This document shows, in pieces, positions 1 to 64,000 of a stretch of DNA of 64,000 bases. Position numbers and translations under genes: made by a program. This DNA comes from Bacteroidales bacterium (lineage in GTDB: Bacteria > Bacteroidota > Bacteroidia > Bacteroidales > UBA3824), in assembly GCA_017535325.1 (NCBI GenBank), contig JAFXUC010000045.1, positions 3,169 through 67,168 of the forward strand, written 5' to 3'. The number at the start of each line of letters is the position of its first letter. Within the stretch, counting starts at the first letter, position 1. The notes under the pieces are model-generated. The model had not been told where the DNA came from. It saw nothing but the letters and a program-made list of their open reading frames with translations, and made no database searches.

Positions 1-1
1 A

Positions 2-298
2 AGACAATTGATACTCCATACACTACCCGCAAAATTCAGATTTGAGGCGGAGTCGCGTTTGAGGCTTGCAGGCATCAACTTTCTGACAAGACAGGTCTCG
101 CCCGAAAAGATTAACATTTTCTTCGGTGCAAAAGAGTGCATTGAGGTCATCAAGCACATCGGCGACAAGCCTTTCAACGAGTACACGCCCGAAGAAGATT
201 TTATACTCGGCGTGTTACTCGGTTATGACAAAATTCAGGAGTGCAACCGTTATCTTCATCTTTGCGACAAGAAACAGATGCTAAAACAATCAGCATAA
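2..298 (+). CDS. hypothetical protein, C-terminal fragment (ORF open at the 5' window edge)
   Basis: The frame stays open from nt 2 to the stop at 296-298. The tracked TTG at 8 is probably internal. No family recognised. Confidence 0.4.
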   Translation, partial: RQLILHTLPAKFRFEAESRLRLAGINFLTRQVSPEKINIFFGAKECIEVIKHIGDKPFNEYTPEEDFILGVLLGYDKIQECNRYLHLCDKKQMLKQSA

Positions 299-300
299 TT

Positions 301-918
301 TTACAACAGTTCTTCAACCGCTTTTTCAATCACTTTAATATCTTCCGTCGGTTCAAAACGCTCAACAACGTTTCCGTTACGGTCGATAAGAAATTTTGTA
401 AAATTCCACTTGATGTCTGGGGTTTTGTCGTAGTCGGGGTCGGCTTTTGAAAGCATGTCAATAAGAATTTTGCCGATTTTGTGGTTCGGGTCAAAACCCT
501 TAAAACCTTTTTGCGATTTCAGGTACGCAAATAAGGGCGATTGTCCTTCGCCGTTAACCTCTATTTTCTTGAACTGAGGAAACTTAGTGGCATAGTTCAA
601 CTGACAGAACTCATGAATTTCCTCTTCTGTGCCGGGAGCCTGTTGACCAAACTGATTGCAAGGGAAATCAAGAATTTCAAGACCTTTGGCTGAGTTTTTT
701 TCGTAAAGGGCTTCGAGTTCGGTGTATTGCGGCGTAAAACCGCAACGTGTGGCCGTGTTAACAATCAGCAAAACCTTTCCTTTGTAGTCTGCAAGGCTAA
801 CATCGTTGCCTTTGCGGTCTTTGACGCTAAATTTGTAAATTTCCATATTGTTAGAATTTTTGCAGGCGGCAACCGCCATGATGAATAAAAATGTTAATAA
901 TAAAACTTTGTTTTTCAT
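301..918 (-). CDS. glutathione peroxidase (BtuE/GPx family), exported or lipoprotein form
   Basis: GPx signatures NTATRCGFTPQY, FPCNQFGQQ(A)PG and KWNFTKFL. The N-terminus is a signal peptide with a Cys (MAVAAC). Confidence 0.9.
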   Translation of the reverse strand: MKNKVLLLTFLFIMAVAACKNSNNMEIYKFSVKDRKGNDVSLADYKGKVLLIVNTATRCGFTPQYTELEALYEKNSAKGLEILDFPCNQFGQQAPGTEEEIHEFCQLNYATKFPQFKKIEVNGEGQSPLFAYLKSQKGFKGFDPNHKIGKILIDMLSKADPDYDKTPDIKWNFTKFLIDRNGNVVERFEPTEDIKVIEKAVEELL

Positions 919-999
919 TATGTGTAAACAATTAAAGTTTTCAGCCGCAAGATATAGATTATTTTTTAAAAATTAAAACTCCCTTAATAAAAAATTCAC

Positions 1000-1007
1000 T
1001 ATCTTTG
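1000..1007 (+). promoter_or_regulatory. Bacteroidota sigma-A -7 box (TATCTTTG)
   Basis: Exact TAnnTTTG match about 19 nt upstream of the ATG at 1026. It overlaps the tracked TTG at 1005, which argues against that start. Confidence 0.5.
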
Positions 1008-1025
1008 CAGCAAAAATCATCAAAA

Positions 1026-4000
1026 ATGAGTTTGTCCGAAAACAATTACAAATTAGGAATAGACATAGGTTCTACAACCGCTAAAATTGTGGTTTTCAGC
1101 CCGGAAGGTGAAATCGTTTTTAATAAATACGGTAAACATAACACATACGTTTATCAGGCACTTATTGCGGCTTTGAAAGAGGCTTTCGGCAAACTCGGCG
1201 ACATAAAACTTTCCGCTGCAATCACCGGCACCGCCGGAATGGGCGTCAGCGAAAGAAACCGGATAAAATTCGTTCAGGAGGTTATCGCGGCTACCAACGT
1301 CGTAAACCAGAAATACCCTGACGTCAAAACCCTTATCGACATCGGCGGCGAGGATACCAAGATGATTTTCTTTCAGAAAGGCAAATCGCCCGACATCCGC
1401 ATGAACGGAAACTGCGCAGGCGGAACAGGCGCATTTATAGAGCAAATGGCGTCTCTGCTTAACGTAAAGATTGAAGACATGAACGCCCTTGCAGAAAAGT
1501 CAGAAAACCATTATCCGATTGCCTCGCGCTGCGGCGTTTTCGCTAAAACCGACATTCAAAACCTTTTGGCAAGAAAAGTTGAAAAAGCCGACATCGCATC
1601 AAGCATTTTCCACGCCGTCGGAATCCAGACATTAAACACTCTGTCAAGAGGTTACGAGGTAAAACCGAAAGTTATGTTTATCGGCGGACCGCTGACTTTT
1701 ATGCCCGAACTCCGCAAAAAAATGCTCTCGGCGATGAATCTTAACGAAGACGATATGATTCTGCCCGCGTTTTCGCAATATTTCCCTGCACAAGGCGCGG
1801 CTTTGGAGGCGGAAGGCTGTTTTTTGTTGTCTGACTTAATAGAACAATTTGAAAAATCTCAAAATATCAAAGCCGAAAGGACAGACCGTTTGCCGCAACT
1901 TTTTTCAAACAAAGAAGATTTTGACAAGTGGAAGGCGGAGAGAAACATCGTCAATCCTAAAAAAATTGCTTTGAAAGATTATCAAGGCAAAAACCTCTTT
2001 CTTGGAATCGACTCCGGCAGCACAACTTCAAAAGTTGTTATCATCGGCGAAAACAATGAACTTTTATACTCCCGTTACACAAACAACGAAGGCAACACGC
2101 TCGGAAAAATTCATCAGGCATTAAAAGACTTTTATACAGAGAATAAGGACGTTTTGTTAAACCGTAACTTTAATATCACTGCTTCGGCGGTAACGGGTTA
2201 CGGCGAAGACCTCGTAAAAGCGGCTCTCGGCATTGATTACGGAATCGTCGAGACGCTGGCTCATTTCAGCGCGGCAAAATTCTTGAACCCGAAAGTCGAT
2301 TTCATTATGGACATCGGCGGTCAGGACATGAAAGCGATTTTCATTCAGGGCGGCGTTATCAACAGAATCGAGTTGAACGAAAGTTGTTCGGCGGGCTGCG
2401 GCTCGTTTATCGAAACTTTTGCAAAAACGCTCGGAATGTCAACCCCCGACTTTGCGCTGTCAGCCTGCGAAAGCCCCGCGCCTTGCGACCTCGGAACGCG
2501 TTGCACCGTGTTTATGAACTCAAAAGTAAAACAGTCTTTGCGCGAAAATGCAACCGTCAGCGACATTTCGGCAGGTCTGGCGTACTCGGTCATAAAAAAC
2601 GCTCTGTTCAAAGTCCTGAAACTGAAAAACTTCGACGAACTCGGACAAACGATTGTGGTTCAGGGCGGTACGTTCAAGAATCCGGCGGTTTACAGGGCTT
2701 TTGAGGTTTTGACAGGTAAAAAACTTACGTCCACCGAAATTCCCGAAATGATGGGCGCGTTCGGAGCGGCGATTTACGCAAAAGAGAGATTCCTGTCAGA
2801 CGGCAAAAACACGGGAACGTTTTTAGGTCTTGAAAACATAGACAAAGCCTTGGAATACAGCAACAAACAAATTATATGTAAAGGTTGTGAAAATAATTGC
2901 CTTGTTACGGCGTTTAAATTTTCCAACAAACAAACTTATTATTCCGGCAACAAGTGTCAAAAAGTTTTCAACTCCAAAGGCGAGAAAACCGAAAAAGGCG
3001 AAAACCTTTTTGCAATCCGTTACAACCTCTTGTTTGACAGGGACAAAGACATCGAAAAGCCGCTCATGACCATCGCCATACCGAGGGTTTTGAACATGTA
3101 TTCAAACTATCCGTTTTGGCACGCGCTTTTGACGGAATGTAATATAAAGGTGCTTTTGACGCCGCCGACAACAATCAAAATGTACGAGACGGGCAGCGGA
3201 ACAATTATGAGCGACAATATTTGTTTTCCTGCGAAACTCGTTCACGGACACATTATGTGGGCGGTTAACGAAAAGCCCGACAGAATTTTTTATCCGATTG
3301 TAACGTTTGAGAAAAACGATTTTAAAAATACCGAAAACTCTTTCAACTGTCCGATAGTTTCGGGTTATGCCGACGTAATACGCAGTTCCATAGACCCTTA
3401 CGGTAAATACGGCATACCTTTTGACACGCCGACCGTTAATTTCAACGACGAGGCTCTTTTGTACAAAACCTGCAAAAAATACCTCAAAAGTATCGGTATC
3501 AGCGGCAGTGTTATTAAAAAGGCTTTCAAAGCGGCACTTTCGGCGCAAAAGGAATACCGCTCCAAGATAGCGGTCAAGGCGATGGAAATTATCGAAAACG
3601 CCAAACACGAAAACAAACTTCTTGTCGTTTTGGCGGGCAGACCCTATCATGCCGACCCGTTAATCAACCAAAAAACGCCCGACATTATCGCAGACCTTGG
3701 CGCGAGCGTTATCAGCGAGGATTCTCTGTCGGCATATTTGGACGTGATGGATTTGCAGATAATTCCGCAGTGGGCGTATCCGAACAGGATTCTTAACGCC
3801 GCGCAGTGGGTTGCCGAACAAGATCAGAACATAACGTTTGTTCAGTTAAATTCTTTCGGCTGCGGACCGGACGCCGTTTTGGTGGACGAAGTAACGGACA
3901 TTCTGCGTGCCGCAGGAAAATCCAACACTGTTATCAGAATTGACGAAATAAATTCAACAGGCTCTATATTGTTGAGAATCCGCTCGTTGATGGAGTCATT

Positions 4001-5276
4001 TAAAGTGATGGATTTGAAGAACCGTCCGATGAGGCACATTCGTCAGCAGGTAAAACCTTTCGGCATAGAAGACCGCGGAAGAACGATTCTTGCGCCGTAT
4101 TTTGCGGAAGGCTATTCTGACATTTTGCCGGCGGTTTTTGAGATGGGCGGTTATAAACTTGTCAACCTTCCAAAACCCGACAAACGCTCCGTCGAGTGGG
4201 GTTTGCGTTATGCTAACAACGAGATTTGTTATCCTGCGACGATTGTTATCGGCGACATGATAAAAGCGATAAAAGAGGGTCAGTACGACCGCGACAAAAT
4301 AGCGTTTGCGATTACGCAGACGGGCGGACAGTGCAGGGCGTCGTCGTATATGGCTTTGATGAAAAAGGCACTCGTTTCTGCCGGGTATTCTGACATTCCG
4401 ATTATAACGGTCGGAACGGCGGGCAAAACGATTAACCAGCAGCCCGGCTTTACGATGAACTGGCTGAAATTTTTGCCGGTTTTGGTGCCGGTAACAATTT
4501 ACACGGATACGCTTTTGAGGTTTTATTACATTCTTATAGTAAGAGAAAAGCACAAAGGCGAAACGTTAAGATTCAAAGATAAATACATGCGGTTACTTCA
4601 AGAAGAAGTTCCGTATCGTCAGCCGAAAAAGATTTACGAGTTGATGGCTCAAATGGTTGAGGAGGCAAACAATATTGAGATTTTTGAGGACAAAAAAATC
4701 CCGAAAATAGGCATTGTCGGCGAGATTTACGTCAAATACAACAAATTCGGACACAGGTTTATTTCCGATAAATTGGTTGAAGAGGGCGTGGAAGTGGTTT
4801 TTCCGCCGATTTTGGAGTTTTTCACGCAGGAAATCGTCAACGTCAAGAAGAATTGGGAAATGAATTTGACGCACCATAAATTTTCGTCATGGGTTTTGGT
4901 GGAATTTTTCAATATTTATATCAACAATGCGATTTCCAAGTCGGAAAAGATTTTGAAAAAGTCGAAATTTCCGTTTGTTTTTGAAAGCATAAAACAGATT
5001 GCCGAAGACGCTGAAAAAACGCTGTCGCTTGCCAATCAGTTCGGCGAAGGCTGGCTGATAAGTGCGGAGATTTCGTCGTTTGCAAAGCAGGGCATCAACA
5101 ATATAATAAGTGTCCAGCCGTTTGGCTGCATTGCCAACCAAATCATTTCCAAGGGCATAGAGAAAAATTTAAAGAAGAAATATCCGAATCTCAACCTTTT
5201 GTTTTTGGATTATGACGACGGTGCAAGCGATGTCAACATCACAAACAGGTTGTATTTTATGTTGAAAAATTTATAA
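1026..5276 (+). CDS. acyl-CoA dehydratase activase-related fusion protein (two BadF/BadG/BcrA/BcrD-type ATPase modules plus a dehydratase-like C-terminal region)
   Basis: Two actin-fold ATPase starts (LGIDIGSTTAKIV; LGIDSGSTTSKVV), each followed by a CAGGTGAF or CSAGCGSF cluster-ligand motif. A long C-terminal region typical of the ~1400-aa 'CoA-substrate-specific enzyme activase' fusions follows. Start moved to ATG 1026. Confidence 0.85.
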   Translation: MSLSENNYKLGIDIGSTTAKIVVFSPEGEIVFNKYGKHNTYVYQALIAALKEAFGKLGDIKLSAAITGTAGMGVSERNRIKFVQEVIAATNVVNQKYPDVKTLIDIGGEDTKMIFFQKGKSPDIRMNGNCAGGTGAFIEQMASLLNVKIEDMNALAEKSENHYPIASRCGVFAKTDIQNLLARKVEKADIASSIFHAVGIQTLNTLSRGYEVKPKVMFIGGPLTFMPELRKKMLSAMNLNEDDMILPAFSQYFPAQGAALEAEGCFLLSDLIEQFEKSQNIKAERTDRLPQLFSNKEDFDKWKAERNIVNPKKIALKDYQGKNLFLGIDSGSTTSKVVIIGENNELLYSRYTNNEGNTLGKIHQALKDFYTENKDVLLNRNFNITASAVTGYGEDLVKAALGIDYGIVETLAHFSAAKFLNPKVDFIMDIGGQDMKAIFIQGGVINRIELNESCSAGCGSFIETFAKTLGMSTPDFALSACESPAPCDLGTRCTVFMNSKVKQSLRENATVSDISAGLAYSVIKNALFKVLKLKNFDELGQTIVVQGGTFKNPAVYRAFEVLTGKKLTSTEIPEMMGAFGAAIYAKERFLSDGKNTGTFLGLENIDKALEYSNKQIICKGCENNCLVTAFKFSNKQTYYSGNKCQKVFNSKGEKTEKGENLFAIRYNLLFDRDKDIEKPLMTIAIPRVLNMYSNYPFWHALLTECNIKVLLTPPTTIKMYETGSGTIMSDNICFPAKLVHGHIMWAVNEKPDRIFYPIVTFEKNDFKNTENSFNCPIVSGYADVIRSSIDPYGKYGIPFDTPTVNFNDEALLYKTCKKYLKSIGISGSVIKKAFKAALSAQKEYRSKIAVKAMEIIENAKHENKLLVVLAGRPYHADPLINQKTPDIIADLGASVISEDSLSAYLDVMDLQIIPQWAYPNRILNAAQWVAEQDQNITFVQLNSFGCGPDAVLVDEVTDILRAAGKSNTVIRIDEINSTGSILLRIRSLMESFKVMDLKNRPMRHIRQQVKPFGIEDRGRTILAPYFAEGYSDILPAVFEMGGYKLVNLPKPDKRSVEWGLRYANNEICYPATIVIGDMIKAIKEGQYDRDKIAFAITQTGGQCRASSYMALMKKALVSAGYSDIPIITVGTAGKTINQQPGFTMNWLKFLPVLVPVTIYTDTLLRFYYILIVREKHKGETLRFKDKYMRLLQEEVPYRQPKKIYELMAQMVEEANNIEIFEDKKIPKIGIVGEIYVKYNKFGHRFISDKLVEEGVEVVFPPILEFFTQEIVNVKKNWEMNLTHHKFSSWVLVEFFNIYINNAISKSEKILKKSKFPFVFESIKQIAEDAEKTLSLANQFGEGWLISAEISSFAKQGINNIISVQPFGCIANQIISKGIEKNLKKKYPNLNLLFLDYDDGASDVNITNRLYFMLKNL

Positions 5277-5292
5277 AAAAGGAGATTATAAT

Positions 5293-5820
5293 ATGAAAAA
5301 GAATTTGCTTTATTTTGAAATTTTAACGGCAGTAATTGCTGTTGCAACAATTTTTTGGAAATCGGATTTGGGCATTGCGGCGGTTGTAATTCTGCTTGGC
5401 GGTGCGCTGTTGTATTATTTGCTGTCGATGGCGCAGAAGAAAAATTTTGAAGCCAAGAGATATCCGATATTGCGTTTTATGACGGCTTTGTCGTTTTTGT
5501 CGCTCAGTATACTTGCTGTCGGCATAGTGTTTACGATACAGCATTATCCCGGCGCAAGGATGATGGTATTTGTGTCAATGGTTTCGGGTGTGCCCGCGTT
5601 TATTTATTACGTAATCCGCATTCTAAAACACAGGGACGAAGAAGTTTCTTTGTCGGAAGAAAGCGAAGAGTTGGAAGAAAAACCGAACTTTCTCTCCCGG
5701 TTCAAAGGACTTAAATACAGCGATTTGGAGATGGCTGTCAGAATGGGACTTGCCGCTCTTTTGCAAATAAAATATATGTTTTTGACAAATAATATATCTG
5801 TTATCGTAAGCGGTTCTTAA
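5293..5820 (+). CDS. hypothetical integral membrane protein
   Basis: About four hydrophobic helices followed by an acidic linker (SEESEELEE). No family recognised. Confidence 0.55.
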   Translation: MKKNLLYFEILTAVIAVATIFWKSDLGIAAVVILLGGALLYYLLSMAQKKNFEAKRYPILRFMTALSFLSLSILAVGIVFTIQHYPGARMMVFVSMVSGVPAFIYYVIRILKHRDEEVSLSEESEELEEKPNFLSRFKGLKYSDLEMAVRMGLAALLQIKYMFLTNNISVIVSGS

Positions 5821-5917
5821 AAAAGCAACTTGGTTGCAAAATTTTCGTCATAAATTTTTTTTTCTCGCATAAAAAAAATAATTTTGCCTTTATAAAAATA
5901 ACAGTAAAAACATATAT

Positions 5918-6697
5918 ATGAACATTACCATTATAGGCTGCGGCAACTTAGGATTTTCAATTGCCAAAGGCCTTGCCAACAAGCAGAAAGAATTCAACCT
6001 CGACATCACGGCTACCGATCCTGATGTTGACCTCGAAAAAATCCGCGCAATAGGAATCAACGCTTCAAGAGACAACAAGGCGGCTGTCAAAAACAGCGAA
6101 ATCGTTTTCCTGTGTGTAAAACCGTGGATTGCAAAAGACGTTATCGAAGAAATTGAACCGGTTTTGAACAACTCTCAGGTTCTTGTCTCGCCGGTTGCAG
6201 GTCTTAGTATCGACCAGATTAACGCTTATTCGTCAAAAAAAGTTTCGGTTTTCAGAATCATGCCCAACATCGCCGCATCTATCAACCAGTCAGTTACATG
6301 CGTAAGTTATGACGCTGAGGACGAAGATGTTGACAAAACGCTGAAAGTCTTGAACATTCTCGGCAAGACGATTGTCGTTGACGAAAACAAAATCAACGCC
6401 GCAACAATTCTTACGGGTTCGGGCATCGCGTTTATTTTGAGATTTTTACGCGCCATGACAGAGGGCGGCATCGAAATCGGTTTCAGAAGCGACGTTGCTC
6501 AGGAAATAGCCGCTCAGACCATGAAAGGCACCGTTGAACTGCTTATGCAAGAGGGCGTTCACCCCGAACAACTCATCGACCGCGTTTGTACGCCTTCCGG
6601 CACCACAATCAGAGGCCTCAACGAAATGGAAAACAACGGCTTTTCGTCGTCTGTCATTCAGGGAATTTTGTCGTCTTACAAAGTAATTGCCAAGTAG
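5918..6697 (+). CDS. proC: pyrroline-5-carboxylate reductase
   Basis: N-terminal Rossmann motif IIGCGNLG and a C-terminal TPSGTTIRGL..E..GF motif characteristic of ProC. Confidence 0.9.
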   Translation: MNITIIGCGNLGFSIAKGLANKQKEFNLDITATDPDVDLEKIRAIGINASRDNKAAVKNSEIVFLCVKPWIAKDVIEEIEPVLNNSQVLVSPVAGLSIDQINAYSSKKVSVFRIMPNIAASINQSVTCVSYDAEDEDVDKTLKVLNILGKTIVVDENKINAATILTGSGIAFILRFLRAMTEGGIEIGFRSDVAQEIAAQTMKGTVELLMQEGVHPEQLIDRVCTPSGTTIRGLNEMENNGFSSSVIQGILSSYKVIAK

Positions 6698-6699
6698 TT

Positions 6700-7302
6700 A
6701 TGTTTTCAGGAATCGTAGAATGTACGGGCAAAATCGTCGCGATAAAAAAATACGCCCAAAACATAGATTTTACCGTTGACTGCAAATTCCGCAGCGAACT
6801 TTCAATAGACCAGAGCGTTGCGCACAACGGCGTTTGTCTTACGGTTGTGGAAATTAGCGACAACGGCTATGTCGTAACGGCTATGAAAGAGACTTTGGAA
6901 AGGTCGAATCTCGGCGTTTTGAATGTCGGCGACGAGGTAAACCTTGAACGCAGCATGCGCCCAGACTCTTTGCTCGACGGTCATATCGTTCAGGGTCATG
7001 TTGACCAGACAGGCGTTTGCACAAAAGTTGAAGATGCCGACGGAAGTACTTATTTTACAATCGAATACGACCCGTCGCAGGGAAATATCACGGTTGAAAA
7101 AGGCTCTGTTTCGGTCAACGGCGTAAGTCTTACCGTTTGTAATTCCGAAACCGGAAAATTCCGTGTCGCAATTATTCCCTACACTTTTGAAAACACGAAT
7201 TTTCACTGCCTCAAAGCGGGCGACAAGGTAAACCTCGAATTTGACATTATCGGAAAATATATTCAGAAAATCGCTTCGGCGTATCTCAAAAACATACGCT
7301 AA
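6700..7302 (+). CDS. ribE: riboflavin synthase alpha chain
   Basis: MFSGIVECTGKIV start and duplicated lumazine-binding repeats (SVAHNGVCLTV / SVSVNGVSLTV). True ATG is at 6700, directly after the proC stop. Confidence 0.9.
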   Translation: MFSGIVECTGKIVAIKKYAQNIDFTVDCKFRSELSIDQSVAHNGVCLTVVEISDNGYVVTAMKETLERSNLGVLNVGDEVNLERSMRPDSLLDGHIVQGHVDQTGVCTKVEDADGSTYFTIEYDPSQGNITVEKGSVSVNGVSLTVCNSETGKFRVAIIPYTFENTNFHCLKAGDKVNLEFDIIGKYIQKIASAYLKNIR

Positions 7303-7310
7303 ATCAAAAA

Positions 7311-7354
7311 GGCGGCAGGGTTTCTAAAAAAAACAACCCGCCGCCTTTTCTTTT
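7311..7354 (+). terminator. rho-independent terminator after ribE
   Basis: GGCGGCAGGGTT ... AACCCGCCGCC hairpin followed by a T-rich run. Confidence 0.5.
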
Positions 7355-7486
7355 ATAAACAAATCTCTAAAACCTTAAACATCATTTAACGATTATAATT
7401 ATTACAAAATCCGTGCAATTTTCAAAAAAGTGAGAAAAATAAACTATTTTTTTTGAAAATATCGTATTTATGTGCGAAAAAAAATC

Positions 7487-7494
7487 TATTTTTG
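7487..7494 (+). promoter_or_regulatory. -7 box TATTTTTG upstream of metG
   Basis: Exact TAnnTTTG match 30 nt before the ATG at 7524. Confidence 0.5.
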
Positions 7495-7523
7495 CAACGT
7501 AAAAATAAAACGTATAGAAAATT

Positions 7524-9572
7524 ATGTCAGAAGAAAATTGTAATTATAAACGTATTCTTGTTACATCGGCTTTGCCGTATGCCAACGGGCCTATACATAT
7601 CGGACATATAGCGGGAGTTTATGTCCCCTCGGATATTTACGTAAGGTTTCAGAGATTAAAACACCGGGACGTTATTCACATCTGCGGTTCGGACGAACAC
7701 GGCGTGGCTATCACAATGAAAGCACGCAAAGAAGGCGTTACGCCTCAGGACATTATCGACAAATATCACGCGCTCAACAAAAAAGCGTTTGAAGATTTCG
7801 GAATCAGTTTCGACATTTATTCGCGCACCTCGTCTGAGATTCACACCGAAACTTCGCAGGAAATTTTCAAAACCCTTTACGACAAAGGCGTTTTCGTAGA
7901 GAAAACCACTAAACAATATTACGACGAAGAGGCAAAACAGTTTCTTGCAGACCGTTACATTACCGGCACTTGCCCTCACTGCGGCAACACCGGCGCGTAC
8001 GGCGATCAGTGCGAAAAATGCGGCACGAGCCTCGACCCGACGGATTTGATTAACCCGAAATCCGCAATTTCAGGCTCGGAACTCGTCTTAAAAGAGACCA
8101 AACACTGGTATATGCCGCTTGAAAAGTATCAGGAATTTTTAGAAAAATGGATTCTTCAAGACCATAAAAACTGGAAAGTAAACGTTTACGGACAATGCAA
8201 AAGTTGGCTCGATCAGGGACTTCAACCAAGAGCCGTAAGCCGCGACCTCGACTGGGGTATTCCCGTACCCGTTGAAGGTGCTGACGGAAAGGTTCTTTAC
8301 GTTTGGTTTGACGCGCCTATCGGTTACATCTCATTCACGAAACAGTTAACGCCCGATTGGGAAAAATACTGGAAATCACCCGATTCCAAATTGGTTCACT
8401 TTATCGGAAAAGATAACATCGTTTTCCACTGCATCGTTTTCCCGTCGATTTTAAAGGCGGAAGGTTCGTATATTTTGCCGGACAACGTTCCCGCAAACGA
8501 ATTTTTGAACCTTGAAAACGATAAAATTTCAACCTCAAGAAACTGGGCGGTTTGGTTGCACGAATACAACGAAGATTTTCCGGGCAAGCAGGACGTTTTG
8601 CGTTACGTTTTGACGGCTAACGCTCCCGAAACCAAAGACAACGATTTTACGTGGAAAGATTTTCAACAGCGCAACAATTCTGAATTGGTTGCCGTTTTGG
8701 GAAATTTTGTCAACCGTACACTTTTATTGACCGAAAAGTATTTCAAGAACGTTGTTCCTCAGCCCAACAGTTTTACAGATTCGGACAAAGAAGCGTTGGC
8801 GGAAATCGCAAAAATCAAAGACGATGTTGAAAAGAGCCTTGAAAACTACCGTTTCCGCGAGGCGTTGAATTTTGCCATGGGCTTGGGACGTCTTGGCAAC
8901 AAATACATCACCGAGCAGGAGCCTTGGAAAGTTTTCAAAACCGACCCTGAAAGAGTTAAGACGGTTCTTTATGTAAACCTTCAAATAACGGCTGCTATCT
9001 CTACTGTGTTAGAGCCTTTTATTCCGTTCTCAATGAAAAAACTGCGCGGATTTTTGGGTCTTTCAGAGATTTTGGATTGGGACAATATCGACGGCAGGGA
9101 ACTTTTAAAACCCGGCTCAACACTCAACAAGTCTTCATTGCTTTTTGAACCGATAACCGACGAGGTTGTTGAGGCTCAAATCGAAAAACTCAACCGCACG
9201 AAGATTGAGAACATGAAAAACAATTTTCAGCCTGCGCCGCAAAAACCGTTAATCAGTTTTGACGATTTTCAGAAATGCGACATCCGCACGGCTACGATTC
9301 TCGAAGCGGAAAAAGTTGCCAAAACCACAAAACTTTTGAAACTGACTGTTGATACCGGTATCGACAAACGCACTTTGGTTTCGGGCATTGCCGAGCATTA
9401 CGACCCGAAAGAGATTGTCGGCAGAAAAATCCTGATGATTGTAAACCTCGAACCCCGCAAAATCAAGGGCATAGAGTCAAAAGGCATGATTCTCTGTGCG
9501 GAAGGCGGCGACAAGAGTCTGCATTTTCTTAACCCCGACGCGGAGTTGGAAAACGGCTGTCAGATAGGATAA
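7524..9572 (+). CDS. metG: methionine--tRNA ligase
   Basis: Class I HIGH motif (PIHIGH), zinc knuckle CPHCG..CEKCG, KISTS (KMSKS-like) motif and a C-terminal EMAP/tRNA-binding domain. Confidence 0.95.
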
Positions 9573-9800
9573 AAAATAATGAATACGTAAATGAACAAAA
9601 TGAATGATTCGGTTATTGAAAAATTCATTGTATATTTGCAGCGTAAAAACAAACAACAAACTAAAATTTGAACAAAATGTTTTTGCATGATGTTTTTCGT
9701 TTTTACTTTTTAACTCTAAACTCCTAAACCTTTTGTGTTTTTGTTTTTGTGTTTAATGATTACTATCGGATAGCAATCTAAAATCAACTTTTAATTTTGA

Positions 9801-9835
9801 AAGAAATTGTCTTTTGCGGCAATTTCTTTTTTTTT
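9801..9835 (+). terminator. rho-independent terminator
   Basis: Perfect 9-bp stem AAGAAATTG / CAATTTCTT with a 10-nt loop, then a T-run. Confidence 0.55.
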
Positions 9836-9842
9836 ATCTTTG
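9835..9842 (+). promoter_or_regulatory. -7 box TATCTTTG upstream of the polyprenyl synthase gene
   Basis: Exact TAnnTTTG match 20 nt before the ATG at 9862. Confidence 0.5.
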
Positions 9843-9861
9843 CGGCAAAAATATTTTGATA

Positions 9862-10830
9862 ATGAAAACATTTGAAGAACTTTTATCACTCGTTAATTCT
9901 GAAATTGAGAATTTGAATTTTCCCTCTCAGCCGGAAAATTTTTACGCTCCCGTCAGATATATTCTTTCGCTCGGCGGCAAACGCATGCGCCCGGTTTTTA
10001 CGCTTATGGCGTGCAATCTTTTTTCCGATGACGTTTCCAAAGCAGTAAAACCCGCGCTCGGATTGGAAGTCTTTCATAATTTTACGCTTTTGCACGACGA
10101 TATTATGGACAACAGCAACCTCCGCCGCAAAAAGCCGACCGTCAACGCAAAATGGGGCGACAACATCGCAATCCTCTCCGGCGACGGCATGAGTTACATA
10201 GCCTCAAAACTCGTTGCAGAAAGTCCAAAGGAAGTAAAAGACAAGGTGCTTGACATTTTCTTTCAGACGGCGTTGGAGGTTTGCGAAGGTCAGCAGTACG
10301 ATATGGATTTTGAAAGCCGCGATGATGTTTCGCTCAAAGAATATTTGGAGATGATACGCCTTAAAACAGCCGTTTTGCCTGCCGCGTGTCTTAAAACCGG
10401 CGCGTTAATCGGCGGCGCAGACGACTCCCAGGCGCAAAAAATCTACGACGCCGGCATAAAAATCGGTTTGGCTTTTCAGTTGCAGGACGATTATTTGGAC
10501 AATTATTCCACGCCCGAAATTCTCGGCAAACCCGTCGGCGGCGATGTCAACGAGTGCAAAAAAACTGTTTTTTATACTCGCATGAATGAAGTCGTAGAAA
10601 ATGACAAAAAGCAAGAATGGATAAAATTTTACGAGAATAAAACGCTGACGTTCAACGACAAACACAATCAGGCAAAACTTTGGTTTAGAAAATACGGCGT
10701 TGACCTTTATTGTAAAGATTTAGTAGACCATTATTACAACGAGGCCTACAAAATCCTTGATTCAATGGATGTTAACAATATTTCCGTATTAAAAAACTTT
10801 GTTGAAAAACTCCGCGTAAGGATTTCTTAA
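9862..10830 (+). CDS. polyprenyl diphosphate synthase (trans-isoprenyl diphosphate synthase family)
   Basis: First and second Asp-rich motifs (LLHDDIMD; FQLQDDYLD). Start set at MKTFEELL. Confidence 0.85.
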   Translation: MKTFEELLSLVNSEIENLNFPSQPENFYAPVRYILSLGGKRMRPVFTLMACNLFSDDVSKAVKPALGLEVFHNFTLLHDDIMDNSNLRRKKPTVNAKWGDNIAILSGDGMSYIASKLVAESPKEVKDKVLDIFFQTALEVCEGQQYDMDFESRDDVSLKEYLEMIRLKTAVLPAACLKTGALIGGADDSQAQKIYDAGIKIGLAFQLQDDYLDNYSTPEILGKPVGGDVNECKKTVFYTRMNEVVENDKKQEWIKFYENKTLTFNDKHNQAKLWFRKYGVDLYCKDLVDHYYNEAYKILDSMDVNNISVLKNFVEKLRVRIS

Positions 10831-10835
10831 AAAAA

Positions 10836-11378
10836 ATGGTGATACTCGGAATTGACCCCGGCACTAACGTTATGGGTTACGGTGTAATCGAAAGCGAGGG
10901 TTCAAAAATAAAATGTCTTGCTGTCGGAGTACTTGATATTCACAAAGTTGAAGATAAGTATTTGAAGTTAAAGATGATATTCGACAGACTTACCGGTTTG
11001 TGCAAAAGTTTTCAGCCCGACTGTCTTTCGATTGAGGCACAATTCTACGAAAAAAATGCGCAGTCGATGCTCAAACTCGGACGCGCCCAAGGCGTTGCGA
11101 TTGCGGCGGCGGTAAACTTCGGCGTTGAAGTTTTTGAATACGAACCCCGCAAAATAAAACTCGCCGTTACGGGTTACGGCAACGCTTCTAAGGAGCAGAT
11201 AGCCAAGATGTTAATCGGCACGTTGAATTTGACGGAAGTTCCCGACAAGTTTGACGCAACCGACGCGCTTGCCGCCGCCGTTTGTCATCACTATCAAAAA
11301 CGTCTGCCCGCAGCCGCAAAAGGCGCAAACACTTGGGCGGCTTTTATCGCAAACAATCCGAACAGAATTGTGAAATGA
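10836..11378 (+). CDS. ruvC: crossover junction endodeoxyribonuclease RuvC
   Basis: ILGIDPGTNVMGYGVIE N-terminus, about 180 aa, with catalytic acidic residues positioned as in RuvC. Confidence 0.9.
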   Translation: MVILGIDPGTNVMGYGVIESEGSKIKCLAVGVLDIHKVEDKYLKLKMIFDRLTGLCKSFQPDCLSIEAQFYEKNAQSMLKLGRAQGVAIAAAVNFGVEVFEYEPRKIKLAVTGYGNASKEQIAKMLIGTLNLTEVPDKFDATDALAAAVCHHYQKRLPAAAKGANTWAAFIANNPNRIVK

Positions 11379-13204
11379 AGTTTTTTTATACACTTGTATT
11401 AACGTTTTTGTGGTTTAATGTCAACGCACAATTTACTCAGTATCCGTCATTCAACACAGTAAAAAAAGCCTGCGGCTTCGGGGAAAAAAAATTGTGCGTT
11501 TGTAATTTTTGTGCGTTTTTGATAGACCAGGACGGCGAAATTGAATATCTGACAAAGGGAAAACCGCTCACTTCGGCTCAGGTTTCGTGCGGCGGCGCGG
11601 ACTTTGGCGGAAAGTTTTTTGCTGTCGGTTATTTAAGCGGAGATTTGGATGTTTTCTTGGGGAAAGAAAAAATTTGCTTAAAGAATATTTCATTAGATAA
11701 CAGCAAAATAAATGATATTTATTGCAGCGATACTTTAATTATTGCAGCGTGCAATTCCGGCGTTGCGGTAGTGGACGTTGAAAAAAGAGAAGTAAAAAGT
11801 TTTTGCGGATTTTTGCAGCCGGTTTTAAAAGTACAAGTAATTGACAACCAAATTTTTGCAAAAACAGAAGATGCTGTTTATGCTGCCAGTTTGTCCGATT
11901 TGAATATTGAGGATTTTTACCGCTGGGTGGGGGTCGCAGACCCATTTTTAACAGAAAATGACGATATTGATTATTATAAAACCTTGATTAAAAATACGTT
12001 GGCTAATGACAACATCACTTTTTTAAAAAACTCGCCTGACGGAAAAATCTCTGTGGGCAAAGAATTTTGGTCGGAGATTTTTAACGGCGAAATTAAAAAT
12101 TTAAAAAATCCCGGCGGCGAAAATTTTACCACGGCGTTTTATAATCCTTATAATTCGTCGCACGTTTTTCTCGGCTCTGAAAGCGGCAAACTTTATGAAT
12201 ATAAGGATTTTACAGTAAAAGCCGAATACGATTTGCATGAAAAAATCATAGACATGGACTGCAATGCGGAAGGCGACTTGTTTATATTAAAAGAAAAATC
12301 TGTTTCGGTTTTTGACCATAACGGACTTTGGCACGAGGGCATGAAAATTTCCAACGCAAAGGCAATTAAAAAGATTTCTGACAACGTGTTTTGGATTTTA
12401 CGTGAAAATCAAGGAATTACGGCGGTAAATCTGGGTGGCACGCCGCTTGACTTTTCTGACGATGTTGTAAAAACGTTTTACCCGAAAACTTCCGGCGGAC
12501 AAAATATCGGCACTTTTGTAACGGATATTTCTGTGGCAAACGACGGCAAAATCTGGGTCGGCACCAACAAGGGCGTCTGCACAATTTCCAACCCTGACGA
12601 TGTTTTCAAAGACAGTTTCTATTTTGTAAAACCCATTGTAACAGAGACTTCCGACAAAGACGGCGACTATTCGCAGTACTTGTTAAGCACAAAACATGTT
12701 ACGGCAATAGAGTGCGACGGCAAAGGGCGGAAATGGATTTCGACCTTTGGCGCGGGCGTTTTTGTGGTTTCGGACTCCGGCGGCGAAGAGGTTTTGCGTT
12801 TCAGCGCGGACAATTCTCTTCTGCCTTCCGACACTGTTTATTTTATGAAATATTGCGGTAAGACGGGCGAAGTTTTTTTTGCGACGTCCTCCGGGTTATG
12901 CTCTTATATGACTGACACTCAGGACGCTCAAAACGGTTTGGACAACGTAAAAATCTATCCTAACCCCGTCAGGGAAAATTATGACGGCGAAATTTTTATC
13001 TCCGGTCTTGAAGACAACTGCGACATCAGGATAACGGACATTTCAGGAAAACTCGTTTATAAAACCGTCAGTCAGGGCGGAAAAATATCTTGGGACGGCA
13101 AAAACTTAAATTCAAACCGTTGTGCGACAGGGGTTTATTTGGTTTTTATAACGGGTCTGGACTCCAAAAACATTGCTGTAAAAAAACTGCTTATAATAAG
13201 GTAG
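11375..13204 (+). CDS. T9SS C-terminal-sorting-domain protein with beta-propeller (Reg_prop-like) repeats, possibly PorZ-like
   Basis: Signal peptide (FLWFNVNAQ); repeats such as GKIWVGTNKGV and GRKWISTFGAGVFV; C-terminal KIYPNPV...DIRITDISGKLVY...GVYLVFI matching the Por_Secre_tail pattern. The ATG overlaps the ruvC stop (ATGA). Confidence 0.7.
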   Translation: MKFFYTLVLTFLWFNVNAQFTQYPSFNTVKKACGFGEKKLCVCNFCAFLIDQDGEIEYLTKGKPLTSAQVSCGGADFGGKFFAVGYLSGDLDVFLGKEKICLKNISLDNSKINDIYCSDTLIIAACNSGVAVVDVEKREVKSFCGFLQPVLKVQVIDNQIFAKTEDAVYAASLSDLNIEDFYRWVGVADPFLTENDDIDYYKTLIKNTLANDNITFLKNSPDGKISVGKEFWSEIFNGEIKNLKNPGGENFTTAFYNPYNSSHVFLGSESGKLYEYKDFTVKAEYDLHEKIIDMDCNAEGDLFILKEKSVSVFDHNGLWHEGMKISNAKAIKKISDNVFWILRENQGITAVNLGGTPLDFSDDVVKTFYPKTSGGQNIGTFVTDISVANDGKIWVGTNKGVCTISNPDDVFKDSFYFVKPIVTETSDKDGDYSQYLLSTKHVTAIECDGKGRKWISTFGAGVFVVSDSGGEEVLRFSADNSLLPSDTVYFMKYCGKTGEVFFATSSGLCSYMTDTQDAQNGLDNVKIYPNPVRENYDGEIFISGLEDNCDIRITDISGKLVYKTVSQGGKISWDGKNLNSNRCATGVYLVFITGLDSKNIAVKKLLIIR

Positions 13205-13268
13205 TTTTTATTTGCGGGTTTCAGAAAAAAGTTTTAACTTTCGCCTTTGTTTACAAAGGATAAAAGTT

Positions 13269-14237
13269 ATGAAAAATCTTACTGTCAGTCATAATTCTAT
13301 AAAACAGAGCCTTTTGAGCAGTTTAATCAACTCCCGCGACGAAGAAAATCAAAGGTACAACAACATCAAAGCGAGCCTTTTGAACAATGCGTCGGTTTTT
13401 CCCGTCAACGAAAAATTTGATATTGAGGCTTTTAAAAAGGATTTGAAGACTTTTTTTGACGGCACGTTGAAAATCAAAACCGAAGAAGAAACATTCGGAG
13501 ACGACATTTTTGCGTTTTCGTTTTCGCCGGTGGGTTTCGGGCTGATGAAAAAGAGCATTGTTTTTATGCTTTATGATTTTCACCTTTATATAAACGACGT
13601 TCCGCAAAAGGAAATCGAAAACGCCAATTACACCGAAAACAAAATCGCCGGACTGCTCTCCATGGGCAAGACCGAGCAGATTTATGCTTTTGCCGAAGAT
13701 TATGTTCTGGGACTTTACCCTCAGGAAATCCGCGAAACAGCCAAACCTCAGGGACGTTATTTTCTCTCCGGAAGCGACGGTATGTCGGCGGTTTTGGCAA
13801 GTCATCTGGAAGAAGGCGAGTTGGTTTTGGCAAAACTCGACATTTTCAGGGTTGAGCAGTCAAAGTCAAACGCGCAGATTTCAGAATCGGACAACGCTTT
13901 TTATGTTTTAACCACCCTCGGCGCGTATCTTTTTGTCTTGGACAGAAATTTTCAGGAAAAATACATCGAGACTCTCTCTTTTGAACAGATGAAAGTCTAT
14001 TCCAGAATCGGCAGGGACACCGTTACTGCCGGCACTACAAAATGGGTTACAAACCGCGACAACGATTTTCTCTTTGACGAAATCCAACTTCTCAACAACA
14101 AAACTCAGGAAGAAAAACTTTATGAAATATCCGTTTTGCATTTCAACAATGGCGAAAAAGACAGGGCGGCTATTTTTGCGGGAGTTTTGGCAAAACTGAC
14201 AAAATTGCCGTTGACTTTTTTGCCGCTTCGGTCTTGA
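13269..14237 (+). CDS. hypothetical protein
   Basis: Long ORF with no signal peptide and no recognised motif. Start set at the first ATG (MKNLTV). Confidence 0.5.
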   Translation: MKNLTVSHNSIKQSLLSSLINSRDEENQRYNNIKASLLNNASVFPVNEKFDIEAFKKDLKTFFDGTLKIKTEEETFGDDIFAFSFSPVGFGLMKKSIVFMLYDFHLYINDVPQKEIENANYTENKIAGLLSMGKTEQIYAFAEDYVLGLYPQEIRETAKPQGRYFLSGSDGMSAVLASHLEEGELVLAKLDIFRVEQSKSNAQISESDNAFYVLTTLGAYLFVLDRNFQEKYIETLSFEQMKVYSRIGRDTVTAGTTKWVTNRDNDFLFDEIQLLNNKTQEEKLYEISVLHFNNGEKDRAAIFAGVLAKLTKLPLTFLPLRS

Positions 14238-15739
14238 AGTTCAGCGGCGGGCTTTCGCTCGGCAAAATTGACGCTGAGGCGGCAGGCGAACTGATTGAAA
14301 AAGCAAACTCCCTGTTTTCGGAAAACAGTCTGGAAGAAAAACTTAAAACTTTTCTTTCCAAGTTTAATTTCGGGAAAAACGAGGTTTTGAGCCTTATTTA
14401 TGTTGTCTCGCGGATTAGAAACAGGATTGCCGACACGGAAAAGTTCAGGGAAATTCTCCTGATGCTGAAAGAAAAATATTTCAAAACCGACTCCTCGGAT
14501 TTGAACCGCGCTTTTGTAGAACTCGGAATCGCAAAAAAATTAGTCTGTGTTTTGGAAAAAGACTCTGCGCAGAAACTTTTGGAAAACGTTACGGAAAAGG
14601 TTTCCAAAAAGAGTTTTCCCGACATTCCAAACCTTCTGAACCTCTGCGCGTTGAAGGAAATCATCAAAACCGTTAAAACCGACAAGGAAAAACTGAAATA
14701 CACAAAACTTTGCGCTTTGGAGTTGCCCCAAGAGACTCAAAATCTGGAAGACTGGGCAAAACTTGCCGACGAAGAAACCTCAGAACGCATAAAACTTGCA
14801 CTGTCGGCTTTGTACAAGGAAAAATTTTACAGTGTTTCGTCCTTTGAGACAAGGCACGAGGAATATACGGCAAAATTTTCGGCGTTTTCCATGAAGGATT
14901 TTTCACCGTTTGTCCGTTACGGCGCAAGATATGCCGACCTGAAAAACTGGACGCAGAAAGTCTCTGTCAACAATTCTGTTTCGTCGGTTTTGAGTTATGC
15001 CGAAGAGGTCAAAGAGGAAAAATATCCGCAGTTGTACGCCATATTTGAAGAGTGCAAGAGTTTTTTTGAAATGCCGGAAGTGAAGATTTACGTGATTTTC
15101 AACCGCAACCAGGGCGTTTTTTCAAATGACGACGAAACGGGAAAATACATTGTCGTTGACGGTGAAATGCTTGACAACGAAAACGACAACTACATGAATT
15201 ATCCTCAGATGTCTTTTCTTTTGGCAAAAGAGTTTGCAAATTTGAGTTTCGGATTCTCTAAAATATTTTCTCGTCAGCAGTTCAGAAATTTTACTGTCCT
15301 GGGACTGCCCGCCCTTGACGTGGTCTCGGAGTTTGCCCCGGAGCCGAAATTTCTGTCAGAGGATTTGAAAACGTATTTCAAACTTATAAAATTCAACTCT
15401 CTTATAGAAAGTTTTCCGTCATATTTTGATTTTGACATCTCTGACACGCAACTTTGTGCCGAAATGTTGGAAAAAACTTTGGAGACAATTACCTTTGAGG
15501 GCGTGGACAAGACAGCAAATGTGAAGGAAAAAGAGTATTCGGCGGCGGTTTTTATGGCAAATTCCATCACCGATTGCGCGGCTTTGATGTTTACCGGCGA
15601 CTTGATTTTTAGCGTAAAGGCCATAATTGCCAATGACAAGCCTCAAAAAGATGATTTTTCCAAGCGTCTTGATGCTATGTTAAAATATTATCTTTCAGAA
15701 GATTATACGGACGATAAAAAATATTTGCAAAAAAAGTAA
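14234..15739 (+). CDS. hypothetical protein
   Basis: 501-codon ORF. Its TTG start overlaps the upstream stop (TTGA). No family recognised. Confidence 0.5.
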   Translation: MKFSGGLSLGKIDAEAAGELIEKANSLFSENSLEEKLKTFLSKFNFGKNEVLSLIYVVSRIRNRIADTEKFREILLMLKEKYFKTDSSDLNRAFVELGIAKKLVCVLEKDSAQKLLENVTEKVSKKSFPDIPNLLNLCALKEIIKTVKTDKEKLKYTKLCALELPQETQNLEDWAKLADEETSERIKLALSALYKEKFYSVSSFETRHEEYTAKFSAFSMKDFSPFVRYGARYADLKNWTQKVSVNNSVSSVLSYAEEVKEEKYPQLYAIFEECKSFFEMPEVKIYVIFNRNQGVFSNDDETGKYIVVDGEMLDNENDNYMNYPQMSFLLAKEFANLSFGFSKIFSRQQFRNFTVLGLPALDVVSEFAPEPKFLSEDLKTYFKLIKFNSLIESFPSYFDFDISDTQLCAEMLEKTLETITFEGVDKTANVKEKEYSAAVFMANSITDCAALMFTGDLIFSVKAIIANDKPQKDDFSKRLDAMLKYYLSEDYTDDKKYLQKK

Positions 15740-15770
15740 AAAAAAATTTTGCAGAATTAAAAATCCTGTT

Positions 15771-15778
15771 TACCTTTG
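15771..15778 (+). promoter_or_regulatory. -7 box TACCTTTG upstream of tRNA-Glu
   Basis: Exact TAnnTTTG match about 24 nt before the tRNA 5' end. Confidence 0.5.
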
Positions 15779-15801
15779 CAACGCAAAAAGCAAAAGACGA
15801 T

Positions 15802-15873
15802 GGTCCTTTCGTCTAGAGGCTAGGACGCAAGATTTTCATTCTTGTAACACGGGTTCGATTCCCGTAGGGACTA
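15802..15873 (+). tRNA. tRNA-Glu (anticodon TTC)
   Basis: Cloverleaf folded by hand: acceptor GGTCCTT/AGGGACT, D-arm GTCTAGAGGCTAGGAC, anticodon stem CAAGA/TCTTG with loop TTTTCAT, T-arm ACGGGTTCGATTCCCGT. Close to the E. coli tRNA-Glu layout. Confidence 0.9.
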
Positions 15874-15876
15874 CAA

Positions 15877-15914
15877 ACGGTCAGGGTTTATGGTGGAATC
15901 CTGACCGTTTTTTG
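15877..15914 (+). terminator. rho-independent terminator after tRNA-Glu
   Basis: ACGGTCAGG ... CCTGACCGT hairpin followed by TTTTTT. Confidence 0.7.
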
Positions 15915-15942
15915 TTTATTTAAAACATAAAAAACAGCAAAA

Positions 15943-16578
15943 ATGTTGACACTTGAAGAATATATAGAAAATCATACGACGGCGGAAGACGAGGTTTTGG
16001 TTTGGCTGAGACGGAAAACCAATCTTACCACAACCATGCCCCGGCAACTTTCAGGTCAGGTGCAGGGCAAGTTGCTGGAATTTTTTTCGCGTATGATTGC
16101 CCCTGAAAATATTCTTGAAATAGGAACTTTTACCGGCTATTCCGCGTACTGCCTTTCAAAAGGCTTGAAACCGGGCGGCAGGCTTTATACAATCGAAATC
16201 GAAGACGAACTCGAAGATCATTTAAAGGAGTTTTTTTCCATGGCTGGAATTTCCGATAAGGTCGTCCTTAAAATAGGCGACGGTGCTGAAATAGTCAACG
16301 AGTTTGGTTTTAAGTTTGATATGGCTTTTATTGACGGCGACAAGCGTCAGTATCCGCTTTATTACAAAAATGTTTTCGACAAAATAAAAATAGGCGGTTA
16401 TATGCTGATTGACAACGTTTTGTGGTACGACAAGGTTGTCTCTCAGGTTAAGGAAAACGATACTTACACCAAGGGCATAATAGAACTTAACGACATCATC
16501 CAGAACGACAAAAGGGTTGAGAATGTGCTTTTGCCGCTAAGGGACGGTCTTATGGTTGTAAGAAAAATCAGTGATTAA
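15943..16578 (+). CDS. class I SAM-dependent O-methyltransferase (caffeoyl-CoA OMT / YrrM family)
   Basis: ILEIGTFTGYSA SAM motif and the DMAFIDGDK motif, about 211 aa. Confidence 0.85.
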   Translation: MLTLEEYIENHTTAEDEVLVWLRRKTNLTTTMPRQLSGQVQGKLLEFFSRMIAPENILEIGTFTGYSAYCLSKGLKPGGRLYTIEIEDELEDHLKEFFSMAGISDKVVLKIGDGAEIVNEFGFKFDMAFIDGDKRQYPLYYKNVFDKIKIGGYMLIDNVLWYDKVVSQVKENDTYTKGIIELNDIIQNDKRVENVLLPLRDGLMVVRKISD

Positions 16579-16607
16579 AAAACTTATTTTTGAAAATTAA
16601 AAATGCT

Positions 16608-19382
16608 ATGAAACCTCTTGGAAGAACTTTATTGACGGCGGCAGCGTGTTTGATTGCCGGTGTTTCATCCGCGCAGAAAACTATGAGCGGCATAATTTAC
16701 GACAACGAGCACAATCCGCTCAGCGGTGCGGTGGTTATTGTTGAAGGTACCAAGGTTTTGACTCTTTCCAACATGGACGGTGCTTATTATATTGTCGTCC
16801 CGAAAGAATACGAAAACGGCAATGTTTTGTTTCGTTACATCGGTTTTGCAGAACACAGCGAACCGGTTGTGGAGGGTACTAAAAATATAACTCTGGAAAT
16901 CGAAAACCAGAAAGAGTTTGAAGACGTGTTCGTAAGTACGCAGAAGCGTTTGCAGTCGAGTGTCGAAGTGCCTATTGCGGTTACGGTTATCGACCAGCCC
17001 AAACTCAACGAAATCAACACCATTCAGGTTGACGATGTCAGCGGTATTGCTCCGGGTTTCAACGCCATTATTCAGGGTCAGAACAAAGGAGGTTTTTCTA
17101 TCCGGGGCGTTACTTCCGACGGTTTGGAGAGTTTTTTCCAGCCGCGAATTTCCGTGTTTATCAACGGCGTATCTTCGGCGCGTTTGCAGAGTTCCATTGT
17201 CGAGTTGTTTGACATGGAGCGTATAGAGGTCGTAAAAGGTCCTCAGGGAACGCTTTTCGGACGAAGTGCTGAAATCGGCGCGGTGCATTACATCACAAAA
17301 CGTCCTCAAAGAGACACTTCGGCTATGCTGAGCCTTAATTACGGCGGTTACAACCAGAGAGGCGCACAGGGCATGGTTAATTTTATTGCGGGAGAAAAAT
17401 TCGCAAACCGTTTTGCCTTTTCATACGACTATCATGACGGTTACATAAAAAATTACGCCGGCGGCACTTTGAACGGCAAAAGCGCAATCGCCCTTAGAAA
17501 CTCTCTGAGTTATTTTCAGAACGACAAATCCAAGTTCAATCTTATTCTTGACTACGAATACGACGACACGCCGGGTATCTGTTTTAAATCGAAACAAGTA
17601 GCCCCTGAGGGCGGCGACGGTTCGCCTTTTTCGGCGGCTTATCTTAACGGCGGCGAAGAGTTGGGCGTTAAGCGTCATTTGTTCGGTCTGACTTTGGAGT
17701 ATGACAAGGAACTTAACTCACAGTTTAATATTTCCAACACTTTCGGAATAAGGGGCGCGTATGCCGACGAGTATTTTGACGGCGACGGCTGCTATCTTCA
17801 ACTTCTTTATGCGAAGGAGGTGGCTGACGTGCTGCAATTCAGCGAGGAGTTCCGTCTCAACTGGACAAACGGCAGCAATCTCAACGGTTTTGTGGGCGTA
17901 GGCGCGATGTATGAAAACTGCAAACACTCGCTTAATATCGCATCAGCCCAAAGCTCTTTGTTTCCGGTCTGTGTGGCACCGTCGTTGAAAGCAAAAATGT
18001 CGGGACTTCCCGCCACGGTTGCAACCAACATAACTGAAACTATCAGACAGGCTTTGCCGATGTTGCAGTCTATGGGGCTTAATCTCAGCGAGGAGATGCT
18101 CGGAATGATTTCGGCGGAACTTGAAAGCCAGTTAAATTCAAGACTTGACACATGGTTTGAGAATACTACCAAATGGGAGAAAACTCCTGATTTTGCCGGC
18201 GACACAAAGGCTACGGTAGTAAACGTTTTGGTCAACTCTCTTGCGCAGATGATTGGCAGCAAAGAGGCGGCTCAGCAGATGGTCGGAGGATTTTCTTCAC
18301 AACTTGACGGCGCGTTATCGGAGATAGAACAACTTTCCAATATTAAAATGGACGACAATTATTCCGAAGACCAGACCAATTACGCGCGGAATTTCGAGTC
18401 GGATATTTTTGCCGATTTCAACTGGAATGTCATAGGCGGTTTGTATTTTACGCTTGGTCTGCGCAGTACGTATGAAATACAGAAATCGGGTTATCTTTCA
18501 ACTGCGATGACCGCGCCGATAGTCGGAACAATGATTTACAAGTCCACCAACGGCGAAACGGTTTGGACAGACGGCAATTATTTCTCGTGGGTAGGCCGTT
18601 TTATCACCAACTATATGATTGACAAAACCAACAACGTATACCTCTCTTTTTCAAAAGGCAGACGTCCGGGCGTGGTTTACTTTGATTATTCAGCCGACGA
18701 CATCGTAAAACTCCGTGCCGAGGAAATTTACAACGCCGAGTTGGGATTGAAAGGAAGTATTTTCAAAAACTCTCTTTCGTATTCTTTGGCGGCATATCTT
18801 TACAACTGGAAACATTTTCAGAGTACAACCTCTTACGTAACAGCCGACGGCGCATACGCTTACGACAACAACGACAAAGGTAAGGCAAACGGTGCCGGAG
18901 TGGAGGCTTCCATGAAATATTATTTCAAACGTTATGTAACGCTTTTTGCCGATTACAACTATTTCAACGGCAAGTTTGCCGACGAAGACGAAGACGGCAA
19001 TCCCCAGAAACTGGCTGGCAACCGTTTCCGTTTGTCTCCTGATTACAGTTTTGACATGGGACTTGACGTGAACATTCCTGTAAGGAACAAATTCAACGTT
19101 TATTTCCGTCCGAATTATATCGCAAAAGGAAAGATGTTTTTTGAGGACTCCAATTTGCCGGGACTTTTTCAGGACGAATACGGTGTTATGAACGCGACAC
19201 TCGGCATTCAGTTCAAAAAGAACCGCATGAGTTATGATTTTGCGCTCTGGGGCAAAAACATTACGAACACCGAATATATAATAGACGCAGGAAACGCCGG
19301 ACAGACAATCGGTTTTCCGACATTCGTTGCCGGTGCGCCCGCAAATTTCGGCGTAAAATTAACGGTAGGATTCAATAATTAG
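16608..19382 (+). CDS. TonB-dependent receptor with N-terminal CarboxypepD_reg-like domain
   Basis: Signal peptide, SGIIYD..PLSGAVVIVEGT (carboxypeptidase-regulatory-like), a plug region (IERIEVVKGPQGTLFG) and a long beta-barrel. No SusD-like gene follows. Confidence 0.85.
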   Translation: MKPLGRTLLTAAACLIAGVSSAQKTMSGIIYDNEHNPLSGAVVIVEGTKVLTLSNMDGAYYIVVPKEYENGNVLFRYIGFAEHSEPVVEGTKNITLEIENQKEFEDVFVSTQKRLQSSVEVPIAVTVIDQPKLNEINTIQVDDVSGIAPGFNAIIQGQNKGGFSIRGVTSDGLESFFQPRISVFINGVSSARLQSSIVELFDMERIEVVKGPQGTLFGRSAEIGAVHYITKRPQRDTSAMLSLNYGGYNQRGAQGMVNFIAGEKFANRFAFSYDYHDGYIKNYAGGTLNGKSAIALRNSLSYFQNDKSKFNLILDYEYDDTPGICFKSKQVAPEGGDGSPFSAAYLNGGEELGVKRHLFGLTLEYDKELNSQFNISNTFGIRGAYADEYFDGDGCYLQLLYAKEVADVLQFSEEFRLNWTNGSNLNGFVGVGAMYENCKHSLNIASAQSSLFPVCVAPSLKAKMSGLPATVATNITETIRQALPMLQSMGLNLSEEMLGMISAELESQLNSRLDTWFENTTKWEKTPDFAGDTKATVVNVLVNSLAQMIGSKEAAQQMVGGFSSQLDGALSEIEQLSNIKMDDNYSEDQTNYARNFESDIFADFNWNVIGGLYFTLGLRSTYEIQKSGYLSTAMTAPIVGTMIYKSTNGETVWTDGNYFSWVGRFITNYMIDKTNNVYLSFSKGRRPGVVYFDYSADDIVKLRAEEIYNAELGLKGSIFKNSLSYSLAAYLYNWKHFQSTTSYVTADGAYAYDNNDKGKANGAGVEASMKYYFKRYVTLFADYNYFNGKFADEDEDGNPQKLAGNRFRLSPDYSFDMGLDVNIPVRNKFNVYFRPNYIAKGKMFFEDSNLPGLFQDEYGVMNATLGIQFKKNRMSYDFALWGKNITNTEYIIDAGNAGQTIGFPTFVAGAPANFGVKLTVGFNN

Positions 19383-19404
19383 GATTAGAAAAACAAAAAT
19401 AAAT

Positions 19405-19452
19405 GCGGTTTGGATAAGTGTTAAAAACAGTCCAAACCGCTTATTTTTTTTT
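19405..19452 (+). terminator. rho-independent terminator after the TonB-dependent receptor gene
   Basis: Perfect 10-bp stem GCGGTTTGGA / TCCAAACCGC followed by a long T-run. Confidence 0.75.
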
Positions 19453-19811
19453 AAGCATTCTATAAAATAGTAAGGTCGGTTTTGATTTCTAAGTAGTTTT
19501 TCATCTTTGTTTCATTTTAACTGAAAGCGATGCCTAATGCGATAAAAAAGATAAAAAACAATGTTGCTTGATGTCTGCTCATTTTCATTTATTTTTAATG
19601 GTTTAACAAATATTCTTTTGCTTATTACTATTACCAAAGTCGTACCAAAAAATAATTTCAAATCAAAAAAATATTAAATTTTTTTATTGGTTAGCGTATG
19701 ATGTGCGGGGTAAAAAAGAGAATAATATTTAACAGATTTTAACAGTATTTTTCTGCAATTTTACTAAAAAAGTTAATACATTTATAATTTGAAATTTAAT
19801 TAGTGATTACT

Positions 19812-22114
19812 ATGTCAGAAGAAACAAAAAATTATAAAGCAGAAAGATACAACCGGCGGACTTTGAACCGCATTTTAGCCGATGTTTTTAAGGAAAATCC
19901 TTTGAAAGAATATGGGTTTGAGGATTTGATTTCCCTTCTTAATATTGAAGACAACGCTTCAAAAGAAATGTTGCAACTCGTTTTGAATGAACTTGTTGAG
20001 GGAAATAAAATTCAGAAAAACGAGGCGGGTAATTTTCAGACGGTGATAAAGACCGGGGTTGTTATCGGTATTCTGGACCTGTCGAGAAAGGGTCAGGCTT
20101 TTGTCCGCGAGGAGCAGAGCGGCGCGGAAATTTCCGTTCCTAACGAAAACCTTCACAACGCGCTTCACGGCGACAGAGTGGAGATTGCTTTGTCTGCCTC
20201 AAAGAGCGGAAAGCAGGAAGGCGAGGTTATCAAAATCATAAAACGCGCAAGAACTTCTTTTATCGGAACGATTGAAAAGGACAAAAATTTCGCGTTTTTG
20301 GTAACAAATCACAAAACCATGCCTTACGACATTTTTATTCCGTTCGACAAGTTGATGAAAGCCAAAAACAACGACAAGGCTGTCGCTGTTATCACCGAAT
20401 GGCCTGAGGGCGCAAAAAATCCTATCGGCGAGGTTATCGAAATTCTCGGCGCAACCGGTAACAACGAAACCGAAATTCATGCTATTTTGGCAGAATATGG
20501 TCTTCCTTATCAGTTTCCTGAAAACGTTGAAAAGGCCGCCGAAGCCCTTAGCACCGAAATCACCGAAGAAGAAATCGCTTCAAGGCGCGATATGAGGGAC
20601 GTTACGACGTTTACAATCGACCCCGCAGATGCGAAAGACTTTGACGATGCCATCTCGTACAGAAAACTCAAAAACGGAAACCATGAAATCGGCGTTCATA
20701 TTGCCGACGTTTCACACTATATCGAAGAAGGCTCGGTAATCGATCAGGAGGCTTTCAACCGCGGCACAAGCGTTTATCTTGTTGACAGGGTTGTGCCGAT
20801 GCTGCCCGAAAAACTCTGCAACGAGGTCTGCTCTCTGCGTCAGGACGAGGACAAACTTACGTTTTCTGCCGTTTTTGAACTCAACGACAAAGCCGAAATC
20901 CAAAGCGAATGGTTCGGCAAAACCGTTATCCGCAGCAACCGCCGTTTCTGTTACGACGAGGCTCAGCAGATAATCGAGACCGGCGAAGGCGACCTCAAAG
21001 ACGAAATTCTCAAATGCTGGGATTTGGCAAAAATCCTGAGGGAAGAGCGTTTCAAAAACGGCTCTATCTCCTTTGAGAGAAACGAAATAAAATTCGACAT
21101 TGACGAAAACGTAAACCGCTCAGGGTTTATTTCAGGGAGTCGAAAGAGGCTAACTTTTTGGTTGAGGAGTTTATGCTGCTTGCCAACAAGAGGGTTGCCT
21201 CGTTTGTCGGCGAGAAAAAAGACAAAAAGCATCCGGCGAAGACTTTCGTCTACCGTATCCACGACGAGCCGGATTTGGAAAAACTTTACAGTTTCCAAAA
21301 ATTCATCGGCAAGTTCGGATATTCAATCAACATGAAGAGCGACGATATGATTGCCAAAACTCTCAACGAACTTCTTTTCAAACTCAAAGGTCAGAGAGAG
21401 CAGGAGGTAATCTCGACGCTTGCTGTCAGAAGTATGGCAAAGGCAATTTATTCAACCGACAACATCGGACATTACGGTTTGGGATTTCCTTTCTACACGC
21501 ATTTTACTTCGCCGATTAGACGCTATCCCGACTTGATGGTTCATAGACTGCTTTTTAGTTATCTTAACGGTGGCAAGTCGGCTTCAAAACCCTATTACGA
21601 AGACCTTTGCAAGCATTGCTCTGAAAGGGAAAATTTGGCTGTTCAAGCAGAAAGGGCTTCCGACAAATACAAGGAAGTTGAATTTATGCGCGATCATTTG
21701 GGCGAAACCTACGACGCTTTGGTTTCGGGTATAACCGAATGGGGCGTTTACTGCGAATTGGAGGAAAACGGTATCGAAGGCATGATTCCGATGAGGGATT
21801 TGGACGACGATTTTTATATGTTTGACGAGGAGAATTACTGTCTTGTCGGACATTACACCAAGAAAAAATACCAACTCGGCGACAAAATCCAAATCAAAAT
21901 CGCCCGCGCAAACATCGAGCGCAAACAGTTGGACTTTGTGCTTTCGACTTCGGAAAAACACATCGAAACCGACCCCGAAAAAGCGGACGCCTTGGACCGC
22001 AAAAAAGCCGTCCGCGCCGTAATTCCCGGTGTAAAAAGTAAAAAGCCGAAAAAGAAACAGCCGAAAGGCAAAAAGCCGGCTAAAAAGAAATCCGGACACA
22101 AACACAAAAAATAA
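19812..22114 (+). pseudogene. rnr: ribonuclease R, interrupted by a -1 frameshift near 21104-21113
   Basis: Two ORFs (19803-21335 and 21158-22114) together cover OB/cold-shock, RNB (FTIDPADAKDFDDA) and S1 domains plus a Lys-rich tail. The RNase R-like reading continues in the other frame as ...KPLRVYFRESKEANFLVEEFMLLANK after the stop at 21101-21103. Confidence 0.85.
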
Positions 22115-23319
22115 TGCCGTACGAAACAAAACAGGAAACAGAAAAAGCCGTCGTAATCGGTTTGCTGACAAAGGATTGCGACGGCGATAAACTTCAAGAA
22201 TATTTTTCGGAACTCGAATTTCTTGCCCAGACCGCAGGCGTGGAATGCGTCAAAAGGTTTTCGCAGAGGGCGGAATATCCTAATCCGCGCATTTATGTCG
22301 GTCAGGGAAAACTTCAAGAAATAGCGGATTTCGTAGAAAACAACGAAATCGACTGCGCTATTTTTGACGACGAGTTGAGCCCGTCGCAATACAGAAATAT
22401 TTCCGATGTTCTCAAATGCAAGATTATCGACCGCAGTGCGCTTATTCTTGATATTTTTGCGAAAAGGGCTCAGACCGCACATTCCAAAACGCAAGTGGAA
22501 CTGGCTCAATACCAGTATCTTCTGCCGCGTTTGGCTGGTATGTGGACACATCTTGAACGACAGAAAGGCGGTATCGGCATGCGCGGTCCGGGTGAAAAGG
22601 AAATCGAGACCGACCGCCGTATTGTCCGCGACAGAATAGCGCGTCTGAAAGAGGAACTTCAAAAAATCGACAACCAGAAGAACGTTCAGCGGCAAAACCG
22701 CGGAAAACTTGTCCGCGTCGCGCTTATCGGCTATACCAACGTCGGAAAGTCAACGCTGATGAATCTCTGGTCAAAATCGGAGGTCTTTGCCGAAAACAAA
22801 CTTTTCGCAACCCTTGACACAACCGTCAGAAAAGTCGTTGTCAAAAATCTTCCGTTTCTGCTTTCCGATACCGTAGGCTTTATCAGAAAACTTCCCAAAA
22901 ACCTTTTTGAAAGTTTCAAGTCAACCTTGGACGAGGTCAGAGAGGCTGACATTCTGCTTTACGTAACGGACATTTCGCATCCCAACTTTTTGGAGCAGAT
23001 GCAGGTGGTTGAGGAGACAATCAGCGAAATCACAAAGGATAAAAAGTCGAAGTTTTATGTTTTCAACAAAATAGACAATTACTCTTTTGACAAGAAAGAC
23101 GATGACGATTTGACGGAAAGGACGTTGGAGAATTATCCGTTGCAGGAGATGGAGGATTATCTCAGAATGAAATTTTCGTCTTCTGCGCCGTGCATTTTTA
23201 TCTCCGCCAAAAACAAGACCAACATCGATGAACTTAAAGAGGCGGTTTACAGGGAAGCGAAACGCATTCACACCGAAAGGTATCCATACGACGATTTGCT
23301 TTATGAGGAGGTTGAATAG
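22114..23319 (+). CDS. hflX: GTPase HflX
   Basis: HflX N-domain, then G1 GYTNVGKST, G3 DTVGF and G4 NKID. The start overlaps the rnr stop (TAATG). Confidence 0.9.
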   Translation: MPYETKQETEKAVVIGLLTKDCDGDKLQEYFSELEFLAQTAGVECVKRFSQRAEYPNPRIYVGQGKLQEIADFVENNEIDCAIFDDELSPSQYRNISDVLKCKIIDRSALILDIFAKRAQTAHSKTQVELAQYQYLLPRLAGMWTHLERQKGGIGMRGPGEKEIETDRRIVRDRIARLKEELQKIDNQKNVQRQNRGKLVRVALIGYTNVGKSTLMNLWSKSEVFAENKLFATLDTTVRKVVVKNLPFLLSDTVGFIRKLPKNLFESFKSTLDEVREADILLYVTDISHPNFLEQMQVVEETISEITKDKKSKFYVFNKIDNYSFDKKDDDDLTERTLENYPLQEMEDYLRMKFSSSAPCIFISAKNKTNIDELKEAVYREAKRIHTERYPYDDLLYEEVE

Positions 23320-24059
23320 TGTTTAAACTTTTTTACCACACGGGAAGATATTTTCTGCTGATGCGGCGGGTGTTTTCGCGGCCTGAAAGGTGGCGTGTAT
23401 TTTTCCGCGAAACCTTGCGCGAAATAGAAACTATCGGCATAAGTTCAATAACAATCGTCCTGATAATTTCGATGTTTATGGGTGCGGTCTGCGCTATTCA
23501 GATGGCGTACAACCTTCAGAACCCGATTGTCCCGCGGTATTTAATCGGTCTCGGAACCCGTGAAACTATGCTTTTGGAATTTTCTTCAACCATTGTCGCG
23601 CTGATTCTCGCCGGAAAAGTCGGCTCAAACATAGCCTCCGAACTCGGAACAATGCGCGTTACCGAACAAATAGACGCTCTCGAAATGATGGGCGTAAATT
23701 CGGCGTGCTACCTTATTCTGCCAAAAATAGCCGCTTTTGTGTTCTTTATTCCCGTTCTGACGGTTTTCAGCATGGCGATAGGACTGCTTGGCGGTTATGT
23801 TGCCTCGTTCAGCACGGCGGGACTCACGCCGCATGATTACGTGGTGGGAATAACGTCGTTTTTCAGGCCTTTTTATGTAACCTACGCGCTGATTAAATCG
23901 CTGGTTTTCGCCTTTATAATCGCCTCTGTGTCGTCGTATCACGGCTACTACGCTTTTGGCGGTGCGCTCGAAGTCGGAAAGTCAAGTACGCACGCCGTAG
24001 TATACAGTTCGATTGTCGTCCTGATGTTCAACCTTATTTTAACTAAGTTACTGTTATGA
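23319..24059 (+). CDS. MlaE-family ABC transporter permease
   Basis: About 246 aa, multi-pass, with the typical REIETIGISS and EQIDALEMMG motifs of MlaE/Ttg2B permeases. GTG start overlaps the hflX stop. Confidence 0.8.
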   Translation: MFKLFYHTGRYFLLMRRVFSRPERWRVFFRETLREIETIGISSITIVLIISMFMGAVCAIQMAYNLQNPIVPRYLIGLGTRETMLLEFSSTIVALILAGKVGSNIASELGTMRVTEQIDALEMMGVNSACYLILPKIAAFVFFIPVLTVFSMAIGLLGGYVASFSTAGLTPHDYVVGITSFFRPFYVTYALIKSLVFAFIIASVSSYHGYYAFGGALEVGKSSTHAVVYSSIVVLMFNLILTKLLL

Positions 24060-24811
24060 TAGAAGTTAAGAACGTTTGCAAAGAGTTTTCTGATGTAAAA
24101 GTCTTGTATGACATCTGCGCTGAATTTCTGCCCGGAAAAACCAACCTTACAATCGGACAGTCGGGCAGCGGAAAAACCGTCCTTTTGAAATGTATCGCGG
24201 GTCTTCATTCCGTTACGAGTGGCGACATTCTTTATGACGGACGCTCTTTTTGCGCCATGAACGAAAAGCAGCGGAAAGAAATCCGTAAGGAAATGGGCAT
24301 GGTTTTTCAAGGCGGGGCGTTGTTTGACTCTAATACAGTAGAGGAAAACGTTATGTTTCCGCTCGAAATGTTTACCCGTATGACTTTTGAAGAGCGCAGA
24401 GAAAGGGCTAACGAGTGCTTAAAACGGGTCAACATCATAAATGCCAACAAAAAATATCCGTCAGAAATTTCAGGTGGAATGCAAAAACGAGTTGCCATAG
24501 CCCGTGCTATCGCCCTTAATCCCAAGTATTTGTATTGCGACGAGCCTAATTCAGGACTTGACCCCGTAACGAGCATCGTAATCGACAACCTCATAAAAGA
24601 CATCACCGTAGAATACAATATCACGACGATAGTTAACACTCACGATATGAACTCGGTTATGGAAATCGGCGACAAAATAATTTTTATTTACAAAGGTCGT
24701 AAAAAATGGGAAGGCACAAGTGCGGAAATTTTTTCGTCGGGAGTCAAAGAATTGGACGATTTTGTCTTCGCTTCCGAAAGAATGAAGAAAATCAGGGAAA
24801 TGAGCAAATAA
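24056..24811 (+). CDS. ABC transporter ATP-binding protein (MlaF-like)
   Basis: Walker A GQSGSGKT, signature ISGGMQKR and Walker B YLYCDEP. ATGA overlap with the permease gene. Confidence 0.85.
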   Translation: MIEVKNVCKEFSDVKVLYDICAEFLPGKTNLTIGQSGSGKTVLLKCIAGLHSVTSGDILYDGRSFCAMNEKQRKEIRKEMGMVFQGGALFDSNTVEENVMFPLEMFTRMTFEERRERANECLKRVNIINANKKYPSEISGGMQKRVAIARAIALNPKYLYCDEPNSGLDPVTSIVIDNLIKDITVEYNITTIVNTHDMNSVMEIGDKIIFIYKGRKKWEGTSAEIFSSGVKELDDFVFASERMKKIREMSK

Positions 24812-24815
24812 AAAA

Positions 24816-24873
24816 AGTTATCAACACTGTGTTGATAACTTTTGTAAAATATTGAAAATAAGTGTATTAAAAA
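24816..24873. repeat. palindrome-containing ~60-bp repeat, copy 1
   Basis: AGTTATCAACACTGTGTTGATAACT (11-bp arms, 3-nt spacer) followed by TTTGTAAAATATTGAAAATAAGT. Lies between the convergent ABC ATPase and Rpn-like genes. Confidence 0.85.
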
Positions 24874-24877
24874 TAAT

Positions 24878-25843
24878 TTAATGCGTATTAACGTATTCTT
24901 TCAGTTCTTCAATGTCAAGATTGAGAGCCTTTGCAATTTGTTCAAGTGGCATAAGTCCTGTTTTGTAAATTGTTAAAGCGGATTGAAGACTGGCTTTGTG
25001 AGCCTTGGCACGTTCTTCTGCGATGCCTTCCATGCGACCCTCTGCGATGCCTTCGTCGTGTCCTTTTTTGTATTTATAATCTAACTGACCGTGGTAACAC
25101 ATATAATTATGAAAACTCTCATCGTAAAGCCTTTGTTGCTTTTTGTCAAGAGCCGAATATTCTGCCATTTTTTCCAACCGGGCAAATAGCGGTATTTCTT
25201 GCGTAAATGCTAATTGTGTTTCCATACTCTCCATGTTTGATAAATTAAATATCCATTTGTCTATATCCGTTTTGCAATCCGACTCTTCCATTTCTCTGTA
25301 AAACGGCATTTGTATTTTCCAATATTGGATCACGTCAGAATCTATTTCGTGGTCTTCCGTGTCTGAAAGAGTGCAGTGAGAAAACGCTTTCGGACGTTTC
25401 TCATCCTTGAAGTTCATAAAGAAAACGCCGTAGATGTTGGCTAAATGATAGTCCCACGGTTTTCTGTCTTCTTCGCCTTTCGCGTTGATGAAGTTTATAT
25501 AACCCTTTTTTTGCTGACGGGATACCGCCCGCGACAAATACATAACTATTCTGTCTGAAAAATATTCCTGCTGGTCGTTCTGCATTTCAATGACGAACTC
25601 TTCTCCCGAATCCGTTTCGCAGTATACGTCGTAAACCACGCGGCGTGTTTCTTTGTTTGTGTCGTCGGCTTCTCCGTCAACAATCTTTACCTTGGCGATA
25701 TTTGTTTCCGGATTTTGTTTTTGCAACAAGGCGTTAAGAAAGCCCCTTGTTATTTCTTCGTCTTTGAAGATGAATTTAAAACCGAAATCCGTCGCCGGGT
25801 TAATGTATTTCGGATGCCGATATTGTGTTTTAACGTATTCCAT
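24878..25843 (-). CDS. Rpn-family recombination-promoting nuclease / PD-(D/E)XK putative transposase
   Basis: N-terminus YINPATDFGFKFIF..., VVYDVYCETDSGEEFVIEMQ core and about 320 aa. Typical of the TIGR01784-type proteins abundant in Bacteroidales. Confidence 0.7.
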   Translation of the reverse strand: MEYVKTQYRHPKYINPATDFGFKFIFKDEEITRGFLNALLQKQNPETNIAKVKIVDGEADDTNKETRRVVYDVYCETDSGEEFVIEMQNDQQEYFSDRIVMYLSRAVSRQQKKGYINFINAKGEEDRKPWDYHLANIYGVFFMNFKDEKRPKAFSHCTLSDTEDHEIDSDVIQYWKIQMPFYREMEESDCKTDIDKWIFNLSNMESMETQLAFTQEIPLFARLEKMAEYSALDKKQQRLYDESFHNYMCYHGQLDYKYKKGHDEGIAEGRMEGIAEERAKAHKASLQSALTIYKTGLMPLEQIAKALNLDIEELKEYVNTH

Positions 25844-25931
25844 TTTGCCGGATTTTATTTTGCGCTAAAATAAAGATTATTCCTGGAAATGCAAAGGAAT
25901 AACTGAAAATTATTTTAATCTTACGAAAAAA

Positions 25932-25990
25932 AGTTATCAACACTGTGTTGATAACTTTTGTAATGTTTTGAAAATAAATTTATTAGATAA
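25932..25990. repeat. palindrome-containing repeat, copy 2
   Basis: The same 25-bp palindrome followed by TTTGTAATGTTTTGAAAATAAAT. Confidence 0.85.
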
Positions 25991-26114
25991 ACGGTGTAAG
26001 CAAGGCGGTTTTTCCGTTTTTTGTCTTTTTCTAGTCCGACATGACAGCGTATAATTTGCGTTTGAAAATCATAATGCTTAACTGTTTGATTTATTGCGCA
26101 AAAATAGCGTTTAT

Positions 26115-26168
26115 GTCGAAAATCCACAAATGTTTTTGCCCGTTTTTGTCGAAAATCCACAAATGTTT
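26115..26168. repeat. 21-bp direct repeat x2 (GTCGAAAATCCACAAATGTTT); the 26128-26152 part recurs at 30100-30124
   Basis: Read directly. AAATGTTTTTGCCCGTTTTTGTCGA is identical at both loci. Confidence 0.8.
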
Positions 26169-26180
26169 GCTTGTTGTCAT

Positions 26181-26232
26181 TTGGATTGCAGGCGGCTCGC
26201 CTGCTCTTTTCTTTATTGGTTTTGAGCCGCAA
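26181..26232. repeat. hairpin repeat (TTGGATTGCAGGCGGCTCGCCTGCTCTTT...), copy A
   Basis: Contains the 7-bp stem GCAGGCG/CGCCTGC. A near-identical 52-bp copy lies at 31191-31242. Confidence 0.85.
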
Positions 26233-26233
26233 A

Positions 26234-26295
26234 AGTTATCAACACTGTGTTGATAACTTTTGTAAAATTTTGAAAATAAGTATATTAAAAAATAT
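26234..26295. repeat. palindrome-containing repeat, copy 3
   Basis: The same palindrome followed by TTTGTAAAATTTTGAAAATAAGT. Confidence 0.85.
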
Positions 26296-26481
26296 ATCCG
26301 AGATTTACGGAGATGCAATGATTAGGCGCGTCTGTCATTATGAAAGTTGTTTCCAACTCGTATGAGGCCCCTAAATAATAATGTTCGTAATTTACGCCCA
26401 ATCCGGCATTTCCGCCTAAGTCAAAACGCTTGAAAACACCATTCCAAGCAAAATTGCAAATAAAAATGTAAATTTTTTCAT
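26285..26481 (-). pseudogene. decayed outer-membrane beta-barrel gene (signal peptide plus C-terminal strands only)
   Basis: MKKFTFLFAILLGMVFSSVLT then a stop. In another frame the sequence continues ...GLGVNYEHYYLGASYELETTF...SVNLGYIF*, resembling the C-terminus of the 203-aa barrel protein (..SLNFGYKF). Confidence 0.55.
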
Positions 26482-26534
26482 TTCTGTTATATGTTTAATT
26501 TTTCAAGTCGCAAATTACAAAATTAAAAAAACAA

Positions 26535-27170
26535 CTAAAAACTTGTAGTCAGAGTTAAAACGAATCCTTGCATATTTTTATTTGACAGTGTTTTTTCATT
26601 AGCATAAAAATTTGCTTTTTTGGAATATTCCAGTGTTGAAAACACATAACCCCCACTTATACTACATTTGTCCTGAAATTTGAAATTCACTCCAAATGTA
26701 AAATAATATGAAAGGACTCCGCTTGTAAACGTAAAATCCTGACTTTCTGTGAAATCATTGTTATATTCCGTTATTGTTCTTGAAAATTTGCGGTTAATCA
26801 TAACGCCGTTTTCTGTTGAAAAATTCACTTTCAACTTTTCTGTCTTTATGATATTCGGTGAACATATTTTTGCTGACGGCATTACAAACAGTCTGAAAAG
26901 TCCGTCATCATCTTCGCTGAAAGACGAAAAAATGCCGTTTTCAGGTATTTCCTTCCAAAAGCCAACACTTCCGCCACAACCTAAATAATCACAAAACATA
27001 TAATGATAGCCGCAATGCAGCATAAAAACATCGTCAGAAAAAAAACTCCAACTACAACTTACGTTATGGCTTTGCGGTAAAAAATCGTCTGTGTCCGTAT
27101 CTGTTTGAGCATTTACAGAAAAAAACACCATTCCAAGCAAAATTACAAATAAAAATGTAAATTTTTTCAT
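26535..27170 (-). CDS. hypothetical secreted / outer-membrane protein
   Basis: Signal peptide MKKFTFLFVILLGMVFFSVNAQ, beta-rich with alternating hydrophobic residues, C-terminal ...LTLTTSF. Confidence 0.55.
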   Translation of the reverse strand: MKKFTFLFVILLGMVFFSVNAQTDTDTDDFLPQSHNVSCSWSFFSDDVFMLHCGYHYMFCDYLGCGGSVGFWKEIPENGIFSSFSEDDDGLFRLFVMPSAKICSPNIIKTEKLKVNFSTENGVMINRKFSRTITEYNNDFTESQDFTFTSGVLSYYFTFGVNFKFQDKCSISGGYVFSTLEYSKKANFYANEKTLSNKNMQGFVLTLTTSF

Positions 27171-27304
27171 TTTGTTATGTGTTTAATTATTTTCAGGCTG
27201 CAAAATTACAAAACCTTTTTCGAGAAAAATTCCGAAAAGGTGTTGTTTTTAATTAAAAATTGTGTCCATGATTTACAGAAAACTAATTTTATGAAAGAAT
27301 TAAT

Positions 27305-28000
27305 TTAGTTAAAATCAAATTTCACAACAATCGGTTCTAAATCAACAGTTTCACCTGTTATGGGGTCGGCACCGAATTTCATAGAAATAGTTAAATTATA
27401 TGTTCCGTAAATGTCAGGTAATTTTTTGAAATGAAGCCTGAACCATTCGTTCAACATATAGAGAGGCTCTTCTTCTGATATTGAATCCAAACTGCGTTGA
27501 AGTTCAATATAGTACTTTCCCTCTTTTGGTAAATTATTCTTCTTTACATAAATTTCTGTTTTCAAATCTCTAAATTCATATAAATACACCAAATCGTTAA
27601 TCGAACTATTTGCTGGATGTTTTTCATCAAACTGCTTGTCGGTTTTCACATTAATTGATATTAACGGCATTACCGATGCATAGTTTAATGCGCTAATCGT
27701 ATGAATATTAGAGAATATTGTATCTCCATAGAAACTTGCATATTGTTTAAAAGCAGGGAGATTTACTTCTGGATCAAACTTAAACGGTTTTTCATCAGGC
27801 ATACAATCCAATACGATATAATTTCCTATATCCGAATCGGAATCAACACCACAACTTTTGACATTTATTCCATTTGGAATGTAATAAACATCAACCAATG
27901 ACGGAAAACCGTATTCGATTAGGTCTTCGCATTCTTTTTCTTGATTACAACTCACCAAGGTAGCCGCAATCATTGCAAATAAAAATGTAAATTTTTTCAT
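27305..28000 (-). CDS. hypothetical lipoprotein
   Basis: Lipobox MKKFTFLFAMIAATLVSC. No family recognised. Confidence 0.55.
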   Translation of the reverse strand: MKKFTFLFAMIAATLVSCNQEKECEDLIEYGFPSLVDVYYIPNGINVKSCGVDSDSDIGNYIVLDCMPDEKPFKFDPEVNLPAFKQYASFYGDTIFSNIHTISALNYASVMPLISINVKTDKQFDEKHPANSSINDLVYLYEFRDLKTEIYVKKNNLPKEGKYYIELQRSLDSISEEEPLYMLNEWFRLHFKKLPDIYGTYNLTISMKFGADPITGETVDLEPIVVKFDFN

Positions 28001-28053
28001 TTTGTTATCTGTTTAGTTATTTAATTAATATGTTTTAAAAATTTAACTTTCAA

Positions 28054-28434
28054 TTATTTGCTTATAACAACATTTTTTGTGTACACCACAGTTTTTTTGT
28101 CGCTGACTATAATATTATAGTTTCCTAAACCATAATCTTGTAGCGTACAACTAAACATTGTGCCGCCGCCGGTGGTTATACCTGCCACTTTTGAACCGTC
28201 GCAGAAAACTTCTACCGTACCGCCTTCCGTATTAAACGGAAAATCAACCGTTAACAACGTTGACGAATCCTCGTATGAAACGTTTACAAGCATTTGCCTT
28301 CTGTGAGAAGTATGCTGATTTTTATCTCCACCATCTTCCTGCCCTTTAAAATTTTTACTTATTTGTGCCGATGTTTTCGTCATCGCACCTGAGGCTGCAA
28401 TTACAGCAGCAAGTAATAATATAACTTTTTTCAT
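28054..28434 (-). CDS. small secreted Ig-like protein (tentatively DUF3244-like), paralog 1
   Basis: Signal peptide MKKVILLLAAVIAASGA. Conserved core VSYEDSSTLLTVDF..GTVEVFCDGSKVAGI..TMFSCTLQDYGLGNYNIIVS shared with the genes at 31994 and 62846. An alternative upstream ATG lies at 28455. Confidence 0.65.
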   Translation of the reverse strand: MKKVILLLAAVIAASGAMTKTSAQISKNFKGQEDGGDKNQHTSHRRQMLVNVSYEDSSTLLTVDFPFNTEGGTVEVFCDGSKVAGITTGGGTMFSCTLQDYGLGNYNIIVSDKKTVVYTKNVVISK

Positions 28435-28619
28435 CTCCGCTGTTTTTTTTATCACACAGCAAAATTACAACATCAAAAACGTTTTGTCAAGGTGATGTTC
28501 CCTTTACAACTGATATAATCAACTGATTTTCAAACTTGTTCCTAAATGGGAACAACTTTTTACCCCCGAAAAAGGAACAAAAAAATATAGAGAAATACTA
28601 CATAAATCACATTTTTTTG

Positions 28620-28627
28620 TATTTTTG
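28620..28627 (+). promoter_or_regulatory. -7 box TATTTTTG upstream of TPR-TM-HTH regulator 1
   Basis: Exact TAnnTTTG match 25 nt before the ATG at 28652. Confidence 0.5.
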
Positions 28628-28651
28628 CACAACAATAAACTTTAAAACAAA

Positions 28652-30097
28652 ATGAAAAAAATAAGCATAATTCTATTAATTATTCTTTTTATTCTCGGAT
28701 GCAGAGAAACAAGCGAAGTCCGCCAAGAACTCGTAAAAGCAGATTCTTTGCTCTACAAAAATCTTGTTGATTCAGCAAACAATGTTTTAAAGGAAATCGA
28801 ACCAAAAACGCAAGGGGATTCAGCATATTTTTTTGTTTTAAAAGCGGAAACTGCTTACAGAGAAGGTGAAAAACCTAATTTTAACGAAATAAATTTCAGC
28901 ATAAAATATTATGAAAAACATTCTAATGACAGAAACTTGGCAAACGCTTATTATTATAAAGTATGCGCCTTTATTATTAGAGATACTATGCCGCAAGAAA
29001 TTTTTACGTTACTGAAAAAAGCCGAACAAGCAGCGGAAAATACTTCTGACAATAGTTTGAAAGGCAAGATTTGTTCAGCATTGTCGTATACTAATGCCAT
29101 TTCCGGCGAACTTGAAACTGCATTATGTTACGCAAAAAAAGAATATCTCAATGCAAAAAAATTAAATTGCCGCCGTGATATTGCATACGCATTAACAAGG
29201 CTGTCGTCTATTTACAATGAATTAGGTCATAAAGATAGTTCAGAATATTATATTTTGCAGTGCAAGACACTTATAAACGAAGTTGATAACAAAGATAAAG
29301 CCTTTATTTATAATCTTTTAGGAGAGTGTTTTGTTTACGAAAATACAGAGGCTGCCAAAAATTATTTTATAACAGCATTAGAATACGCCAAAATTCCAAT
29401 GGCTTATCGAAATCTCTCCAAAATATACTATGCAAACAACGATATTCAAAACTGGAAAGTCTATTGCGATTCTGCCTTGATAAATACAGGATACAAAGAC
29501 AAAATTTATATTCTTTCCGACATTGCACAAACATATTATGCCGATGAAAATTTGATTGCCTATAAACAAACAAATGACGAGATTTTAAAAACTATGCAAG
29601 ATTTGTATAACAGTGAAAAAGAAAACTATTCGCTTGAAATACAACGTAAATTTGATTATGAAAGGCAGAAATCCAAATATGAAAAAAAGATATTGTTATT
29701 AATCATCATATTAATACTTTTATCGTTTGGAATTGTCAGCGCAATCTACGTATACAAACGCACCAAACGCAAAAATCTTGACAAAATGGCGGAATTAAGC
29801 AATATAAAATTAGATTTTTTGGAAAGGGGGCGTGATGTTTACGAAAAAATCAAGAAAAGTCAGTCAATATCAGATAATAAACGGGATTGGATTAATTGTC
29901 TGTATTACTTTTCTGTAAAAAATGCAGGGAAAGATAAAATATTTAATCAATACAATGACCTTAATATTTCTGACCAACTTTTTATAATTGCAGATGATTT
30001 TTTTCAAAAAACGGACGATGAAATAGCAAATGTTTTTGATATTGAACCTGTTACCGTCCGCACACGCCGTTCAAAACTGAAAAAGAAACTGAAATAA
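28652..30097 (+). CDS. membrane-spanning one-component regulator: lipoprotein signal, TPR region, TM helix, C-terminal LuxR/sigma-r4-like HTH (paralog 1)
   Basis: Lipobox LFILGC; TPR-like repeats (NLANAYYYK, ALCYAKKEY, AYALTRLSSIYNELG); TM helix ILLLIIILILLSFGIVSAIYVY followed by KRTKRK; C-terminus DDEIANVFDIEPVTVRTRRSKLKKKL. Confidence 0.65.
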   Translation: MKKISIILLIILFILGCRETSEVRQELVKADSLLYKNLVDSANNVLKEIEPKTQGDSAYFFVLKAETAYREGEKPNFNEINFSIKYYEKHSNDRNLANAYYYKVCAFIIRDTMPQEIFTLLKKAEQAAENTSDNSLKGKICSALSYTNAISGELETALCYAKKEYLNAKKLNCRRDIAYALTRLSSIYNELGHKDSSEYYILQCKTLINEVDNKDKAFIYNLLGECFVYENTEAAKNYFITALEYAKIPMAYRNLSKIYYANNDIQNWKVYCDSALINTGYKDKIYILSDIAQTYYADENLIAYKQTNDEILKTMQDLYNSEKENYSLEIQRKFDYERQKSKYEKKILLLIIILILLSFGIVSAIYVYKRTKRKNLDKMAELSNIKLDFLERGRDVYEKIKKSQSISDNKRDWINCLYYFSVKNAGKDKIFNQYNDLNISDQLFIIADDFFQKTDDEIANVFDIEPVTVRTRRSKLKKKLK

Positions 30098-30099
30098 AG

Positions 30100-30124
30100 A
30101 AATGTTTTTGCCCGTTTTTGTCGA
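30100..30124. repeat. copy of AAATGTTTTTGCCCGTTTTTGTCGA (also at 26128-26152)
   Basis: Identical 25-mer read directly. Confidence 0.8.
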
Positions 30125-30162
30125 TTTAAGGATGAATTATTTGCAATTTGACTAAATGTTTG

Positions 30163-30170
30163 TATTTTTG
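30163..30170 (+). promoter_or_regulatory. -7 box TATTTTTG upstream of the Panacea-like gene
   Basis: Exact TAnnTTTG match 16 nt before the ATG at 30186. Confidence 0.45.
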
Positions 30171-30185
30171 CGGCAACGAAACTAA

Positions 30186-30776
30186 ATGAATCAGATTATG
30201 GGCATCGGCATTAAGGCAAATAGAAAGAAAATCGGCGCATTGTTGGCGTACCTGAGTTTCAGGATGCCAAATGTTGAACTGCGCAAACTTCTTAAAATCA
30301 CATATTTGATAGATGAAAAGGCAGTAATGGAACGTGCGTTTCCTATTACTTGGCTTGATTATTATGCGTGGGCGAAAGGCCCCGTTGCCCCCGATGTTTA
30401 CGACATCAAAAATGGTTCGCTGAACGATTTTGTAAGTTGCAAAAAAAATGCGGCCGACAAATGGACTGTATCGCCTGTAAAAAATGCCGAGTTCCCAATT
30501 CTTCAAGGCATGAAGGCGTTCAGTAATTATGAAAAATCAATAATCGACAGTGTAATTTCGCAATACGGCGACAAATCCTCCGACGAACTCACCGACGTTA
30601 CACACGAATGTAATTCGTTGTGGTTCAAAGTTGTGGAAGAAAACAAAATTGATTTTAGCAAACAGCCAAAAACAGTTTTTCCGATAGACCTCAACCGTCT
30701 CAACGACGACAGCAAAAAAGAAATTTACGAAGAAGCGTTTGATTCCGTCCAAATTCAGGCGGCAATAAATTCATAA
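30186..30776 (+). CDS. Panacea (DUF4065 / SocA-like) domain protein, putative antitoxin
   Basis: Pattern KLRKLLKITYLIDEKAVMERAFPITWLDYYAWAKGPVAPDVY resembles the DUF4065/SocA antitoxin N-domain (K..KLLY..D...G.P......A...GPV....Y). Confidence 0.6.
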   Translation: MNQIMGIGIKANRKKIGALLAYLSFRMPNVELRKLLKITYLIDEKAVMERAFPITWLDYYAWAKGPVAPDVYDIKNGSLNDFVSCKKNAADKWTVSPVKNAEFPILQGMKAFSNYEKSIIDSVISQYGDKSSDELTDVTHECNSLWFKVVEENKIDFSKQPKTVFPIDLNRLNDDSKKEIYEEAFDSVQIQAAINS

Positions 30777-30779
30777 AAA

Positions 30780-31187
30780 ATGTTTGCACCCGGAGACATA
30801 ATATATGGTTTTGCCAAAGGTCTATATCGCCCGAAATTCAAATATGTAGTTTCAATTTTCAAAGATGCCGACCTCAACATTCTTGCTCAGTTTACTACAA
30901 GTCAAGACAGGCGCGGCTATGTTATTGAAGCCGGCAAAGAATTGGGCTTGCATCCTCAGACGGGTGTCGCGTTCAGTTTTCCCAAACGTACAGTGATGGC
31001 ATACGATTACGGTTTCTTGTATGGTACAGAAAACCAATTAATTTCGCAATTTGACAACCCCGAAGTAGTATGCCGTATGTACGACGATGTATATATCAAT
31101 TTGGTCTATGCATTATACAAAAGCGATTTCTCCCCTGCGGAATACAAACCGATTTTAGAGAAGATTTTGACGGAATTTTACAAATAA
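30780..31187 (+). CDS. hypothetical protein, candidate toxin partner of the Panacea-like gene
   Basis: 135-aa ORF 3 nt downstream of the Panacea-like gene. PGDIIYGF...YRPKFKYVVSIF is only weakly reminiscent of MazF/PemK-fold N-termini. Confidence 0.4.
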   Translation: MFAPGDIIYGFAKGLYRPKFKYVVSIFKDADLNILAQFTTSQDRRGYVIEAGKELGLHPQTGVAFSFPKRTVMAYDYGFLYGTENQLISQFDNPEVVCRMYDDVYINLVYALYKSDFSPAEYKPILEKILTEFYK

Positions 31188-31190
31188 ATG

Positions 31191-31242
31191 TTGGATTGCA
31201 GGCGGCTCGCCTGCTCTTTCCTTTATTGGTTTTGAACCGCAA
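31191..31242. repeat. hairpin repeat, copy B
   Basis: TTGGATTGCAGGCGGCTCGCCTGCTCTTTCCTTTATTGGTTTTGAACCGCAA, near-identical to 26181-26232. Confidence 0.85.
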
Positions 31243-31272
31243 GCATTGCGGCTCTACATACTTACAAAAAAA

Positions 31273-31325
31273 AGTTATCAACATTGTGTTGATAACTTTT
31301 GTAAAATTTTGAAAATAAATTAATT
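31273..31325. repeat. palindrome-containing repeat, copy 4
   Basis: AGTTATCAACATTGTGTTGATAACT (one substitution in the spacer) followed by TTTGTAAAATTTTGAAAATAAAT. Confidence 0.85.
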
Positions 31326-31935
31326 AAAATTTATATCCGAAATTCAAAGACAAATTATGCGTAAAACTTTTGTCGTATGAAACCTTTGAAAGATTTCTTA
31401 TTCCGTTTTCGTAACTCAAACCGATATAGTATTTTTCTGAAAGGTGATAGCCGAAACCGCCTTTGAAACCCACATCAAATCTATCGCTACCGTATTCCGC
31501 TGAAATTTTCTTTCCAGCCAAAGAAAATCTTGATGCAAATTCATAAGAAACGTAAGGTCCAATTTCTAAATCAAATTTTCCTATTTTCCATGCTGCCATA
31601 AAAGGAATTTCCAAAAAGTGAAAGCAGTTGCGAATACGACTGTTTTTCTGAACGTTGATCTCAGGGTATAGGGTCTCCCATAAAAAATAATTCTCACCGA
31701 GTTTTTCCGTACGCCATTGAAAATAATATGACAATCCCGGACGGAAAGAAAATTTTTCTGAAATTTTAAAATCTTTGCTCAGTCCGATTTCAAATCCGTG
31801 TACATTTGGATAATTCGATTTTCCAAAAGTCTCTGTCGGGATTTTATAACCAAAACGAAGATTCAAATTTTGCTGTGCAACGCTTGAAAATGAAACTCCA
31901 AGCAAAATTGCAAATAAAAATGTAATTTTTTTCAT
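31324..31935 (-). CDS. outer-membrane beta-barrel protein (porin/PorT-like small barrel)
   Basis: Signal peptide MKKITFLFAILLGVSFSSVAQ, alternating beta-strand pattern, C-terminal ...LSLNFGYKF beta-signal. Confidence 0.7.
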   Translation of the reverse strand: MKKITFLFAILLGVSFSSVAQQNLNLRFGYKIPTETFGKSNYPNVHGFEIGLSKDFKISEKFSFRPGLSYYFQWRTEKLGENYFLWETLYPEINVQKNSRIRNCFHFLEIPFMAAWKIGKFDLEIGPYVSYEFASRFSLAGKKISAEYGSDRFDVGFKGGFGYHLSEKYYIGLSYENGIRNLSKVSYDKSFTHNLSLNFGYKF

Positions 31936-31993
31936 TTCTTTTATGTGTTTAATTATTTAATTAATATGTTTTAAAATTCTAACTTTAAATTAT

Positions 31994-32404
31994 TTATCTA
32001 ATACTAACATTTCTTGAATACACTACTGTATTACCACTGCTCACGATTATATCATAATCGCCTTCGCCGTAATCTTTAAGTATACAACTAAATGTTGTAC
32101 CACCACCAGCAGTAATGCCGGTTACTTTTGCACCATTACAAAACACTTCTACTGTACTGTCCTCAGAGTATTGAGAAAAATACACTGTCAAAATAGTTGA
32201 CGATTCATCGTAGGACACGTGTACTGTCTCTTGGTGTTTATATTTACGACAACCATGCGGACGTCCTATTCTCCAATGACCACCATCTTGTGAGTTCGAT
32301 CCTGCTGTATTACAACAAACATTGCGTTGTCCATAACTTTCTGTTGATAAAACTGAGATTGCCGTAATAACCATCGGCAAAACATAATACTTTTTTATAT
32401 TCAT
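31994..32404 (-). CDS. small secreted Ig-like protein (DUF3244-like), paralog 2
   Basis: Signal peptide, then VSYDESSTILTVYF..STVEVFCNGAKVTGI..TTFSCILKDYGEGDYDIIVS. Confidence 0.65.
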   Translation of the reverse strand: MNIKKYYVLPMVITAISVLSTESYGQRNVCCNTAGSNSQDGGHWRIGRPHGCRKYKHQETVHVSYDESSTILTVYFSQYSEDSTVEVFCNGAKVTGITAGGGTTFSCILKDYGEGDYDIIVSSGNTVVYSRNVSIR

Positions 32405-32606
32405 TTTATTATATTTTTTTGTTTTTCACGCTGCAAAATTATAAACACAAACACCTACAAACCAAATTTTCCCCGTGTTAACTTCCCTTTACTGATATAA
32501 TTAAAATCTTGATAATTAATATTTTCCGCTCAGCGGAAGGTATATCTTCCGTGTAAAAAGGAAGATTTTTGTATTTTTTTATTTGCATTTCTTCATAGAT
32601 TTTTTT

Positions 32607-32614
32607 TATATTTG
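32607..32614 (+). promoter_or_regulatory. -7 box TATATTTG upstream of TPR-TM-HTH regulator 2
   Basis: Exact TAnnTTTG match 26 nt before the ATG at 32640. It lies inside the tracked TTG-extended ORF, which argues for the 32640 start. Confidence 0.5.
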
Positions 32615-32639
32615 CATAAACTTTTACATTGAAATAAAT

Positions 32640-34208
32640 ATGAAAATAATCCAACTTTTTATAATAATTGTAATCGTTTTTTTATCCGTTTCATGCAACC
32701 GACAAAGTGAAGTTTACACAAAACTTGTTCATATTGATAGTTTGCTGTCAAAAAATGACAATGATTCTGCAAGAAATATTTTAGAACAAATCAATGAAAA
32801 AAATATAACGGATAAAGAAAAAGCATACTTTTACATTTTGAAATATGCAATTTATTACCGTCTTGAAAAAGATATTTATACAGATGAAGATATAAATTAC
32901 AGCATTGAATATTACACACAAACAAATGACGCACAAAAACTTTCCAACGCTTATTTATATAAAGCGTTGACACATTTTTATTCTGTACAAAAACGTGAGG
33001 AAGTTTTATTAAATCTAAAAAAAGCAGAAAGTTTCGCAAAAAAAACAAAGGATTATGAGTTAGCAAACAAAATATATTCAGCCTTATCTATTTATAATTT
33101 AAATGAAGGCTTGTACAATGAAGCCTTGAAATTCGCTAAAAAAGAATATTACTGTGCCAAGCGGATTAACAATCAAAGATATGAAGTTTATGCTTTGTTG
33201 GATCTTTGTGTCGCATATCGTGAACTTGGAATGTCCGACAGCGCAAATGTTTTTATAATACAATGCATAAACAGAACAAAATCAATAAATTATAAGGATA
33301 ATTCGTTTATTTACAATGCGATTGGAGAATATTATTTGAGTGAGGACAATGAAATTGCTGAAAAATATTTTTTAAAGGCTCTTAGTTATTGTGATATACC
33401 AATATCGTATTATAATCTTGCTAATATATATTACAAAATTAAAAATTATAACAAGGCGACAGATTATTGTGATTCTGCGCTTAGTCATGATTTAGGTAAA
33501 TTTGAAATAGAAGTTTTGGACTTGAAATCAAAAATTAAATATGATATGGGAAATATCGCGGAATATACGGTGTATCACAACAGAATAAACTTTTTGAAAG
33601 ATTCAATTCTCAATGCTTATAAGAATAATAAGTCGCTTGAAATTCAAAAAAAATATGACACTTCGGAACATGAGGGCAAATATAAAAAGACTTTGTTGTT
33701 GTTATGTTCTATATTAATTGTATGTTTGATATTGTTTTTAGTGTTTATGAGACGGGGGAAAAAACTGCGAAAAGAAAACTCGACGTTAAAAAAGGAAAGT
33801 TCGATAATGGAAAAGCAAACTTTGAAACTTTTGAAAGTAAAAACGGCATCCGATGAACAAATTAAAGAACTCCAAGATTCTGTCGAAGAGCAACAAAAGA
33901 GCGAAAGTAAAAACAAAGATATTTTGTCGCACGGGGAGTCTGTTCTCAGCAGTATTCAAAATAACGAAAAAAAAGCATGGCTGCCGTATGATTTTGAATG
34001 TTGTATTTCATATTTTGAGTTTATTCATCCGAATTTCGCCCAAAAATTCAAAAGCGGGTACAAAGAAAAACTCACGATAACAGACAAAATTTTCATAATA
34101 TTAGAAAAATTTTTGAGCAAAAGCGATGAAGAAATATGCAATATTTTGTCTGTATCAATAAATACAGTTTATTCCCGCCGCTCAAAAATCAAAAAAAAGC
34201 AGATTTAA
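32640..34208 (+). CDS. membrane-spanning TPR / TM / C-terminal HTH regulator (paralog 2)
   Basis: Lipobox FLSVSC; TPR-like repeats; TM helix TLLLLCSILIVCLILFLVFM followed by RRGKK; coiled segment; C-terminus SDEEICNILSVSINTVYSRRSKIKKK. Confidence 0.65.
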   Translation: MKIIQLFIIIVIVFLSVSCNRQSEVYTKLVHIDSLLSKNDNDSARNILEQINEKNITDKEKAYFYILKYAIYYRLEKDIYTDEDINYSIEYYTQTNDAQKLSNAYLYKALTHFYSVQKREEVLLNLKKAESFAKKTKDYELANKIYSALSIYNLNEGLYNEALKFAKKEYYCAKRINNQRYEVYALLDLCVAYRELGMSDSANVFIIQCINRTKSINYKDNSFIYNAIGEYYLSEDNEIAEKYFLKALSYCDIPISYYNLANIYYKIKNYNKATDYCDSALSHDLGKFEIEVLDLKSKIKYDMGNIAEYTVYHNRINFLKDSILNAYKNNKSLEIQKKYDTSEHEGKYKKTLLLLCSILIVCLILFLVFMRRGKKLRKENSTLKKESSIMEKQTLKLLKVKTASDEQIKELQDSVEEQQKSESKNKDILSHGESVLSSIQNNEKKAWLPYDFECCISYFEFIHPNFAQKFKSGYKEKLTITDKIFIILEKFLSKSDEEICNILSVSINTVYSRRSKIKKKQI

Positions 34209-34326
34209 AATAATTCTCCAAAAAACAATTAAGGGAATCTAACCCCGGCTTGTAAAAAAAATCCGATGTTAAACTCCCTTTTCGATATAGTTTGTTACAA
34301 AATTTCACTGCCAATAACGTGCCAAA

Positions 34327-37098
34327 TTAGTGCGCCTCTGCCCAATTTTTACCAAAATTGCCTTCAACTTTTAATTTTACCTTCAAATCCGCCGCGTTTT
34401 CCATCTCAGTTTCAACCAATTGCCTCAACTCTTCTTTTTCGTCGGGAAAGACTTCAAACACTAATTCGTCGTGAACCTGAATGAGCATTTTGGACTTGAA
34501 ATTCTTCTCTTTGAGTCTCTTGAAAATCCTGATCATCGCTATTTTGATAATTTCTGCCGCCGTGCCTTGAATCGGTGTGTTGACGGCGTTTCGCTCCGCT
34601 GCCGCTGCAACGTTGCTGTTTCTTGAATTAATGTCGGGAAGATAGCGTTTGTGTCCGTACATCGTGGTAACAAAGCCGTTTTGTTTGCAGTCGGCAACGG
34701 TCTTTTCAATGTATTTTTTTACGCCCGGAAATTTTACAAAATAGTAGTCAATCAACTGTTTAGCCTCCGAGCGTGAAAGACCGGTATTTTGAGCAAGACC
34801 GTACGACGAAATTCCGTAGATGATTCCAAAATTTGCCGATTTTGCGATTGAACGCTGCTCTTTTGTAACCTCGTCGGGGTTTTTGCCGTAAATCAGAGCC
34901 GCCGTGCTGCGGTGAATGTCCTCGTCGTGCTTAAAGGCGTTCAGCATGTTTTCGTCGTCGGAAAAATGTGCCATCACACGGAGTTCTACCTGCGAATAGT
35001 CAGCCGAATAGATAAAATTATCCGGCGAAGACGGTACAAACGCACTGCGGATTTTTCGACCTTCCTCCGTTCTGTTTGGAATGTTTTGAAGATTGGGATT
35101 ATTGGAACTCAAACGCCCTGTTACCGTAACGGCTTGGTTGAATTTAGCATGAATCCTGCCAGTCTTCGGGTTGATAAGCAGCGGCAAAGCCTCAGTATAC
35201 GTTGAAACGAGTTTTTTCAGACCTCTGTAATCCAAAATTGCAGATATAATTGGGTGCTTGTCTGCAATTTTCTGCAATTCTTCTTCACCCGTTGCATATT
35301 GTCCCGTTTTGGTGGTTCTGGGTTTTTCGTCAACTTTCATCTCGTTGAAAAGTACTTCTCCGAGTTGTTTCGACGACGAAATGTTGAACTCTTTGCCTGC
35401 AAAAGCGTAAATTTCTTTTTCCTTCTTTTGAATCTTTTCGTTAAGTTCTTTCGTGTAATCCTTTAACAATGAGGTGTCTATACAAACGCCGTTAAATTCC
35501 ATGTCTGCCAAAACGTAAACAAGCGGCATTTCTATTTCTTTTGCCGTTTTTAAGAGATTGTTTTGTTCGAGTTCTCCGTAGAGTTTTTCTTTTAATTGAT
35601 AAGTAACATCGGCATCTTCCGCAGCATATTCTTTAACGGATTGTATGTCAACCATATCCATACTTATTTGTGCGGATTTTTTCTCGCCGATTAACTCCTC
35701 GATATGCACAGGAGTATAGTTTAAAAGGATTTGCGACAGATAGTCCATATTGTGTTTTCTGTCGGGATATAGCATATAATCGGCTATCATCGTGTCAAAA
35801 ATCTCGCCTTTGACTTCGATGTCATAATTGCGCAAAACGAGTATGTCAAACTTTATGTTCTGACCGATTTTTATAATGCTTTCAGCCATAAACGCCGGAC
35901 GGAAAAATTCAAGTCTGCGTTTTGTGTCTTCTTCGTCTTCTGTGTTGAAAGGTATGTAAAAAGCCTCGTGAGCCTTCATGCAAAACGACATGCCGACTAT
36001 TTTAAGGTTTCTTGTCTCTAAGCCCGTGGTTTCGGTGTCAAAACAAAACTCTTTGACTTCTAAGAGTCTGTGCCGCAAGTCAACGAGGTCTTCATCGGTT
36101 TCTACGAGTTTGTAATTATGTTGAACGGTTTTTATAGTTTCGTAGTTTTGAACGGGTTTTTCTTCCGCCTTTTTTTCGGGCTCTGACGACGGAGTAAAAA
36201 ACAGCGAACCGGGTTCGGCTTCAAGAGTTTTTTTCTTGCCTAAGACTCTGTCTGCCATGGTTTTCATTTCCAATTCGGCGAAAATTTTTCTAAGACTATC
36301 TTCATTGGTTTCTTTTACCAAAAAGTCGTTTTCTGAAAAATCCGTTGGCGCGTCGGTTACGATTGTAACGAGTTTTTTAGCAAGCAGAAAATCTTCTTTG
36401 TGTGTTGAAAAGTTCTCTTTCTGCTTGCCTTTCAATAAGTTAAGTTGTTGATAAATATTTTCTGCGCTTTTGAATTGCGAAATAAGTTTGTAAGCGGTTT
36501 TTTCGCCGATTCCGGGAATGCCTTTTACGTTGTCGGCGGCATCGCCCCAAAGAGCCAAGATGTCAATAAACTGCAACGGGTCTTCCAAACCTGTTGCCTC
36601 GCAAAAACTCTCTTTTGTAACGATTTCAGCGTCAGAGCCTTTCTTGGGTTTGTAAATTGTGATTCCGTCTTCAAGCAACTGATTATAATCTTTGTCGGGG
36701 GTTACCATAACGACTTCAAAACCCTCTTTTCGTGCTTTTTTTGCTAATGTTCCGATAATATCGTCGGCCTCGTATTCCGGGACTTCAACACGTTTTATGC
36801 CCATTGCGTCAAGAATTTCTTTTATGCGTGGCACGCCTGTTTTGATACCTTCGGGTGTAAGCGGACGCTGAGCCTTGTATTCAGGATAAATTTTGTTTCT
36901 GAAAGTAGGGTAGGGCGGGTCGAAAACTACTGCGATATGAGTGAAATTTTCTTTTTTCTTTAAGTCAAGAAGAAAATTCATAAAGCCGTATACAGCGGAG
37001 GTACTTTCGCCTTTGCTGTTGACCATCGGAGAGTTCAAAAGCGAATAAAACGCCCTGTAAATCATAGCGTAAGCGTCTATCAAAAAGAGTTTTTTCAT
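34327..37098 (-). CDS. polA: DNA polymerase I
   Basis: 5'-3' exonuclease N-terminus (LIDAYAMIYRAFY), 3'-5' exonuclease domain (FCFDTETTGL) and polymerase motifs (SADYSQVELRV, QVHDELVFE). Confidence 0.95.
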   Translation of the reverse strand: MKKLFLIDAYAMIYRAFYSLLNSPMVNSKGESTSAVYGFMNFLLDLKKKENFTHIAVVFDPPYPTFRNKIYPEYKAQRPLTPEGIKTGVPRIKEILDAMGIKRVEVPEYEADDIIGTLAKKARKEGFEVVMVTPDKDYNQLLEDGITIYKPKKGSDAEIVTKESFCEATGLEDPLQFIDILALWGDAADNVKGIPGIGEKTAYKLISQFKSAENIYQQLNLLKGKQKENFSTHKEDFLLAKKLVTIVTDAPTDFSENDFLVKETNEDSLRKIFAELEMKTMADRVLGKKKTLEAEPGSLFFTPSSEPEKKAEEKPVQNYETIKTVQHNYKLVETDEDLVDLRHRLLEVKEFCFDTETTGLETRNLKIVGMSFCMKAHEAFYIPFNTEDEEDTKRRLEFFRPAFMAESIIKIGQNIKFDILVLRNYDIEVKGEIFDTMIADYMLYPDRKHNMDYLSQILLNYTPVHIEELIGEKKSAQISMDMVDIQSVKEYAAEDADVTYQLKEKLYGELEQNNLLKTAKEIEMPLVYVLADMEFNGVCIDTSLLKDYTKELNEKIQKKEKEIYAFAGKEFNISSSKQLGEVLFNEMKVDEKPRTTKTGQYATGEEELQKIADKHPIISAILDYRGLKKLVSTYTEALPLLINPKTGRIHAKFNQAVTVTGRLSSNNPNLQNIPNRTEEGRKIRSAFVPSSPDNFIYSADYSQVELRVMAHFSDDENMLNAFKHDEDIHRSTAALIYGKNPDEVTKEQRSIAKSANFGIIYGISSYGLAQNTGLSRSEAKQLIDYYFVKFPGVKKYIEKTVADCKQNGFVTTMYGHKRYLPDINSRNSNVAAAAERNAVNTPIQGTAAEIIKIAMIRIFKRLKEKNFKSKMLIQVHDELVFEVFPDEKEELRQLVETEMENAADLKVKLKVEGNFGKNWAEAH

Positions 37099-37123
37099 CG
37101 TGTCAGAGTTTTTTTCTTTCGGG

Positions 37124-37131
37124 CAAAGTTA
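37124..37131 (-). promoter_or_regulatory. -7 box TAACTTTG (minus strand) upstream of polA
   Basis: Plus-strand CAAAGTTA, 25 nt upstream of the polA ATG. Confidence 0.4.
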
Positions 37132-37164
37132 GAAAAAAAATGCAGTTTGTCAAAAAAAAACTTA

Positions 37165-38328
37165 TTACTTGATTCTGTATCCGCCGATTAATACATCGTC
37201 AATTTGTGGAAAATTCCCGCGCCACTGAGTTAAAAAATCGTCCAATTTTTGCGACTGTTCTTCTCCTGAAAATTCTGAAAACGAACTTAGCAACTCTTTG
37301 AAACGCTTGTATGTTACCTTGCGCATTGTAGAGCCGCTGAACTGGTCTGCAAAACCGTCTGAAAACATATACAACCAATCACCGCTTTCAACCTCTATTT
37401 CTTCTGTTTCAAAACTTTTTGGTTTCGGGTGATAGCCTATTGGATTTTTAACGGCTTTATATTCCGTTAATTCGCCTTTTCTTACAAGGTACAAAGGATT
37501 GTTGCCGCCGGAAAACCGCAGTTTTTTGGTTCTTAAATTCAGAATGCAAAGAGCCATATCCATACCGTCCTGAGGTTCTTTTTCGTTAACGTCTTGACTG
37601 AGTGCGCCGGTAATGCAGGTTCTGAGTTTTTCCAAAACCTCTGACGGCAAAGTGTTTTCGTCTAAGTCTATGCAAATGTCGTTCAAAAAAGTGATTCCTA
37701 AAAGACTCATAAATGCACCCGGAACACCGTGTCCTGTACAGTCTGCAACTGTAAACACCAAATTTTCGCCCGAAAGTTTCATCCAATAAAAATCGCCCGA
37801 AACGATTTCTTTCGGCCTCCAAAACAAAAAGTAGTCAGCAAAATTATGTTTTAGAATCTCTTTCGAGGCTAAAACCGCCAACTGAATCCGCCGCGCATAT
37901 CGTATGCTGTCGGTTACGGAGCGGTGTTTTTTTTCGATGTCGGCTTTTAAGGCGGAAATATGTTCTTTTTCTTTTTGAATCAGCAGCGACATATCCCAAA
38001 GCCGCTTGTTTTTCTCGGAAAATTCTTCTTTTTCCTGAGCCAACTTTTTTTGCTCCATCAAGAGGGTATTGGCATCAACGGAAAAAGTCTGAATGTCTGC
38101 TTTAACGGTTTTTACGGGTTCGGCTTTTGAGGTTTTGAGGTTTTCGTAAAGTGTTTTTTCGCGTTCAAGTGCATCTTTATAAATGCGTATTTCTTCTTTG
38201 AAGCGGTTTTCGACGCGTTTTGCGGCTTTTGCTTTGGCGATATGAATCCTGCGGCGGATTACTACGGCGTAAAAAAACGCGCAAATCGCCAAAATTATCA
38301 AAATAATATGTAAATAATCGAGTCTCAA
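37165..38328 (-). CDS. membrane-anchored PP2C/SpoIIE-family protein phosphatase (cassette copy 2)
   Basis: N-terminal TM helix (HIILIILAICAFFYAVVI then RRR), coiled coil, then YARRIQLAVL, SGDFYW, VADCTGHGVPGAFMS, DGMDMA and MFSDGFADQF. TTG start overlaps the upstream TGA (TTGA). Confidence 0.85.
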   Translation of the reverse strand: MRLDYLHIILIILAICAFFYAVVIRRRIHIAKAKAAKRVENRFKEEIRIYKDALEREKTLYENLKTSKAEPVKTVKADIQTFSVDANTLLMEQKKLAQEKEEFSEKNKRLWDMSLLIQKEKEHISALKADIEKKHRSVTDSIRYARRIQLAVLASKEILKHNFADYFLFWRPKEIVSGDFYWMKLSGENLVFTVADCTGHGVPGAFMSLLGITFLNDICIDLDENTLPSEVLEKLRTCITGALSQDVNEKEPQDGMDMALCILNLRTKKLRFSGGNNPLYLVRKGELTEYKAVKNPIGYHPKPKSFETEEIEVESGDWLYMFSDGFADQFSGSTMRKVTYKRFKELLSSFSEFSGEEQSQKLDDFLTQWRGNFPQIDDVLIGGYRIK

Positions 38329-39650
38329 TTTATTTGCAGTTTTTCTAACGATGAAACATTATAAACGTAAATTCTGTTGCCCAAACCGATGTTGTTGATG
38401 TTCATATTTACCGCCGATTCGGAAGAAATTCTTGACATGAAGACATCGTAGCCGCCGTTGCCGTCTTTGAAACAAGCGTAACATGCTATTCCGTCATCAT
38501 AGTCAAGGCGCACATATTTTTGTATTGTGCCGTCAAGTGATACCACCGACAAAACGCCCGTCATGCTGCCCACCATTTTTAGGAGTGCCGACATTGTGGT
38601 GATTGACGACGCGCCGCTGACTTCGATACCGGCAAAATAGATTTCGTTGTCTATTTTCATGGCGTTTGAAAAAAAGGCGTCGGTCGTGGGGACGCGGATA
38701 TATTCGCTGCCGTTTTCGTCCAAAACCAAAGCGCATGTGCCGGTGTTGTCAACGGCTGAGATGTAGGCGTATTTGCTGTCAGGCGCAAAAATGTACGGGG
38801 AATAGTCTATCGCCGAACTGTTGATTTGCTGTCCGTCAAGCGAGAAAATTTTCAAAAAATAATATCCGTCGGCGTTGGTGTAGTAGATAAAAATATTGTT
38901 GTTTATCGAGCAGGTTTCTACGATGCTGATAGTTTCATCAAACGCCAAATCCGTTTCGTGTTCTGTTTTGCCTTCATTGTTTATGTATCTTAACCTCAAA
39001 TCGTAAGAGGTGTTTTGCTGCATCATTCCTTGGTTCGGCACTTGAAATATCATAGCGTAACCGCCGTTGTCCAAGGGAGTTCCGTTGACGGGGATTTTGC
39101 TGACGGAATTGTTTGCTCCGCCGCCCATTCCGCCTCCTCCGCCGTTCATCATATTGACGGTGCTGTCGAGTTGAAAAAGTTTTTGTCCGTCTTTGTCAAA
39201 TTTTACGACAGCGTAATATGTGCGTCCGAAATTGTTTGAGGAGTAAAATTCAAAATAAAACTCGTCGTTGGCGTTTTTGCGGACTGTACCGGCAGAGACG
39301 TCAACTTTTGTCTGCATTTCTGCGGCAGACTGTTTTGAGATGTCTTCTCGGTTTTTGTCTCCGGGGTTGTCTCCGTTATTGTTTACGGGGTTGCGCACAG
39401 ACTCGTTCCAAGAAAGCGCAAAAGTTGTTTTGGTGATTTCGGCGTTGCGGTCTATTTTTACGAAATTGTAGTTCAGCGTGTCGTGTTCGGAGGTGATGGT
39501 GATTATCGAACCGTCAGAGCACGCAACGGGAAAAAACATCGGCGAAACCTCAACCGATTTTACCGGCGAAGCCTCGTAATCCGAAAAAACTGTTTCGTTT
39601 TCGCACGAAAACAAAAACAGAAGTACTGATATGAATAATGCCTTTTTCAT
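38325..39650 (-). CDS. hypothetical lipoprotein (cassette copy 2)
   Basis: Lipobox LLFLFSC, beta-rich, internal Gly run (NGGGGGMGGG). C-terminus YVYNVSSLEKLQIN resembles that of the 45156 paralog. Confidence 0.6.
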   Translation of the reverse strand: MKKALFISVLLFLFSCENETVFSDYEASPVKSVEVSPMFFPVACSDGSIITITSEHDTLNYNFVKIDRNAEITKTTFALSWNESVRNPVNNNGDNPGDKNREDISKQSAAEMQTKVDVSAGTVRKNANDEFYFEFYSSNNFGRTYYAVVKFDKDGQKLFQLDSTVNMMNGGGGGMGGGANNSVSKIPVNGTPLDNGGYAMIFQVPNQGMMQQNTSYDLRLRYINNEGKTEHETDLAFDETISIVETCSINNNIFIYYTNADGYYFLKIFSLDGQQINSSAIDYSPYIFAPDSKYAYISAVDNTGTCALVLDENGSEYIRVPTTDAFFSNAMKIDNEIYFAGIEVSGASSITTMSALLKMVGSMTGVLSVVSLDGTIQKYVRLDYDDGIACYACFKDGNGGYDVFMSRISSESAVNMNINNIGLGNRIYVYNVSSLEKLQIN

Positions 39651-39664
39651 AATTTTCTTTTTTG

Positions 39665-40735
39665 TTAATAACCGTAACCGTATTTGGCTATTATGCCGTA
39701 GCCAAAATTTATTTTAACGCCCACACAGATATTTGTAAAACTGAAACTTATCGCATCCGGTACAAACAACTTGTTGTAAACCAGATTGTTGTCAGAATAA
39801 TTGTATTCAGGATTGTTGTGCGGTTTCAGCATTGCGGTTTTGGTAAAATCCGCGAAAACGGATATGCGGTTGTAATTTCTGCTGATTCTAATCCGCGAAC
39901 TTATTGCGCCGTTTATGCGGTTTTTGGTTTTTAAGTCAATGCTGCTTTTTATGAAGTTGTTTTGCTGCGTGTTGATTGCGTTGTATGCCTCGTAGTCCGC
40001 TTTCATGATAAAGTTGAGTTCGCCGCCCAAGAAAATTTCGGGAGTCCATTTGCCGAGGTCGAAAGCGTAACCGACATAGAGCGGAATTGCGCCAAAATGC
40101 ACCGATTCTTTGTAAACAAAATTGTAGTCGACATTCATGAGCCCTGTTTCCCCGTTTTTTGACAGCGTCCTTGAATATTGCGCAAAACGGTATTTTATGC
40201 CGGTTAACACGGAAAGCGTTTTTATCGGACGGTATTGCAGCGAAAAGTCAAACGTATAGCCGATAATATCCTCGTAGGAGGGTTCGTTTTCTTTGTTTTC
40301 GCCGACAACATGGACGGTGTCAACTGAGATTTTCGGAGCGCAGATTCCCGCCGAAAAGCCGACAGAAAACTTCGGGTATGCATGATAATTCAAAAATATT
40401 TCCTTAAAAGGCAGCGGGTCTTCTGTTACGGTTTCGTAAAACGGATTTTTTGTGACAAACGTTCTTACAAGCGAATCCGCTTCTGACTCAAATCCCGACT
40501 CCCTTAAAACCGACGAATAATATTTCAGATATTCAGAATAGTTTTCAGAACTGAGTTTGCCGTTTTGACGGATTTGTTCGGCGGTTTTGCGCGCGTCGAA
40601 GTATTTGCCGGCATTGTAAAATCTTTTTAAGTCAAAAAGCAACATTCCGGCAGTGTCGGTTTGTGCCTTTGCGTTTAAAGCACAAACCGAAGTAACAACA
40701 GTCAAGATTAATATTTTCAATGTTTTATATCCCAT
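39665..40735 (-). CDS. secreted protein with helical N-domain and beta-barrel-like C-domain ending KYGYGY (cassette copy 2)
   Basis: Signal peptide ...SVCALNAKAQ, an N-terminal region of about 100 aa that looks helical or TPR-like, then alternating beta pattern and an aromatic C-terminus. An alternative ATG at 40750 would overlap the NTPase stop. Confidence 0.55.
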   Translation of the reverse strand: MGYKTLKILILTVVTSVCALNAKAQTDTAGMLLFDLKRFYNAGKYFDARKTAEQIRQNGKLSSENYSEYLKYYSSVLRESGFESEADSLVRTFVTKNPFYETVTEDPLPFKEIFLNYHAYPKFSVGFSAGICAPKISVDTVHVVGENKENEPSYEDIIGYTFDFSLQYRPIKTLSVLTGIKYRFAQYSRTLSKNGETGLMNVDYNFVYKESVHFGAIPLYVGYAFDLGKWTPEIFLGGELNFIMKADYEAYNAINTQQNNFIKSSIDLKTKNRINGAISSRIRISRNYNRISVFADFTKTAMLKPHNNPEYNYSDNNLVYNKLFVPDAISFSFTNICVGVKINFGYGIIAKYGYGY

Positions 40736-40736
40736 A

Positions 40737-43700
40737 TCAAAAATCATCAATATTAGAAAACTCTTTGCCTAAAATCAGTTCTTTTTCTGCCGGTGTCAGC
40801 GGCTTAGGATGCATTTCTGAAAGTATTGCGGCATATTTGTTAATGTCGGTATACCAAAAGCGCACCTGATTGTCTTCTGTCAGAGCGAAAACCGTGCCTA
40901 AGGAATTGAAAGCCGCCGATTTTACCTTGCCTTTGAGACTGTGCTCTTCTATGCTGACGATTTTGCCGTTTTTGATGTCGGCGGTGTTGATAAGCGCAAT
41001 TCTCTTGTCCGCGCTTGCCACGGCAAGAAAACCCGTTTTGGAATCGTAGCACATTTTTTCTATTTGGACGTGTCCTCCGGTGCGGCTTGCCACAACAAGG
41101 TCGGTTGTCATATTCAAAAATTTTACGTTGCCGTCGGCAAAAGAGACCGCCAAAAGGTTTTTGTCGGGAATTGCCTCCAACGCAAAACCGAAATTCTGAC
41201 CTTCTTTTTCAATGAGGATTTTTTTCTCGCCGGTTTTATAATTCCATTTCAAAAGTCTGCCGTTGTGCTGCAAAATGTAGATGCCGTTGTTTGTGGGATA
41301 AATTCCGGTTATTTTGTTTCCGAAATTCGCCTCGGTTATCGGTTTGTCCTTTGGTCTGGTCGGTATGGTGATGATAATCCGTCCGTCCGTAAAACCCAAA
41401 ATAAGAAGCAAATTGTCAGGCAGCATTACCGCCTGAGACAGATAGCCTTTTTGCTTTTCAAGATTGAATACGGTTCCCGATTCTATGTCAACAAAAAACA
41501 AATTTCGGTCTTTTGTTGACAAGACCGCCGTAAACCCGGAAGTAAACAGTGCGCGTTCAACAAGCGTTTTCCCTTCAAAGGCTTTTATGGATTTTGTGTT
41601 TTTTGCCTTGTTTTCCTTTAAGTCGTAAACATTTACAGTGCCGTCTTCGCTTACGATTTCTATTTTGTCGGAAGCGTTTATGCGGAAGGCGGACATTCTT
41701 TCGGGAAGTTTGCTGAGGGTATTTTTAAAAGGTGTCTGCTCAACGGCGTAAAGCATTGCGTCATAAAGGATTGCGTCGTTTTGCTTGTCCTTGTTGGTTT
41801 CGTTCATTTTATATGCCGCCCACGCGAGTTTGATATTGAGGTCCTTGTCCTCGTACTGGTTTTTGGCGTTCATGGCAAGCATGTTGCAAAGAGTTATGTT
41901 ATAAAGCCGTGCGGCTGAATCGCTCGCAATTTTTGCTTTCATTTCCTCCTCTTTGGCTTTTTGCTCTTCCTCCTGGGCTTTTTTGCGCTGTTCTTCGGCG
42001 ATGGTAAGATTTTTTTCCGCCTCCAAACGGCTGGCATTTGCAAAGGCAAAGGCAGTGTTGGCGCGGTTCAAAGCCTCCTGCGCGGCAAGTTTGGCTTTAC
42101 GGGCTTCTTCCGCCTCGCGCTGTGCGTTGCTTTTTTCCACCTGCGCCTGAATGTTGGCCTGGTCGGCAATGCCGCGCTGCTGTTCGGCGAGTTCTCTTTG
42201 ACGCTCGGTCGCGATTTTCTGCTTTTCGGCACGGTCTCTTTCTTCGTTTGCAGAGGATTTTTCCATCAACGCCCACGAGGTAAAACCTGCCATTGTCAGC
42301 AGGAAAAATGCGATTGCGACAAAAATAACTTTCATGCGGCGTTTTCTTGCCTGTTCTTTTTCCAAAAGCGCGTTGTGGCTTTCCTCCAAATAGTCGGTAC
42401 AGTCTTCAAAATGCGCAACAGCCTTTTTGCGTTTTTCCTGTTCCGAAATTTTGCTTGTATCATAACGCGCTATCCAATAAGGATTTGGACGTGATTTGTT
42501 GTACCAGTCATTGAAGTAGTTGTAAGAGCCGCTTGTCAGAAGAAACTCCGGACTTTTATCTTGGGAGAGCCAGCGCGAGACTTGCGAGTTGAAGTCGTGA
42601 TAATCCTTTGCGTTGCTTTCCATTTGTGCTCCCCACTGAGCGAACATTTTCCAGTTACGGATAAGAGCCTCATGCGTGATGTCCAACACCGTGTCGCCGC
42701 TGAGATATTGCGTTTCAAGTTCTCCGTCCTCGATAAAGGGCCGCAAAAGCGTGTTGTCAGGACTGCGGAAAATATTCAAAACGCCGCAGACCGTGGCGTT
42801 TGTGATGTTTTCTTTTCCGATGATGCCCGTGATTTCGTCTACGGTGCAGCGGTTTCTTACCGGACGGTTGTTGTCTATTTTGACGAGCGACTTAAATGCC
42901 GCCTCGATGATTTCCTTGCTTTCCTCATTCGTGATTGATTTTTCAGCCCAAGGAGCGTTTTTTTGAAAATAATCGAAAGCCGATTCGTAGAGAATACCGG
43001 CATGGGCGTTCAAAACGTTGTTCAAATCGGGCTTTTCAAAATATTTTTTTTCGTAGTCGGGGCGCATGGCAAACCACTTGTCGAACTCTTTTCTTTCGCC
43101 GCCCGACAAAACCTCTTTTGAAATGCCGGCAATTTTTGCCAAATGTATCAAATCCAACTCTTTCTGACCGTTGTCAGCCATTTTCCAAAGAAGATGGAGC
43201 GCGTGCTGCAAAACCGGCAACTGGTCAAAACCGTTGTTAAGGTTGTTGACAATCACTTCTCTCAGACGGTCGGAAACTTTTCCGCCGGCAAGCGCGGCAG
43301 GCTCTTCGATAACCTGGCAGATTTCGGTGCGTTTTAACTGCGGCACAAAAAACTGCGAATATGCGATAAATTCGGGAAGGTTTTTAAAAACCGTACATTG
43401 CGAAATAAAGTCGCTGCGCATCGTAAAGATGACGTAGACGGGAAGGTTTTCCGTTACGGCAATTCTGACGGTTTCAAGCAAAAGATTTATAGCCGTGTAA
43501 CTTTCTTCGCTCGGCTCTCCGTCATTAAAATTGTCAGAATTTGTAAAAACTTCCTCAAACTGGTCGGCGATTATCAGCAGGTTTTTGCCCTGATTGGCAT
43601 CTTCGGCATAAAATCCGTGTCTTTTATAAAGGTCAACGACCGACGAAAAACCGTTGTCAAGTTCTGATAAAAAGTCAGAATAATCAGCATTCATTTGCGT

Positions 43701-43988
43701 TGCCAACGCTTCTGCGAGTGATGCTAACGGGTTTCGTTGCGGCTTGAAGTCGGCAATAATCCAAGAATTGAAATCGGCTTTGAAAAATCCGGCACGTATA
43801 TACGGCACAACTCCGGCATAAACCATTGACGACTTTCCGTCGCCGGACGCGCCGGTTATAAACGCCATTTTGTTTTCTTCCAAGAGTTTTACAATCTGGC
43901 GTATATGCAAATCCCGCCCTTTGAAGAAGATTGACTCTTCCTCAGTAAAAGGTCTTAAACCGGGATATGGACAAATGCCTCGTTTCAT
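40737..43988 (-). CDS. STAND-like P-loop NTPase with TM helix, coiled coil and C-terminal WD40-like beta-propeller (cassette copy 2)
   Basis: CPYPGLRPFTEEESIFFKGRD...AFITGASGDGKSSMVYAGVVPYI (Walker A), LLIIADQFEEVFT (Walker B). TM helix VIFVAIAFFLLTMAGFTSWAL preceded by RKRRMK. About 130 aa rich in A/E/K/Q. Blades such as LAVSFADGNVKFLN, LAVASADKRIALIN and FALTEDNQVRFW. Confidence 0.8.
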   Translation of the reverse strand: MKRGICPYPGLRPFTEEESIFFKGRDLHIRQIVKLLEENKMAFITGASGDGKSSMVYAGVVPYIRAGFFKADFNSWIIADFKPQRNPLASLAEALATQMNADYSDFLSELDNGFSSVVDLYKRHGFYAEDANQGKNLLIIADQFEEVFTNSDNFNDGEPSEESYTAINLLLETVRIAVTENLPVYVIFTMRSDFISQCTVFKNLPEFIAYSQFFVPQLKRTEICQVIEEPAALAGGKVSDRLREVIVNNLNNGFDQLPVLQHALHLLWKMADNGQKELDLIHLAKIAGISKEVLSGGERKEFDKWFAMRPDYEKKYFEKPDLNNVLNAHAGILYESAFDYFQKNAPWAEKSITNEESKEIIEAAFKSLVKIDNNRPVRNRCTVDEITGIIGKENITNATVCGVLNIFRSPDNTLLRPFIEDGELETQYLSGDTVLDITHEALIRNWKMFAQWGAQMESNAKDYHDFNSQVSRWLSQDKSPEFLLTSGSYNYFNDWYNKSRPNPYWIARYDTSKISEQEKRKKAVAHFEDCTDYLEESHNALLEKEQARKRRMKVIFVAIAFFLLTMAGFTSWALMEKSSANEERDRAEKQKIATERQRELAEQQRGIADQANIQAQVEKSNAQREAEEARKAKLAAQEALNRANTAFAFANASRLEAEKNLTIAEEQRKKAQEEEQKAKEEEMKAKIASDSAARLYNITLCNMLAMNAKNQYEDKDLNIKLAWAAYKMNETNKDKQNDAILYDAMLYAVEQTPFKNTLSKLPERMSAFRINASDKIEIVSEDGTVNVYDLKENKAKNTKSIKAFEGKTLVERALFTSGFTAVLSTKDRNLFFVDIESGTVFNLEKQKGYLSQAVMLPDNLLLILGFTDGRIIITIPTRPKDKPITEANFGNKITGIYPTNNGIYILQHNGRLLKWNYKTGEKKILIEKEGQNFGFALEAIPDKNLLAVSFADGNVKFLNMTTDLVVASRTGGHVQIEKMCYDSKTGFLAVASADKRIALINTADIKNGKIVSIEEHSLKGKVKSAAFNSLGTVFALTEDNQVRFWYTDINKYAAILSEMHPKPLTPAEKELILGKEFSNIDDF

Positions 43989-43992
43989 TTTT

Positions 43993-45159
43993 TTATTTTA
44001 TCTGATACCCGCCGACAAGTACGTCATCGAGTTGCGGCATTGTACCGCGCCACTTAGTTAAAAAACTGCTTAACCTTTCGGATTGCAACTTGCCCGGAAG
44101 TGCTGAAACCGATGTCAGCAACTCCCTGAATTTTTTGTACGTTAATTTGCGGTTTCCGCCGCCGAACTGGTCTGAATAGCCGTCAGAGAACATATAAATC
44201 CAGTCGCCGGACTGGACATCTGCTTCCGCAGTTTCAAACGGACGCACAAAAACATACGAACCTATCGGATTTTTTACAGGTTTATATTCCGTTAATTCGC
44301 CGTTGCGGATTAAGTACATGGGATTGTTGGCACCCGCAAAGCGCAGTTTGTTGGTTTCTAAATTCAGAACGCAAAACGCCATGTCCATACCGTCGTCCTG
44401 CTTGCCGAAAGTGTTGTCCTGACTCAGTGCCCGTATAATGTCAGCCCGCAACTTTTCCAAAACTTCGCTCGGCTGGGTGTTTTCGTCCAAGTCTTTGCAA
44501 ATCTCGTTCAAAAACGTTATGCCCAAAAGACTCATAAACGCGCCCGGAACACCGTGTCCCGTACAGTCGGCAACCGTAAACGCCACTATGTCGCCCTGAC
44601 GTTTCATCCAGTAAAAGTCGCCCGAAACTATGTCCCTCGGACGCCAAAAAAGAAAGAAATCCGCAAAACTGAGTTTCAAAATCATTTTCGGAGGCAAAAC
44701 CGCCAACTGAATCCGGCGTGCATAACTTATACTGTCTGTTACCGAATGGTGCTTTTCCTCAATGTCGTTTTTCAAAATTTCGATATGCTCCTTCTCTTTT
44801 TGAACCGCCAACGACATTTCCCAAAGTTTTTTGTTGCGCTCGGTGATTTCGCTTTTTTCTATTTCAAGTTTTTGCTGTTCGAGAATGATTCTTTCTGCGG
44901 TTTTAAAGACCTCGTCCGCCGAAATATTGTCGTTGTCAGGCAGAATTTTGGGCTGATTAGCCGGCTCGTTTTTAAGATTTTCGTAAAGCGTTTTATAACG
45001 CAGAACCTCGTCCGAGGAAAAACGGATCTGACGTTTCAAATCCTTGTTTGCCTCGAATACAGCCGTTCTTGCCGCTCTGCGCCGCGTTAAAAAGAAATAA
45101 ACCGCCGCCAAAACCGCCAAAACAAGCAAAATTATAAGTATATAGTCTAATGTTGTCAA
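43993..45159 (-). CDS. membrane-anchored PP2C/SpoIIE-family protein phosphatase (cassette copy 1)
   Basis: Same architecture and motifs as 37165-38328, and the same TTGA start/stop overlap with the upstream lipoprotein gene. Confidence 0.85.
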   Translation of the reverse strand: MTTLDYILIILLVLAVLAAVYFFLTRRRAARTAVFEANKDLKRQIRFSSDEVLRYKTLYENLKNEPANQPKILPDNDNISADEVFKTAERIILEQQKLEIEKSEITERNKKLWEMSLAVQKEKEHIEILKNDIEEKHHSVTDSISYARRIQLAVLPPKMILKLSFADFFLFWRPRDIVSGDFYWMKRQGDIVAFTVADCTGHGVPGAFMSLLGITFLNEICKDLDENTQPSEVLEKLRADIIRALSQDNTFGKQDDGMDMAFCVLNLETNKLRFAGANNPMYLIRNGELTEYKPVKNPIGSYVFVRPFETAEADVQSGDWIYMFSDGYSDQFGGGNRKLTYKKFRELLTSVSALPGKLQSERLSSFLTKWRGTMPQLDDVLVGGYQIK

Positions 45160-46496
45160 AGTTCAAGTTTTTTTAAGTCGTCGGTCTGATAAATGTGAAA
45201 TTTATTAGACCAGACATCAGAAGCCGTGTTTCCGGTTACGTCCTCGGGACGCAACTCCTTATAATAAACAGTATAAATGCCGTTTTCGTACCAAACACCG
45301 TGTATTGCAGTTGAGTTCTGTCCGCGCATATTAAACAACTCGCCGTCCTTGATTATAAAACCGTCGCACTGTTCGGCGGTGTATATGTATTCAGCAGAGT
45401 ATGACCCTGTATATTTTTTCTTGCAATAACCGTACAAAAATTCACTGCCGCCACATTCAGTTCCGCCAAGGATGTAATAAGTAGAATCCGTGCCTTGAAT
45501 CGGTTTTATTTCACTCTCAGGGTAGACAAGTCTCTCGTAACTGTATGTTCCCGTAACAGAAACTACCGAAGAGCCGTTCTCGTTGACTTCTATTGTGTCT
45601 GTATTGGTTTTCAGATGCAGCATTACGGTTGCGAGACCGGTATATACCGCCTTTGAACTAACGTAGTCGTCAGCCTCGGTGCCATACTGCTCTGTTTTGC
45701 CCTCTGTAGAAACTGCTATCGTACTGCGTGTTCCTTTGTCGTTGTTGAAGTCGATAAAAACCATATTGCCGCTCGAATATGCACGGAAAACGTAGCCTTC
45801 GTTGTTGATTTCTGCCGGACATTTGTTTTCAATACTGCCGTCAGGGGCAAGAGTCATGATTTCCCATTCGTCGGGTGTCACTTCGCCTGTGTACCAGTCA
45901 TTCTTACCCTCTTTGAAAAACAAAACCGCAAAACGTCCGCCGCTGAGAGGCGCACCGAATTTAGGAGCGAGAGACCCGTTTCCGCTGTAATAGTCACCCG
46001 TGTTGTATGCCGCGCAGTGTTTGTAGATGACGTTGCAGTCTTTGTCGAACCTTATGACGCAGAGTTCCGAGATTCCGGCGTGATTGCGCGACGACCCTAT
46101 TCCGAAACTGAAAAAACCGCCGTCGTCGGATTTGTAAATGTCCTGTACGCTTATATAATGGCGGAGGTCGCCTTTTACCTCGTCAAAATTGTCTATGTTG
46201 CCGTTAATCCATTCGGGTTCTATGTGGACGAGTTCCTTTGTACCGTTTTGATTTATTATCACAAGGCGGGAATCCGAGGATTCTTCATGCCAGCCCGTTT
46301 GTCCGTATTCAAAGCCGATTAGACGTCCGTTTATGACCACCGGGTATACGTTGTTGTCAAGTTGGACGGTTTTTACAGGCTGAGTATTGCTGAGCGTGTC
46401 AACAAACACTCCGCCGTCCATAAGTATGCCGCCGTCCTTGCAGCCGGAAATCAAAATCAAAGCCGATAATATGACAATCAATTTTCTCATAATCAA
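45156..46496 (-). CDS. hypothetical lipoprotein (cassette copy 1)
   Basis: Lipobox ALILISGC, beta-rich, C-terminus HIYQTDDLKKLEL. A distant paralog of 38325-39650. Confidence 0.6.
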   Translation of the reverse strand: MIMRKLIVILSALILISGCKDGGILMDGGVFVDTLSNTQPVKTVQLDNNVYPVVINGRLIGFEYGQTGWHEESSDSRLVIINQNGTKELVHIEPEWINGNIDNFDEVKGDLRHYISVQDIYKSDDGGFFSFGIGSSRNHAGISELCVIRFDKDCNVIYKHCAAYNTGDYYSGNGSLAPKFGAPLSGGRFAVLFFKEGKNDWYTGEVTPDEWEIMTLAPDGSIENKCPAEINNEGYVFRAYSSGNMVFIDFNNDKGTRSTIAVSTEGKTEQYGTEADDYVSSKAVYTGLATVMLHLKTNTDTIEVNENGSSVVSVTGTYSYERLVYPESEIKPIQGTDSTYYILGGTECGGSEFLYGYCKKKYTGSYSAEYIYTAEQCDGFIIKDGELFNMRGQNSTAIHGVWYENGIYTVYYKELRPEDVTGNTASDVWSNKFHIYQTDDLKKLEL

Positions 46497-46503
46497 TTCC
46501 TTT

Positions 46504-47679
46504 TTAATATCCGTACCCGTATTTCGGAAGTGTCCGGTAAAACATATTTATTTTTACCCCGAAACTCAGCGAAATCTGGTTGAGCCGCATAGCGTCGGGT
46601 ACAAACAAGTGGTTTACAGCGAGTTCGGGATTTTTGTATTTGTCTTCTGGTTTTCTGAGTTCCTTGGTTGCAAAACCGTAAGACAGCCCCGCAAAAGCGC
46701 AGAATCTGTGGTACTCGTAGTTGAGTCGTATGCCGCCGTAAACTGTCATAAAACGTGATTTCTGATCTTTGAACCTTCCCTCGCAATAAACAGAGTCAAG
46801 ACGTTTGTTCTCAACGACTTCAGACCGCTTTAAATCTTTTATGCTGTAAGTGCTTTCATAAAAGACAGAGTATTTTATTCCGGCAAAAATCTCCGGTCTT
46901 ACAACGCCGTAAACCGCGGGCGCAATATAGGAGACCTCTGCCGGAATACTGAAAAACTTGTCTTTTTCAGTATAAGAGAAATGTACGTTTTCTCCGGCTT
47001 CAAGTCTTGTGTAAGAAAATTTTGAAAAGGCGAATCCGCCGGAGAGCGACACATTTTCAAACGGGTAAAACACCGCCTGAATTTCAGAAGACGAGGCTTT
47101 GAAATTCGAGTATATGTATTTTCCGTCCTTTGCCCTTACCGTATAGACAGTGTCAAGTACAACTATCGGGTAAACTTTTGATATTGTAACCTTTACGCCG
47201 AAAACAGGACGTGATATAAAATTCTTTTTGAGGCTGACAAAAGCCACAGGGTCGTCGTCTTTAATTTTGTAAAACGGAGCCTGACGGCAAAAAATTTTCA
47301 TCAGAGAGTCGGAGGTTTTTCCGTAGCCCATTTCTTTTAACGAGGCGATAGCGTATTTGTGAAAATCCTCTTTCTGCTGTTTCGATAGTTTTTCCTCATA
47401 TTGTCTTCCCTTGATGACAAAAGCCTTTTCGAGCGATTCCCTGAAACGTCCTGAATTGTAAAGCGTTTTTAAGTTTTCGATTACGATATCGATGTTTTTT
47501 GTGGAGTCGTCGGCGGAAACTGTCTTGAATTTTCCGTTGAAATTCTCCGGCAGAGCCTCCTCCGGCGTTGTCAGATTGTCGAAAAGGGGAATGTAGCCGT
47601 CCGGTTTTGAAGTGTCTTTCTGTGCAAAAACTTCTAAACAGACGGTCAGAAAAAATGCTATGAGAATTGTCTTTTTCAT
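46504..47679 (-). CDS. secreted protein with helical N-domain and beta-barrel-like C-domain ending KYGYGY (cassette copy 1)
   Basis: Signal peptide MKKTILIAFFLTVCLEVFAQ (start set at ATG 47679; the tracked start is 47733). Same C-terminal PKYGYGY as the copy-2 paralog. Confidence 0.55.
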   Translation of the reverse strand: MKKTILIAFFLTVCLEVFAQKDTSKPDGYIPLFDNLTTPEEALPENFNGKFKTVSADDSTKNIDIVIENLKTLYNSGRFRESLEKAFVIKGRQYEEKLSKQQKEDFHKYAIASLKEMGYGKTSDSLMKIFCRQAPFYKIKDDDPVAFVSLKKNFISRPVFGVKVTISKVYPIVVLDTVYTVRAKDGKYIYSNFKASSSEIQAVFYPFENVSLSGGFAFSKFSYTRLEAGENVHFSYTEKDKFFSIPAEVSYIAPAVYGVVRPEIFAGIKYSVFYESTYSIKDLKRSEVVENKRLDSVYCEGRFKDQKSRFMTVYGGIRLNYEYHRFCAFAGLSYGFATKELRKPEDKYKNPELAVNHLFVPDAMRLNQISLSFGVKINMFYRTLPKYGYGY

Positions 47680-47767
47680 AAAGGACAAAAGTATAAAAAA
47701 AATGACAGCCGTGAAAATATATTGCAAAAACAAGGCAAAATTTCACTTTTTTTAAAAAAAAGTTTTA

Positions 47768-47775
47768 TAATTTTG
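47768..47775 (+). promoter_or_regulatory. -7 box TAATTTTG upstream of the DUF3990-like gene
   Basis: Exact TAnnTTTG match 32 nt before the ATG at 47807. Confidence 0.4.
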
Positions 47776-47806
47776 TTAGATTTATTAATTTTGGTAAATT
47801 TGCGTT

Positions 47807-48268
47807 ATGGAAACGATTTTGATATATCACGGCAGTAATATAGCCGTTCAGAAACCGAAAATTCTGGTCAGTGGTTTTTATAAAGATTTTGGATTCGGAT
47901 TCTATTGCACCCGTTATGAAAAACAGGCGCAACGCTGGGCTCTCAGTAAGAATGGCGGCGGTATAGTTTCAGTTTATGAATATACCGGAGGGGCTGAGTT
48001 GAATATTCTGAGGTTTGATTCCATGACCGATGAATGGCTGGATTTTGTGGCAGACTGCCGGCGAGGTCTTGAACATTCATACGATATTGTAGAAGGTCCG
48101 ATGGCTGACGACCAAATTTGGGATTATGTTGAGGATTTTGCCTCCGGCAGTATTTCCCGTGAGGCGTTTTGGGCTTTGGCAAAATTCAAATATCCTACCA
48201 ACCAAATTGTCTTTACCACAGAAACTGCTTTAAAATCAATAATTTTTAAAAAATCTTACTCGTTATGA
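47807..48268 (+). CDS. DUF3990-like protein
   Basis: ILIYHGSN...P......KDFGFGFYCT...QAQRWA and DIVEGPMADDQI patterns recalled from the DUF3990 family. From memory, not searched. Confidence 0.55.
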   Translation: METILIYHGSNIAVQKPKILVSGFYKDFGFGFYCTRYEKQAQRWALSKNGGGIVSVYEYTGGAELNILRFDSMTDEWLDFVADCRRGLEHSYDIVEGPMADDQIWDYVEDFASGSISREAFWALAKFKYPTNQIVFTTETALKSIIFKKSYSL

Positions 48269-48735
48269 AAAATGTTTTCTTTCCCGATGAGGACATCACG
48301 GAAAATGACTTGTATTTTGTCTGTTACATGATAGAAAAAGTTTCCCGGCAGATTAAGCAGCCGAATAAATACGCTGTCAACCAAATGGGGTATGACGAAT
48401 TGTCGAAAAAACTCTCTTCGGCAAGTGTTCTTCATTGTCAGAACCCGCTGCAAACCGCCGCAGAATGGATTGAGGAATTTTCATTGGAAAAAGGAACTTT
48501 CGACGTTTCTGCCGTCAATCCTTATTACTGTGAAAAAATTCCGACTGAAACTCAAATGGGAAAAGTTTATAAACGCTTGGTTTTGGATACAATGCCGTTT
48601 GAAGAGGATTATGCTCAGGCTATAATCCGCGTTTACAACAACGAAATTTGCAAAACCATTGACAACTATAATTGCAGTGCGTATTACGAACCCTCACCGT
48701 ATATCGCAAGAAGTTATTTTGCGGGAGGTTTTTGA
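48265..48735 (+). CDS. DUF3791-like protein
   Basis: ATGA-overlapped partner of the DUF3990-like gene. The LYFVCYMIEKVSRQ...VLHCQNP pattern resembles DUF3791, the usual neighbour of DUF3990. Confidence 0.5.
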   Translation: MKNVFFPDEDITENDLYFVCYMIEKVSRQIKQPNKYAVNQMGYDELSKKLSSASVLHCQNPLQTAAEWIEEFSLEKGTFDVSAVNPYYCEKIPTETQMGKVYKRLVLDTMPFEEDYAQAIIRVYNNEICKTIDNYNCSAYYEPSPYIARSYFAGGF

Positions 48736-48747
48736 TTTTTGGGGAGG

Positions 48748-51700
48748 TTACAGTCCTCCTGCGAACTCCCGTCCCAAAACCATTTTCTTTTCATCGCTTG
48801 TAAGAGGTTGCAGGTTAAGAGTCTGCAAGGATTTGGCGTATTGTTTTATGTCGGTGTCCCAATAAAGAATTGAGTTGCGGCCGGTCAGCGCGAAAACCAT
48901 GCCTTTGGAATTGAATCTCAAAGTGTTGGCTCTGCCGCCGCGCAAATTCTGCTCCTCAATAAAATAAGGCTGCGAAACATAGTTGTTGACATCAACAACC
49001 GCAATTCTTTTGTCGCTGCCAGAAAGTGCCAAAAGTCCCGTCCCTGAATCGTAGACCGCATGCTCAAACTTTGAAGGTCCGTAAGTAAACTCGCCAGTAA
49101 GAGTCCCCGTCAGAGTGCTGACAAGGCAGACTAAGCCGTTGCCGTAACAAACCGCCAAAAGATTCTTGTCCCTTAAATCCGCAAGCGCGAAAGCGTTGGG
49201 ATAGCGGTAAGTCTTTTTGAAAACTGTCGTGGTGTCGCCCGTTGCGGAGTTCCATTTAACAAGTGCGCCAGAATGTAACAGAACGTAATAGACATCGGGG
49301 TCGGAAGATGTACACACACCGATGATTTTACGGTTGAAGTTGTAGCCTGTAAACGCGCCTTTTTCAGGAAGTTGCGCATCGTAGACAAAAACGTTTCCGT
49401 TGTCAAAGCCTGTGATAATGCGCCGTCCGTCGTCAGAAAGCGCGCTTGCGTTTATGTATCCAGAGGGTTTCAACTGCGAAACACTGCGGTCTTGAATGTC
49501 CGTCACAAAATTTCTTCCGTCAAGACAACTGCAAAGAAAATATTTGTCGTTTAGAAAATACGCAGAAAGAACCGGTATGGAGTTTTCCGAGGCTTTTATG
49601 CGCATAAATTCCTGCGGACGGTCGCCGGAAATTTTGTAACCCGCAATCTCGCCTTTGTCAGTTGCCGTAAAGAGGCGGTTTTGAGAGTCAACGTAAAAGT
49701 CCGAAATGTCGGCGTCGTTGATTTTCAGTGAGTTGTCGAATCCGTTTTCGTGCATTGCGCAGACCATTGCCGCGTAAATTTCGGGCGTGTTTTCTGTTAT
49801 CTCAAACTCCTTGTTGATAAGCCATGCCGACCACGCAAGACGGAGGTTCATGGACTTGTCTTCGTAACGGTTTTTTGCTTTCATGGCAAGGGCATTTGAG
49901 ACGGCGATATTGTAGAGCCGTGCCGCGCTGTCTGAGGCTTTGTCGGCTTTCAATGTCTGCTCCTCCGCCAAAAGACGGGCTGTTTCCGCCTCTTGACGCG
50001 CTTTTTCCGCAATGTCAAGATTGTGCAGAGCCTGGTCTTTCATGTCGTCGGCAAGGATACGGGCAGCGTTTGCCGATTCGTAGGCGGAGAGAGCCTCAGC
50101 CTTCGCTTCCTGCGCTTTCAGAGCCTCAGCAACCGCTTTTTGACGCTCTGTCTCGGCTCTTTTTTCGGCATCAACGGCACGCTCTTTTTCTTTCTTGTTG
50201 AGAGCAGCCTGATTTTCAGCCTCCAATGTTTTTTCTGCGGCAAGTTTGGATTGTGCCTGCGCCGTGTTTCTTTCTTCTAACGCCCAAATAGCAAAACCCG
50301 TCAGGAAAATTAATGAAACCGTGATTAACGTACCGATTATACGGTTTTTACGTTTCTTTGCTTTTTGTGCCGCTTCAACTGCGCTGCGGCTTTCGGTGAT
50401 AAAATCTTTGCAGTTTTTCGCCAAAACGTCCGCTTTTTTCAGTTTGTCGTTGAGAGGCAGTTTGCTGGTGTCTGATTTTGAAAGCCAAAACGCATTCGGT
50501 CTGACACGCGTGTACCACGTTTCAAAGTATTTAAGGTTGCCCGCCGGAAGAAGGAATCCCTGTTTTCTGCCGTTAGACTCCCAACGTGTCATCTGTATTT
50601 TAAAATCGTGAAAATCCCTCGTATCGTTAGCCTCTTCGGTGTTCCAATGTTCGAGTTTTTTCCAGTTACGGATAAGAGCCTCGTGCGTGATGTCAAGCAC
50701 CGTGTTGCCGCTAAGATATTGGGTTTCAATATCTTCCGTTTCGATGAACGGGCGCAAAAGCGTGTTGTCGGGACTGCGGAAAATATTCAAAACGCCGCAG
50801 ACCGCAGCCGTTGAGACATTCTCCTTGTTGATAATTCCGGTGATTTCGTTGAGCGTGCAACGGTTTCTTACCGGGCGGTTGTTGTCAATTTTGACCAGAG
50901 ATTTAAAAGCCGCCTCAATGATTTCCTTGCTTTCCTCGCTCGTGATTGATTTCTCTGCCCACGGAGCGTTTTTTTGAAAATAATCGTATGCAGATTCGTA
51001 GAGAATACCGGCATGGGCATTCAGAACGTTGTTCAAATCGGGCTTTTCAAAATATTTTTTCTCGTATTCAGGACGCTTGGAAAACCACTCGTCAAAGTCT
51101 TTCCTTTCTTCAACAGAAAGAACGTTCCTTGAAATTCCCGCAATCTTTGCCAAGTGGATAAGATCTAACTCTTTTTGTCCGTTGTCAGCCATTTTCCAGA
51201 GCAAGTTGAGCGCGTGCTGCAAAACCGGCAACTGGTCAAAACCGTTGTTTAAGTTATTGACAATTACTTCCCTGAGACGGTCTGAAACTTTTCCGCCTGC
51301 AAGAGTAGCCGGTTCTTCGATGACCTGACAGATTTCGTTTCGTTTTAGTTGCGGAACAAAAAACTGCGAATAAGCGATAAATTCAGGCAGGTTTTTAAAA
51401 ACTGTACACTGCGAAATAAAGTCGCTTCGCATCGTGAAAATGACGTAGACGGGAAGGTTTTCTGTTACGGAGATTCTGACGGTTTCAAGCAGAAGATTTA
51501 TAGCCGTGTAACTTTCCTCGCTCGGCTGTCCGTCGTTGAAATTGTCAGAATTTGTAAAAACTTCCTCAAACTGGTCGGCAATGATAAGAAGATTTTTTCC
51601 GTTGTTAGGGTCTTTGGCATAAAAGCCGAGTTTTTTATAAAGGTCAACAACCGACGAAAAACCGTTGTCAAGTTCTGCTAAACATTCCTCATAATCGGCA

Positions 51701-52002
51701 TTCATTTGTGTTGCTAACGCTTCTGCGAGTGAGGCTAACGGGTTTCGTTGCGGCTTAAAGTCGGCAATAATCCAAGAATTGAAATCTGCTTTGAAGAATC
51801 CCGCGCGGATATAAGGCACAACACCTGCGTAAACCATTGAAGACTTTCCGTCGCCGGACGCGCCGGTTATGAAAGCCATCTTGTTTTCTTCCAAGAGTTT
51901 AACTATCTGACGTATATGCACGTCCCTTCCCTTGAAGAAGATAGACTCTTCCTCAGAGAACGGTCTCAGACCCGGATATGGACAAATGCCTGACTGCTTC
52001 AT
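48748..52002 (-). CDS. STAND-like P-loop NTPase with TM helix, coiled coil and C-terminal WD40-like beta-propeller (cassette copy 1)
   Basis: Same N-terminal motifs as 40737-43988. TM helix IIGTLITVSLIFLTGFAIWAL preceded by KAKKRKNR, an A/E/K-rich coiled coil and a WD40-like C-terminus (LAVCYGNGLVCLVS, LALSGSDKRIAVVD, FALTGRNSILYW). Confidence 0.8.
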   Translation of the reverse strand: MKQSGICPYPGLRPFSEEESIFFKGRDVHIRQIVKLLEENKMAFITGASGDGKSSMVYAGVVPYIRAGFFKADFNSWIIADFKPQRNPLASLAEALATQMNADYEECLAELDNGFSSVVDLYKKLGFYAKDPNNGKNLLIIADQFEEVFTNSDNFNDGQPSEESYTAINLLLETVRISVTENLPVYVIFTMRSDFISQCTVFKNLPEFIAYSQFFVPQLKRNEICQVIEEPATLAGGKVSDRLREVIVNNLNNGFDQLPVLQHALNLLWKMADNGQKELDLIHLAKIAGISRNVLSVEERKDFDEWFSKRPEYEKKYFEKPDLNNVLNAHAGILYESAYDYFQKNAPWAEKSITSEESKEIIEAAFKSLVKIDNNRPVRNRCTLNEITGIINKENVSTAAVCGVLNIFRSPDNTLLRPFIETEDIETQYLSGNTVLDITHEALIRNWKKLEHWNTEEANDTRDFHDFKIQMTRWESNGRKQGFLLPAGNLKYFETWYTRVRPNAFWLSKSDTSKLPLNDKLKKADVLAKNCKDFITESRSAVEAAQKAKKRKNRIIGTLITVSLIFLTGFAIWALEERNTAQAQSKLAAEKTLEAENQAALNKKEKERAVDAEKRAETERQKAVAEALKAQEAKAEALSAYESANAARILADDMKDQALHNLDIAEKARQEAETARLLAEEQTLKADKASDSAARLYNIAVSNALAMKAKNRYEDKSMNLRLAWSAWLINKEFEITENTPEIYAAMVCAMHENGFDNSLKINDADISDFYVDSQNRLFTATDKGEIAGYKISGDRPQEFMRIKASENSIPVLSAYFLNDKYFLCSCLDGRNFVTDIQDRSVSQLKPSGYINASALSDDGRRIITGFDNGNVFVYDAQLPEKGAFTGYNFNRKIIGVCTSSDPDVYYVLLHSGALVKWNSATGDTTTVFKKTYRYPNAFALADLRDKNLLAVCYGNGLVCLVSTLTGTLTGEFTYGPSKFEHAVYDSGTGLLALSGSDKRIAVVDVNNYVSQPYFIEEQNLRGGRANTLRFNSKGMVFALTGRNSILYWDTDIKQYAKSLQTLNLQPLTSDEKKMVLGREFAGGL

Positions 52003-52021
52003 GAAAATTTTCCTTAATACG

Positions 52022-52029
52022 TCAAATAT
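52022..52029 (-). promoter_or_regulatory. -7 box TATATTTG (minus strand) upstream of cassette copy 1
   Basis: Plus-strand CAAATATA, 19 nt upstream of the NTPase ATG at 52002 and downstream of the gpmI terminator. Confidence 0.4.
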
Positions 52030-52048
52030 AGTTTACCCCAAAATATAT

Positions 52049-52080
52049 GCCAAAAAGGCTGCCGGATATAAAGGCAGCCT
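52049..52080 (-). terminator. rho-independent terminator after gpmI (minus strand)
   Basis: 9-bp stem AAGGCTGCC / GGCAGCCTT. On the minus strand it is followed by TTTTTGG. Confidence 0.6.
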
Positions 52081-52102
52081 TAATTGTTCTAAAAATTCAC
52101 TT

Positions 52103-53638
52103 TTAATCCGTAATCAAATCATGTCCAGTCATCTCTTTGGGCTGTGCAAGTCCCATGATGTGGAGAATTGACGGAGCAACGTCTGCCAAAACGCCGTCTT
52201 TTACCTTTGCGTTCTTGTTTTCGGTAACGTAGATAAAAGGTACGGGGTTCAAAGAGTGTGCCGTGTTAGGCGTGCCGTCAGCATTGATTGCATTGTCGGC
52301 GTTGCCGTGGTCAGCAATGATAATGGTCTCGTAGTCAGCGGCTTTGGCTGCCTCAACTACTTCTTTAACGCACTGGTCAACGGCTTTTACCGCTTTTTCA
52401 ATTGCTGAATATACGCCGGTGTGTCCTACCATGTCGCCGTTTGCAAAGTTTACGACGATCCAGTCATATTTCTTTGTGCCGATAGCCTCAACGAGTTTGT
52501 CTTTTACTTCAAAAGCCGACATTTCGGGTTTGAGGTCGTAGGTCGCAACTTTCGGAGAGTTGACAAGAATTCTGTCTTCGCCCTCGTAAGGAGCCTCCCT
52601 TCCGCCGTTGAAAAAGAACGTAACGTGTGCGTATTTCTCTGTTTCAGCGGTGTGAAGTTGTTTCAAGCCTTTTGACGAAATGTATTCGCCGAGAGTGTTC
52701 TCTACGTTTTCTTTCGGGAAAAGAATGTGTACGCCTTTGAAAGAAGCATCGTAAGGAGTCATGCAGTAATACTGCAAATCCTTGATTGTCTTCATTCCCT
52801 GCTCGGTCATATCCTGCTGCGTCAAAACAACGGTAAGTTCTTTTGCGCGGTCGTTGCGGTAGTTGAAGAAAATTACGACGTCGCCTTCCTTGATTCTGCC
52901 GTCAACGGTGGAGTTAACGAGCGGCTCCATAAATTCGTCGGTGTTTTTATGCTCTTCGGTGTGAGAGTCGTAGCAAGACTGAACGCCCTGAACCATGTCA
53001 GCAACCTGACGGCCTTTGCCTTCAACGAGTTGGTCGTAAGCAACTTTGATTCTGTCCCAGCGTTTGTCGCGGTCCATTGCGTAAAAACGTCCGATAATAG
53101 AGGCGATGTGTCCGCAGCCAATTGTGTCAATGTGTTTTTGAAGGTCGGCGATAAAACCTTTGCCGGATTTCGGGTCGGTGTCGCGGCCGTCCATGAAACA
53201 GTGAACGAAAGTATTTTTTATACCGTAAACTTTTGCAATATCAATGAGTTTGAAAAGATGATCCAAAGAAGAATGTACGCCGCCGGTAGAGGTCAAGCCC
53301 ATCAAGTGAACGCTTTTGCCGTTTTTTTGAGCGTAACCGTAAGCCGATTTTATTTCGGGGTTTTCGAGAATCGAGTTGTCTTTGCAGGCGCGGTTGATTT
53401 TTACAAGGTCCTGATAAACGATTCTTCCGCCGCCGATGTTAAGGTGTCCTACTTCCGAGTTTCCCATCTGACCGTCGGGCAAACCAACGTTTTCGCCCGA
53501 AGCTAAAAGTTGTGAATGAGGATAATTTGCGTTAAGATAATCCATATAAGGGGTGGGCGTCTGATAAATAACGTCGCCTTTGCCCTTGTCGCCGATACCC
53601 CAGCCGTCGAGTATCATCAAAAGTGCTTTTTTTGCCAT
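52103..53638 (-). CDS. gpmI: 2,3-bisphosphoglycerate-independent phosphoglycerate mutase
   Basis: [27 protein letters not shown] motifs, about 511 aa. Confidence 0.95.
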
Positions 53639-53710
53639 TTCAAATTTCGTTTTAAATAAAATTTTTACGCTGCAAAGTTAATATTTTTTTTGAAAAAAAA
53701 CGATTTTTTT

Positions 53711-55492
53711 TTAGAACGACTCGAAATCGCTGTCAGTGTCGTCTTTTTTTGACATGTCAATGAACGTGCCGCCGGTGTTTTTCTCTATCGCATTCTTTCG
53801 TCTCGGCGCAGTCTTCTTCACGGGCTTGTTGTCAGGCATCATAAAATCTTCGTTGCGCGGAGCCGCAGGTTTTGCGGTGTTGTCCGGTTTCGGTTTGCTG
53901 CTGATTGTTACCCGCTGTTGAGAGCCTGATTGTTGTGCGCCTGATTGTTGCGGTCTGTTTCTGTCGCGGCCGTTATTGTTTTTATCAATTTTGAAGAACG
54001 AAACGGCTTGTTTCAATTCTTCGCTCTGAACGGCAAGGCTTGCACTTGTGGACGCCATTTCTTCCGCTGAGGCGGCGTTACTCTGCGTTACGTTGTTAAG
54101 GCTTTGCATTGACGAGTTGATTTGGTCAATACCTGCCGACTGCTGGTTGCTTGCTGCGGCAACCTCGCGGACGAGCGTAGAGGTACGTTCGATGTCAGGA
54201 ATAATGTTCCTTAAAAGTGCGCTTGCGTTTTCGCTGACAGCAACTGCGTTGTGGCTTACTTGGTCAATTTCAGAGGCGGCTTTGGCACTTCTTTCGGCAA
54301 GTTTGCGGACTTCCGAGGCTACTACGGCAAAGCCTTTTCCTTGCTCGCCGGCTCGGGCTGCCTCTACTGCGGCGTTGAGTGCAAGTAAGTTGGTCTGAAA
54401 CGCAATTTCGTCGATGATTGATATTTTTTGAGCAATATTTTTCATTGCCTCCATACTCTTTTGACTTGCTTCGTTGGTCTTACGAATATTTAAAAGTGCT
54501 TTGTCAGCAATCTGCTCGGTTTGTTGAGCATTTGCGGTGTTTTGCGCAATCCTTGCCGACATCTGCTCTATCGCAGTTGAAATTTCTTCCGTCGAGGACG
54601 ACTGCGCACTTGCTCCATCGTTCATCTGCTGAGCCGTGCGCGACATTTCGTTGCCGCTCGTGTTGACGTCTTCCGCTCCGATGGTAATCCTTGCAACGAT
54701 TTCCCTTAATTTTGCCGACATTTGATTGAGTTTTTCGGACATGTGTCCGATTTCGTCATTGGAATCCACTTCTACGTTTTGAGTAAGGTCGCCGTCGCTG
54801 AGTTTTGTTATCACGTCCTCTATTTTTATAATCGGCTTTATGGTGAAATTAGAGAACCACTGGAACAGCAGAAACGCCACTACAATCATAACACCAATAG
54901 TCGTATAAGCGATAAAGAAAATATTGTGAACGCTTTCGTCTGCGCCGTCAAGCCTTTGAGAGGCACGTCCTATAGCCTCGCCGCCGATTTTTTCGTTAAT
55001 GGCAGAAAGGGCGTTTATATCTCCAATCATCTTTTTGAACAATTCGGTGAATTGTTTGCTTTCCGTCAATTCTTCGCCTGAGGCTAATTTTTGCTTATAC
55101 AGCGTATTGAACTGACCGACCAAATTTTCATAGTCGGAGAGATAAAACGCAATTTTGTCGAGGGCTTGTTCGTTGTTTTCGTTCCTCGATTTTTGCAACT
55201 CCGTATGACGCTGCTTTGCAAGGTTCAACGATATATATGCGGAGTCCATATACGATATTGTTTTGGTGGAGATACTCCTGTTGATGAGCAATGCCGTTTG
55301 TAACATTTTGAGGTTTAGTTCGTTACCGTAGACCGACTGCGGCATTTCTTTATATTTGACTTGCGCTAAATATTCGCTGGTTTGATAAGCGGAGGACAGC
55401 GGAATACAAAACGATATTACGAACAAGATTATAAAAGCGAGAAGACCGCCTGCAATCTTTTGCTTTATTGACAGGTTCTTAAATGTAAACAT
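53711..55492 (-). CDS. methyl-accepting chemotaxis protein (two TM helices, HAMP, MA domain, long low-complexity C-terminal tail)
   Basis: Highly conserved MCP hairpin [48 protein letters not shown] after TM2, and a tail of about 100 aa ending ...[10 protein letters not shown]. Confidence 0.85.
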
Positions 55493-55703
55493 AATATTTG
55501 AGTTTTTATTTGTTATTTTGTTTAATAGTTGTAAATATCTTGCAAAAACTATGCAAATATCAATTTTTTAATGTATAAATATAAAAATCTCACCCCGGTA
55601 CGCTGTTTTTTTTCATAATACACGCGGTGAGATTGTTCGCTGCAAATATATAACAAAATTATTATTTACAAAATATTTGGATAGATTTTTTTGAAAAAAA
55701 GTA

Positions 55704-58163
55704 TTACATTCCTTTTACCTCGTAAATTTTCCCTTTAACAGTCTGTAAATCATATTCGTACACTTTTTTTAGTGCAGGAACGAGACTTTCCTTGTTTTCG
55801 GGAGAAATTTCGGGCTTTTTGATTTCCGGGGCTTGAAGAAACGGATTTTTTACTTCGCCTTTTGCAGGTTTCAAACCTTTGCCTTTGAGCGGAAAATAAC
55901 TTCTGAGCCTTATAACGCCGCCGTTTTCAGAAGTGATTTTTGCCGACGAAAGTTTGCCGTCTGCCCACTTGATGTCTACTACAAAGCCTCCGCGTGCTTT
56001 CAAGCCCGACACTTCGCCCTCGTTCCAAACCTTCGGCAAGGCGGGCAGAAGATGTACCGCTCCGTCATGACTCTGCAAAAGCATTTCCATAATGCCTGCC
56101 GACGAGCCGAAATTGCCGTCAATCTGAAAAGGCGGGTGAGCGTCAAAAAGGTTCGGATACGTTCTGCCGTCAGCGAACTCCCTCGGAGCACCAAAGCCTG
56201 AAAATTCTGCGGGAAGAAGTTTCAACATATTGGAAATGATTTTAAAAGCATGGTCGCCGTCCAACATTCTCGCCCAAAAGTTTATTTTCCAGCCGAGAGA
56301 CCAGCCCGTCGCCATGTCGCCCCTCTGTTTCAAAGTGTTGGCGGCGGCGCAGAAAAGTTCCGGATTGGTGTACGGCGAAATCTGATTCGAGGGGAACAAA
56401 CCGTAAAGATGCGAGATGTGTCTGTGCTCGTCTTTCGGGTCGTCGGAGTCTGAAAGCCATTCTTGAAGTTGACCGTAACGCCCTATTCTCATTGCAGGAA
56501 GTTTTTTGATCATGTTTTGAAGTTTTTCAACGTACTGACTGTCAGAAATTTTCAAAATCTCCATTGCCTTTAACGTTGAAGTCAAAACATCAAAAACTAT
56601 TTGATTGTCCATAGTTGTGCCTGCCGTAACGGGTGTTGACTTGCCGAGAGGTCCGTGTTCCGGCGAAACTGACGGCACAATAACAAGACAGTTGTAACGA
56701 GGGTCGTTTTGCAAGAAATCCGCAAGAAAATCCGCAGAGCCTTTAAGAACGGGAAAATTCTTTCTTAAAAATTCAACGTCGCCCGTAAACAAAAAGTGCT
56801 GCCAGATATGCGTCGCAAGCCAAGGTCCTCCCGTCGGGAAAAGTCCCCAGAAAACGCCGTCCACAGGCCCTGAAATTCTCCACAAATCGGTGTTGTGATG
56901 GGCAGTCCAGCCGCTGCAACCGTAAAGTGAAGTGGCAGCCTCTTTTCCGCTTATGCTCAAATCGTTAACCATGTCGATTAAAGGCATTTCACATTCCGAA
57001 AGGTTGCCGAGGTTTGCAGGCCAGTAATTCATTTCTGCGTTGATGTTGATGGTGTATTTTGAATCCCATGCGGGGGTTGTGCTGTTGTTCCAGATACCTT
57101 GCAAGTTGGCAGGCTGACCGCCCGGCTGCGACGACGAAATCAAAAGATAACGTCCGTATTGCATCATCAGCGAAACCATGTCGTAATCCTTTGATTTTGA
57201 AAAGTTTGCAAGACGTTTATCAGTTTCGTTTTCAGAATTGCCGTCTTTGGGGAGAACAAGTTTTACTCTGTTGTACTGCTCCTGATATTTTTTGATATGC
57301 TGCGCTAAAACTTCGTCGTAAGTTTTTGATTTTACGGAATTTAACGCCGCCTCGTTGAGCGCAGACGGATTTTCTGAAATATCATGGTAATTTTTGAAAT
57401 TTGTCGCCGCCGTAATGTAAACAACGGCTTCTGTGGCGTTTTTGACAGTCAGAGTACTGTCGGAGTCTGCAAGGACTTCGCCGTCAGAATTTATGACAAC
57501 TTTCATTTCGGCGGTGAGTTTGCCGTCTACGCCCTCCTGACTTTTATTTTTTATCGTGGCGGTCAAAACGTTCTGATTTGCAGTATGTTTTGACGGCAAA
57601 ACAGAGGTGTGCGAAAGTCTGAATCCAAGTGCGCCTTTTTTGTCAGCCTTGATTTTCATTGCGATGACTTTTTCACTCTGAGACGCAAAAACCGTCCGCT
57701 CAAAATTAACGCCGTTAAACGTATAAGCCGTTGTGTTTAACGCTGTTGACAAGTCCAATTCGCGGCGGTAGTTTTTTGGGGCTGAATGTCCGAAGTCAAG
57801 AAAAACGCTGCCGAGAGTCAGGTAACTCATGCCGTGCGGTCCTGTGATAAAATGTCTTTCCAAAAGTTGGTGCGCCTCCTGCTCCTTGCCTTCAAAAATA
57901 AGTTTACGCGCCTCTTCAAGACAGCCGAGAGCGTGTTTTGAAACGTTCTGATGCGGCGAACCCGCCCAAAATGTCTCCTCGTTGAGTTGGATTTCCTCTT
58001 TCGGTGCGCCGCCGTAAACCATTGCGCCGAGTTTTGAATTGCCGAGAGGAAGTGCTTCAAGCCACTTTTCGGCGGGCTTGGAATACCAAAGTTTGTGCTC
58101 TTGGGCGTTAACCGTCAAAAACACACAAATCGAAAAAAGTAAAGCAATTGTTTTTTTCATCAT
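55704..58163 (-). CDS. glycoside hydrolase family 95 (alpha-L-fucosidase-like)
   Basis: Signal peptide, then [24 protein letters not shown]...[12 protein letters not shown], the typical GH95 N-terminus, about 819 aa. Confidence 0.8.
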
Positions 58164-58218
58164 TATAAAGGTGTAAAAAAGTTTTGTGCAAAAGTAATTA
58201 AATTTCGGGAATTTTATT

Positions 58219-58226
58219 TACCTTTG
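58219..58226 (+). promoter_or_regulatory. -7 box TACCTTTG upstream of rseP
   Basis: Exact TAnnTTTG match 41 nt before the ATG at 58267. Confidence 0.5.
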
Positions 58227-58266
58227 CAGTTTGAAAAAATACATTTTAAACGAAATTTTATAAAAA

Positions 58267-59589
58267 ATGGAAATAGCCGTAAGGATAGCGCAACTTTTGG
58301 TAAGCCTTTCATTGTTGATTGTCTGCCACGAGTTAGGACACTTTATAGCAGCAAAATTATTTAAAACAAGGGTAGAAAAATTTTATTTGTTTTTTGACCC
58401 GTGGTTTTCGCTCTTTAAATTTAAAAAAGGCGAAACCGAATACGGAATCGGCTGGCTGCCATTAGGCGGTTACGTAAAAATAGCCGGTATGGTTGACGAA
58501 AGTCTTGACACTCAAAATCTTAAAAGCGACCCCGAACCGTGGGAGTTTCGTGCAAAACCTGCTTGGCAAAGGCTCATTGTAATGTTAGCGGGCGTTTTTG
58601 TGAACTTTGTTTTAGCAATGTTTATCTATGCGATGGTTGCTTTCAGTTGGGGTTCGCAGTATCTTCCGACCGAAAATATCAAATACGGAATTGCGGTTGA
58701 CAGTCTTGGCGAAAAAATCGGTCTCAGAAACGGCGATATGATAAAACTCGTTAACGGCGAAAAATGCGAAGACTACAACAAAGTTCTTATGACGCTTCTT
58801 CTCAACGATCCTAAAACGTTGACAATCAATCGTCAAGGCAAAGACACCACGATTGAGTTCTCTGACGAAAAAATTGCCTTGATTTTGAATGCAGAATCGG
58901 CTTTTATGTCGCCGAGATTTCCTTTTCAAGTGGAGGGCTTTGCTGAAAATTCACCGGCTCAACTTGCTGGTTTTCAAAAAGATGACAAGGTTATTGCTTT
59001 TAACGGCGAAAAATGTCAGTTTTTTGACGAAGTGAAAAAGCAACTCAAAGCAAACGCCGGCAAAAAAGCAGTGTTTACGGTTTTAAGAGGTTCTCAAACA
59101 GAGTCAATCTCGATGACTATTCCCGACGACGGACTTATAAAAGTGATGACCAAAGGTCCGGCAGAGTTCTTTGAGTTTCAGACTATTGAGTACGGTTTTT
59201 TTGAATCGTTCCCAATTGGAATCAAGCGTGGCTTTGAAAAAACGGGCGAATACTTAAAACAATTCAAACTGATTTTCAACCCTGACACTCAGGCCTATAA
59301 AAGCGTCGGAAGTTTTATTTCGATGACGAAGATTTTTCCGGGCGTATGGGATTGGTATGCGTTTTGGAATTTGACGGCATTGTTTTCGATAATGTTAGGC
59401 GTTTTGAACGTTTTTCCGATTCCGGGTCTTGACGGCGGACACGCTTTGTTCACGCTCGTAGAAATGATTACAGGCAAACAGCCTTCGTTGAAATTTCAGG
59501 AGACGGCTCAAAAAATCGGCATGATTATCTTGCTTGCAATTATGGTTTTCGCCATCGGAAACGATTTTATAAGACACGTGTTTAATTAA
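58267..59589 (+). CDS. rseP: RIP metalloprotease RseP (site-2 protease)
   Basis: HELGHF zinc motif in TM1, PDZ-like middle region, C-terminal NVFPIPGLDGGH motif. Confidence 0.85.
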   Translation: MEIAVRIAQLLVSLSLLIVCHELGHFIAAKLFKTRVEKFYLFFDPWFSLFKFKKGETEYGIGWLPLGGYVKIAGMVDESLDTQNLKSDPEPWEFRAKPAWQRLIVMLAGVFVNFVLAMFIYAMVAFSWGSQYLPTENIKYGIAVDSLGEKIGLRNGDMIKLVNGEKCEDYNKVLMTLLLNDPKTLTINRQGKDTTIEFSDEKIALILNAESAFMSPRFPFQVEGFAENSPAQLAGFQKDDKVIAFNGEKCQFFDEVKKQLKANAGKKAVFTVLRGSQTESISMTIPDDGLIKVMTKGPAEFFEFQTIEYGFFESFPIGIKRGFEKTGEYLKQFKLIFNPDTQAYKSVGSFISMTKIFPGVWDWYAFWNLTALFSIMLGVLNVFPIPGLDGGHALFTLVEMITGKQPSLKFQETAQKIGMIILLAIMVFAIGNDFIRHVFN

Positions 59590-59607
59590 TTAGAAAAAGG
59601 AAAGACT

Positions 59608-60612
59608 ATGAATACAAATACGTTAAAACTTTTTTCGATATTATTTCTTATATTTTTTGTTTTGTCATCGTGCAAAGACAGCGGAATGTTGTCCATTATG
59701 CCGCAAAGCACAGGCAAATGTGGCGAAGTTGTCGTTGTTATGAAAGAAAATTCTTGGAAAGGTGAAATCGGCGATACCGTATCTTCTTGGCTAAGACAAG
59801 AAGTTCTGATTCTGCCGCAATATGAACCCACACTTAAAGTAATCTACGTTAAGCCTCAGGCTTACAAGAAGATATTTCAAACAACAAGGAACGTAATATT
59901 TACCGACATAAATCCCGAAAACAAAAAAACGGAAATAAAAATCGAAACCGACAGATACGCCGCTCCGCAACTCTACGTTACAATAAAAGCGGCATCGGAC
60001 AGCGCGTTTCTTAACACTTGGTACAAAATCGAACAATACATACTCGATACTATCGTAAAAGCGGAGCAGGCGCGGCTACTCGGCAGTTTCAGCCGCACGC
60101 ATAACATTTATGTAGAAGAAGACCTCAATAAAAAGCATGGTGTTAATATGTTGATTCCATCAGCGGGTTTCAACAAGGACGTTGACTCAACGCATTTTGT
60201 CTGGATTAGCAAAGAAACCTCTGAAACAAGTCAAGGGCTGCTGCTTTTTGATTTTGAGTACAACGGACCGAAAGATTTTGATTTGCAAAACATGATTCGC
60301 CGTATGGACAGCGTTTTGTGCCTTAACGTCCCCGGACCGGCGCAAGGCTCGTATATGGCTGTCGAAAAAAGAGTGCCGCCGATGAAAAAAGAATTTTCAA
60401 GAGACGGAAATTACGTTTGCGAGTTGCGCGGACTTTGGGAAACCGAAGGAGATTTTATGGGAGGGCCTTTTGTGTCACAGTCTGTCGTTGACACTATCAA
60501 CAACAGGCTCGTAACGGTTTTTGCATACGTCTATGGCGGTAAAAAAGACAAAAAAATAATGTTATGGCAATTAGAAGCCTTATTGTCAACTTTCAACGTA
60601 AAAAATGAGTAA
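59608..60612 (+). CDS. hypothetical lipoprotein (possibly DUF4837-like)
   Basis: Lipobox FFVLSSC, about 334 aa. The family assignment is from memory only. Confidence 0.5.
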   Translation: MNTNTLKLFSILFLIFFVLSSCKDSGMLSIMPQSTGKCGEVVVVMKENSWKGEIGDTVSSWLRQEVLILPQYEPTLKVIYVKPQAYKKIFQTTRNVIFTDINPENKKTEIKIETDRYAAPQLYVTIKAASDSAFLNTWYKIEQYILDTIVKAEQARLLGSFSRTHNIYVEEDLNKKHGVNMLIPSAGFNKDVDSTHFVWISKETSETSQGLLLFDFEYNGPKDFDLQNMIRRMDSVLCLNVPGPAQGSYMAVEKRVPPMKKEFSRDGNYVCELRGLWETEGDFMGGPFVSQSVVDTINNRLVTVFAYVYGGKKDKKIMLWQLEALLSTFNVKNE

Positions 60613-61051
60613 AATCCGGCTAACAAAAAAATTTTCTTTCGAGGCGGCGCACTGCCTTGAAAACTACGACGGCAAATGTAGCCGTCTTCACGGGCATAGT
60701 TACAAGTTTTTTGTAACGGTTATCGGCGAGCCTGAAACAGACTTTTTGTCCCCGAAACTCGGAATGGTGATGGATTTCGGACTTTTAAAACGGATTGTAA
60801 ACGAAGAAATTGTCGAAAAGTTTGACCATTCGGTTGTCGTCAGCGAAAAGTCAGAATATGTTTTTGACGAAAAACAGCCGATGTTTTCCAACGTCATAAG
60901 GTTTCCTTATCAGCCGACGTGCGAGAATATGCTTATATATTTCGCAGAAAAAATAAAAAAACGCCTGCCCGAAAACGTTGAACTTGCCGAACTCAAACTC
61001 TACGAAACGGAAGATTCTTTCGCACAATGGCTGGCAGAGGATAATGTTTAA
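60605..61051 (+). CDS. queD: 6-carboxy-5,6,7,8-tetrahydropterin synthase
   Basis: FSFEAAHCL....KCSRLHGHSY motif of the QueD/PTPS family, about 148 aa. Confidence 0.9.
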   Translation: MSKIRLTKKFSFEAAHCLENYDGKCSRLHGHSYKFFVTVIGEPETDFLSPKLGMVMDFGLLKRIVNEEIVEKFDHSVVVSEKSEYVFDEKQPMFSNVIRFPYQPTCENMLIYFAEKIKKRLPENVELAELKLYETEDSFAQWLAEDNV

Positions 61052-62592
61052 TTGTTTTTCTTGCGTTTTTTGTCAATTCTGGTGCGGTAAGTCGCAAGAG
61101 AATTTACGTTGACAACAAGACGGTCGGCAATAAGTCTGTCGGGAATGTTCATATTCTTTTGCAGCATATAAATAATTTGAAGCGGAGACAATTCTTCGTA
61201 TTCCTCATTGAGTTGCGCTAAAAAAGGACCGTATTCCAACCGGCAGTAATTTATATATTCTATTAAATCAGCGTTTTTCCATGTACCGAAATTTCCGCCG
61301 TTTTCTATCCGCTCATACAATTCTTTGCCGCGCTTGAAAGGCTGCATATATTTTTCAAGCAGTTTTTGAAGTTCCAAATCGTTGCCGTTTTCTTTTATTT
61401 TGATTCGCAAATCCTCAATAATCATTCTGTGTTCTGCAAGTTTTTTGTCTTTCCTGATTTTTTGTAACTGCATATAAATCCAAGCAATAACAGGCAAAAA
61501 CAAAATCACAATACCTGTTACCGAAATTATAAAAATCTTCAAATGCCAAATTTCGTTCTCTTTTTGTACTTCTGCAAGATGCTGTAATTCAATGGTTTTG
61601 TCATTTAAGAAATCATTATTCAAAGAATCTTTTGCCGTAACCAAGTCTGACATAAATTTATAAACCGATTTTGCATCGTTGTTTCTTAAAGCGATTTTTG
61701 AGAGTTTTTCAAAAAGACTGATTTTGACATCGGGAACATCACTTTCTGAAACGATGTCAACCATTTTTGCCGCATTTAAAGTGTCGCCTTGATTTAGATA
61801 TATTTCCGCCAACGCCGCGCAAGTCTGAGGAAGTGTAGAACATTCCAACGCCTTTTTGTAATAAGCAAACGATTTATTGATGTCGCTGTCAAAATAAACA
61901 TCGCCCAAACAATTATAAAAGTACGATTTATGCTCGTCTACATCTATCTTGTCCAATAAGGGGATTAATTTTGAAGCAAAAATACGCATACTGTCTTTAT
62001 TGTTTAATTCTTTATAGACGAGAGCAATATTTAAATAACTATATGCCAAATATTTATCAGAATTTATAAGTTTAGCGTATTCATTTTCTTTTTTTGCGTA
62101 TAAAAGAGCCATTTTGTGTTCCCGTGCCTCTGCGTTGTAATAAAAAAGTTTCATATAAACTTTATGAAGTAAAAAATTATCTTTCAACTTCTTAGCAAGA
62201 TATTCCGCTTCTTTCATAAAAAATATCGCATTTTCATAATCTTCAAGGTCATACAAAATATCCGCTTTATAAAAATAAGAATCGGCGAGTTTGTAATCGT
62301 CGCCGTTTTTCTTGAAATAATTAACGGCTATATCTATCAGGGAACAATTTTCGATTTCTTTGTACTGACTATAAACTATTCTTGTTTTTATCAAAGCATA
62401 ATAAGCGTTTTCATAATCAGTTTTTTGTTTGCTTTCTATGCTCGAAATCACCGTTTCAGCCGCATCAATCTGCTCGTTACGCAAAAGAGTGTCTGCTATT
62501 ATCAACTTACTTGTAACATCAGAATAATTTTCTCTGCATGACAACAATGCGCAAGACAAACAAAAAAATAATATAATAGTAATAAGTTTCAT
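61048..62592 (-). CDS. membrane-spanning TPR / TM / C-terminal HTH regulator (paralog 3)
   Basis: Lipobox-like CALLSC, TPR-like repeats, TM helix IFIISVTGIVILFLPVIAWIYM, C-terminus PDRLIADRLVVNVNSLATYRTRIDKKRKK. Start set at MKLITII. Confidence 0.65.
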   Translation of the reverse strand: MKLITIILFFCLSCALLSCRENYSDVTSKLIIADTLLRNEQIDAAETVISSIESKQKTDYENAYYALIKTRIVYSQYKEIENCSLIDIAVNYFKKNGDDYKLADSYFYKADILYDLEDYENAIFFMKEAEYLAKKLKDNFLLHKVYMKLFYYNAEAREHKMALLYAKKENEYAKLINSDKYLAYSYLNIALVYKELNNKDSMRIFASKLIPLLDKIDVDEHKSYFYNCLGDVYFDSDINKSFAYYKKALECSTLPQTCAALAEIYLNQGDTLNAAKMVDIVSESDVPDVKISLFEKLSKIALRNNDAKSVYKFMSDLVTAKDSLNNDFLNDKTIELQHLAEVQKENEIWHLKIFIISVTGIVILFLPVIAWIYMQLQKIRKDKKLAEHRMIIEDLRIKIKENGNDLELQKLLEKYMQPFKRGKELYERIENGGNFGTWKNADLIEYINYCRLEYGPFLAQLNEEYEELSPLQIIYMLQKNMNIPDRLIADRLVVNVNSLATYRTRIDKKRKKNN

Positions 62593-62803
62593 AGTTTTTT
62601 TAATTTTTCTACAAAAATAACAAATAACAGACAAAAATACAAATGATAAACAGATGAAGAATTAATACTAAACAATACATTTTTACAAGTATGACAGCAG
62701 TGTAATTGTAGTTTACAGATATGTAAAATATTTTATTCAATTAATTACAGCAGACGTAAAGTTTACATATAATTTTTCCATTGCACAGACAAAAAAAGCC
62801 CAA

Positions 62804-62811
62804 TAATTTTG
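62804..62811 (+). promoter_or_regulatory. -7 box TAATTTTG upstream of small secreted protein paralog 3
   Basis: Exact TAnnTTTG match 35 nt before the ATG at 62846. Confidence 0.45.
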
Positions 62812-62845
62812 CACCAACAAATTTAATTTATAATAAAGGCAGAAA

Positions 62846-63235
62846 ATGAGATTAAACAAAATTGCAGCCGTATTAACGGCAACGGTATTTATTGGATGCG
62901 GATTTTCCGCACAGGCACAGACACATGGTATTAGGAGAAAGCATCATCAAAATTGGCCAAATATAAAACCGTCACATTGTATTAGACCAGTTAAAAATAC
63001 TACTTACAGTGTCTCATATAACAGTGCTACAACTAATTTAACGGTGGATTTTAGAGAAAATTCATCAACTTATCAAGTTGAGGTGTTCCGTAATGGCTCC
63101 AAAGTGGCGGGCATGAGCGCGAGCGGCAACACGACATTCAGTTGCACACTCAAAAACTATGGCATAGGAAATTATGATGTGATAATTTCAAGCGGCGGCA
63201 CGGTAATTAGTTCAAAAAACTATATAGTTAAGTAA
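62846..63235 (+). CDS. small secreted Ig-like protein (DUF3244-like), paralog 3
   Basis: Signal peptide, then VSYNSATTNLTVDF..YQVEVFRNGSKVAGM..TTFSCTLKNYGIGNYDVIIS. Confidence 0.65.
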   Translation: MRLNKIAAVLTATVFIGCGFSAQAQTHGIRRKHHQNWPNIKPSHCIRPVKNTTYSVSYNSATTNLTVDFRENSSTYQVEVFRNGSKVAGMSASGNTTFSCTLKNYGIGNYDVIISSGGTVISSKNYIVK

Positions 63236-63289
63236 AATATTTATAATCAATTATTTTATAATAAAAATTTAAAGCAAATATTCAATAAA

Positions 63290-64000
63290 ATGACGAAAAA
63301 AATCATGAGTATTGCAGCAGCGGCATTGATGTTTGCCGCCTGCAATGAACCGCTTAACGAAGCGGCAGAAGTAGAGATGGATTCACTTAATAGTGAAGTA
63401 TCTGTAAAACAAACAGAAGATGAAGTTTCAGAAAAAGATGTACAATTTAGAAAATTCTCTGAAATTTTATCAAAGGCGGTTTCACAAAACAAGTCAGTAA
63501 GAGAGTTCTTAAAAGAAAAAGCACTTGAAAAAATTGACAATGACTATAACGTTTTTTATCCTATCGTAAGAAACGAAATGATTGACGGAAAAAGTTTTGA
63601 GTCAATTTTGTCGGAGTATGCCGGTAATGAGGAAGAAATGAAAAAAGTTTTTGATGTTCTTCCTTTGTTAAACATTCATATTCCTGAATTGGTAAAAAAG
63701 GTTGCCGATTTTGATACGGAAGATGACGAAATTCCCGTTCTTTACAATTATGAGATGTATTGTAATGGTCAAGTTGTAGATACATTGGGTACTGATGAAG
63801 TTCCGGGATTTGATGTATTGGTTGTAACTGAAAGTACCAATATTCGTAAAAAAACAAATCTTTCAAAAATCGCGGAAAATTCTTTGTTTCACGGCGAGTA
63901 TGAATATGTAAGTAAAATTTATAATCCAGTTTATACGAAGAAAAAATTATCAAAAAATACGGAAGGTCATGAAAGTCATTATAAACCGTACCATGACAAT
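63290..64000 (+). CDS. hypothetical lipoprotein, 3'-truncated by the window edge
   Basis: ATG at 63290. MTKKIMSIAAAALMFAAC lipobox. The frame stays open for 237 codons to nt 64000. It is absent from the ORF track because no stop is reached. Confidence 0.6.
   Translation, partial: MTKKIMSIAAAALMFAACNEPLNEAAEVEMDSLNSEVSVKQTEDEVSEKDVQFRKFSEILSKAVSQNKSVREFLKEKALEKIDNDYNVFYPIVRNEMIDGKSFESILSEYAGNEEEMKKVFDVLPLLNIHIPELVKKVADFDTEDDEIPVLYNYEMYCNGQVVDTLGTDEVPGFDVLVVTESTNIRKKTNLSKIAENSLFHGEYEYVSKIYNPVYTKKKLSKNTEGHESHYKPYHDN

Follow-up and report, generated by a model that had tools for sequence, protein, structure and literature searches.

A probable PanA-PanT type toxin-antitoxin operon as a discrete cargo beside a terminator-like hairpin in a Bacteroidales genome

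Results

Genes and promoter of the cassette

In the present study, we analyzed a window of 64,000 nucleotides (the whole stretch of DNA under analysis) from a gut Bacteroidales genome. Between two repeats, a 25-mer and a 52-mer, the window contains a 1066-bp insert with two open reading frames on the same strand and a putative promoter of the Bacteroidetes type ahead of them (Table 1), and this content agrees with the first-pass annotation of the locus. The TTTG and TATTTTTG elements fit the consensus of such promoters. The copy of the cassette in another species of the same genus (G024) retains TATATTTG in the promoter region, and a TAnnTTTG-type box, judged by eye, precedes the start codon in most of the 11 other loci described below.

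Table 1. Positions in the window of the features at the filled site and the empty site, with contigs of other sequencing runs that cover the filled site
Feature	Position	Strand	Remarks
Rpn segment	24810..25985	-	Rpn-family PD-(D/E)XK nuclease gene 24878-25843 between two pal copies
Empty site, about 1.8 copies of the 33-bp unit	26108..26180	+	25-mer 26128-26152 and spacer 26153-26180
Empty-site terminator hairpin and shortened arm	26181..26232	+	lacks 26 bp that the G019 type has
pal after the empty site	26231..26291	+	
OMP pseudogene, internally deleted	about 26290-26483	-	read from the sequence; adjoins the empty-site pal
25-mer at the filled site	30100..30124	+	isolated fragment of the 33-bp unit; exact copy of 26128-26152
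Left-junction filler, 9 bp	30125..30133	+	TTTAAGGAT; absent from the empty site and the G024 copy
Promoter and leader	30134..30185	+	TTTG 30140-30143, TATTTTTG 30163-30170
PanA antitoxin, 196 aa	30186-30776	+	Panacea/SocA domain, residues 35-146
PanT toxin, 135 aa (putative)	30780-31187	+	predicted MazF/Kid/CcdB-type fold
Right-junction 3 bp	31188..31190	+	ATG; between the PanT stop codon and the 52-mer
Terminator-like hairpin, filled site	31191..31227	+	stem 31198-31214, then T-run; fold -15.5 kcal/mol, z -2.7
Arm of the ~80-bp palindromic repeat family	31228..31260	+	GGTTTTGAACCGCAAGCATTGCGGCTCTACA
pal (palindromic repeat, 14-bp stem), filled site	31262..31325	+	fold -15.4 kcal/mol, z -4.2
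Run X1, contig bridging the filled site	28687-31290		0 differences
Run X9, contig (3276 bp) bridging the filled site	28600-31256		41 differences
Run X14, contigs over the filled junctions	29675-30289 and 30675-31260		6 and 5 differences

The product of the first gene matched PF13274 (E 9e-22; bit score 78.6, cut-off 25.7), which bears out the earlier description of the module as Panacea-like; it also matched the NCBIfam model SocA_antitoxin with an E value of 8.7e-8, below the cut-off of that family. No family match was found for the second product, PanT, in Pfam, NCBIfam or PADLOC, and neither protein matched a defence-system model of PADLOC. The PanT family is small, with 13 clusters in a word-indexed search and 85 representatives at E values up to 0.001 among 1.84 billion proteins, and the loci of the family with titled records in genome_contigs were all from Bacteroidales (9/9). 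In all 12 loci compared, with toxin identities of 33-96%, the gene immediately upstream of the toxin homolog encodes a PanA homolog on the same strand; two of these loci (L006 and L039) gave identical figures and are probably one record, so that 11 are distinct, and in L044 the toxin match covers residues 1-50 only. The cassette is single-copy in this genome. Its GC content is 39.8%, compared with 41.4% for the genome and 31-33.5% for the neighbouring regulator and OMP genes; as a sign of the origin of the cassette, GC content was not diagnostic.

Predicted fold of the toxin and its complex with PanA

An AlphaFold2 model of PanT, built from 13 sequences, had a pLDDT of 88.5. In a search independent of Foldseek (VIA), ranks 1 to 10 were occupied by MazF/Kid or MazF-type Mycobacterium toxins or endoribonucleases, with Z scores of 9.1-6.9 over 87-102 aligned residues, followed by CcdB (6.7) and CptN (6.4); unrelated chains appeared from 5.2 down. 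Foldseek gave no match in the PDB at an E value of 0.001 or better (best, 7e-3), and all of its listed rows were chains of MazF-type toxins. At the level of sequence, no MazF was found among the 12 PDB matches of the PanT family profile at E values up to 10, and none of the 36 family members compared with PF02452/PemK_toxin matched it at E values up to 1. A cluster named 'PemK/MazF family toxin' was found at rank 2 in a language-model look-alike search, which we regard as a lead only. On the basis of the model, PanT is predicted to adopt the SH3-like barrel fold of the MazF/Kid/CcdB superfamily, with two extra C-terminal helices (residues 102-134), and it would probably act as an endoribonuclease.

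MazF ribonucleases have a catalytic Arg/Thr pair. In PanT, K21, T40 and S41 are near-invariant and R44 is invariant in A1, and all of these residues are located within the predicted interface with PanA. The predicted complex of PanA and PanT had a score of 0.84, a mark that 116 of 157 solved complexes but also 2 of 215 mismatched pairs attained, and the best of three controls had a score of 0.00. Contact agreement between the runs was at least 84%, and the pLDDT of the partner was at least 88. The prediction supports, but does not prove, direct binding of the two proteins, and PanT would be neutralized through this binding. The 1066-bp insert would thus represent one type II PanA-PanT operon that has its own promoter, ends at the terminator of the host site and encodes a presumed toxin.

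Repeats at the filled site and the empty site

The 25-mer, AAATGTTTTTGCCCGTTTTTGTCGA, has two exact copies in the window, and the 52-mer (31191-31242) has a second copy with 2 mismatches at 26181-26232. The spacer between the two repeats is 28 bp (26153-26180) at one locus, hereafter the empty site, and 1066 bp (30125-31190) at the other, the filled site; the exact coordinates thus confirm the initial observation that the same repeats adjoin at one locus and lie far apart at the other. In the whole 3.72-Mb genome, no exact copy of the 25-mer was found beyond the two in the window. A match of 24/25 on contig C44 was considered as a third site, but it lies within a 639-aa SpoIIE-like open reading frame; it was therefore taken as irrelevant and dropped.

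Because the region is AT-rich and the draft assembly consists of 140 contigs, we considered whether the similarity of the flanks is a low-complexity coincidence or an artefact of assembly. Neither the 25-mer nor the 52-mer was matched in any of 100 shuffles (0/100 for each), so the similarity is not limited to low-complexity sequence, a possibility that the first-pass annotation had raised against its own reading. Furthermore, contigs from other studies span both junctions of the filled site (runs X9 and X14), and the empty arrangement is present in three other assemblies. We therefore regard coincidence or artefact as extremely improbable.

The orthologous site in another species of the genus (G019) has a tandem array of 2.6 copies of a 33-bp unit, and thus the 25-mer is a piece of this unit. 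A duplication at the spacer of the empty site, previously described as 21 bp in length, is real but is actually a direct repeat of 28 nt with a spacing of 33 bp, corresponding to about 1.8 copies of the tandem unit. Tandem Repeats Finder with a score of 30 gave no row for the empty site of the window and reported nothing for the window. The first 18 bp of the 28-bp spacer continue the 33-bp unit, whereas the other 10 bp occur in this genome only. The filled-site 25-mer stands alone as a fragment truncated at both sides, and it begins 2 nt past the stop of regulator gene 28652-30097.

The 52-mer is a composite in which a terminator-like hairpin is joined to the beginning of one arm from a palindromic repeat family of ~80 bp. 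At both sites, the 7-bp stem of the hairpin includes 6 G-C pairs and is followed by a T-rich tail; judged by its stem and T-run, the hairpin at 31191..31227 is an intrinsic-terminator-like element. It is missing downstream of the cassette copy in G024 and belongs to the scaffold of the host site and not to the cassette. The ~80-bp family has at least eight copies in the genome, found on contigs C88 (two), C72, C69, C80, C101, C104 and C91. Another palindromic repeat, pal, has six copies, every one on the contig of the window, and at the filled site it separates the cassette from a convergent OMP gene (31324-31935, minus strand) as a bidirectional terminator-like element. Three successive stem-loops, namely hairpin, arm and pal, thus lie between convergent genes on the right side of the cassette. 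The palindrome that had been described as following the hairpin repeat at both sites is indeed present at both, but it adjoins the 52-mer directly only at the empty site; at the filled site it lies about 25 bp beyond, because the empty site of the window has lost 26 bp of the arm in comparison with the G019 type. When compared with the G019-type empty site, the hairpin, arm and pal of the filled site match at 23/23, 41/42 and 51/52 positions, respectively. A search of positions 24000-34500 against Rfam at E values up to 1 gave just two sub-threshold rows, at chance level.

The Rpn segment and the origin of the repeated stretch

The empty site is located beside a gene for an Rpn-family nuclease (PF12784, E 1.8e-33; TIGR01784, E 3.2e-19), the sole nuclease- or transposase-like gene nearby. 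The elements of this ~1.4-kb Rpn segment are arranged in the order pal, Rpn gene, pal, 33-bp repeats, hairpin, arm and pal. Between this genome (G000) and G019, the sequence from 24819 to about 26018 is 98-100% identical, whereas the neighbouring core genes are 70-95% identical; thus, the segment itself was recently exchanged. In G019 and two metagenome contigs (L034 and L035), the pal that follows the empty site adjoins DNA that lies 39 kb off in this genome, by an inverted pal.

From these comparisons, the repeat-plus-terminator stretch is the right end of the Rpn segment, and it occurs a second time, in truncated form, behind the regulator gene. The two sites had been regarded as paralogous, and this holds for the right side, which includes the hairpin, the arm, pal and the 3' end of an OMP gene, but not for the left side, where the Rpn segment stands at one site and the stop codon of the regulator gene at the other. 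Likewise, what had been called a repeated scaffold is better described as two copies of the end of the Rpn segment and not as a platform that recurs. A paralog of the regulator gene on contig C132 (77% identity over 2119 bp) has none of it, with neither the 25-mer nor the hairpin downstream. We also considered whether pal and the 33-bp repeats are a common architecture of Rpn genes; neither was found at the two closest Rpn paralogs (on C69 and C124), the two inspected of 16 further tblastn matches, and this idea was rejected.

Edges of the cassette

The cassette is also present in G024 at 92% identity. The similarity covers only 30134-31185 of the window, the flanks are unrelated, and neither pal nor the terminator hairpin lies alongside. 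The edges given by the comparison of the filled and empty sites (30125 and 31190) agree with the edges in G024 to within 9 bp at the left end and 3-5 bp at the right end; G024 is one of the 24 other species of the genus that were searched, and just two copies at 90% identity or more define the edges. In a global alignment with cheap gap extension, tiny chance blocks were scattered within the cassette, and only long blocks were used. Among the 11 distinct loci and the window, the flanks are unrelated with the exception of one pair (L040 and L041). As the first-pass annotation had proposed, the PanA-PanT pair is thus a discrete cargo.

The annotation had also recommended alignment of the two loci for their junctions and any target duplication. 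The junctions could be placed as above, and no target duplication, terminal inverted repeats or recombinase was found at the cassette. The longest word shared by the two ends of the cassette is 8 bp in direct and 9 bp in inverted orientation, and these words are AT-rich. The 7-mer AAATGTT occurs at both 30100 (30100-30106) and 31186 and could look like a short duplication, but it is part of the host repeat unit; the ATG at the right junction, together with 31186-31187, reads AAATG and may be what is left of the final partial 33-bp unit.

PanA and PanT are the only genes within the insert, which, as had been stated, includes no integrase or transposase, and none was found among 36 open reading frames scanned from the rest of the window. 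An insertion sequence or transposon was rejected as an identity of the cassette on the lack of a transposase, terminal inverted repeats and a target duplication. An integron gene cassette was likewise rejected, as there was no integrase in the 36 scanned reading frames and the G024 copy has neither pal nor hairpin; the cassette end was compared with the attC consensus by eye only.

Occurrence of the filled and empty states

A scan of metagenome_contigs for the exact 25-mer (one N allowed) found three contigs, one of which is the same record as contig C327 of G019. All three have an empty Rpn-side site and none has another cargo. In a BLAST search of the 24 other species of the genus, the 25-mer was found in G019 only. 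The search for alternative cargos between these repeats, proposed in the first-pass annotation, thus yielded none among these contigs and species. Together, the Rpn-side sites are empty in 4/4 cases (G000; G019, which is the same record as L033; L034; L035). Contigs from three studies (runs X1, X9 and X14) cover the filled site (Table 1), and no contig of these runs or of X12 skips 30125-31190, although contigs cannot reveal rare variants; run X12 had no contig over either junction and was hence uninformative. As far as these data go, with all four Rpn-side sites empty and no contig that skips the module, the arrangement shows no polymorphism, which had been named beforehand as an observation that would count against a mobile cargo. 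The interval from the regulator gene to the OMP gene was found in none of the 24 other species. No cassette-free ortholog of the filled locus was found, so that its state before the insertion is inferred.

Discussion

Our results suggest that the cassette was gained. The spacer of the empty site is in register with the tandem unit, the Rpn-side sites are empty in all four cases, the 25-mer at the filled site is a lone fragment truncated at both sides, and the cassette occurs elsewhere without the scaffold; the direction of the event was therefore probably gain and not loss. Since the joins contain filler, 9 bp at the left and 3-5 bp at the right, and there is no target duplication, terminal inverted repeat or recombinase, the route would be illegitimate or homology-facilitated recombination. 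We consider it moderately likely, with a probability of roughly 0.6, that the PanA-PanT operon arrived as one block in a single recombination event of this kind that replaced 8-28 bp and that the operon is now fixed. The block, from about 30125/30134 to 31185/31190, would have replaced 8-28 bp between the last 33-bp unit and the terminator hairpin. In the homology-facilitated version, recombination would have been anchored in the 117-bp stretch of hairpin, arm and pal. By either route, the cassette would now be fixed, without an active cycle of insertion and excision. The first-pass annotation had spoken of insertion into, or deletion from, a scaffold; the junctions indicate instead a replacement without target duplication and not a clean insertion.

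An alternative explanation could be that, in the ancestral state, the 33-bp repeat and the terminator already had the cassette between them and that the Rpn-side empty site is the scar of a deletion. The empty locus of the window does carry other deletions, namely the loss of 26 bp of the arm and the internally deleted OMP gene; it is therefore prone to deletion, and loss is possible. In addition, the AT-rich words AAATGTT and AAATGTTTG recur at the junctions and within the module and could mediate slippage. However, a deletion would not recreate a spacer that is in register with the tandem unit, three of the four empty Rpn-side sites have the longer array of 2.6 copies, and the cassette in G024 is without any scaffold. 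We thus regard loss as an improbable direction and prefer gain by recombination.

Homology-facilitated illegitimate recombination is known from the literature on natural transformation. The PanA-PanT cassette resembles this process in that one end lies within 117 bp of near-identity (about 98%) and the other end was joined without homology and with filler bases. It differs in that no donor with the cassette beside the hairpin is known, and the route is deduced from the joins.

A second slot, just outside the window at equivalent coordinates 65517-66182, is bounded by an arm palindrome, together with its promoter region, and by another pal. G000 and G019 share 99% identity over one flank (196 bp) and 97.7% over the other (171 bp), but the content differs: G000 has DUF3791 and a 73-aa gene, whereas G019 has an 83-aa gene and a ParE toxin. 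Together with the different joins of the empty-site pal, these observations suggest that the stem-loop repeats are hot spots of recombination, although ordinary homologous recombination explains them equally well. One could go further and propose an active platform without an integrase, in which slots bounded by stem-loops gain or exchange two-gene modules, driven in trans, for example by the Rpn protein. The interval from an mlaF-like ABC gene to polA, together with a second spot ~35 kb off, would then be a recombinase-less cassette platform, with breaks supplied by the adjacent Rpn protein; pal, the ~80-bp palindrome arm and the GC hairpin would mark the slots, and the PanA-PanT pair, the ParE pair, the DUF3791 pair and the Rpn gene would be gained, swapped and reshuffled. 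The exchange of modules within the conserved flanks of the second slot is consistent with such a platform, as are the different DNA joined to the empty-site pal in G019, L034 and L035, the high identity of the Rpn segment across species between more divergent neighbouring genes, and three X9 contigs that have other sequence ahead of 31191. However, no polymorphism was seen at the filled site, and the joins of the two slots differ in kind, the promoter being within the cargo at one slot and outside it at the other. Furthermore, pal is limited to one contig, pal and the 33-bp repeats are missing from both Rpn paralogs inspected, and homologous recombination in the conserved flanks suffices without a dedicated enzyme. 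An active platform of this kind therefore seems doubtful to us, and its more specific form, with breaks made by the Rpn protein, equally so; a single recombination event followed by fixation remains our preferred explanation for the PanA-PanT cassette.

Kurata et al. (2022, PNAS; PMC8832971) describe PanA in pairs whose toxins are PemK or resemble EndoA/PemK/MazF by HHpred only, and they read the departure of the PanA tree from taxonomy as high mobility. Since PanA with PemK/MazF-like toxins has thus already been described, the present gene pair is of a known kind. As in the PanAT pairs of that study, the toxin gene stands directly behind that of the Panacea/DUF4065 antitoxin; the edges of the insertion are defined here, whereas the parts of that study on which we draw do not describe edges. 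In its predicted fold, PanT resembles the MazF/Kid/PemK toxins, but it differs from them in lacking a sequence-level match, in its two extra C-terminal helices and in having PanA instead of MazE as its partner.

Restriction-modification units without a recombinase have been recognized by comparison of filled and empty sites (Furuta, Abe and Kobayashi 2010, NAR; PMC2853133). The PanA-PanT cassette is similar to these mobile units in being of the addiction type and flanked by repeats; the cases described in that study include allelic substitution between the same flanks. Many of those units have long target duplications or inverted repeats, whereas the PanA-PanT cassette has no duplication. Unlike the units described there, it is flanked by two distinct repeat elements, and it was recognized by comparing two sites within one genome.

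The system is of an ordinary kind, and its edges are unusually clear. How toxin-antitoxin pairs move without mobility genes is still poorly explained, and here both edges of a cassette have been placed to within about 10 bp by two independent comparisons. The host site consists of successive terminator-like stem-loops next to an Rpn nuclease gene, and a neighbouring slot swaps two-gene modules between species. As it stands, the locus is an example rather than a mechanism, and it offers a testable system. If the platform described above, doubtful as we consider it, were true, it would provide a concrete mechanism for the movement of toxin-antitoxin pairs without mobility genes.

The interval bounded by polA and the mlaF-like ABC gene

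The interval from the mlaF-like ABC gene to polA (window 24814-34267) varies between species: it is 9.4 kb long in the genome under study (G000) and 6.6 kb long in G012, another species of the same genus (L032); there, the complement of regulator, small-protein and OMP genes is different, and so is their orientation. At its left end, window 24819-26018, which holds the Rpn-nuclease gene and its copies of the palindromic ~60-bp repeat (pal), was 98-100% identical between G000 and G019, also of this genus, whereas the adjoining core genes were just 70-95% identical. The Rpn-nuclease segment has thus been shared recently between species.

The 33-bp repeats of the empty site lie within an ORF that continues through the terminator hairpin and pal as well. 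Each 33-bp unit corresponds to 11 codons, giving a peptide repeat SKIHKCF..., and the frame is open in both species compared (70 aa in the window and 98 aa in locus L011). This ORF is probably not a gene. Upstream of the interval, an RNase R-like gene consists of two overlapping ORFs (19803-21335 and 21158-22114) with the RNB domain divided between them, a split due to a frameshift or an assembly error. In locus L022, a distant copy of the Panacea-antitoxin and toxin pair lies directly 3' of an apparent tRNA gene 3' end (upstream of 1419; GGTTCGAATCC motif, read by eye).

Features of the window and its contig
Feature	Position	Strand	Remark
RNase R-like gene, split	19803-22114	+	
ORF through 33-bp repeats	26041-26253	+	L011 counterpart 5433-5729
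OMP beta-barrel gene remnant	26290-26483	-	paralog of 31324-31935; read by eye
~80-bp palindromic repeat family (one arm in the window)	31228-31260		also contigs C88, C72, C69, C80, C101, C104
Second pal-side position of rearrangement	65455-65507 (window-equivalent)		same contig
Slot bounded by pal copy and by ~80-bp palindrome plus promoter region	65517-66182 (window-equivalent)		G000:C91:68685-69350; beyond window, same contig

Rearrangement and module exchange at the palindromic repeats

In a G019 contig (G019:C327) and in two metagenome contigs (L034 and L035), the pal that follows the empty site (26231-26291) leads on, at 97-100% identity, into window 65455->63510 in reverse-complement orientation. 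In G000, it is joined instead to an OMP pseudogene, and short contigs of two sequencing runs (X1 and X9) back this join. The OMP remnant, as read by eye, still has its signal peptide and C-terminal strands but lacks the middle and carries an early stop. The inverted pal copies are the site of a rearrangement, which may be an inversion of ~39 kb.

A second intergenic repeat, of ~80 bp, is also palindromic, with two ~25-bp inverted arms, each a small hairpin in its own right, around a ~25-bp centre; the genome has at least eight copies. The slot bounded by one of these and a pal copy contains, in G000, a DUF3791 gene (E 1.1e-19) and a 73-aa gene, and in G019 (compare L012 3513-4107) an 83-aa gene and a ParE toxin gene (E 1.3e-7). 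The flanks of the slot are 99% and 97.7% identical between the two genomes; between them, two-gene modules have been swapped allelically.

Follow-up and report, generated by a model that had tools for sequence, protein, structure and literature searches.

Two tandem copies of a candidate envelope-spanning module with a STAND NTPase and a PP2C phosphatase in a Bacteroidales genome

Positions 37,165 to 52,002 of the stretch of DNA analysed here (64,000 nucleotides in all, referred to as the window) carry a four-gene cassette twice over. The interpretation that is favoured, albeit with only modest confidence, is that these are two copies of an undescribed Bacteroidota signalling module that spans the cell envelope, with a STAND NTPase as its sensor and a PP2C phosphatase as its output. 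The genes are termed N (the NTPase), B (a predicted outer-membrane barrel), L (a lipoprotein) and P (the phosphatase). On the same interpretation the two copies would be anciently duplicated and would have diverged in concert. A module of this kind would give an NLR-like switch a new means of reading the cell envelope. Its trigger is put more tentatively: a fast-evolving external agent, be it a phage, a bacteriocin or a neighbouring cell, is considered somewhat likelier than a nutrient or stress cue, which is possible though on the doubtful side.

Arrangement and duplication of the cassettes

An earlier note on this DNA described eight minus-strand genes in which the order N-B-L-P is given twice, and all eight open reading frames are indeed intact. 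Cassette 1 comprises N1 (48748-52002), B1 (46504-47733), L1 (45156-46496) and P1 (43993-45159), and cassette 2 comprises N2 (40737-43988), B2 (39665-40750), L2 (38325-39650) and P2 (37165-38328). Judging by the alignment of the B family, the true start of B1 is probably an internal ATG at 47679. The cassettes abut, as had been noted, with a gap of 4 nt between P1 and N2, and in both of them the stop codon of L overlaps the start of P in a TTGA, the start codon of P1 being TTG. The claim that packing is very tight throughout holds at these junctions but not between N1 and B1, which lie 1,014 nt apart.

This gap contains two plus-strand genes. One (47807-48268) encodes a DUF3990, ART-like protein (Pfam PF13151, 9e-48) that matches the PADLOC candidate defence protein PDC-M10A (4e-73), and the other (48265-48735), which is not a cassette member and converges on the end of N1, matches PDC-M10B (PDLC04416, 1e-76). 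Cassette 1 is interrupted by this candidate defence gene pair, an insert that is absent at the syntenic relative L002. Defence genes sit inside the N|B junction in four genomes.

A control region for cassette 1 on the minus strand (52023-52079) can be read upstream of N1. It contains the terminator hairpin of iPGM (52079-52057), followed by a T run, and the promoter-like sequences TTTG (52054-52051) and TAtaTTTG (52030-52023), the latter 21 nt ahead of the N1 ATG. These coincide with a sigma-70-like match and, by the consensus of Bacteroides promoters, are putative Bacteroidetes-type promoter elements.

The resemblance between the cassettes is a tandem duplication far beyond chance: the 5' parts of N1 and N2 are 86.6% identical as DNA along 1337 nt and the catalytic parts of P1 and P2 76.6% along 572 nt, and blastp aligns B1 with B2 at E=2e-33 and L1 with L2 at E=1e-6. 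Within N, the NTPase segment is 90% identical between the two copies and the remainder about 35%, with third-codon identity falling sharply at codon 450. The dS of the NTPase segment is 0.64-0.71 between paralogues against 0.90-1.09 between orthologues, and this cytoplasmic segment has been homogenised between N1 and N2.

Between the cassettes, divergence in the stalk and propeller goes hand in hand with that in B, in L and in the anchor of P. Divergence is congruent among the N juxtamembrane segment, the propeller, B and the N-terminal anchor of P (r=0.87-0.94) and stays so once the NTPase signal is removed (partial r=0.82-0.89), a pattern of ectodomains, B and P anchor that linkage alone can produce. 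The sensor type of N1 (type A) clusters with L002a, L006 and L008 at 100% bootstrap, and the grouping of the four copies in the NTPase tree has a bootstrap of only 53%. Where two genomes have flanking genes of 92-97% identity, identity is 50% for B1 and, against the positional orthologue in L002, 34% for the extremely divergent L1; the dS of these two genes is 1.8-2.8 against 0.5-0.7 in the flanks. Every dN/dS value lies below 0.25, and each genome has two to three diverged paralogues with hypervariable ectodomains.

Predicted locations and folds of the proteins

N is predicted to be a single-pass inner-membrane protein, with a cytoplasmic nSTAND1 NTPase and a periplasmic stalk and WD40 propeller. 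The features from which it had first been recognised, the start ...CPYPGLRPF.EEESIFFKGRD, the Walker A motif GASGDGKSS and the Walker B motif LLIIADQFEEVF, are present in both copies, and their assignment to the nSTAND-type STAND NTPases is borne out by Pfam PF20703 (227.3 bits and 6e-67 for N1, 221.0 bits for N2; cut-off 27.1). The match opens at profile position 1, at residue 7-8 of N, and both proteins begin directly at the NTPase with no N-terminal effector. The tripartite STAND layout is thus lacking in the window and is found among relatives through an adjacent or fused fifth gene, U. In an alignment of 12 sequences Walker A (residues 46-54), Walker B (LLIIADQFEE, 137-146), TMRSD (R191) and T438-H439-E440 are invariant; by their position R191 may be the sensor Arg and H439 the MHD-like winged-helix His that contact the nucleotide, the search for an NTPase homologue of solved structure having returned none.

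In N1 the NTPase (aa 1-450) is followed by the juxtamembrane segment, the TM helix (555-573), the helical stalk and the propeller, and N2 has the same architecture with a type B sensor. The calls of the earlier note for this part, one TM helix, a coiled coil and WD40-like blades, hold, and the 6 K/R ahead of the single helix would place the NTPase in the cytoplasm and the stalk and propeller in the periplasm. Across the family the length of N (1082±8 aa) and the position of the helix (553±6.5) are near-constant, NTPase conservation is very high (61-93%), and the helical stalk of roughly 120 residues is almost invariant in length (118±1.7 aa in the 23 members with the motif). The propeller region matches the WD40 region of Apaf-1 (4e-21). 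A C-terminal LysM domain in two relatives in which U and N are fused (46 and 55 bits, cut-off 20.9) indicates that this end lies in the periplasm.

P is a PP2C of the SiaA/RsbU type, with its catalytic motifs intact, and is predicted to be tethered to the cytoplasmic face of the membrane. The proposed combination of a TM helix, a charged helical linker and a PP2C/SpoIIE domain is recovered in both proteins, which score 68.5 and 70.1 bits against PF07228 (cut-off 25; 1e-18 for P1 and 3e-19 for P2), and the 5-7 K/R after the N-terminal helix would put the PP2C domain in the cytoplasm. The metal-binding motifs of P2 (GDFYW, DCTGHG, SDGF.DQ and DDV) are intact in alignment with PDB 6K4E (1.4e-30); 71 of the 79 family members retain DxxGHG and 73 have a TM helix with a positive-inside bias. 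Against the SiaA equivalog model NF038263 the P proteins score 158-164 bits, where the cut-off is 700, and cover only the C-terminal 270 profile positions. With this score, and with no kinase or STAS/SiaC gene linked to P in the window cassette or the annotated loci, P was rejected as a SiaA equivalog or partner-switching module. A kinase, a STAS/SiaC partner or other P substrate is encoded in no locus examined.

B is modelled as a barrel in the outer membrane that carries a TPR-like domain on its periplasmic side. Its signal peptide, helical N-domain and beta-rich C-domain ending KYGYGY had all been noted; the A-Q cleavage site is invariant in the alignment, 56 of 57 family members have a signal peptide, and the AF2 model of B2 combines a four-helix domain with 8 strands (pLDDT 76). 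Foldseek matches this model to OmpT, Ail, OmpX, OmpA and OmpW (E about 1e-6, probability 1.0). Neither B1 nor B2 reaches the gathering score of Pfam PF13568, which some homologues do; homologues also bear the name outer membrane beta-barrel protein. The third gene encodes a lipoprotein as stated, with the lipobox sequences LISGC in L1 and LFLFSC in L2 (Cys16), the cysteine being invariant in the L alignment, and a lipobox-like Cys follows a hydrophobic stretch in 49/49 proteins at this position. The model of L2 suggests a beta-propeller (pLDDT 75, pTM 0.76; generic propellers only in Foldseek). Both models, built from 11-12 sequences, are of moderate confidence. Taken across the families, TM/charge bias, signal peptide, barrel and lipobox agree with the locations that had been proposed, namely cytoplasm plus inner membrane, periplasm and outer membrane.

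Distribution, proposed mechanism and competing readings

The conserved core is N plus P. Among 85 distinct N homologues, 59 of which have enough flank for counts of P and B, P lies within four genes of N in 54/59 loci and B near N in 38/59. N and P are almost always adjacent. B and L often accompany them, and may be missing (N-P only) or stand in another order (N-P-B-L). The earlier note had made its reading depend on the four families occurring together beyond this genome, and as they co-occur widely the reading survives. U is found just upstream of N in 54/71 loci, the order U-N-B-x-P is maintained down to 35-40% N identity, and both L|P and U|N conserve an overlap of 4 nt. Six library representatives have U fused to N; these fusions are solitary, with no P, B or L, so N is evidently able to work without the phosphatase. 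The chromosomal neighbours are iPGM and polA here and in L002, and elsewhere the dcw cluster, efp and nadA, with gyrB flanking one fusion on 19 contigs.

The U protein is DUF4062/TIR-like and is either fused to N or linked to it by translational coupling. The U of L092 (32.2 bits) and the U part of P0190 (34.3 bits) exceed the DUF4062 cut-off of 24.7, and that of L100 matches TIR_2 at 28.6 (cut-off 28), the majority of other members being sub-threshold for these profiles. At the catalytic-Glu position 59 of 68 members have Gln, 2 Glu and 3 His, the Gln being aligned on KpSwz E97 in two independent but weak PDB 10wc alignments (E 0.016, 0.31). On these alignments U was rejected as a DUF4062/NIR NADase with the catalytic glutamate of KpSwz (E97) and PsAvs2 (E108). 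It is probably an adaptor, and the Gln indirectly favours the PP2C as the real enzyme. No U is detectable within the 64-kb window. The statement that there is no TIR-type partner holds for this window only, since the family normally includes U.

Every step beyond the protein locations is one that we infer. B and L would form a cassette-specific outer-membrane receptor that is contacted by the N propeller across the periplasm. Ligand binding or a perturbation of the envelope might then be relayed through the TM helix and juxtamembrane segment, causing the nSTAND1 module to exchange its nucleotide and to oligomerise. Oligomerised N would cluster the co-anchored P, and dimerisation mediated by the coiled coil may turn the phosphatase on, as RsbT does with RsbU, where activation of a PP2C dimer via a coiled coil is an established mechanism (PMC12143880). 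P would then dephosphorylate an unlinked phospho-Ser/Thr substrate. In most relatives, U takes the place of the classical N-terminal effector of N, as a fusion or by translational coupling.

The same hardware could instead serve physiology by sensing a nutrient, a glycan or the state of the envelope, each paralogue being adjusted to a ligand of its own, a reading that is thought possible but rather improbable. The stable chromosomal position between housekeeping genes, an inheritance that looks vertical over deep divergence, the strong conservation of the NTPase, the low dN/dS throughout and a search of IMG/VR that, like PADLOC, returned no matches are all consistent with it. It fits poorly with the description of nSTAND1 in conflict systems (PMC8195603), the DUF4062/TIR-like nature of U, the defence genes embedded at the N|B junction and the divergence of B1 and L1 relative to their flanks. 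Less plausible still is that P serves to reset the system or to counter its toxicity, and that the true effector is a U encoded elsewhere in the genome or the second domain of U, in which case the window cassettes would be sensor-only units feeding a shared U. The frequent coupling and fusion of U to N would agree with this, as would the invariant D167, D180, W221, Q228, W230 and GG of the second domain and, in RGIG1614 (L002 and L012), which is close to the window genome, a U that stands by itself 5 kb away from a third pair of N and P. Homogenisation of the NTPase would moreover keep all paralogues compatible with one partner, and the phosphatases of the Vesta and Metis systems are dispensable for defence (10.64898/2026.09.04.749371). 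It is countered by the Gln of U, E-to-Q or E-to-A mutants being inactive in published systems, by the lack of U in the window and by a linkage of P to N as tight as that of U.

A structural envelope machine for tethering, biogenesis or motility, in the style of Tol-Pal or gliding and with N as its energising ATPase, is judged very unlikely. The envelope-spanning layout, the stalk of invariant length, the LysM of relatives and weak stalk matches to the NCBIfam FliL, VirB10 and GltJ models (E 1e-3 to 3e-2) might suggest it, but those matches are low-complexity coiled coil far under cut-offs, STAND NTPases are switches rather than motors, diverged paralogues with hypervariable ectodomains are unlike a housekeeping machine, and the PP2C would be left without a role. 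Least credible of all is a decaying duplicate, rather than two working systems, in which the PDC-M10 insertion would have disabled cassette 1. The insertion does part N1 from B1-L1-P1 and converge on N1, and the N counterpart is broken into fragments in L027 and L029. Against this stand eight intact frames with preserved catalytic motifs, dN/dS of 0.06-0.24, the retention of both cassettes in L002, and L008, where intact N and B-L-P flank a 4-kb insertion at the equivalent N|B junction.

Comparison with known systems

PADLOC, NCBIfam and the papers found name no such system, in line with the earlier failure to place the gene set among characterised signalling or anti-phage systems. The PADLOC-DB 2.0 defence models gave no meaningful match for the eight cassette proteins or U, only for the inserted pair. 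Pfam detects no TonB-dependent receptor, anti-sigma, ECF sigma, histidine kinase or receiver domain in the cassette proteins, and a TonB-dependent transducer with anti-sigma signalling was rejected as none of its three component domains is in the cassette.

As with Avs and bNACHT, and especially PsAvs2 (DUF4062(NIR)-STAND-TPR), N combines a P-loop STAND switch with a C-terminal repeat sensor, and in the N family variable sensors accompany a conserved NTPase. In relatives, as in PsAvs2, the N-terminal effector position is filled by a DUF4062/TIR-like module, here either as a fusion or through translational coupling and with Gln in place of the catalytic Glu. Unlike in Avs and bNACHT, the sensor would be extracytoplasmic, set apart by a TM helix and periplasmic stalk, the window copies of N have no N-terminal effector, and the cassette adds a PP2C, an outer-membrane barrel and a lipoprotein, with no PADLOC match. 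N1 and N2 are clear members of nSTAND1 (PF20703, 221-227 bits), as in the conflict systems described by Kaur, Burroughs, Iyer and Aravind, whose contexts include bDLD3/EAD10, EACC1 or DGR-diversified C-type lectin sensors (PMC8195603, PMC7159879). In contrast to these, the cassette has a TM-stalk-WD40 architecture with a linked PP2C, barrel and lipoprotein.

The catalytic domain of P, with intact metal-binding motifs, is closest to PDB 6K4E and the NCBIfam SiaA model, and the helical linker ahead of it recalls coiled-coil-activated RsbU (PMC12143880). Unlike RsbU, SpoIIE and SiaA, P is not accompanied by a STAS/SiaC substrate, a kinase or a sigma factor in the neighbourhoods examined, its SiaA score is far below equivalog level, and it would take its input from a STAND NTPase, not from RsbT or a HAMP/periplasmic domain. 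The logic of U and N, a TIR-like/DUF4062 module with STAND and WD40 propeller, is that of Apaf-1 and the NWD1/TEP1-type metazoan STANDs (DUF4062-NACHT-WD40), although the NTPase belongs to another clade, the propeller is predicted to be extracytoplasmic and several genes encode the components between them. Were the module a physiological sensor, its parallel would be the hybrid two-component systems of Bacteroidetes, whose sensors are periplasmic beta-propellers. As in the SusC-like/FecA and hybrid two-component signalling of Bacteroidota and Proteobacteria, outer- and inner-membrane parts are co-encoded and the paralogues have divergent ectodomains, whereas the cytoplasmic module of the cassette is a STAND NTPase plus a PP2C.

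Composition and predicted topology of the cassettes

The two tandem cassettes consist of eight minus-strand genes, all of which are intact by ORF listing. Cassette 1 contains a STAND NTPase (N1, 48748-52002), a predicted outer-membrane barrel (B1, 46504-47733, whose start is probably an internal ATG at 47679, judging from the alignment), a lipoprotein (L1, 45156-46496) and a membrane PP2C phosphatase (P1, 43993-45159), and cassette 2 has the same order (N2, 40737-43988; B2, 39665-40750; L2, 38325-39650; P2, 37165-38328). The TTGA overlap at both L/P junctions and the spacing of 4 nt from P1 to N2, as described in the earlier note, are present; the tight packing that it reported throughout breaks down between N1 and B1, which lie 1,014 nt apart with two plus-strand genes in the gap. 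Rfam and tRNA scans over the region were empty, and a sigma-70 promoter/terminator scan was set aside as not informative for Bacteroidota.

The N-termini of N1 and N2 both read ...CPYPGLRPF.EEESIFFKGRD, as stated in the earlier note, followed by GASGDGKSS and LLIIADQFEEVF. Both match the nSTAND1 model PF20703 of Pfam at 221-227 bits, and by sequence N is assigned to nSTAND1. From hydrophobicity and charge bias, the NTPase is predicted to be cytoplasmic, with everything beyond a single transmembrane (TM) helix (residues 554-573) external. The N profile, searched against PDB sequences, found matches for the WD40 part alone, the propeller being similar to bacterial WD40 proteins and to the WD40 region of Apaf-1, and the NTPase part had no detectable solved homologue. 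N homologues across the family are of nearly constant length (1082±8 aa), with their TM helix at 553±6.5 residues. In the 23 members that have a conserved stalk motif, the distance from the helix to this motif is 118±1.7 aa, which suggests that the stalk serves as a ruler in the periplasm. Two proteins in which N is fused to U, the fifth gene of related loci, end in a C-terminal LysM domain, which is evidence, independent of the topology prediction, that the C-terminal half of N is periplasmic. A second class of proteins matched by the family-specific N segment is ~1,320-1,450 aa long; these nSTAND1 proteins bear a TM helix and, as in the Hymenobacter protein described below, have a C-terminal region that is both longer and different.

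P1 and P2 had been read as phosphatases and both indeed match SpoIIE/PP2C in Pfam. The PP2C domain is predicted, again from hydrophobicity and charge bias, to be cytoplasmic behind an N-terminal anchor. The closest structure to the catalytic domain is PDB 6K4E (1.4e-30), with which every metal-binding motif is aligned, and the NCBIfam SiaA model matches P at 158-164 bits, well short of the equivalog cut-off of 700. P is an RsbU/SiaA-type PP2C, not SiaA itself.

B carries a signal peptide with an A-Q cleavage motif that is invariant in the alignment. Its AlphaFold2 model, built from a 12-sequence alignment (pLDDT 76), places four helices ahead of an eight-strand barrel and was matched by Foldseek to OmpT, Ail, OmpX, OmpA and OmpW, so that B is modelled as a small outer-membrane barrel. 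L, whose lipobox cysteine is invariant in the alignment, is modelled as a beta-propeller (pLDDT 75, pTM 0.76) and is thus a predicted lipoprotein propeller; Foldseek searches of PDB and BFVD found nothing but generic propellers and gave no lead on function. One metagenome locus (L046, 5855-9641) has three tandem L-family lipoprotein paralogues between N and P, indicating that the lipoprotein component is able to expand independently.

Conservation in relatives and the fifth gene

The gene set is conserved beyond the window. A GTDB genome scan, a metagenome contig scan and single-protein look-ups yielded 85 distinct full-length N homologues. Of the 59 loci with sufficient sequence downstream, 54 have P and 38 have B among the four co-directional genes that follow N. 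The most frequent orders are U-N-B-x-P, U-N-B-L-P, U-N-P-B-x-x and U-N-P, and the five-gene order is kept on contigs from non-rumen samples at N identity as low as 35-40%. The predicted locations are also retained across the family, with a positive-inside TM helix in 73/79 P proteins, a signal peptide in 56/57 B proteins and a cysteine after a hydrophobic stretch in every one of the 49 L-position proteins. Two or three paralogues of the system per MAG are typical. Relatives were absent from viral contigs in the IMG/VR scan, a scan of phage records gave one weak partial match only, and plasmid matches were to other nSTAND1 proteins, with the exception of a Hymenobacter U-N pair. PADLOC and NCBIfam contained nothing specific to the eight cassette proteins.

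U encodes a protein of ~289 aa. In 54 of 71 loci it lies directly upstream of N, and the two genes often overlap by 4 nt. No U is found across the 64-kb window (the best tblastn E value, 0.013, is noise), and a solo U occurs near a third N-P pair in a related MAG carrying the same tandem cassettes. Rumen-type U proteins fall below the Pfam threshold, and three members pass curated cut-offs: the U of locus L092 and the U part of fusion protein P0190 against DUF4062 (32.2 and 34.3 bits, respectively) and the U of locus L100 against TIR_2 (28.6 bits). A comparison of the family-specific N segment with 1.84 billion representatives identified six fusion proteins with U at the N-terminal end and N behind it, all of them matched by the U profile (E 9e-40 to 3e-7). 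Two of these fusions, P0190 and P0294 (loci L115 and L118), stand isolated among housekeeping genes, and one fusion adjoins gyrB on 19 contigs. The U-N fusions may represent a minimal, self-sufficient form of the system.

The Hymenobacter tibetensis plasmid NZ_CP094670.1 (737-6651) encodes a 530-aa U-containing protein whose gene overlaps the start of an nSTAND1 gene. The U profile matches residues 241-505 of the former at 2e-51, and the nSTAND1 partner, of 1,440 aa, has a TM helix at about residue 581; P, B and L are all missing from the neighbourhood of this pair. The N-terminus of the 530-aa protein (start EYDIFISYRHND, with a DIFISYRH motif) was considered as a possible true TIR domain, an idea that was dropped because neither Pfam nor PDB gave it support. 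Strain KACC 21982 of H. tibetensis offers a cultured entry point to the U-N pair.

The fusions, together with the upstream or overlapping position of the gene, place U in the classical position of a STAND effector. DUF4062 has recently been shown to be a TIR-like NADase that needs a catalytic Glu (bioRxiv 10.64898/2026.05.01.722283; 10.64898/2026.09.04.749371). In two independent but weak alignments a conserved Gln of U is aligned on the catalytic Glu of KpSwz (PDB 10wc), and Gln is found at this position in 59 of 68 U proteins. Hence, U is probably not an NADase, and it is most likely an adaptor.

Divergence of the two copies and cargo at the N-B junction

N1 and N2 are ~90% identical over residues 1-450 and ~35% identical beyond. 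Identity is 27% between B1 and B2, about 21-25% between L1 and L2 and 62% between P1 and P2. Twelve four-gene cassettes include three sensor types. Over the twelve, identity matrices for the juxtamembrane segment of N, its propeller, B and the anchor of P are congruent with one another (r=0.87-0.94). In trees of the sensor region the cassettes cluster by type with 100% support, whereas the NTPase tree groups together the four copies of the window and of L002, the syntenic locus of a related MAG, with a support of only 53%. In the NTPase segment dS is 0.64-0.71 between paralogues in one genome against 0.90-1.09 between orthologues, and the remainder of N is saturated between paralogues. Third-codon identity drops sharply at codon 450, and reaches 0.89-0.94 in patches within L002. 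The dS pattern, the drop at codon 450 and the contrast between the trees are read as gene conversion limited to the NTPase segment.

L002, too, is framed by iPGM and polA, and its flanks are 97.5% and 92.5% identical to those of the window, yet B1 is just 50% and L1 just 34% identical between the two loci, with dS of 1.8-2.8 for B1/L1 against 0.5-0.7 for the flanks. This contrast suggests that in cassette 1 the ectodomain partners have undergone allelic replacement. Gene-wide positive selection is unsupported, every dN/dS being below 0.25 with many dS values near saturation. Domain-restricted gene conversion beside hypervariable partner genes is an evolutionary pattern of general interest.

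The two plus-strand genes between N1 and B1 (47807-48735), a DUF3990 gene and its partner, converge on N1 and match PDC-M10A/B, a candidate system in PADLOC, at 4e-73 and 1e-76. The pair is missing from L002. In three other MAGs a Type IV methyl-directed restriction enzyme (PLD + ResIII + DUF3427; PADLOC 8e-199) is inserted at or beside the same junction, in each case within a cassette of type A, the sensor type of N1 (L008, 3161-7241; L027, 12121-15285; L029, 11158-14093). The L008 junction additionally holds a PDC-S05/ORF6N gene, and N is fragmented in two of the three loci (L027 and L029). The repeated insertions mark the N-B junction as a recurrent landing site for defence cargo, which is suggestive of a defence association but is not proof of a defence role. 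Target-site duplications and repeats were sought around the PDC-M10 insert and nothing convincing was found. The 3' end of PDC-M10B (window 48716-48749; ...FAGGF and a stop, TTTGCGGGAGG on the plus strand), 20-30 nt away from the N1 end, has an 11-nt inverted match to the N genes of L002 and L006 at their 3' ends (REFAGGL and a stop), which could be a shared hairpin/terminator or chance.

Elsewhere in the window, a low-GC island (~24900-34200; GC 0.30-0.36 against ~0.42-0.46 in its flanks) encodes a transposase-like protein of the PD-(D/E)XK type (24878-25843), a SocA/Panacea antitoxin (30186-30776) with a 135-aa ORF behind it (30780-31187), a small barrel matching OMP_b-brl_2 (31324-31935) and a number of small secreted proteins without a Pfam match. 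Two genes upstream of cassette 1, on the minus strand, is a methyl-accepting chemotaxis protein (HAMP + MCPsignal; 53711-55492), and another lies near a related locus (L033, 1-460). Such proteins are unusual in Bacteroidales, the order assigned to the lineage of the window.

Proposed mechanism and comparison with known systems

The proposal of a trans-envelope sensor with a PP2C output, made in the earlier note, stands in part and needs correction: composition, topology, linkage and divergence pattern are established, and the activation steps are those that we infer. B and L would form an outer-membrane receptor, which the N propeller would reach via its fixed-length stalk. A signal passed across the membrane would then promote nucleotide exchange and oligomerisation of the nSTAND1 domain, and oligomerised N would gather P, switching it on through coiled-coil dimerisation, a process known to activate the RsbU phosphatase (PMC12143880). 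Active P would remove phosphate from an unlinked substrate.

The trigger may be an antagonistic agent or a physiological cue. The ancestry of the parts, nSTAND1 and TIR-like, speaks for antagonism, as do the hypervariable partners, the arrays of paralogues and the defence genes embedded in the cassettes. On the other side, the stable housekeeping surroundings and deep vertical conservation of the system are more in keeping with a physiological cue, as are the lack of relatives on the viral contigs of IMG/VR and of any PADLOC match to the cassette proteins.

It is possible, though on balance we consider it doubtful, that the cassettes encode the first outward-looking immune receptor of the NLR/STAND type. 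The WD40 ectodomain of an inner-membrane nSTAND1 switch would dock to a cassette-specific barrel and lipoprotein and would sense phage adsorption, bacteriocins or contact-dependent attack at the cell surface. The response would proceed via a PP2C phosphatase instead of a nuclease or NADase, with a TIR-like partner that lacks the catalytic Glu. By analogy with plant NLR clusters, the tandem paralogues would evolve with a signalling domain homogenised by gene conversion, and with ectodomains and outer-membrane partners swapped allele by allele.

The combination of N, P, B and L is unknown from any described system, as far as the literature was searched, and papers on nSTAND1, STAND with PP2C, transmembrane or periplasmic STANDs and PDC-M10 gave no account of it. 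If the proposal is true, the module would provide a role for the unannotated families B, L and U, which are abundant in rumen and gut Bacteroidales, and U would be a natural case of a TIR-like/DUF4062 domain apparently turned pseudo-enzyme. To our knowledge, all characterised bacterial STAND/NLR-like systems sense their ligand in the cytoplasm and bring about killing or arrest by nucleases, NADases or proteases. A widely conserved module with a periplasmic STAND sensor, outer-membrane partners and a PP2C, if true, would widen the STAND paradigm to both envelope surveillance and reversible phospho-signalling. The closest analogues are the Avs/NLR-like STANDs, including PsAvs2 (DUF4062-STAND-TPR). 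Unlike these, the cassette system has a sensor that is predicted to be extracytoplasmic, is accompanied in relatives by a TIR-like partner without the Glu, and adds a PP2C and outer-membrane components.

Follow-up and report, generated by a model that had tools for sequence, protein, structure and literature searches.

Receptors of the NLR/STAND type form clusters in plants and fungi, in which a conserved nucleotide-binding domain is combined with variable sensor repeats and exchange takes place among the clustered paralogs. Diversification of the fungal NLRs was described before (PMC13449251). In prokaryotes, cases of long-lasting concerted evolution of paralogs by gene conversion have been surveyed (PMC6053082). 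Conflict systems with the NTPase clade nSTAND1 were described by Kaur et al. (PMC8195603, in which nSTAND1 is named, and PMC7159879), and nSTAND1 proteins targeted by DGRs are also on record (PMC10907252). Such proteins have cytosolic sensors (FGE/CLec) and, at the N-terminus, effector or adaptor domains (TIR, caspase, trypsin, EADs) (PMC8195603, PMC7159879, PMC10907252).

The window, that is, the whole 64,000-nucleotide stretch of DNA that was analysed, belongs to a rumen Bacteroidales bacterium and includes two adjacent genes coding for membrane-spanning NTPases, the putative "sensors" NT1 and NT2. Each gene is part of a four-gene cassette composed of an nSTAND1-TM-coiled coil-propeller NTPase, an outer-membrane (OM) barrel, a propeller lipoprotein and a membrane PP2C, and the cassette is present in two tandem copies (Table 1). 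The cassette is an uncharacterised unit, with a putative function. NT1 and NT2 are members of the same NTPase clade as the conflict systems (PF20703, 221 and 227 bits against a curated cutoff of 27.1, with aa 7-480 covered in two stretches), and their P-loop is intact, as the Walker A (GASGDGKS) and Walker B (LLIIADQFEE) motifs read from the translations are the same in both. As in those systems, the putative sensor to which the NTPase is coupled is variable, and several divergent copies are found per genome. Unlike them, NT1 and NT2 start at the NTPase itself, contain a TM helix (aa 554-572 in NT1; a single one, aa 555-573, in NT2) and are accompanied by a PP2C, an OM barrel and a lipoprotein. 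A search for fused or adjacent effector or effector-associated domains (nuclease, TIR, caspase, EAD) found none, nothing is located N-terminal of nSTAND1, and the PP2C is the sole enzymatic neighbour of the NTPase. The C-terminal repeats produced WD40-type propeller matches at aa ~770-1060 (PDB Prp19 WD40, E=3e-6); NT1 has both Pfam WD40-type and PDB WD40 matches, and the beta-propeller matches of NT2 are weak. The location of the NTPase propeller past the TM helix is atypical for STAND sensor repeats.

Table 1. Features of the tandem cassettes, in window coordinates
Feature	Coordinates	Strand	Description and evidence
NT1	40737..43988	-	ORF; 1083 aa; nSTAND1 NTPase, juxtamembrane, TM, coiled coil, beta-propeller, as NT2
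NT2	48748..52002	-	ORF; 1084 aa; nSTAND1 NTPase, juxtamembrane, TM, coiled coil, beta-propeller
NT1 N-half, homogenised module (aa 1-447)	42648..43988	-	Alignment, quartet and tree evidence
NT2 N-half, homogenised module (aa 1-448)	50659..52002	-	86% nt/91% aa identity to 42648-43988; quartet and tree evidence of concerted evolution
NT1 C-half, putative NT1-type specificity module	40737..42647	-	~34% identity to NT2 C-half; tree grouping
NT2 C-half, putative NT2-type specificity module	48748..50658	-	Tree grouping with L001 NT2 and L005/L011
Conversion-signal core in NT1 (approximate)	42887..43914	-	Alignment nt 78-1105; NT2 counterpart ~50898-51925
PP2C1	37165..38328	-	TM, coiled coil, SpoIIE/PP2C phosphatase; PF07228 70.1 bits; TM aa 6-24
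LIP1	38325..39650	-	Beta-propeller lipoprotein; AF2 model, pLDDT 76, all-beta blades
OMP1	39665..40750	-	Signal peptide, helical periplasmic N-domain, small beta-barrel; AF2 model, pLDDT 79
PP2C2	43993..45159	-	N-terminal TM, coiled coil, SpoIIE/PP2C phosphatase; PF07228 68.5 bits; TM aa 7-25; 62% identity to PP2C1
LIP2	45156..46496	-	Cassette 2 lipoprotein; signal peptide and Cys; 23% identity to LIP1
OMP2	46504..47733	-	Cassette 2 outer-membrane beta-barrel protein; 27% identity to OMP1
959-bp insertion	47789..48747	+	Two-gene candidate defence/toxin pair between NT2 and OMP2; ORFs 47807-48268 and 48265-48735

The modeled OMP1 matched OmpT/Pla/OmpX/OmpW-type barrels in Foldseek, and OMP1 homologs carry PF13568. 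The real start of OMP2 is probably near position 47679; the protein is called as 391 aa in the NCBI MAG L080. The Foldseek matches of the LIP1 model were propellers (CylK, NHL, YncE, WDR91). Both phosphatases score well above the PF07228 cutoff of 25 bits and conserve ADCTGHGVPGA, MFSDG and DDVL, which include the metal-binding Asp motifs that were checked. They are similar to the SiaA-type and SpoIIE-RsbU-type membrane PP2Cs in being membrane-anchored with a catalytic domain predicted to be cytoplasmic, and PP2C1 resembles the SiaA C-terminal phosphatase domain (E=7e-48). They differ from the SiaA type in that the score is far under the equivalog cutoff (164 vs 700 bits) and no partner-switching genes (STAS or kinase) are located within the cassette. 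A search of the PADLOC defence models found no match for the NTPase, barrel or lipoprotein and a marginal one for the PP2C (E=0.008).

A MAFFT global alignment of NT1 and NT2 showed 40 amino acid differences over the N-halves, in agreement with the sequence-only reading, which had estimated one different residue in ten over the first ~450, long identical DNA runs in the same region and a collapse of identity after it. The divergence is not uniform along the proteins: dN and dS are 0.05 and 0.72 in the N-half, while beyond the break dN is 0.71 and pS is saturated. The step is sharp, directly following ...ALIRNWK, ~33 residues short of the end of the Pfam nSTAND1 model. Although the proposed split into two parts is correct, the break is not at the membrane as had been thought. 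Since the TM helix starts only at aa 554, ~105 cytoplasmic juxtamembrane residues (aa 448-553 in NT1, followed by the TM helix, a ~120-aa coiled coil and the propeller) are diverged too. The long identical runs were found (a 40-mer is exact at 43199 and 51210, within a 42-nt identical run), but they are no longer than expected by chance at this level of identity (longest identical-codon run, 14; permutation P=0.51). Barrels and lipoproteins are as distant as had been described and the PP2Cs are intermediate: their catalytic parts are 66-86% identical and their N-terminal TM/coiled-coil parts 41-47%.

Two explanations had been offered for this mosaic, gene conversion homogenising the NTPase module, or strong purifying selection on it together with diversification of the envelope parts. 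In its simplest form the latter consists of a single ancient duplication of the cassette and a slow NTPase module, with no sequence exchange between the copies. The N-half is indeed conserved across the family, with a mean pairwise identity of 0.78 vs 0.40 past residue 447, where the drop occurs at the same place, and an ω of about 0.06 (0.05-0.08). In addition, the synonymous differences between NT1 and NT2 are evenly spread. Nonetheless, purifying selection accounts only for a baseline of ~72-83% identity. In 6,242 family pairs whose C-halves are <85% identical, the N-half diverges ~2.3x more slowly than the C-half (C:N amino acid divergence ratio: median 2.3, 99th percentile 3.75), while the ratio in the NT1/NT2 pair is 7.5; the C-half divergence of this pair predicts ~72% N-half identity and 91% was found. 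The only pairs with N-half identity >=0.86 and C-half identity <0.45 are NT1-type x NT2-type pairs of the window, L001 (a goat MAG with a syntenic pair) and a third genome (T), and the dispersed paralogs of these MAGs (L007, L012 and others) have N-half identities of only 73-78%. Furthermore, the juxtamembrane, TM and coiled-coil regions, ~34% identical between the paralogs, are as constrained as the N-half in orthologs: the ω values of NT1 orthologs are 0.06 (N-half), 0.07 (juxtamembrane), 0.06 (TM and coiled coil) and 0.13 (propeller). As these values are nearly equal outside the propeller and the paralog C:N dN ratio is 11-15, constraint alone is unable to explain the step. The suggested diversification of the envelope parts was not reflected in a raised dN/dS, and no positive selection was seen in the sensor domain in pairwise 40-codon windows (pN/pS <=0.52), although localised selection may be present.

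The phylogenetic evidence favors exchange. A quartet was composed of W1 and W2 (NT1 and NT2 of the window) and G1 and G2 (the pair in L001). In the N-half, the informative sites were 56 concerted, 24 orthologous and 7 of the third topology, and the synonymous-only sites were distributed 38:9:3 in the same order. In the C-half, the numbers were 24, 454 and 23 (Fisher P=1.5e-38). The quartet of L001 and T produced 51:10:4. Neighbor-joining trees are in conflict as well. The N-half tree supports (G1,G2) at 95-96% bootstrap and, at third positions, (W1,W2,T1) at 100%. The C-half tree groups (W2,G2) at 100%, with L005/L011 joining at 98%, and (W1,G1,T1) at 96%, with L003 joining at 96%; the C-half of NT1 is found with L003 and the NT1 proteins of L001/L002. 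Paralogs within a genome are closer than orthologs at four-fold sites (identities of 0.60-0.68 within vs 0.51-0.54 between genomes). The signal is bounded: the best two-breakpoint partition, alignment nt 78-1105, has 48 concerted and 7 orthologous sites inside vs 8 and 17 outside, and its maximum chi-square was exceeded in none of 300 permutations. A single duplication without exchange predicts one topology for both halves and must be regarded as quite improbable in view of these conflicts, synonymous sites included. The earlier proposal of gene conversion is therefore supported, with the qualification that the event is old. Only three genomes carry both types (the window/V, L001, and T), all of them MAGs or metagenome contigs.

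Part of the concerted sites could be the product of parallel compositional drift. GC3 is 0.50-0.52 in the cassette genes of the window vs 0.40-0.42 in L001, and the concerted sites lean the same way (31 vs 12). However, T1 groups with the window genes (0.51) despite a GC3 of 0.40, and the C-half has no concerted excess (24 vs 23); composition does not explain the synonymous signal.

The homogenisation in the window is old (dS about 0.7). No recent or ongoing tract was detected in the window pair, whose synonymous differences are evenly spread (P=0.5), and conversion in this pair is therefore deduced from phylogeny only. Just one of eight strain SNPs matches the paralog base, and strain L080 has one candidate tract of 49-76 nt with ambiguous polarity. 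L001 shows the same mosaic with the same boundary, together with young patchy tracts between G1 and G2, one with 6 mismatches at nt 31-224 and one with 2 mismatches at nt 756-896 that contains an exact run of 97 nt; the heterogeneity permutation P was 0.007-0.009. The dS of the cassette 'orthologs' (0.9-1.4) exceeds that of the flanking iPGM and polA genes (0.5-0.67), which indicates that the history of the cassette includes exchange with other lineages and blurs the timing.

A rival account is module import. After a fairly recent duplication of the cassette, one copy could have received a divergent allele of the envelope module (C-half, barrel, lipoprotein and PP2C N-terminus) from a different strain, in place of its own; the conserved N-half and the PP2C core would have anchored the recombination. 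The N-halves would then be alike as young duplicates. The family does offer examples of such allelic swaps: P0051 and P0068, from the same locus (L076/L079), have a pS of ~0.1 up to codon ~520 and of 0.5-0.76 thereafter. In the comparison of the window and L001, LIP2 is 34% and OMP2 49% identical although the flanking iPGM is 97% identical, and strains of the window differ by a 4.2-kb recombined block with one end inside the NT1 N-half. On the other hand, the same two types are found in the same order in the window and L001, and the N-halves nonetheless group by genome in both. The shared order implies that the two-cassette state is older than the split, and the grouping by genome then requires either that exchange followed the split or that duplication plus import took place twice, independently and in identical form. 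Moreover, the short patchy G1-G2 tracts are typical of conversion between paralogs and not of module import. We consider such an import unlikely.

The similarity of the N-halves could in principle be a collapsed or chimeric repeat, as repeats can mislead assemblers, and over 38748-54000, the part compared, the window matches a metagenome contig assembled with MEGAHIT (L073) at 100% identity. This explanation has a negligible probability. The copies differ at 14% of their bases and their longest exact run, 42 nt, is well under k=141. The two-cassette layout recurs in at least 8-15 contigs (at least 8 of them independent) that come from different samples and assemblers and are 99.7-100% identical, in L080 at 98% identity and in another species (L001). 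Deletion or amplification of a cassette through the direct repeat, also suggested before, is plausible in principle but unsupported: no variant of either kind was found, every recovered contig of this species retains the two cassettes, and there is no hybrid among the 28 listed cluster-member proteins.

These results make it likely that the near-identical N-halves reflect tight constraint plus past gene conversion between neighbours, and that the envelope modules are two anciently separate types. NT1 and NT2 would be members of tandem copies of an envelope-spanning cassette whose NTPase has a periplasmic propeller. The variable modules, spanning from the juxtamembrane segment to the propeller plus the barrel, the lipoprotein and the PP2C N-terminus, would represent two anciently diverged types (NT1-type and NT2-type), each with its own relatives in other genomes; they look like old, separately maintained types exchanged between strains. 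The NTPase module (aa 1-447) may act as a generic engine, and strong purifying selection would keep it similar enough for homologous recombination. It would have been overwritten between neighbouring copies at least twice, in the branch of the window and T and in that of L001, with tracts ending where homology is lost, close to the C-terminal limit of nSTAND1. Given the age of the last homogenisation in the window, the present protein identity would be kept by selection atop a clock reset by conversion. We infer non-reciprocal conversion as the mechanism, as opposed to recombination of some other kind. Conversion was presumably tolerated in the N-half as this half is interchangeable, and the C-half would have to keep its fit with the barrel and lipoprotein that belong to it.

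As in the known prokaryotic examples of concerted evolution, paralogs are closer within a genome than orthologs between genomes, synonymous sites are included and the process recurs in separate lineages. The differences are that the homogenisation of NT1 and NT2 is limited to one domain of a multidomain gene, with a sharp stop, that the rest of both genes and their partners are deeply diverged types, and that the episode in the window is old, episodic and not ongoing. The locus resembles the NLR/STAND clusters in having a STAND engine with a C-terminal repeat/propeller sensor, several paralogs per genome, a conserved engine with a variable sensor, and recombination among copies and alleles. 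It is unlike them in that NT1 and NT2 have a sensor without evidence of positive selection, span the membrane with a propeller predicted to be periplasmic, and belong to a variable unit that includes separate barrel and lipoprotein genes.

A more speculative possibility, which we regard as somewhat doubtful, is that the cassettes represent a class of NLR-like receptors in gut and rumen Bacteroidales that spans the envelope and was not described before. A periplasmic propeller sensor on a long coiled coil would dock with its cognate OM barrel and propeller lipoprotein, and the NTPase would signal via the membrane PP2C. If so, the locus would evolve like a eukaryotic NLR cluster, with an interchangeable engine kept uniform by conversion, polymorphic specificity modules swapped between strains and defence genes landing at the same spot, which would point to a role in recognising non-self (phage, competitors or other) at the cell surface. 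The gene pair inserted between NT2 and OMP2 matches PADLOC PDC-M10A/B (E=4e-73 and 1e-76) and DUF3990. L001 and L080 have 11 nt instead of the 959-bp insertion, which is a separate element outside the ancestral cassette.

The proteins encoded by the paralogous nSTAND1 NTPase genes NT1 and NT2 align with 91% amino acid identity up to the residues ...IRNWK (447/448) and with about 34% identity beyond them. In the N-half (residues 1 to 447/448), nucleotide identity was 86% with dN 0.05, dS 0.72 and ω 0.07; past the break dN was 0.71 and the synonymous sites were saturated. This mosaic had been noticed in a sequence-only reading, and the 40-mer quoted there was located at positions 43199 and 51210. 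The divergence it described for the partner genes was also found, with paralog identities of 27% for the barrel, 23% for the lipoprotein and 62% for the PP2C proteins. Two details of that reading did not hold. The identical runs described as long reach a maximum of 42 nt, which permutation of synonymous codons showed to be chance level for this divergence, and near-identity does not span the whole cytoplasmic half. The break lies about 105 residues ahead of the membrane, so part of the cytoplasmic portion has diverged too.

The two genes belong to tandem cassettes, each consisting of an NTPase, a barrel (OMP), a lipoprotein (LIP) and a PP2C gene, flanked by iPGM and polA (Table). The cassette genes adjoin or overlap by a few bases, and NT2 and OMP2 are split by an opposite-strand insertion. 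In both NTPases the nSTAND1 domain covers residues 7–480 (Pfam, 221 and 227 bits), with intact Walker A and Walker B motifs. Next come a juxtamembrane stretch on the cytoplasmic side, a single TM helix (residues 554–572), a charged coiled coil some 120 residues long and a C-terminal propeller, which is of the WD40 type according to Pfam profile matches and a PDB sequence search. The predicted model of OMP1 has a helical periplasmic domain and a small beta-barrel (pLDDT 79), and LIP1 is modelled as a lipoprotein with a beta-propeller fold (pLDDT 76). In the PP2C proteins, an N-terminal TM helix and a coiled coil precede a SpoIIE-type catalytic domain.

Table. Features of the two-cassette locus and its neighbourhood (window positions)
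Feature	Position	Strand	Remark
SocA_Panacea-domain protein	30186-30776	+	ENA annotation of contig L067
ORF, 135 aa	30780-31187	+	
polA	34327-37098		flank
Cassette genes	37165-52002	-	
PP2C segments with concerted sites	37591-37890; 44416-44715		gene nt 451-750, catalytic core
LIP1 patch	38535-38699		27 SNPs in 165 bp in L066
NT1	40737-43988	-	cassette 1
OMP1, LIP1, PP2C1		-	cassette 1
Strain-variable block, 4.2 kb	43328-47487		OMP2-LIP2-PP2C2 and first 661 nt of NT1
Insertion, 959 bp	47789-48747	+	between NT2 and OMP2
Insertion ORFs	47807-48268; 48265-48735	+	DUF3990 protein and partner gene
NT2	48748-52002	-	cassette 2
OMP2, LIP2, PP2C2		-	cassette 2
iPGM	52103-53638		flank
Methyl-accepting chemotaxis protein	53711-55492	-	HAMP and MCPsignal; adjoins iPGM

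An assembly artefact was rejected as the source of the mosaic, as the layout is repeated in independent contigs. An ENA MEGAHIT contig (L073) is identical to the window at 100% over 38748–54000, the part compared, and the two-cassette arrangement was found again in at least 8–15 contigs from differing samples and assemblers at 99.7–100% identity. It is also present in the NCBI MAG L080 (GCA_036343515.1, 98% identity) and in another species, at the syntenic locus L001 of a goat MAG.

Four-fold sites in the NT1/NT2 pair alone are ambiguous (identity of 0.52 in the propeller vs 0.60 in the N-half), and phylogenetic tests were therefore needed. The L001 locus carries the two cassette types in the order seen in the window, between iPGM and polA proteins 97% and 93% identical to those of the window, and its NTPase pair is a mosaic with the boundary at the same place. 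Informative sites were counted in the quartet formed by NT1 and NT2 of the window (W1, W2) and of L001 (G1, G2). In the N-half, 56 sites supported the concerted topology, 24 the orthologous one and 7 the third (38, 9 and 3 when only synonymous sites were taken), vs 24, 454 and 23 in the C-half (Fisher P = 1.5e-38). Neighbor-joining trees of the N-half grouped G1 with G2 (bootstrap 95–96%) and W1 with W2 and T1, the NT1-type gene of locus L002 (100% at third positions). Those of the C-half grouped W2 with G2 (100%), joined by L005/L011 at 98%, and W1 with G1 and T1 (96%), joined by L003 at 96%. At four-fold sites, identity was 0.60–0.68 within genomes vs 0.51–0.54 between genomes. The concerted signal peaks at gene nt 78–1105, with orthologous signal kept at either end, and dispersed paralogs in the same MAGs share only 73–78% identity in the N-half.

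A possible confounder of the within-genome grouping is base composition, since GC3 is 0.50–0.52 in the window cassette genes vs 0.40–0.42 in those of L001. Compositional convergence was rejected as its cause: T1, with a GC3 of 0.40, groups with the window genes, the C-half has no concerted excess, and the roughly 5 parallel sites expected by our own estimate were judged too few. In the PP2C quartet, 131 sites were orthologous, 29 concerted and 18 of the third topology. The concerted sites gather in one segment of the catalytic core (13 vs 11 orthologous), possibly the remnant of an old conversion over a short stretch.

The other process to be weighed was constraint. A set of 32 loci gave 27 family members, whose pairwise identity averages 0.78 over residues 5–447 and 0.40–0.41 thereafter, a drop at the same place as the NT1/NT2 break. 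For a background, 113 homologs were compared in 6,328 pairs, and the C:N amino acid divergence ratio was taken from the 6,242 whose C-halves are less than 85% identical. Its median was 2.3 and its 99th percentile 3.75, vs 7.5 for NT1/NT2. Pairs with a C-half identity of 30–40% had a median N-half identity of 0.71–0.73; among the 113 homologs, N-half identity of at least 0.86 with C-half identity below 0.45 was confined to NT1-type by NT2-type pairs from the window, L001 or the L002/L033 group. In NT1 orthologs ω was 0.06 in the N-half, 0.07 in the juxtamembrane stretch, 0.06 in the TM helix and coiled coil and 0.13 in the propeller. Because of these family ratios and ortholog ω values, constraint cannot yield the fall in identity at residue 447, from 91% to 34%. 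Pairwise windows gave no sign of positive selection on the envelope half (pN/pS never above 0.52), and permutation of synonymous codons found no recent conversion tracts between NT1 and NT2. The earlier interpretation, gene conversion or else purifying selection with diversification, is thus partly supported: purifying selection and old, domain-limited conversion acted jointly, with no sign of positive selection, of recent tracts between NT1 and NT2 or of variation in cassette copy number.

Younger tracts are present in the L001 pair, at nt 31–224 (6 mismatches) and nt 756–896 (2 mismatches, with 97 nt in a row identical), with a permutation P of 0.007–0.009 for heterogeneity. Within the window species, contigs L071, L072 and L075 differ from the window by 40 SNPs, all inside the 4.2-kb block, which is an inter-strain homologous recombination tract ending within the conserved N-half. 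The 8 SNPs in the NT1 N-half were considered as paralog conversion and rejected, since only 1 of 8 matches NT2 and they are part of this allelic block. In L080, positions 10306–10354 (NT1 nt 306–354) encode EECLA at residues 104–108 vs SDFLS in nearly all NT1 alleles of the species; all 8 clustered differences equal the neighbouring NT2 copy, in an identical run of 76 nt. SDFLS is confined to NT1 of the window species. Two origins fit the patch, short conversion by the paralog in L080 or clustered replacement on the lineage of the window; its polarity is ambiguous because outgroups also have the E.CL motif. The LIP1 patch of L066 (about 16% divergence in a strain otherwise 99.7% identical) looks like a short import into the propeller lipoprotein. 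As to deletion or amplification between the repeats, the 28 cluster-member proteins listed included no NT2-N/NT1-C hybrid, and both cassettes were present on every contig recovered for the window species.

Envelope modules are also exchanged. Proteins P0051 and P0068 (L076 4949–8212 vs L079 3892–7179) come from one locus in different strains; their N-halves are 99.6% identical, with pS of about 0.1 to about codon 520, followed by 40–70% identity and pS of 0.5–0.76. This is an allelic envelope-module swap, and its breakpoint lies not at residue 447 but just ahead of the TM helix. Between the window and L001, LIP2 is 34% and OMP2 49% identical beside the conserved iPGM. The dS is 0.9–1.4 for the cassette "orthologs" vs 0.5–0.67 for iPGM and polA. 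Together with GC3 (0.40–0.42 in the T1 cassette also; the window overall is 41% GC), this dS contrast suggests that the history of the cassette block differs from that of its flanks.

Other genomes have single cassettes at other loci, and a metagenome scan for more tandem pairs added only L033, arranged like L002. In L033 (1–3700, a rumen genome) an NT2-type gene lies head-to-head with an NT1-type cassette, with 0.9 kb and a small OMP-like ORF between them. This gene has 98% nucleotide identity to window 50566–52054, and the contig stops 93 nt beyond the NT2 N/C boundary. As the coverage tag of the L002 contig is low, the head-to-head layout could reflect either a rearrangement or a break in the assembly. 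Decayed cassettes were seen in L029/L064 (10001–12114) and L030 (10001–18839), where the NTPase genes have large internal deletions (e.g., residues 97–320 lost) and the lipoprotein and PP2C genes carry frameshifts. P0044 and P0087, compared as proteins only, form a reverse mosaic in which the last 250 or so propeller residues are 100% identical and the remainder 50–100%, mostly 60–90%.

All complete loci examined have a PP2C gene downstream of that for the NTPase, whether or not barrel and lipoprotein genes intervene; therefore, the core link is that of STAND NTPase to PP2C. From the predicted topology, the periplasmic propeller on its long coiled coil would reach the cognate outer-membrane barrel and lipoprotein, and binding or perturbation there could switch the cytoplasmic NTPase, acting via the membrane PP2C. 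Converted sequence would be acceptable in the generic engine but not in parts that need a partner match. The case for a defence or recognition role is circumstantial: it counts the NTPase clade, the several paralogs per genome, the allelic module exchange and the inserted PADLOC candidate defence pair (PDC-M10A/B). The latter includes a DUF3990 protein, a domain of the ART clan (PMC7955679) described as an Rhs toxin C-terminal domain (PMC4524185). The insertion is missing from L001 and L080, which have 11 nt instead, and is therefore polymorphic among close relatives. The cassette proteins matched no known defence model, the NTPase, barrel and lipoprotein had no NCBIfam or PADLOC match, the PDB search gave generic WD40 matches only, and the more than 2,000 homologs are all labelled hypothetical or just WD40-repeat protein.

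Although gene conversion with purifying selection is an ordinary evolutionary mechanism, NT1/NT2 are a clean, quantified bacterial case of domain-limited concerted evolution, one gene with two histories and a sharp boundary, seen independently in two lineages. For a family without known function, this predicts that the NTPase module is functionally interchangeable and that specificity resides in the segment from the juxtamembrane stretch to the propeller, as one unit with the barrel and lipoprotein. If the cassettes are surface-sensing immune or recognition systems, NLR-type evolutionary logic would extend to membrane-spanning bacterial receptors.

Two observations concern the neighbourhood. 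The chemotaxis protein is just 76% identical in L001 vs 93–97% for its neighbours, and the SocA_Panacea-domain gene and the ORF that follows it are possibly a toxin-antitoxin pair.
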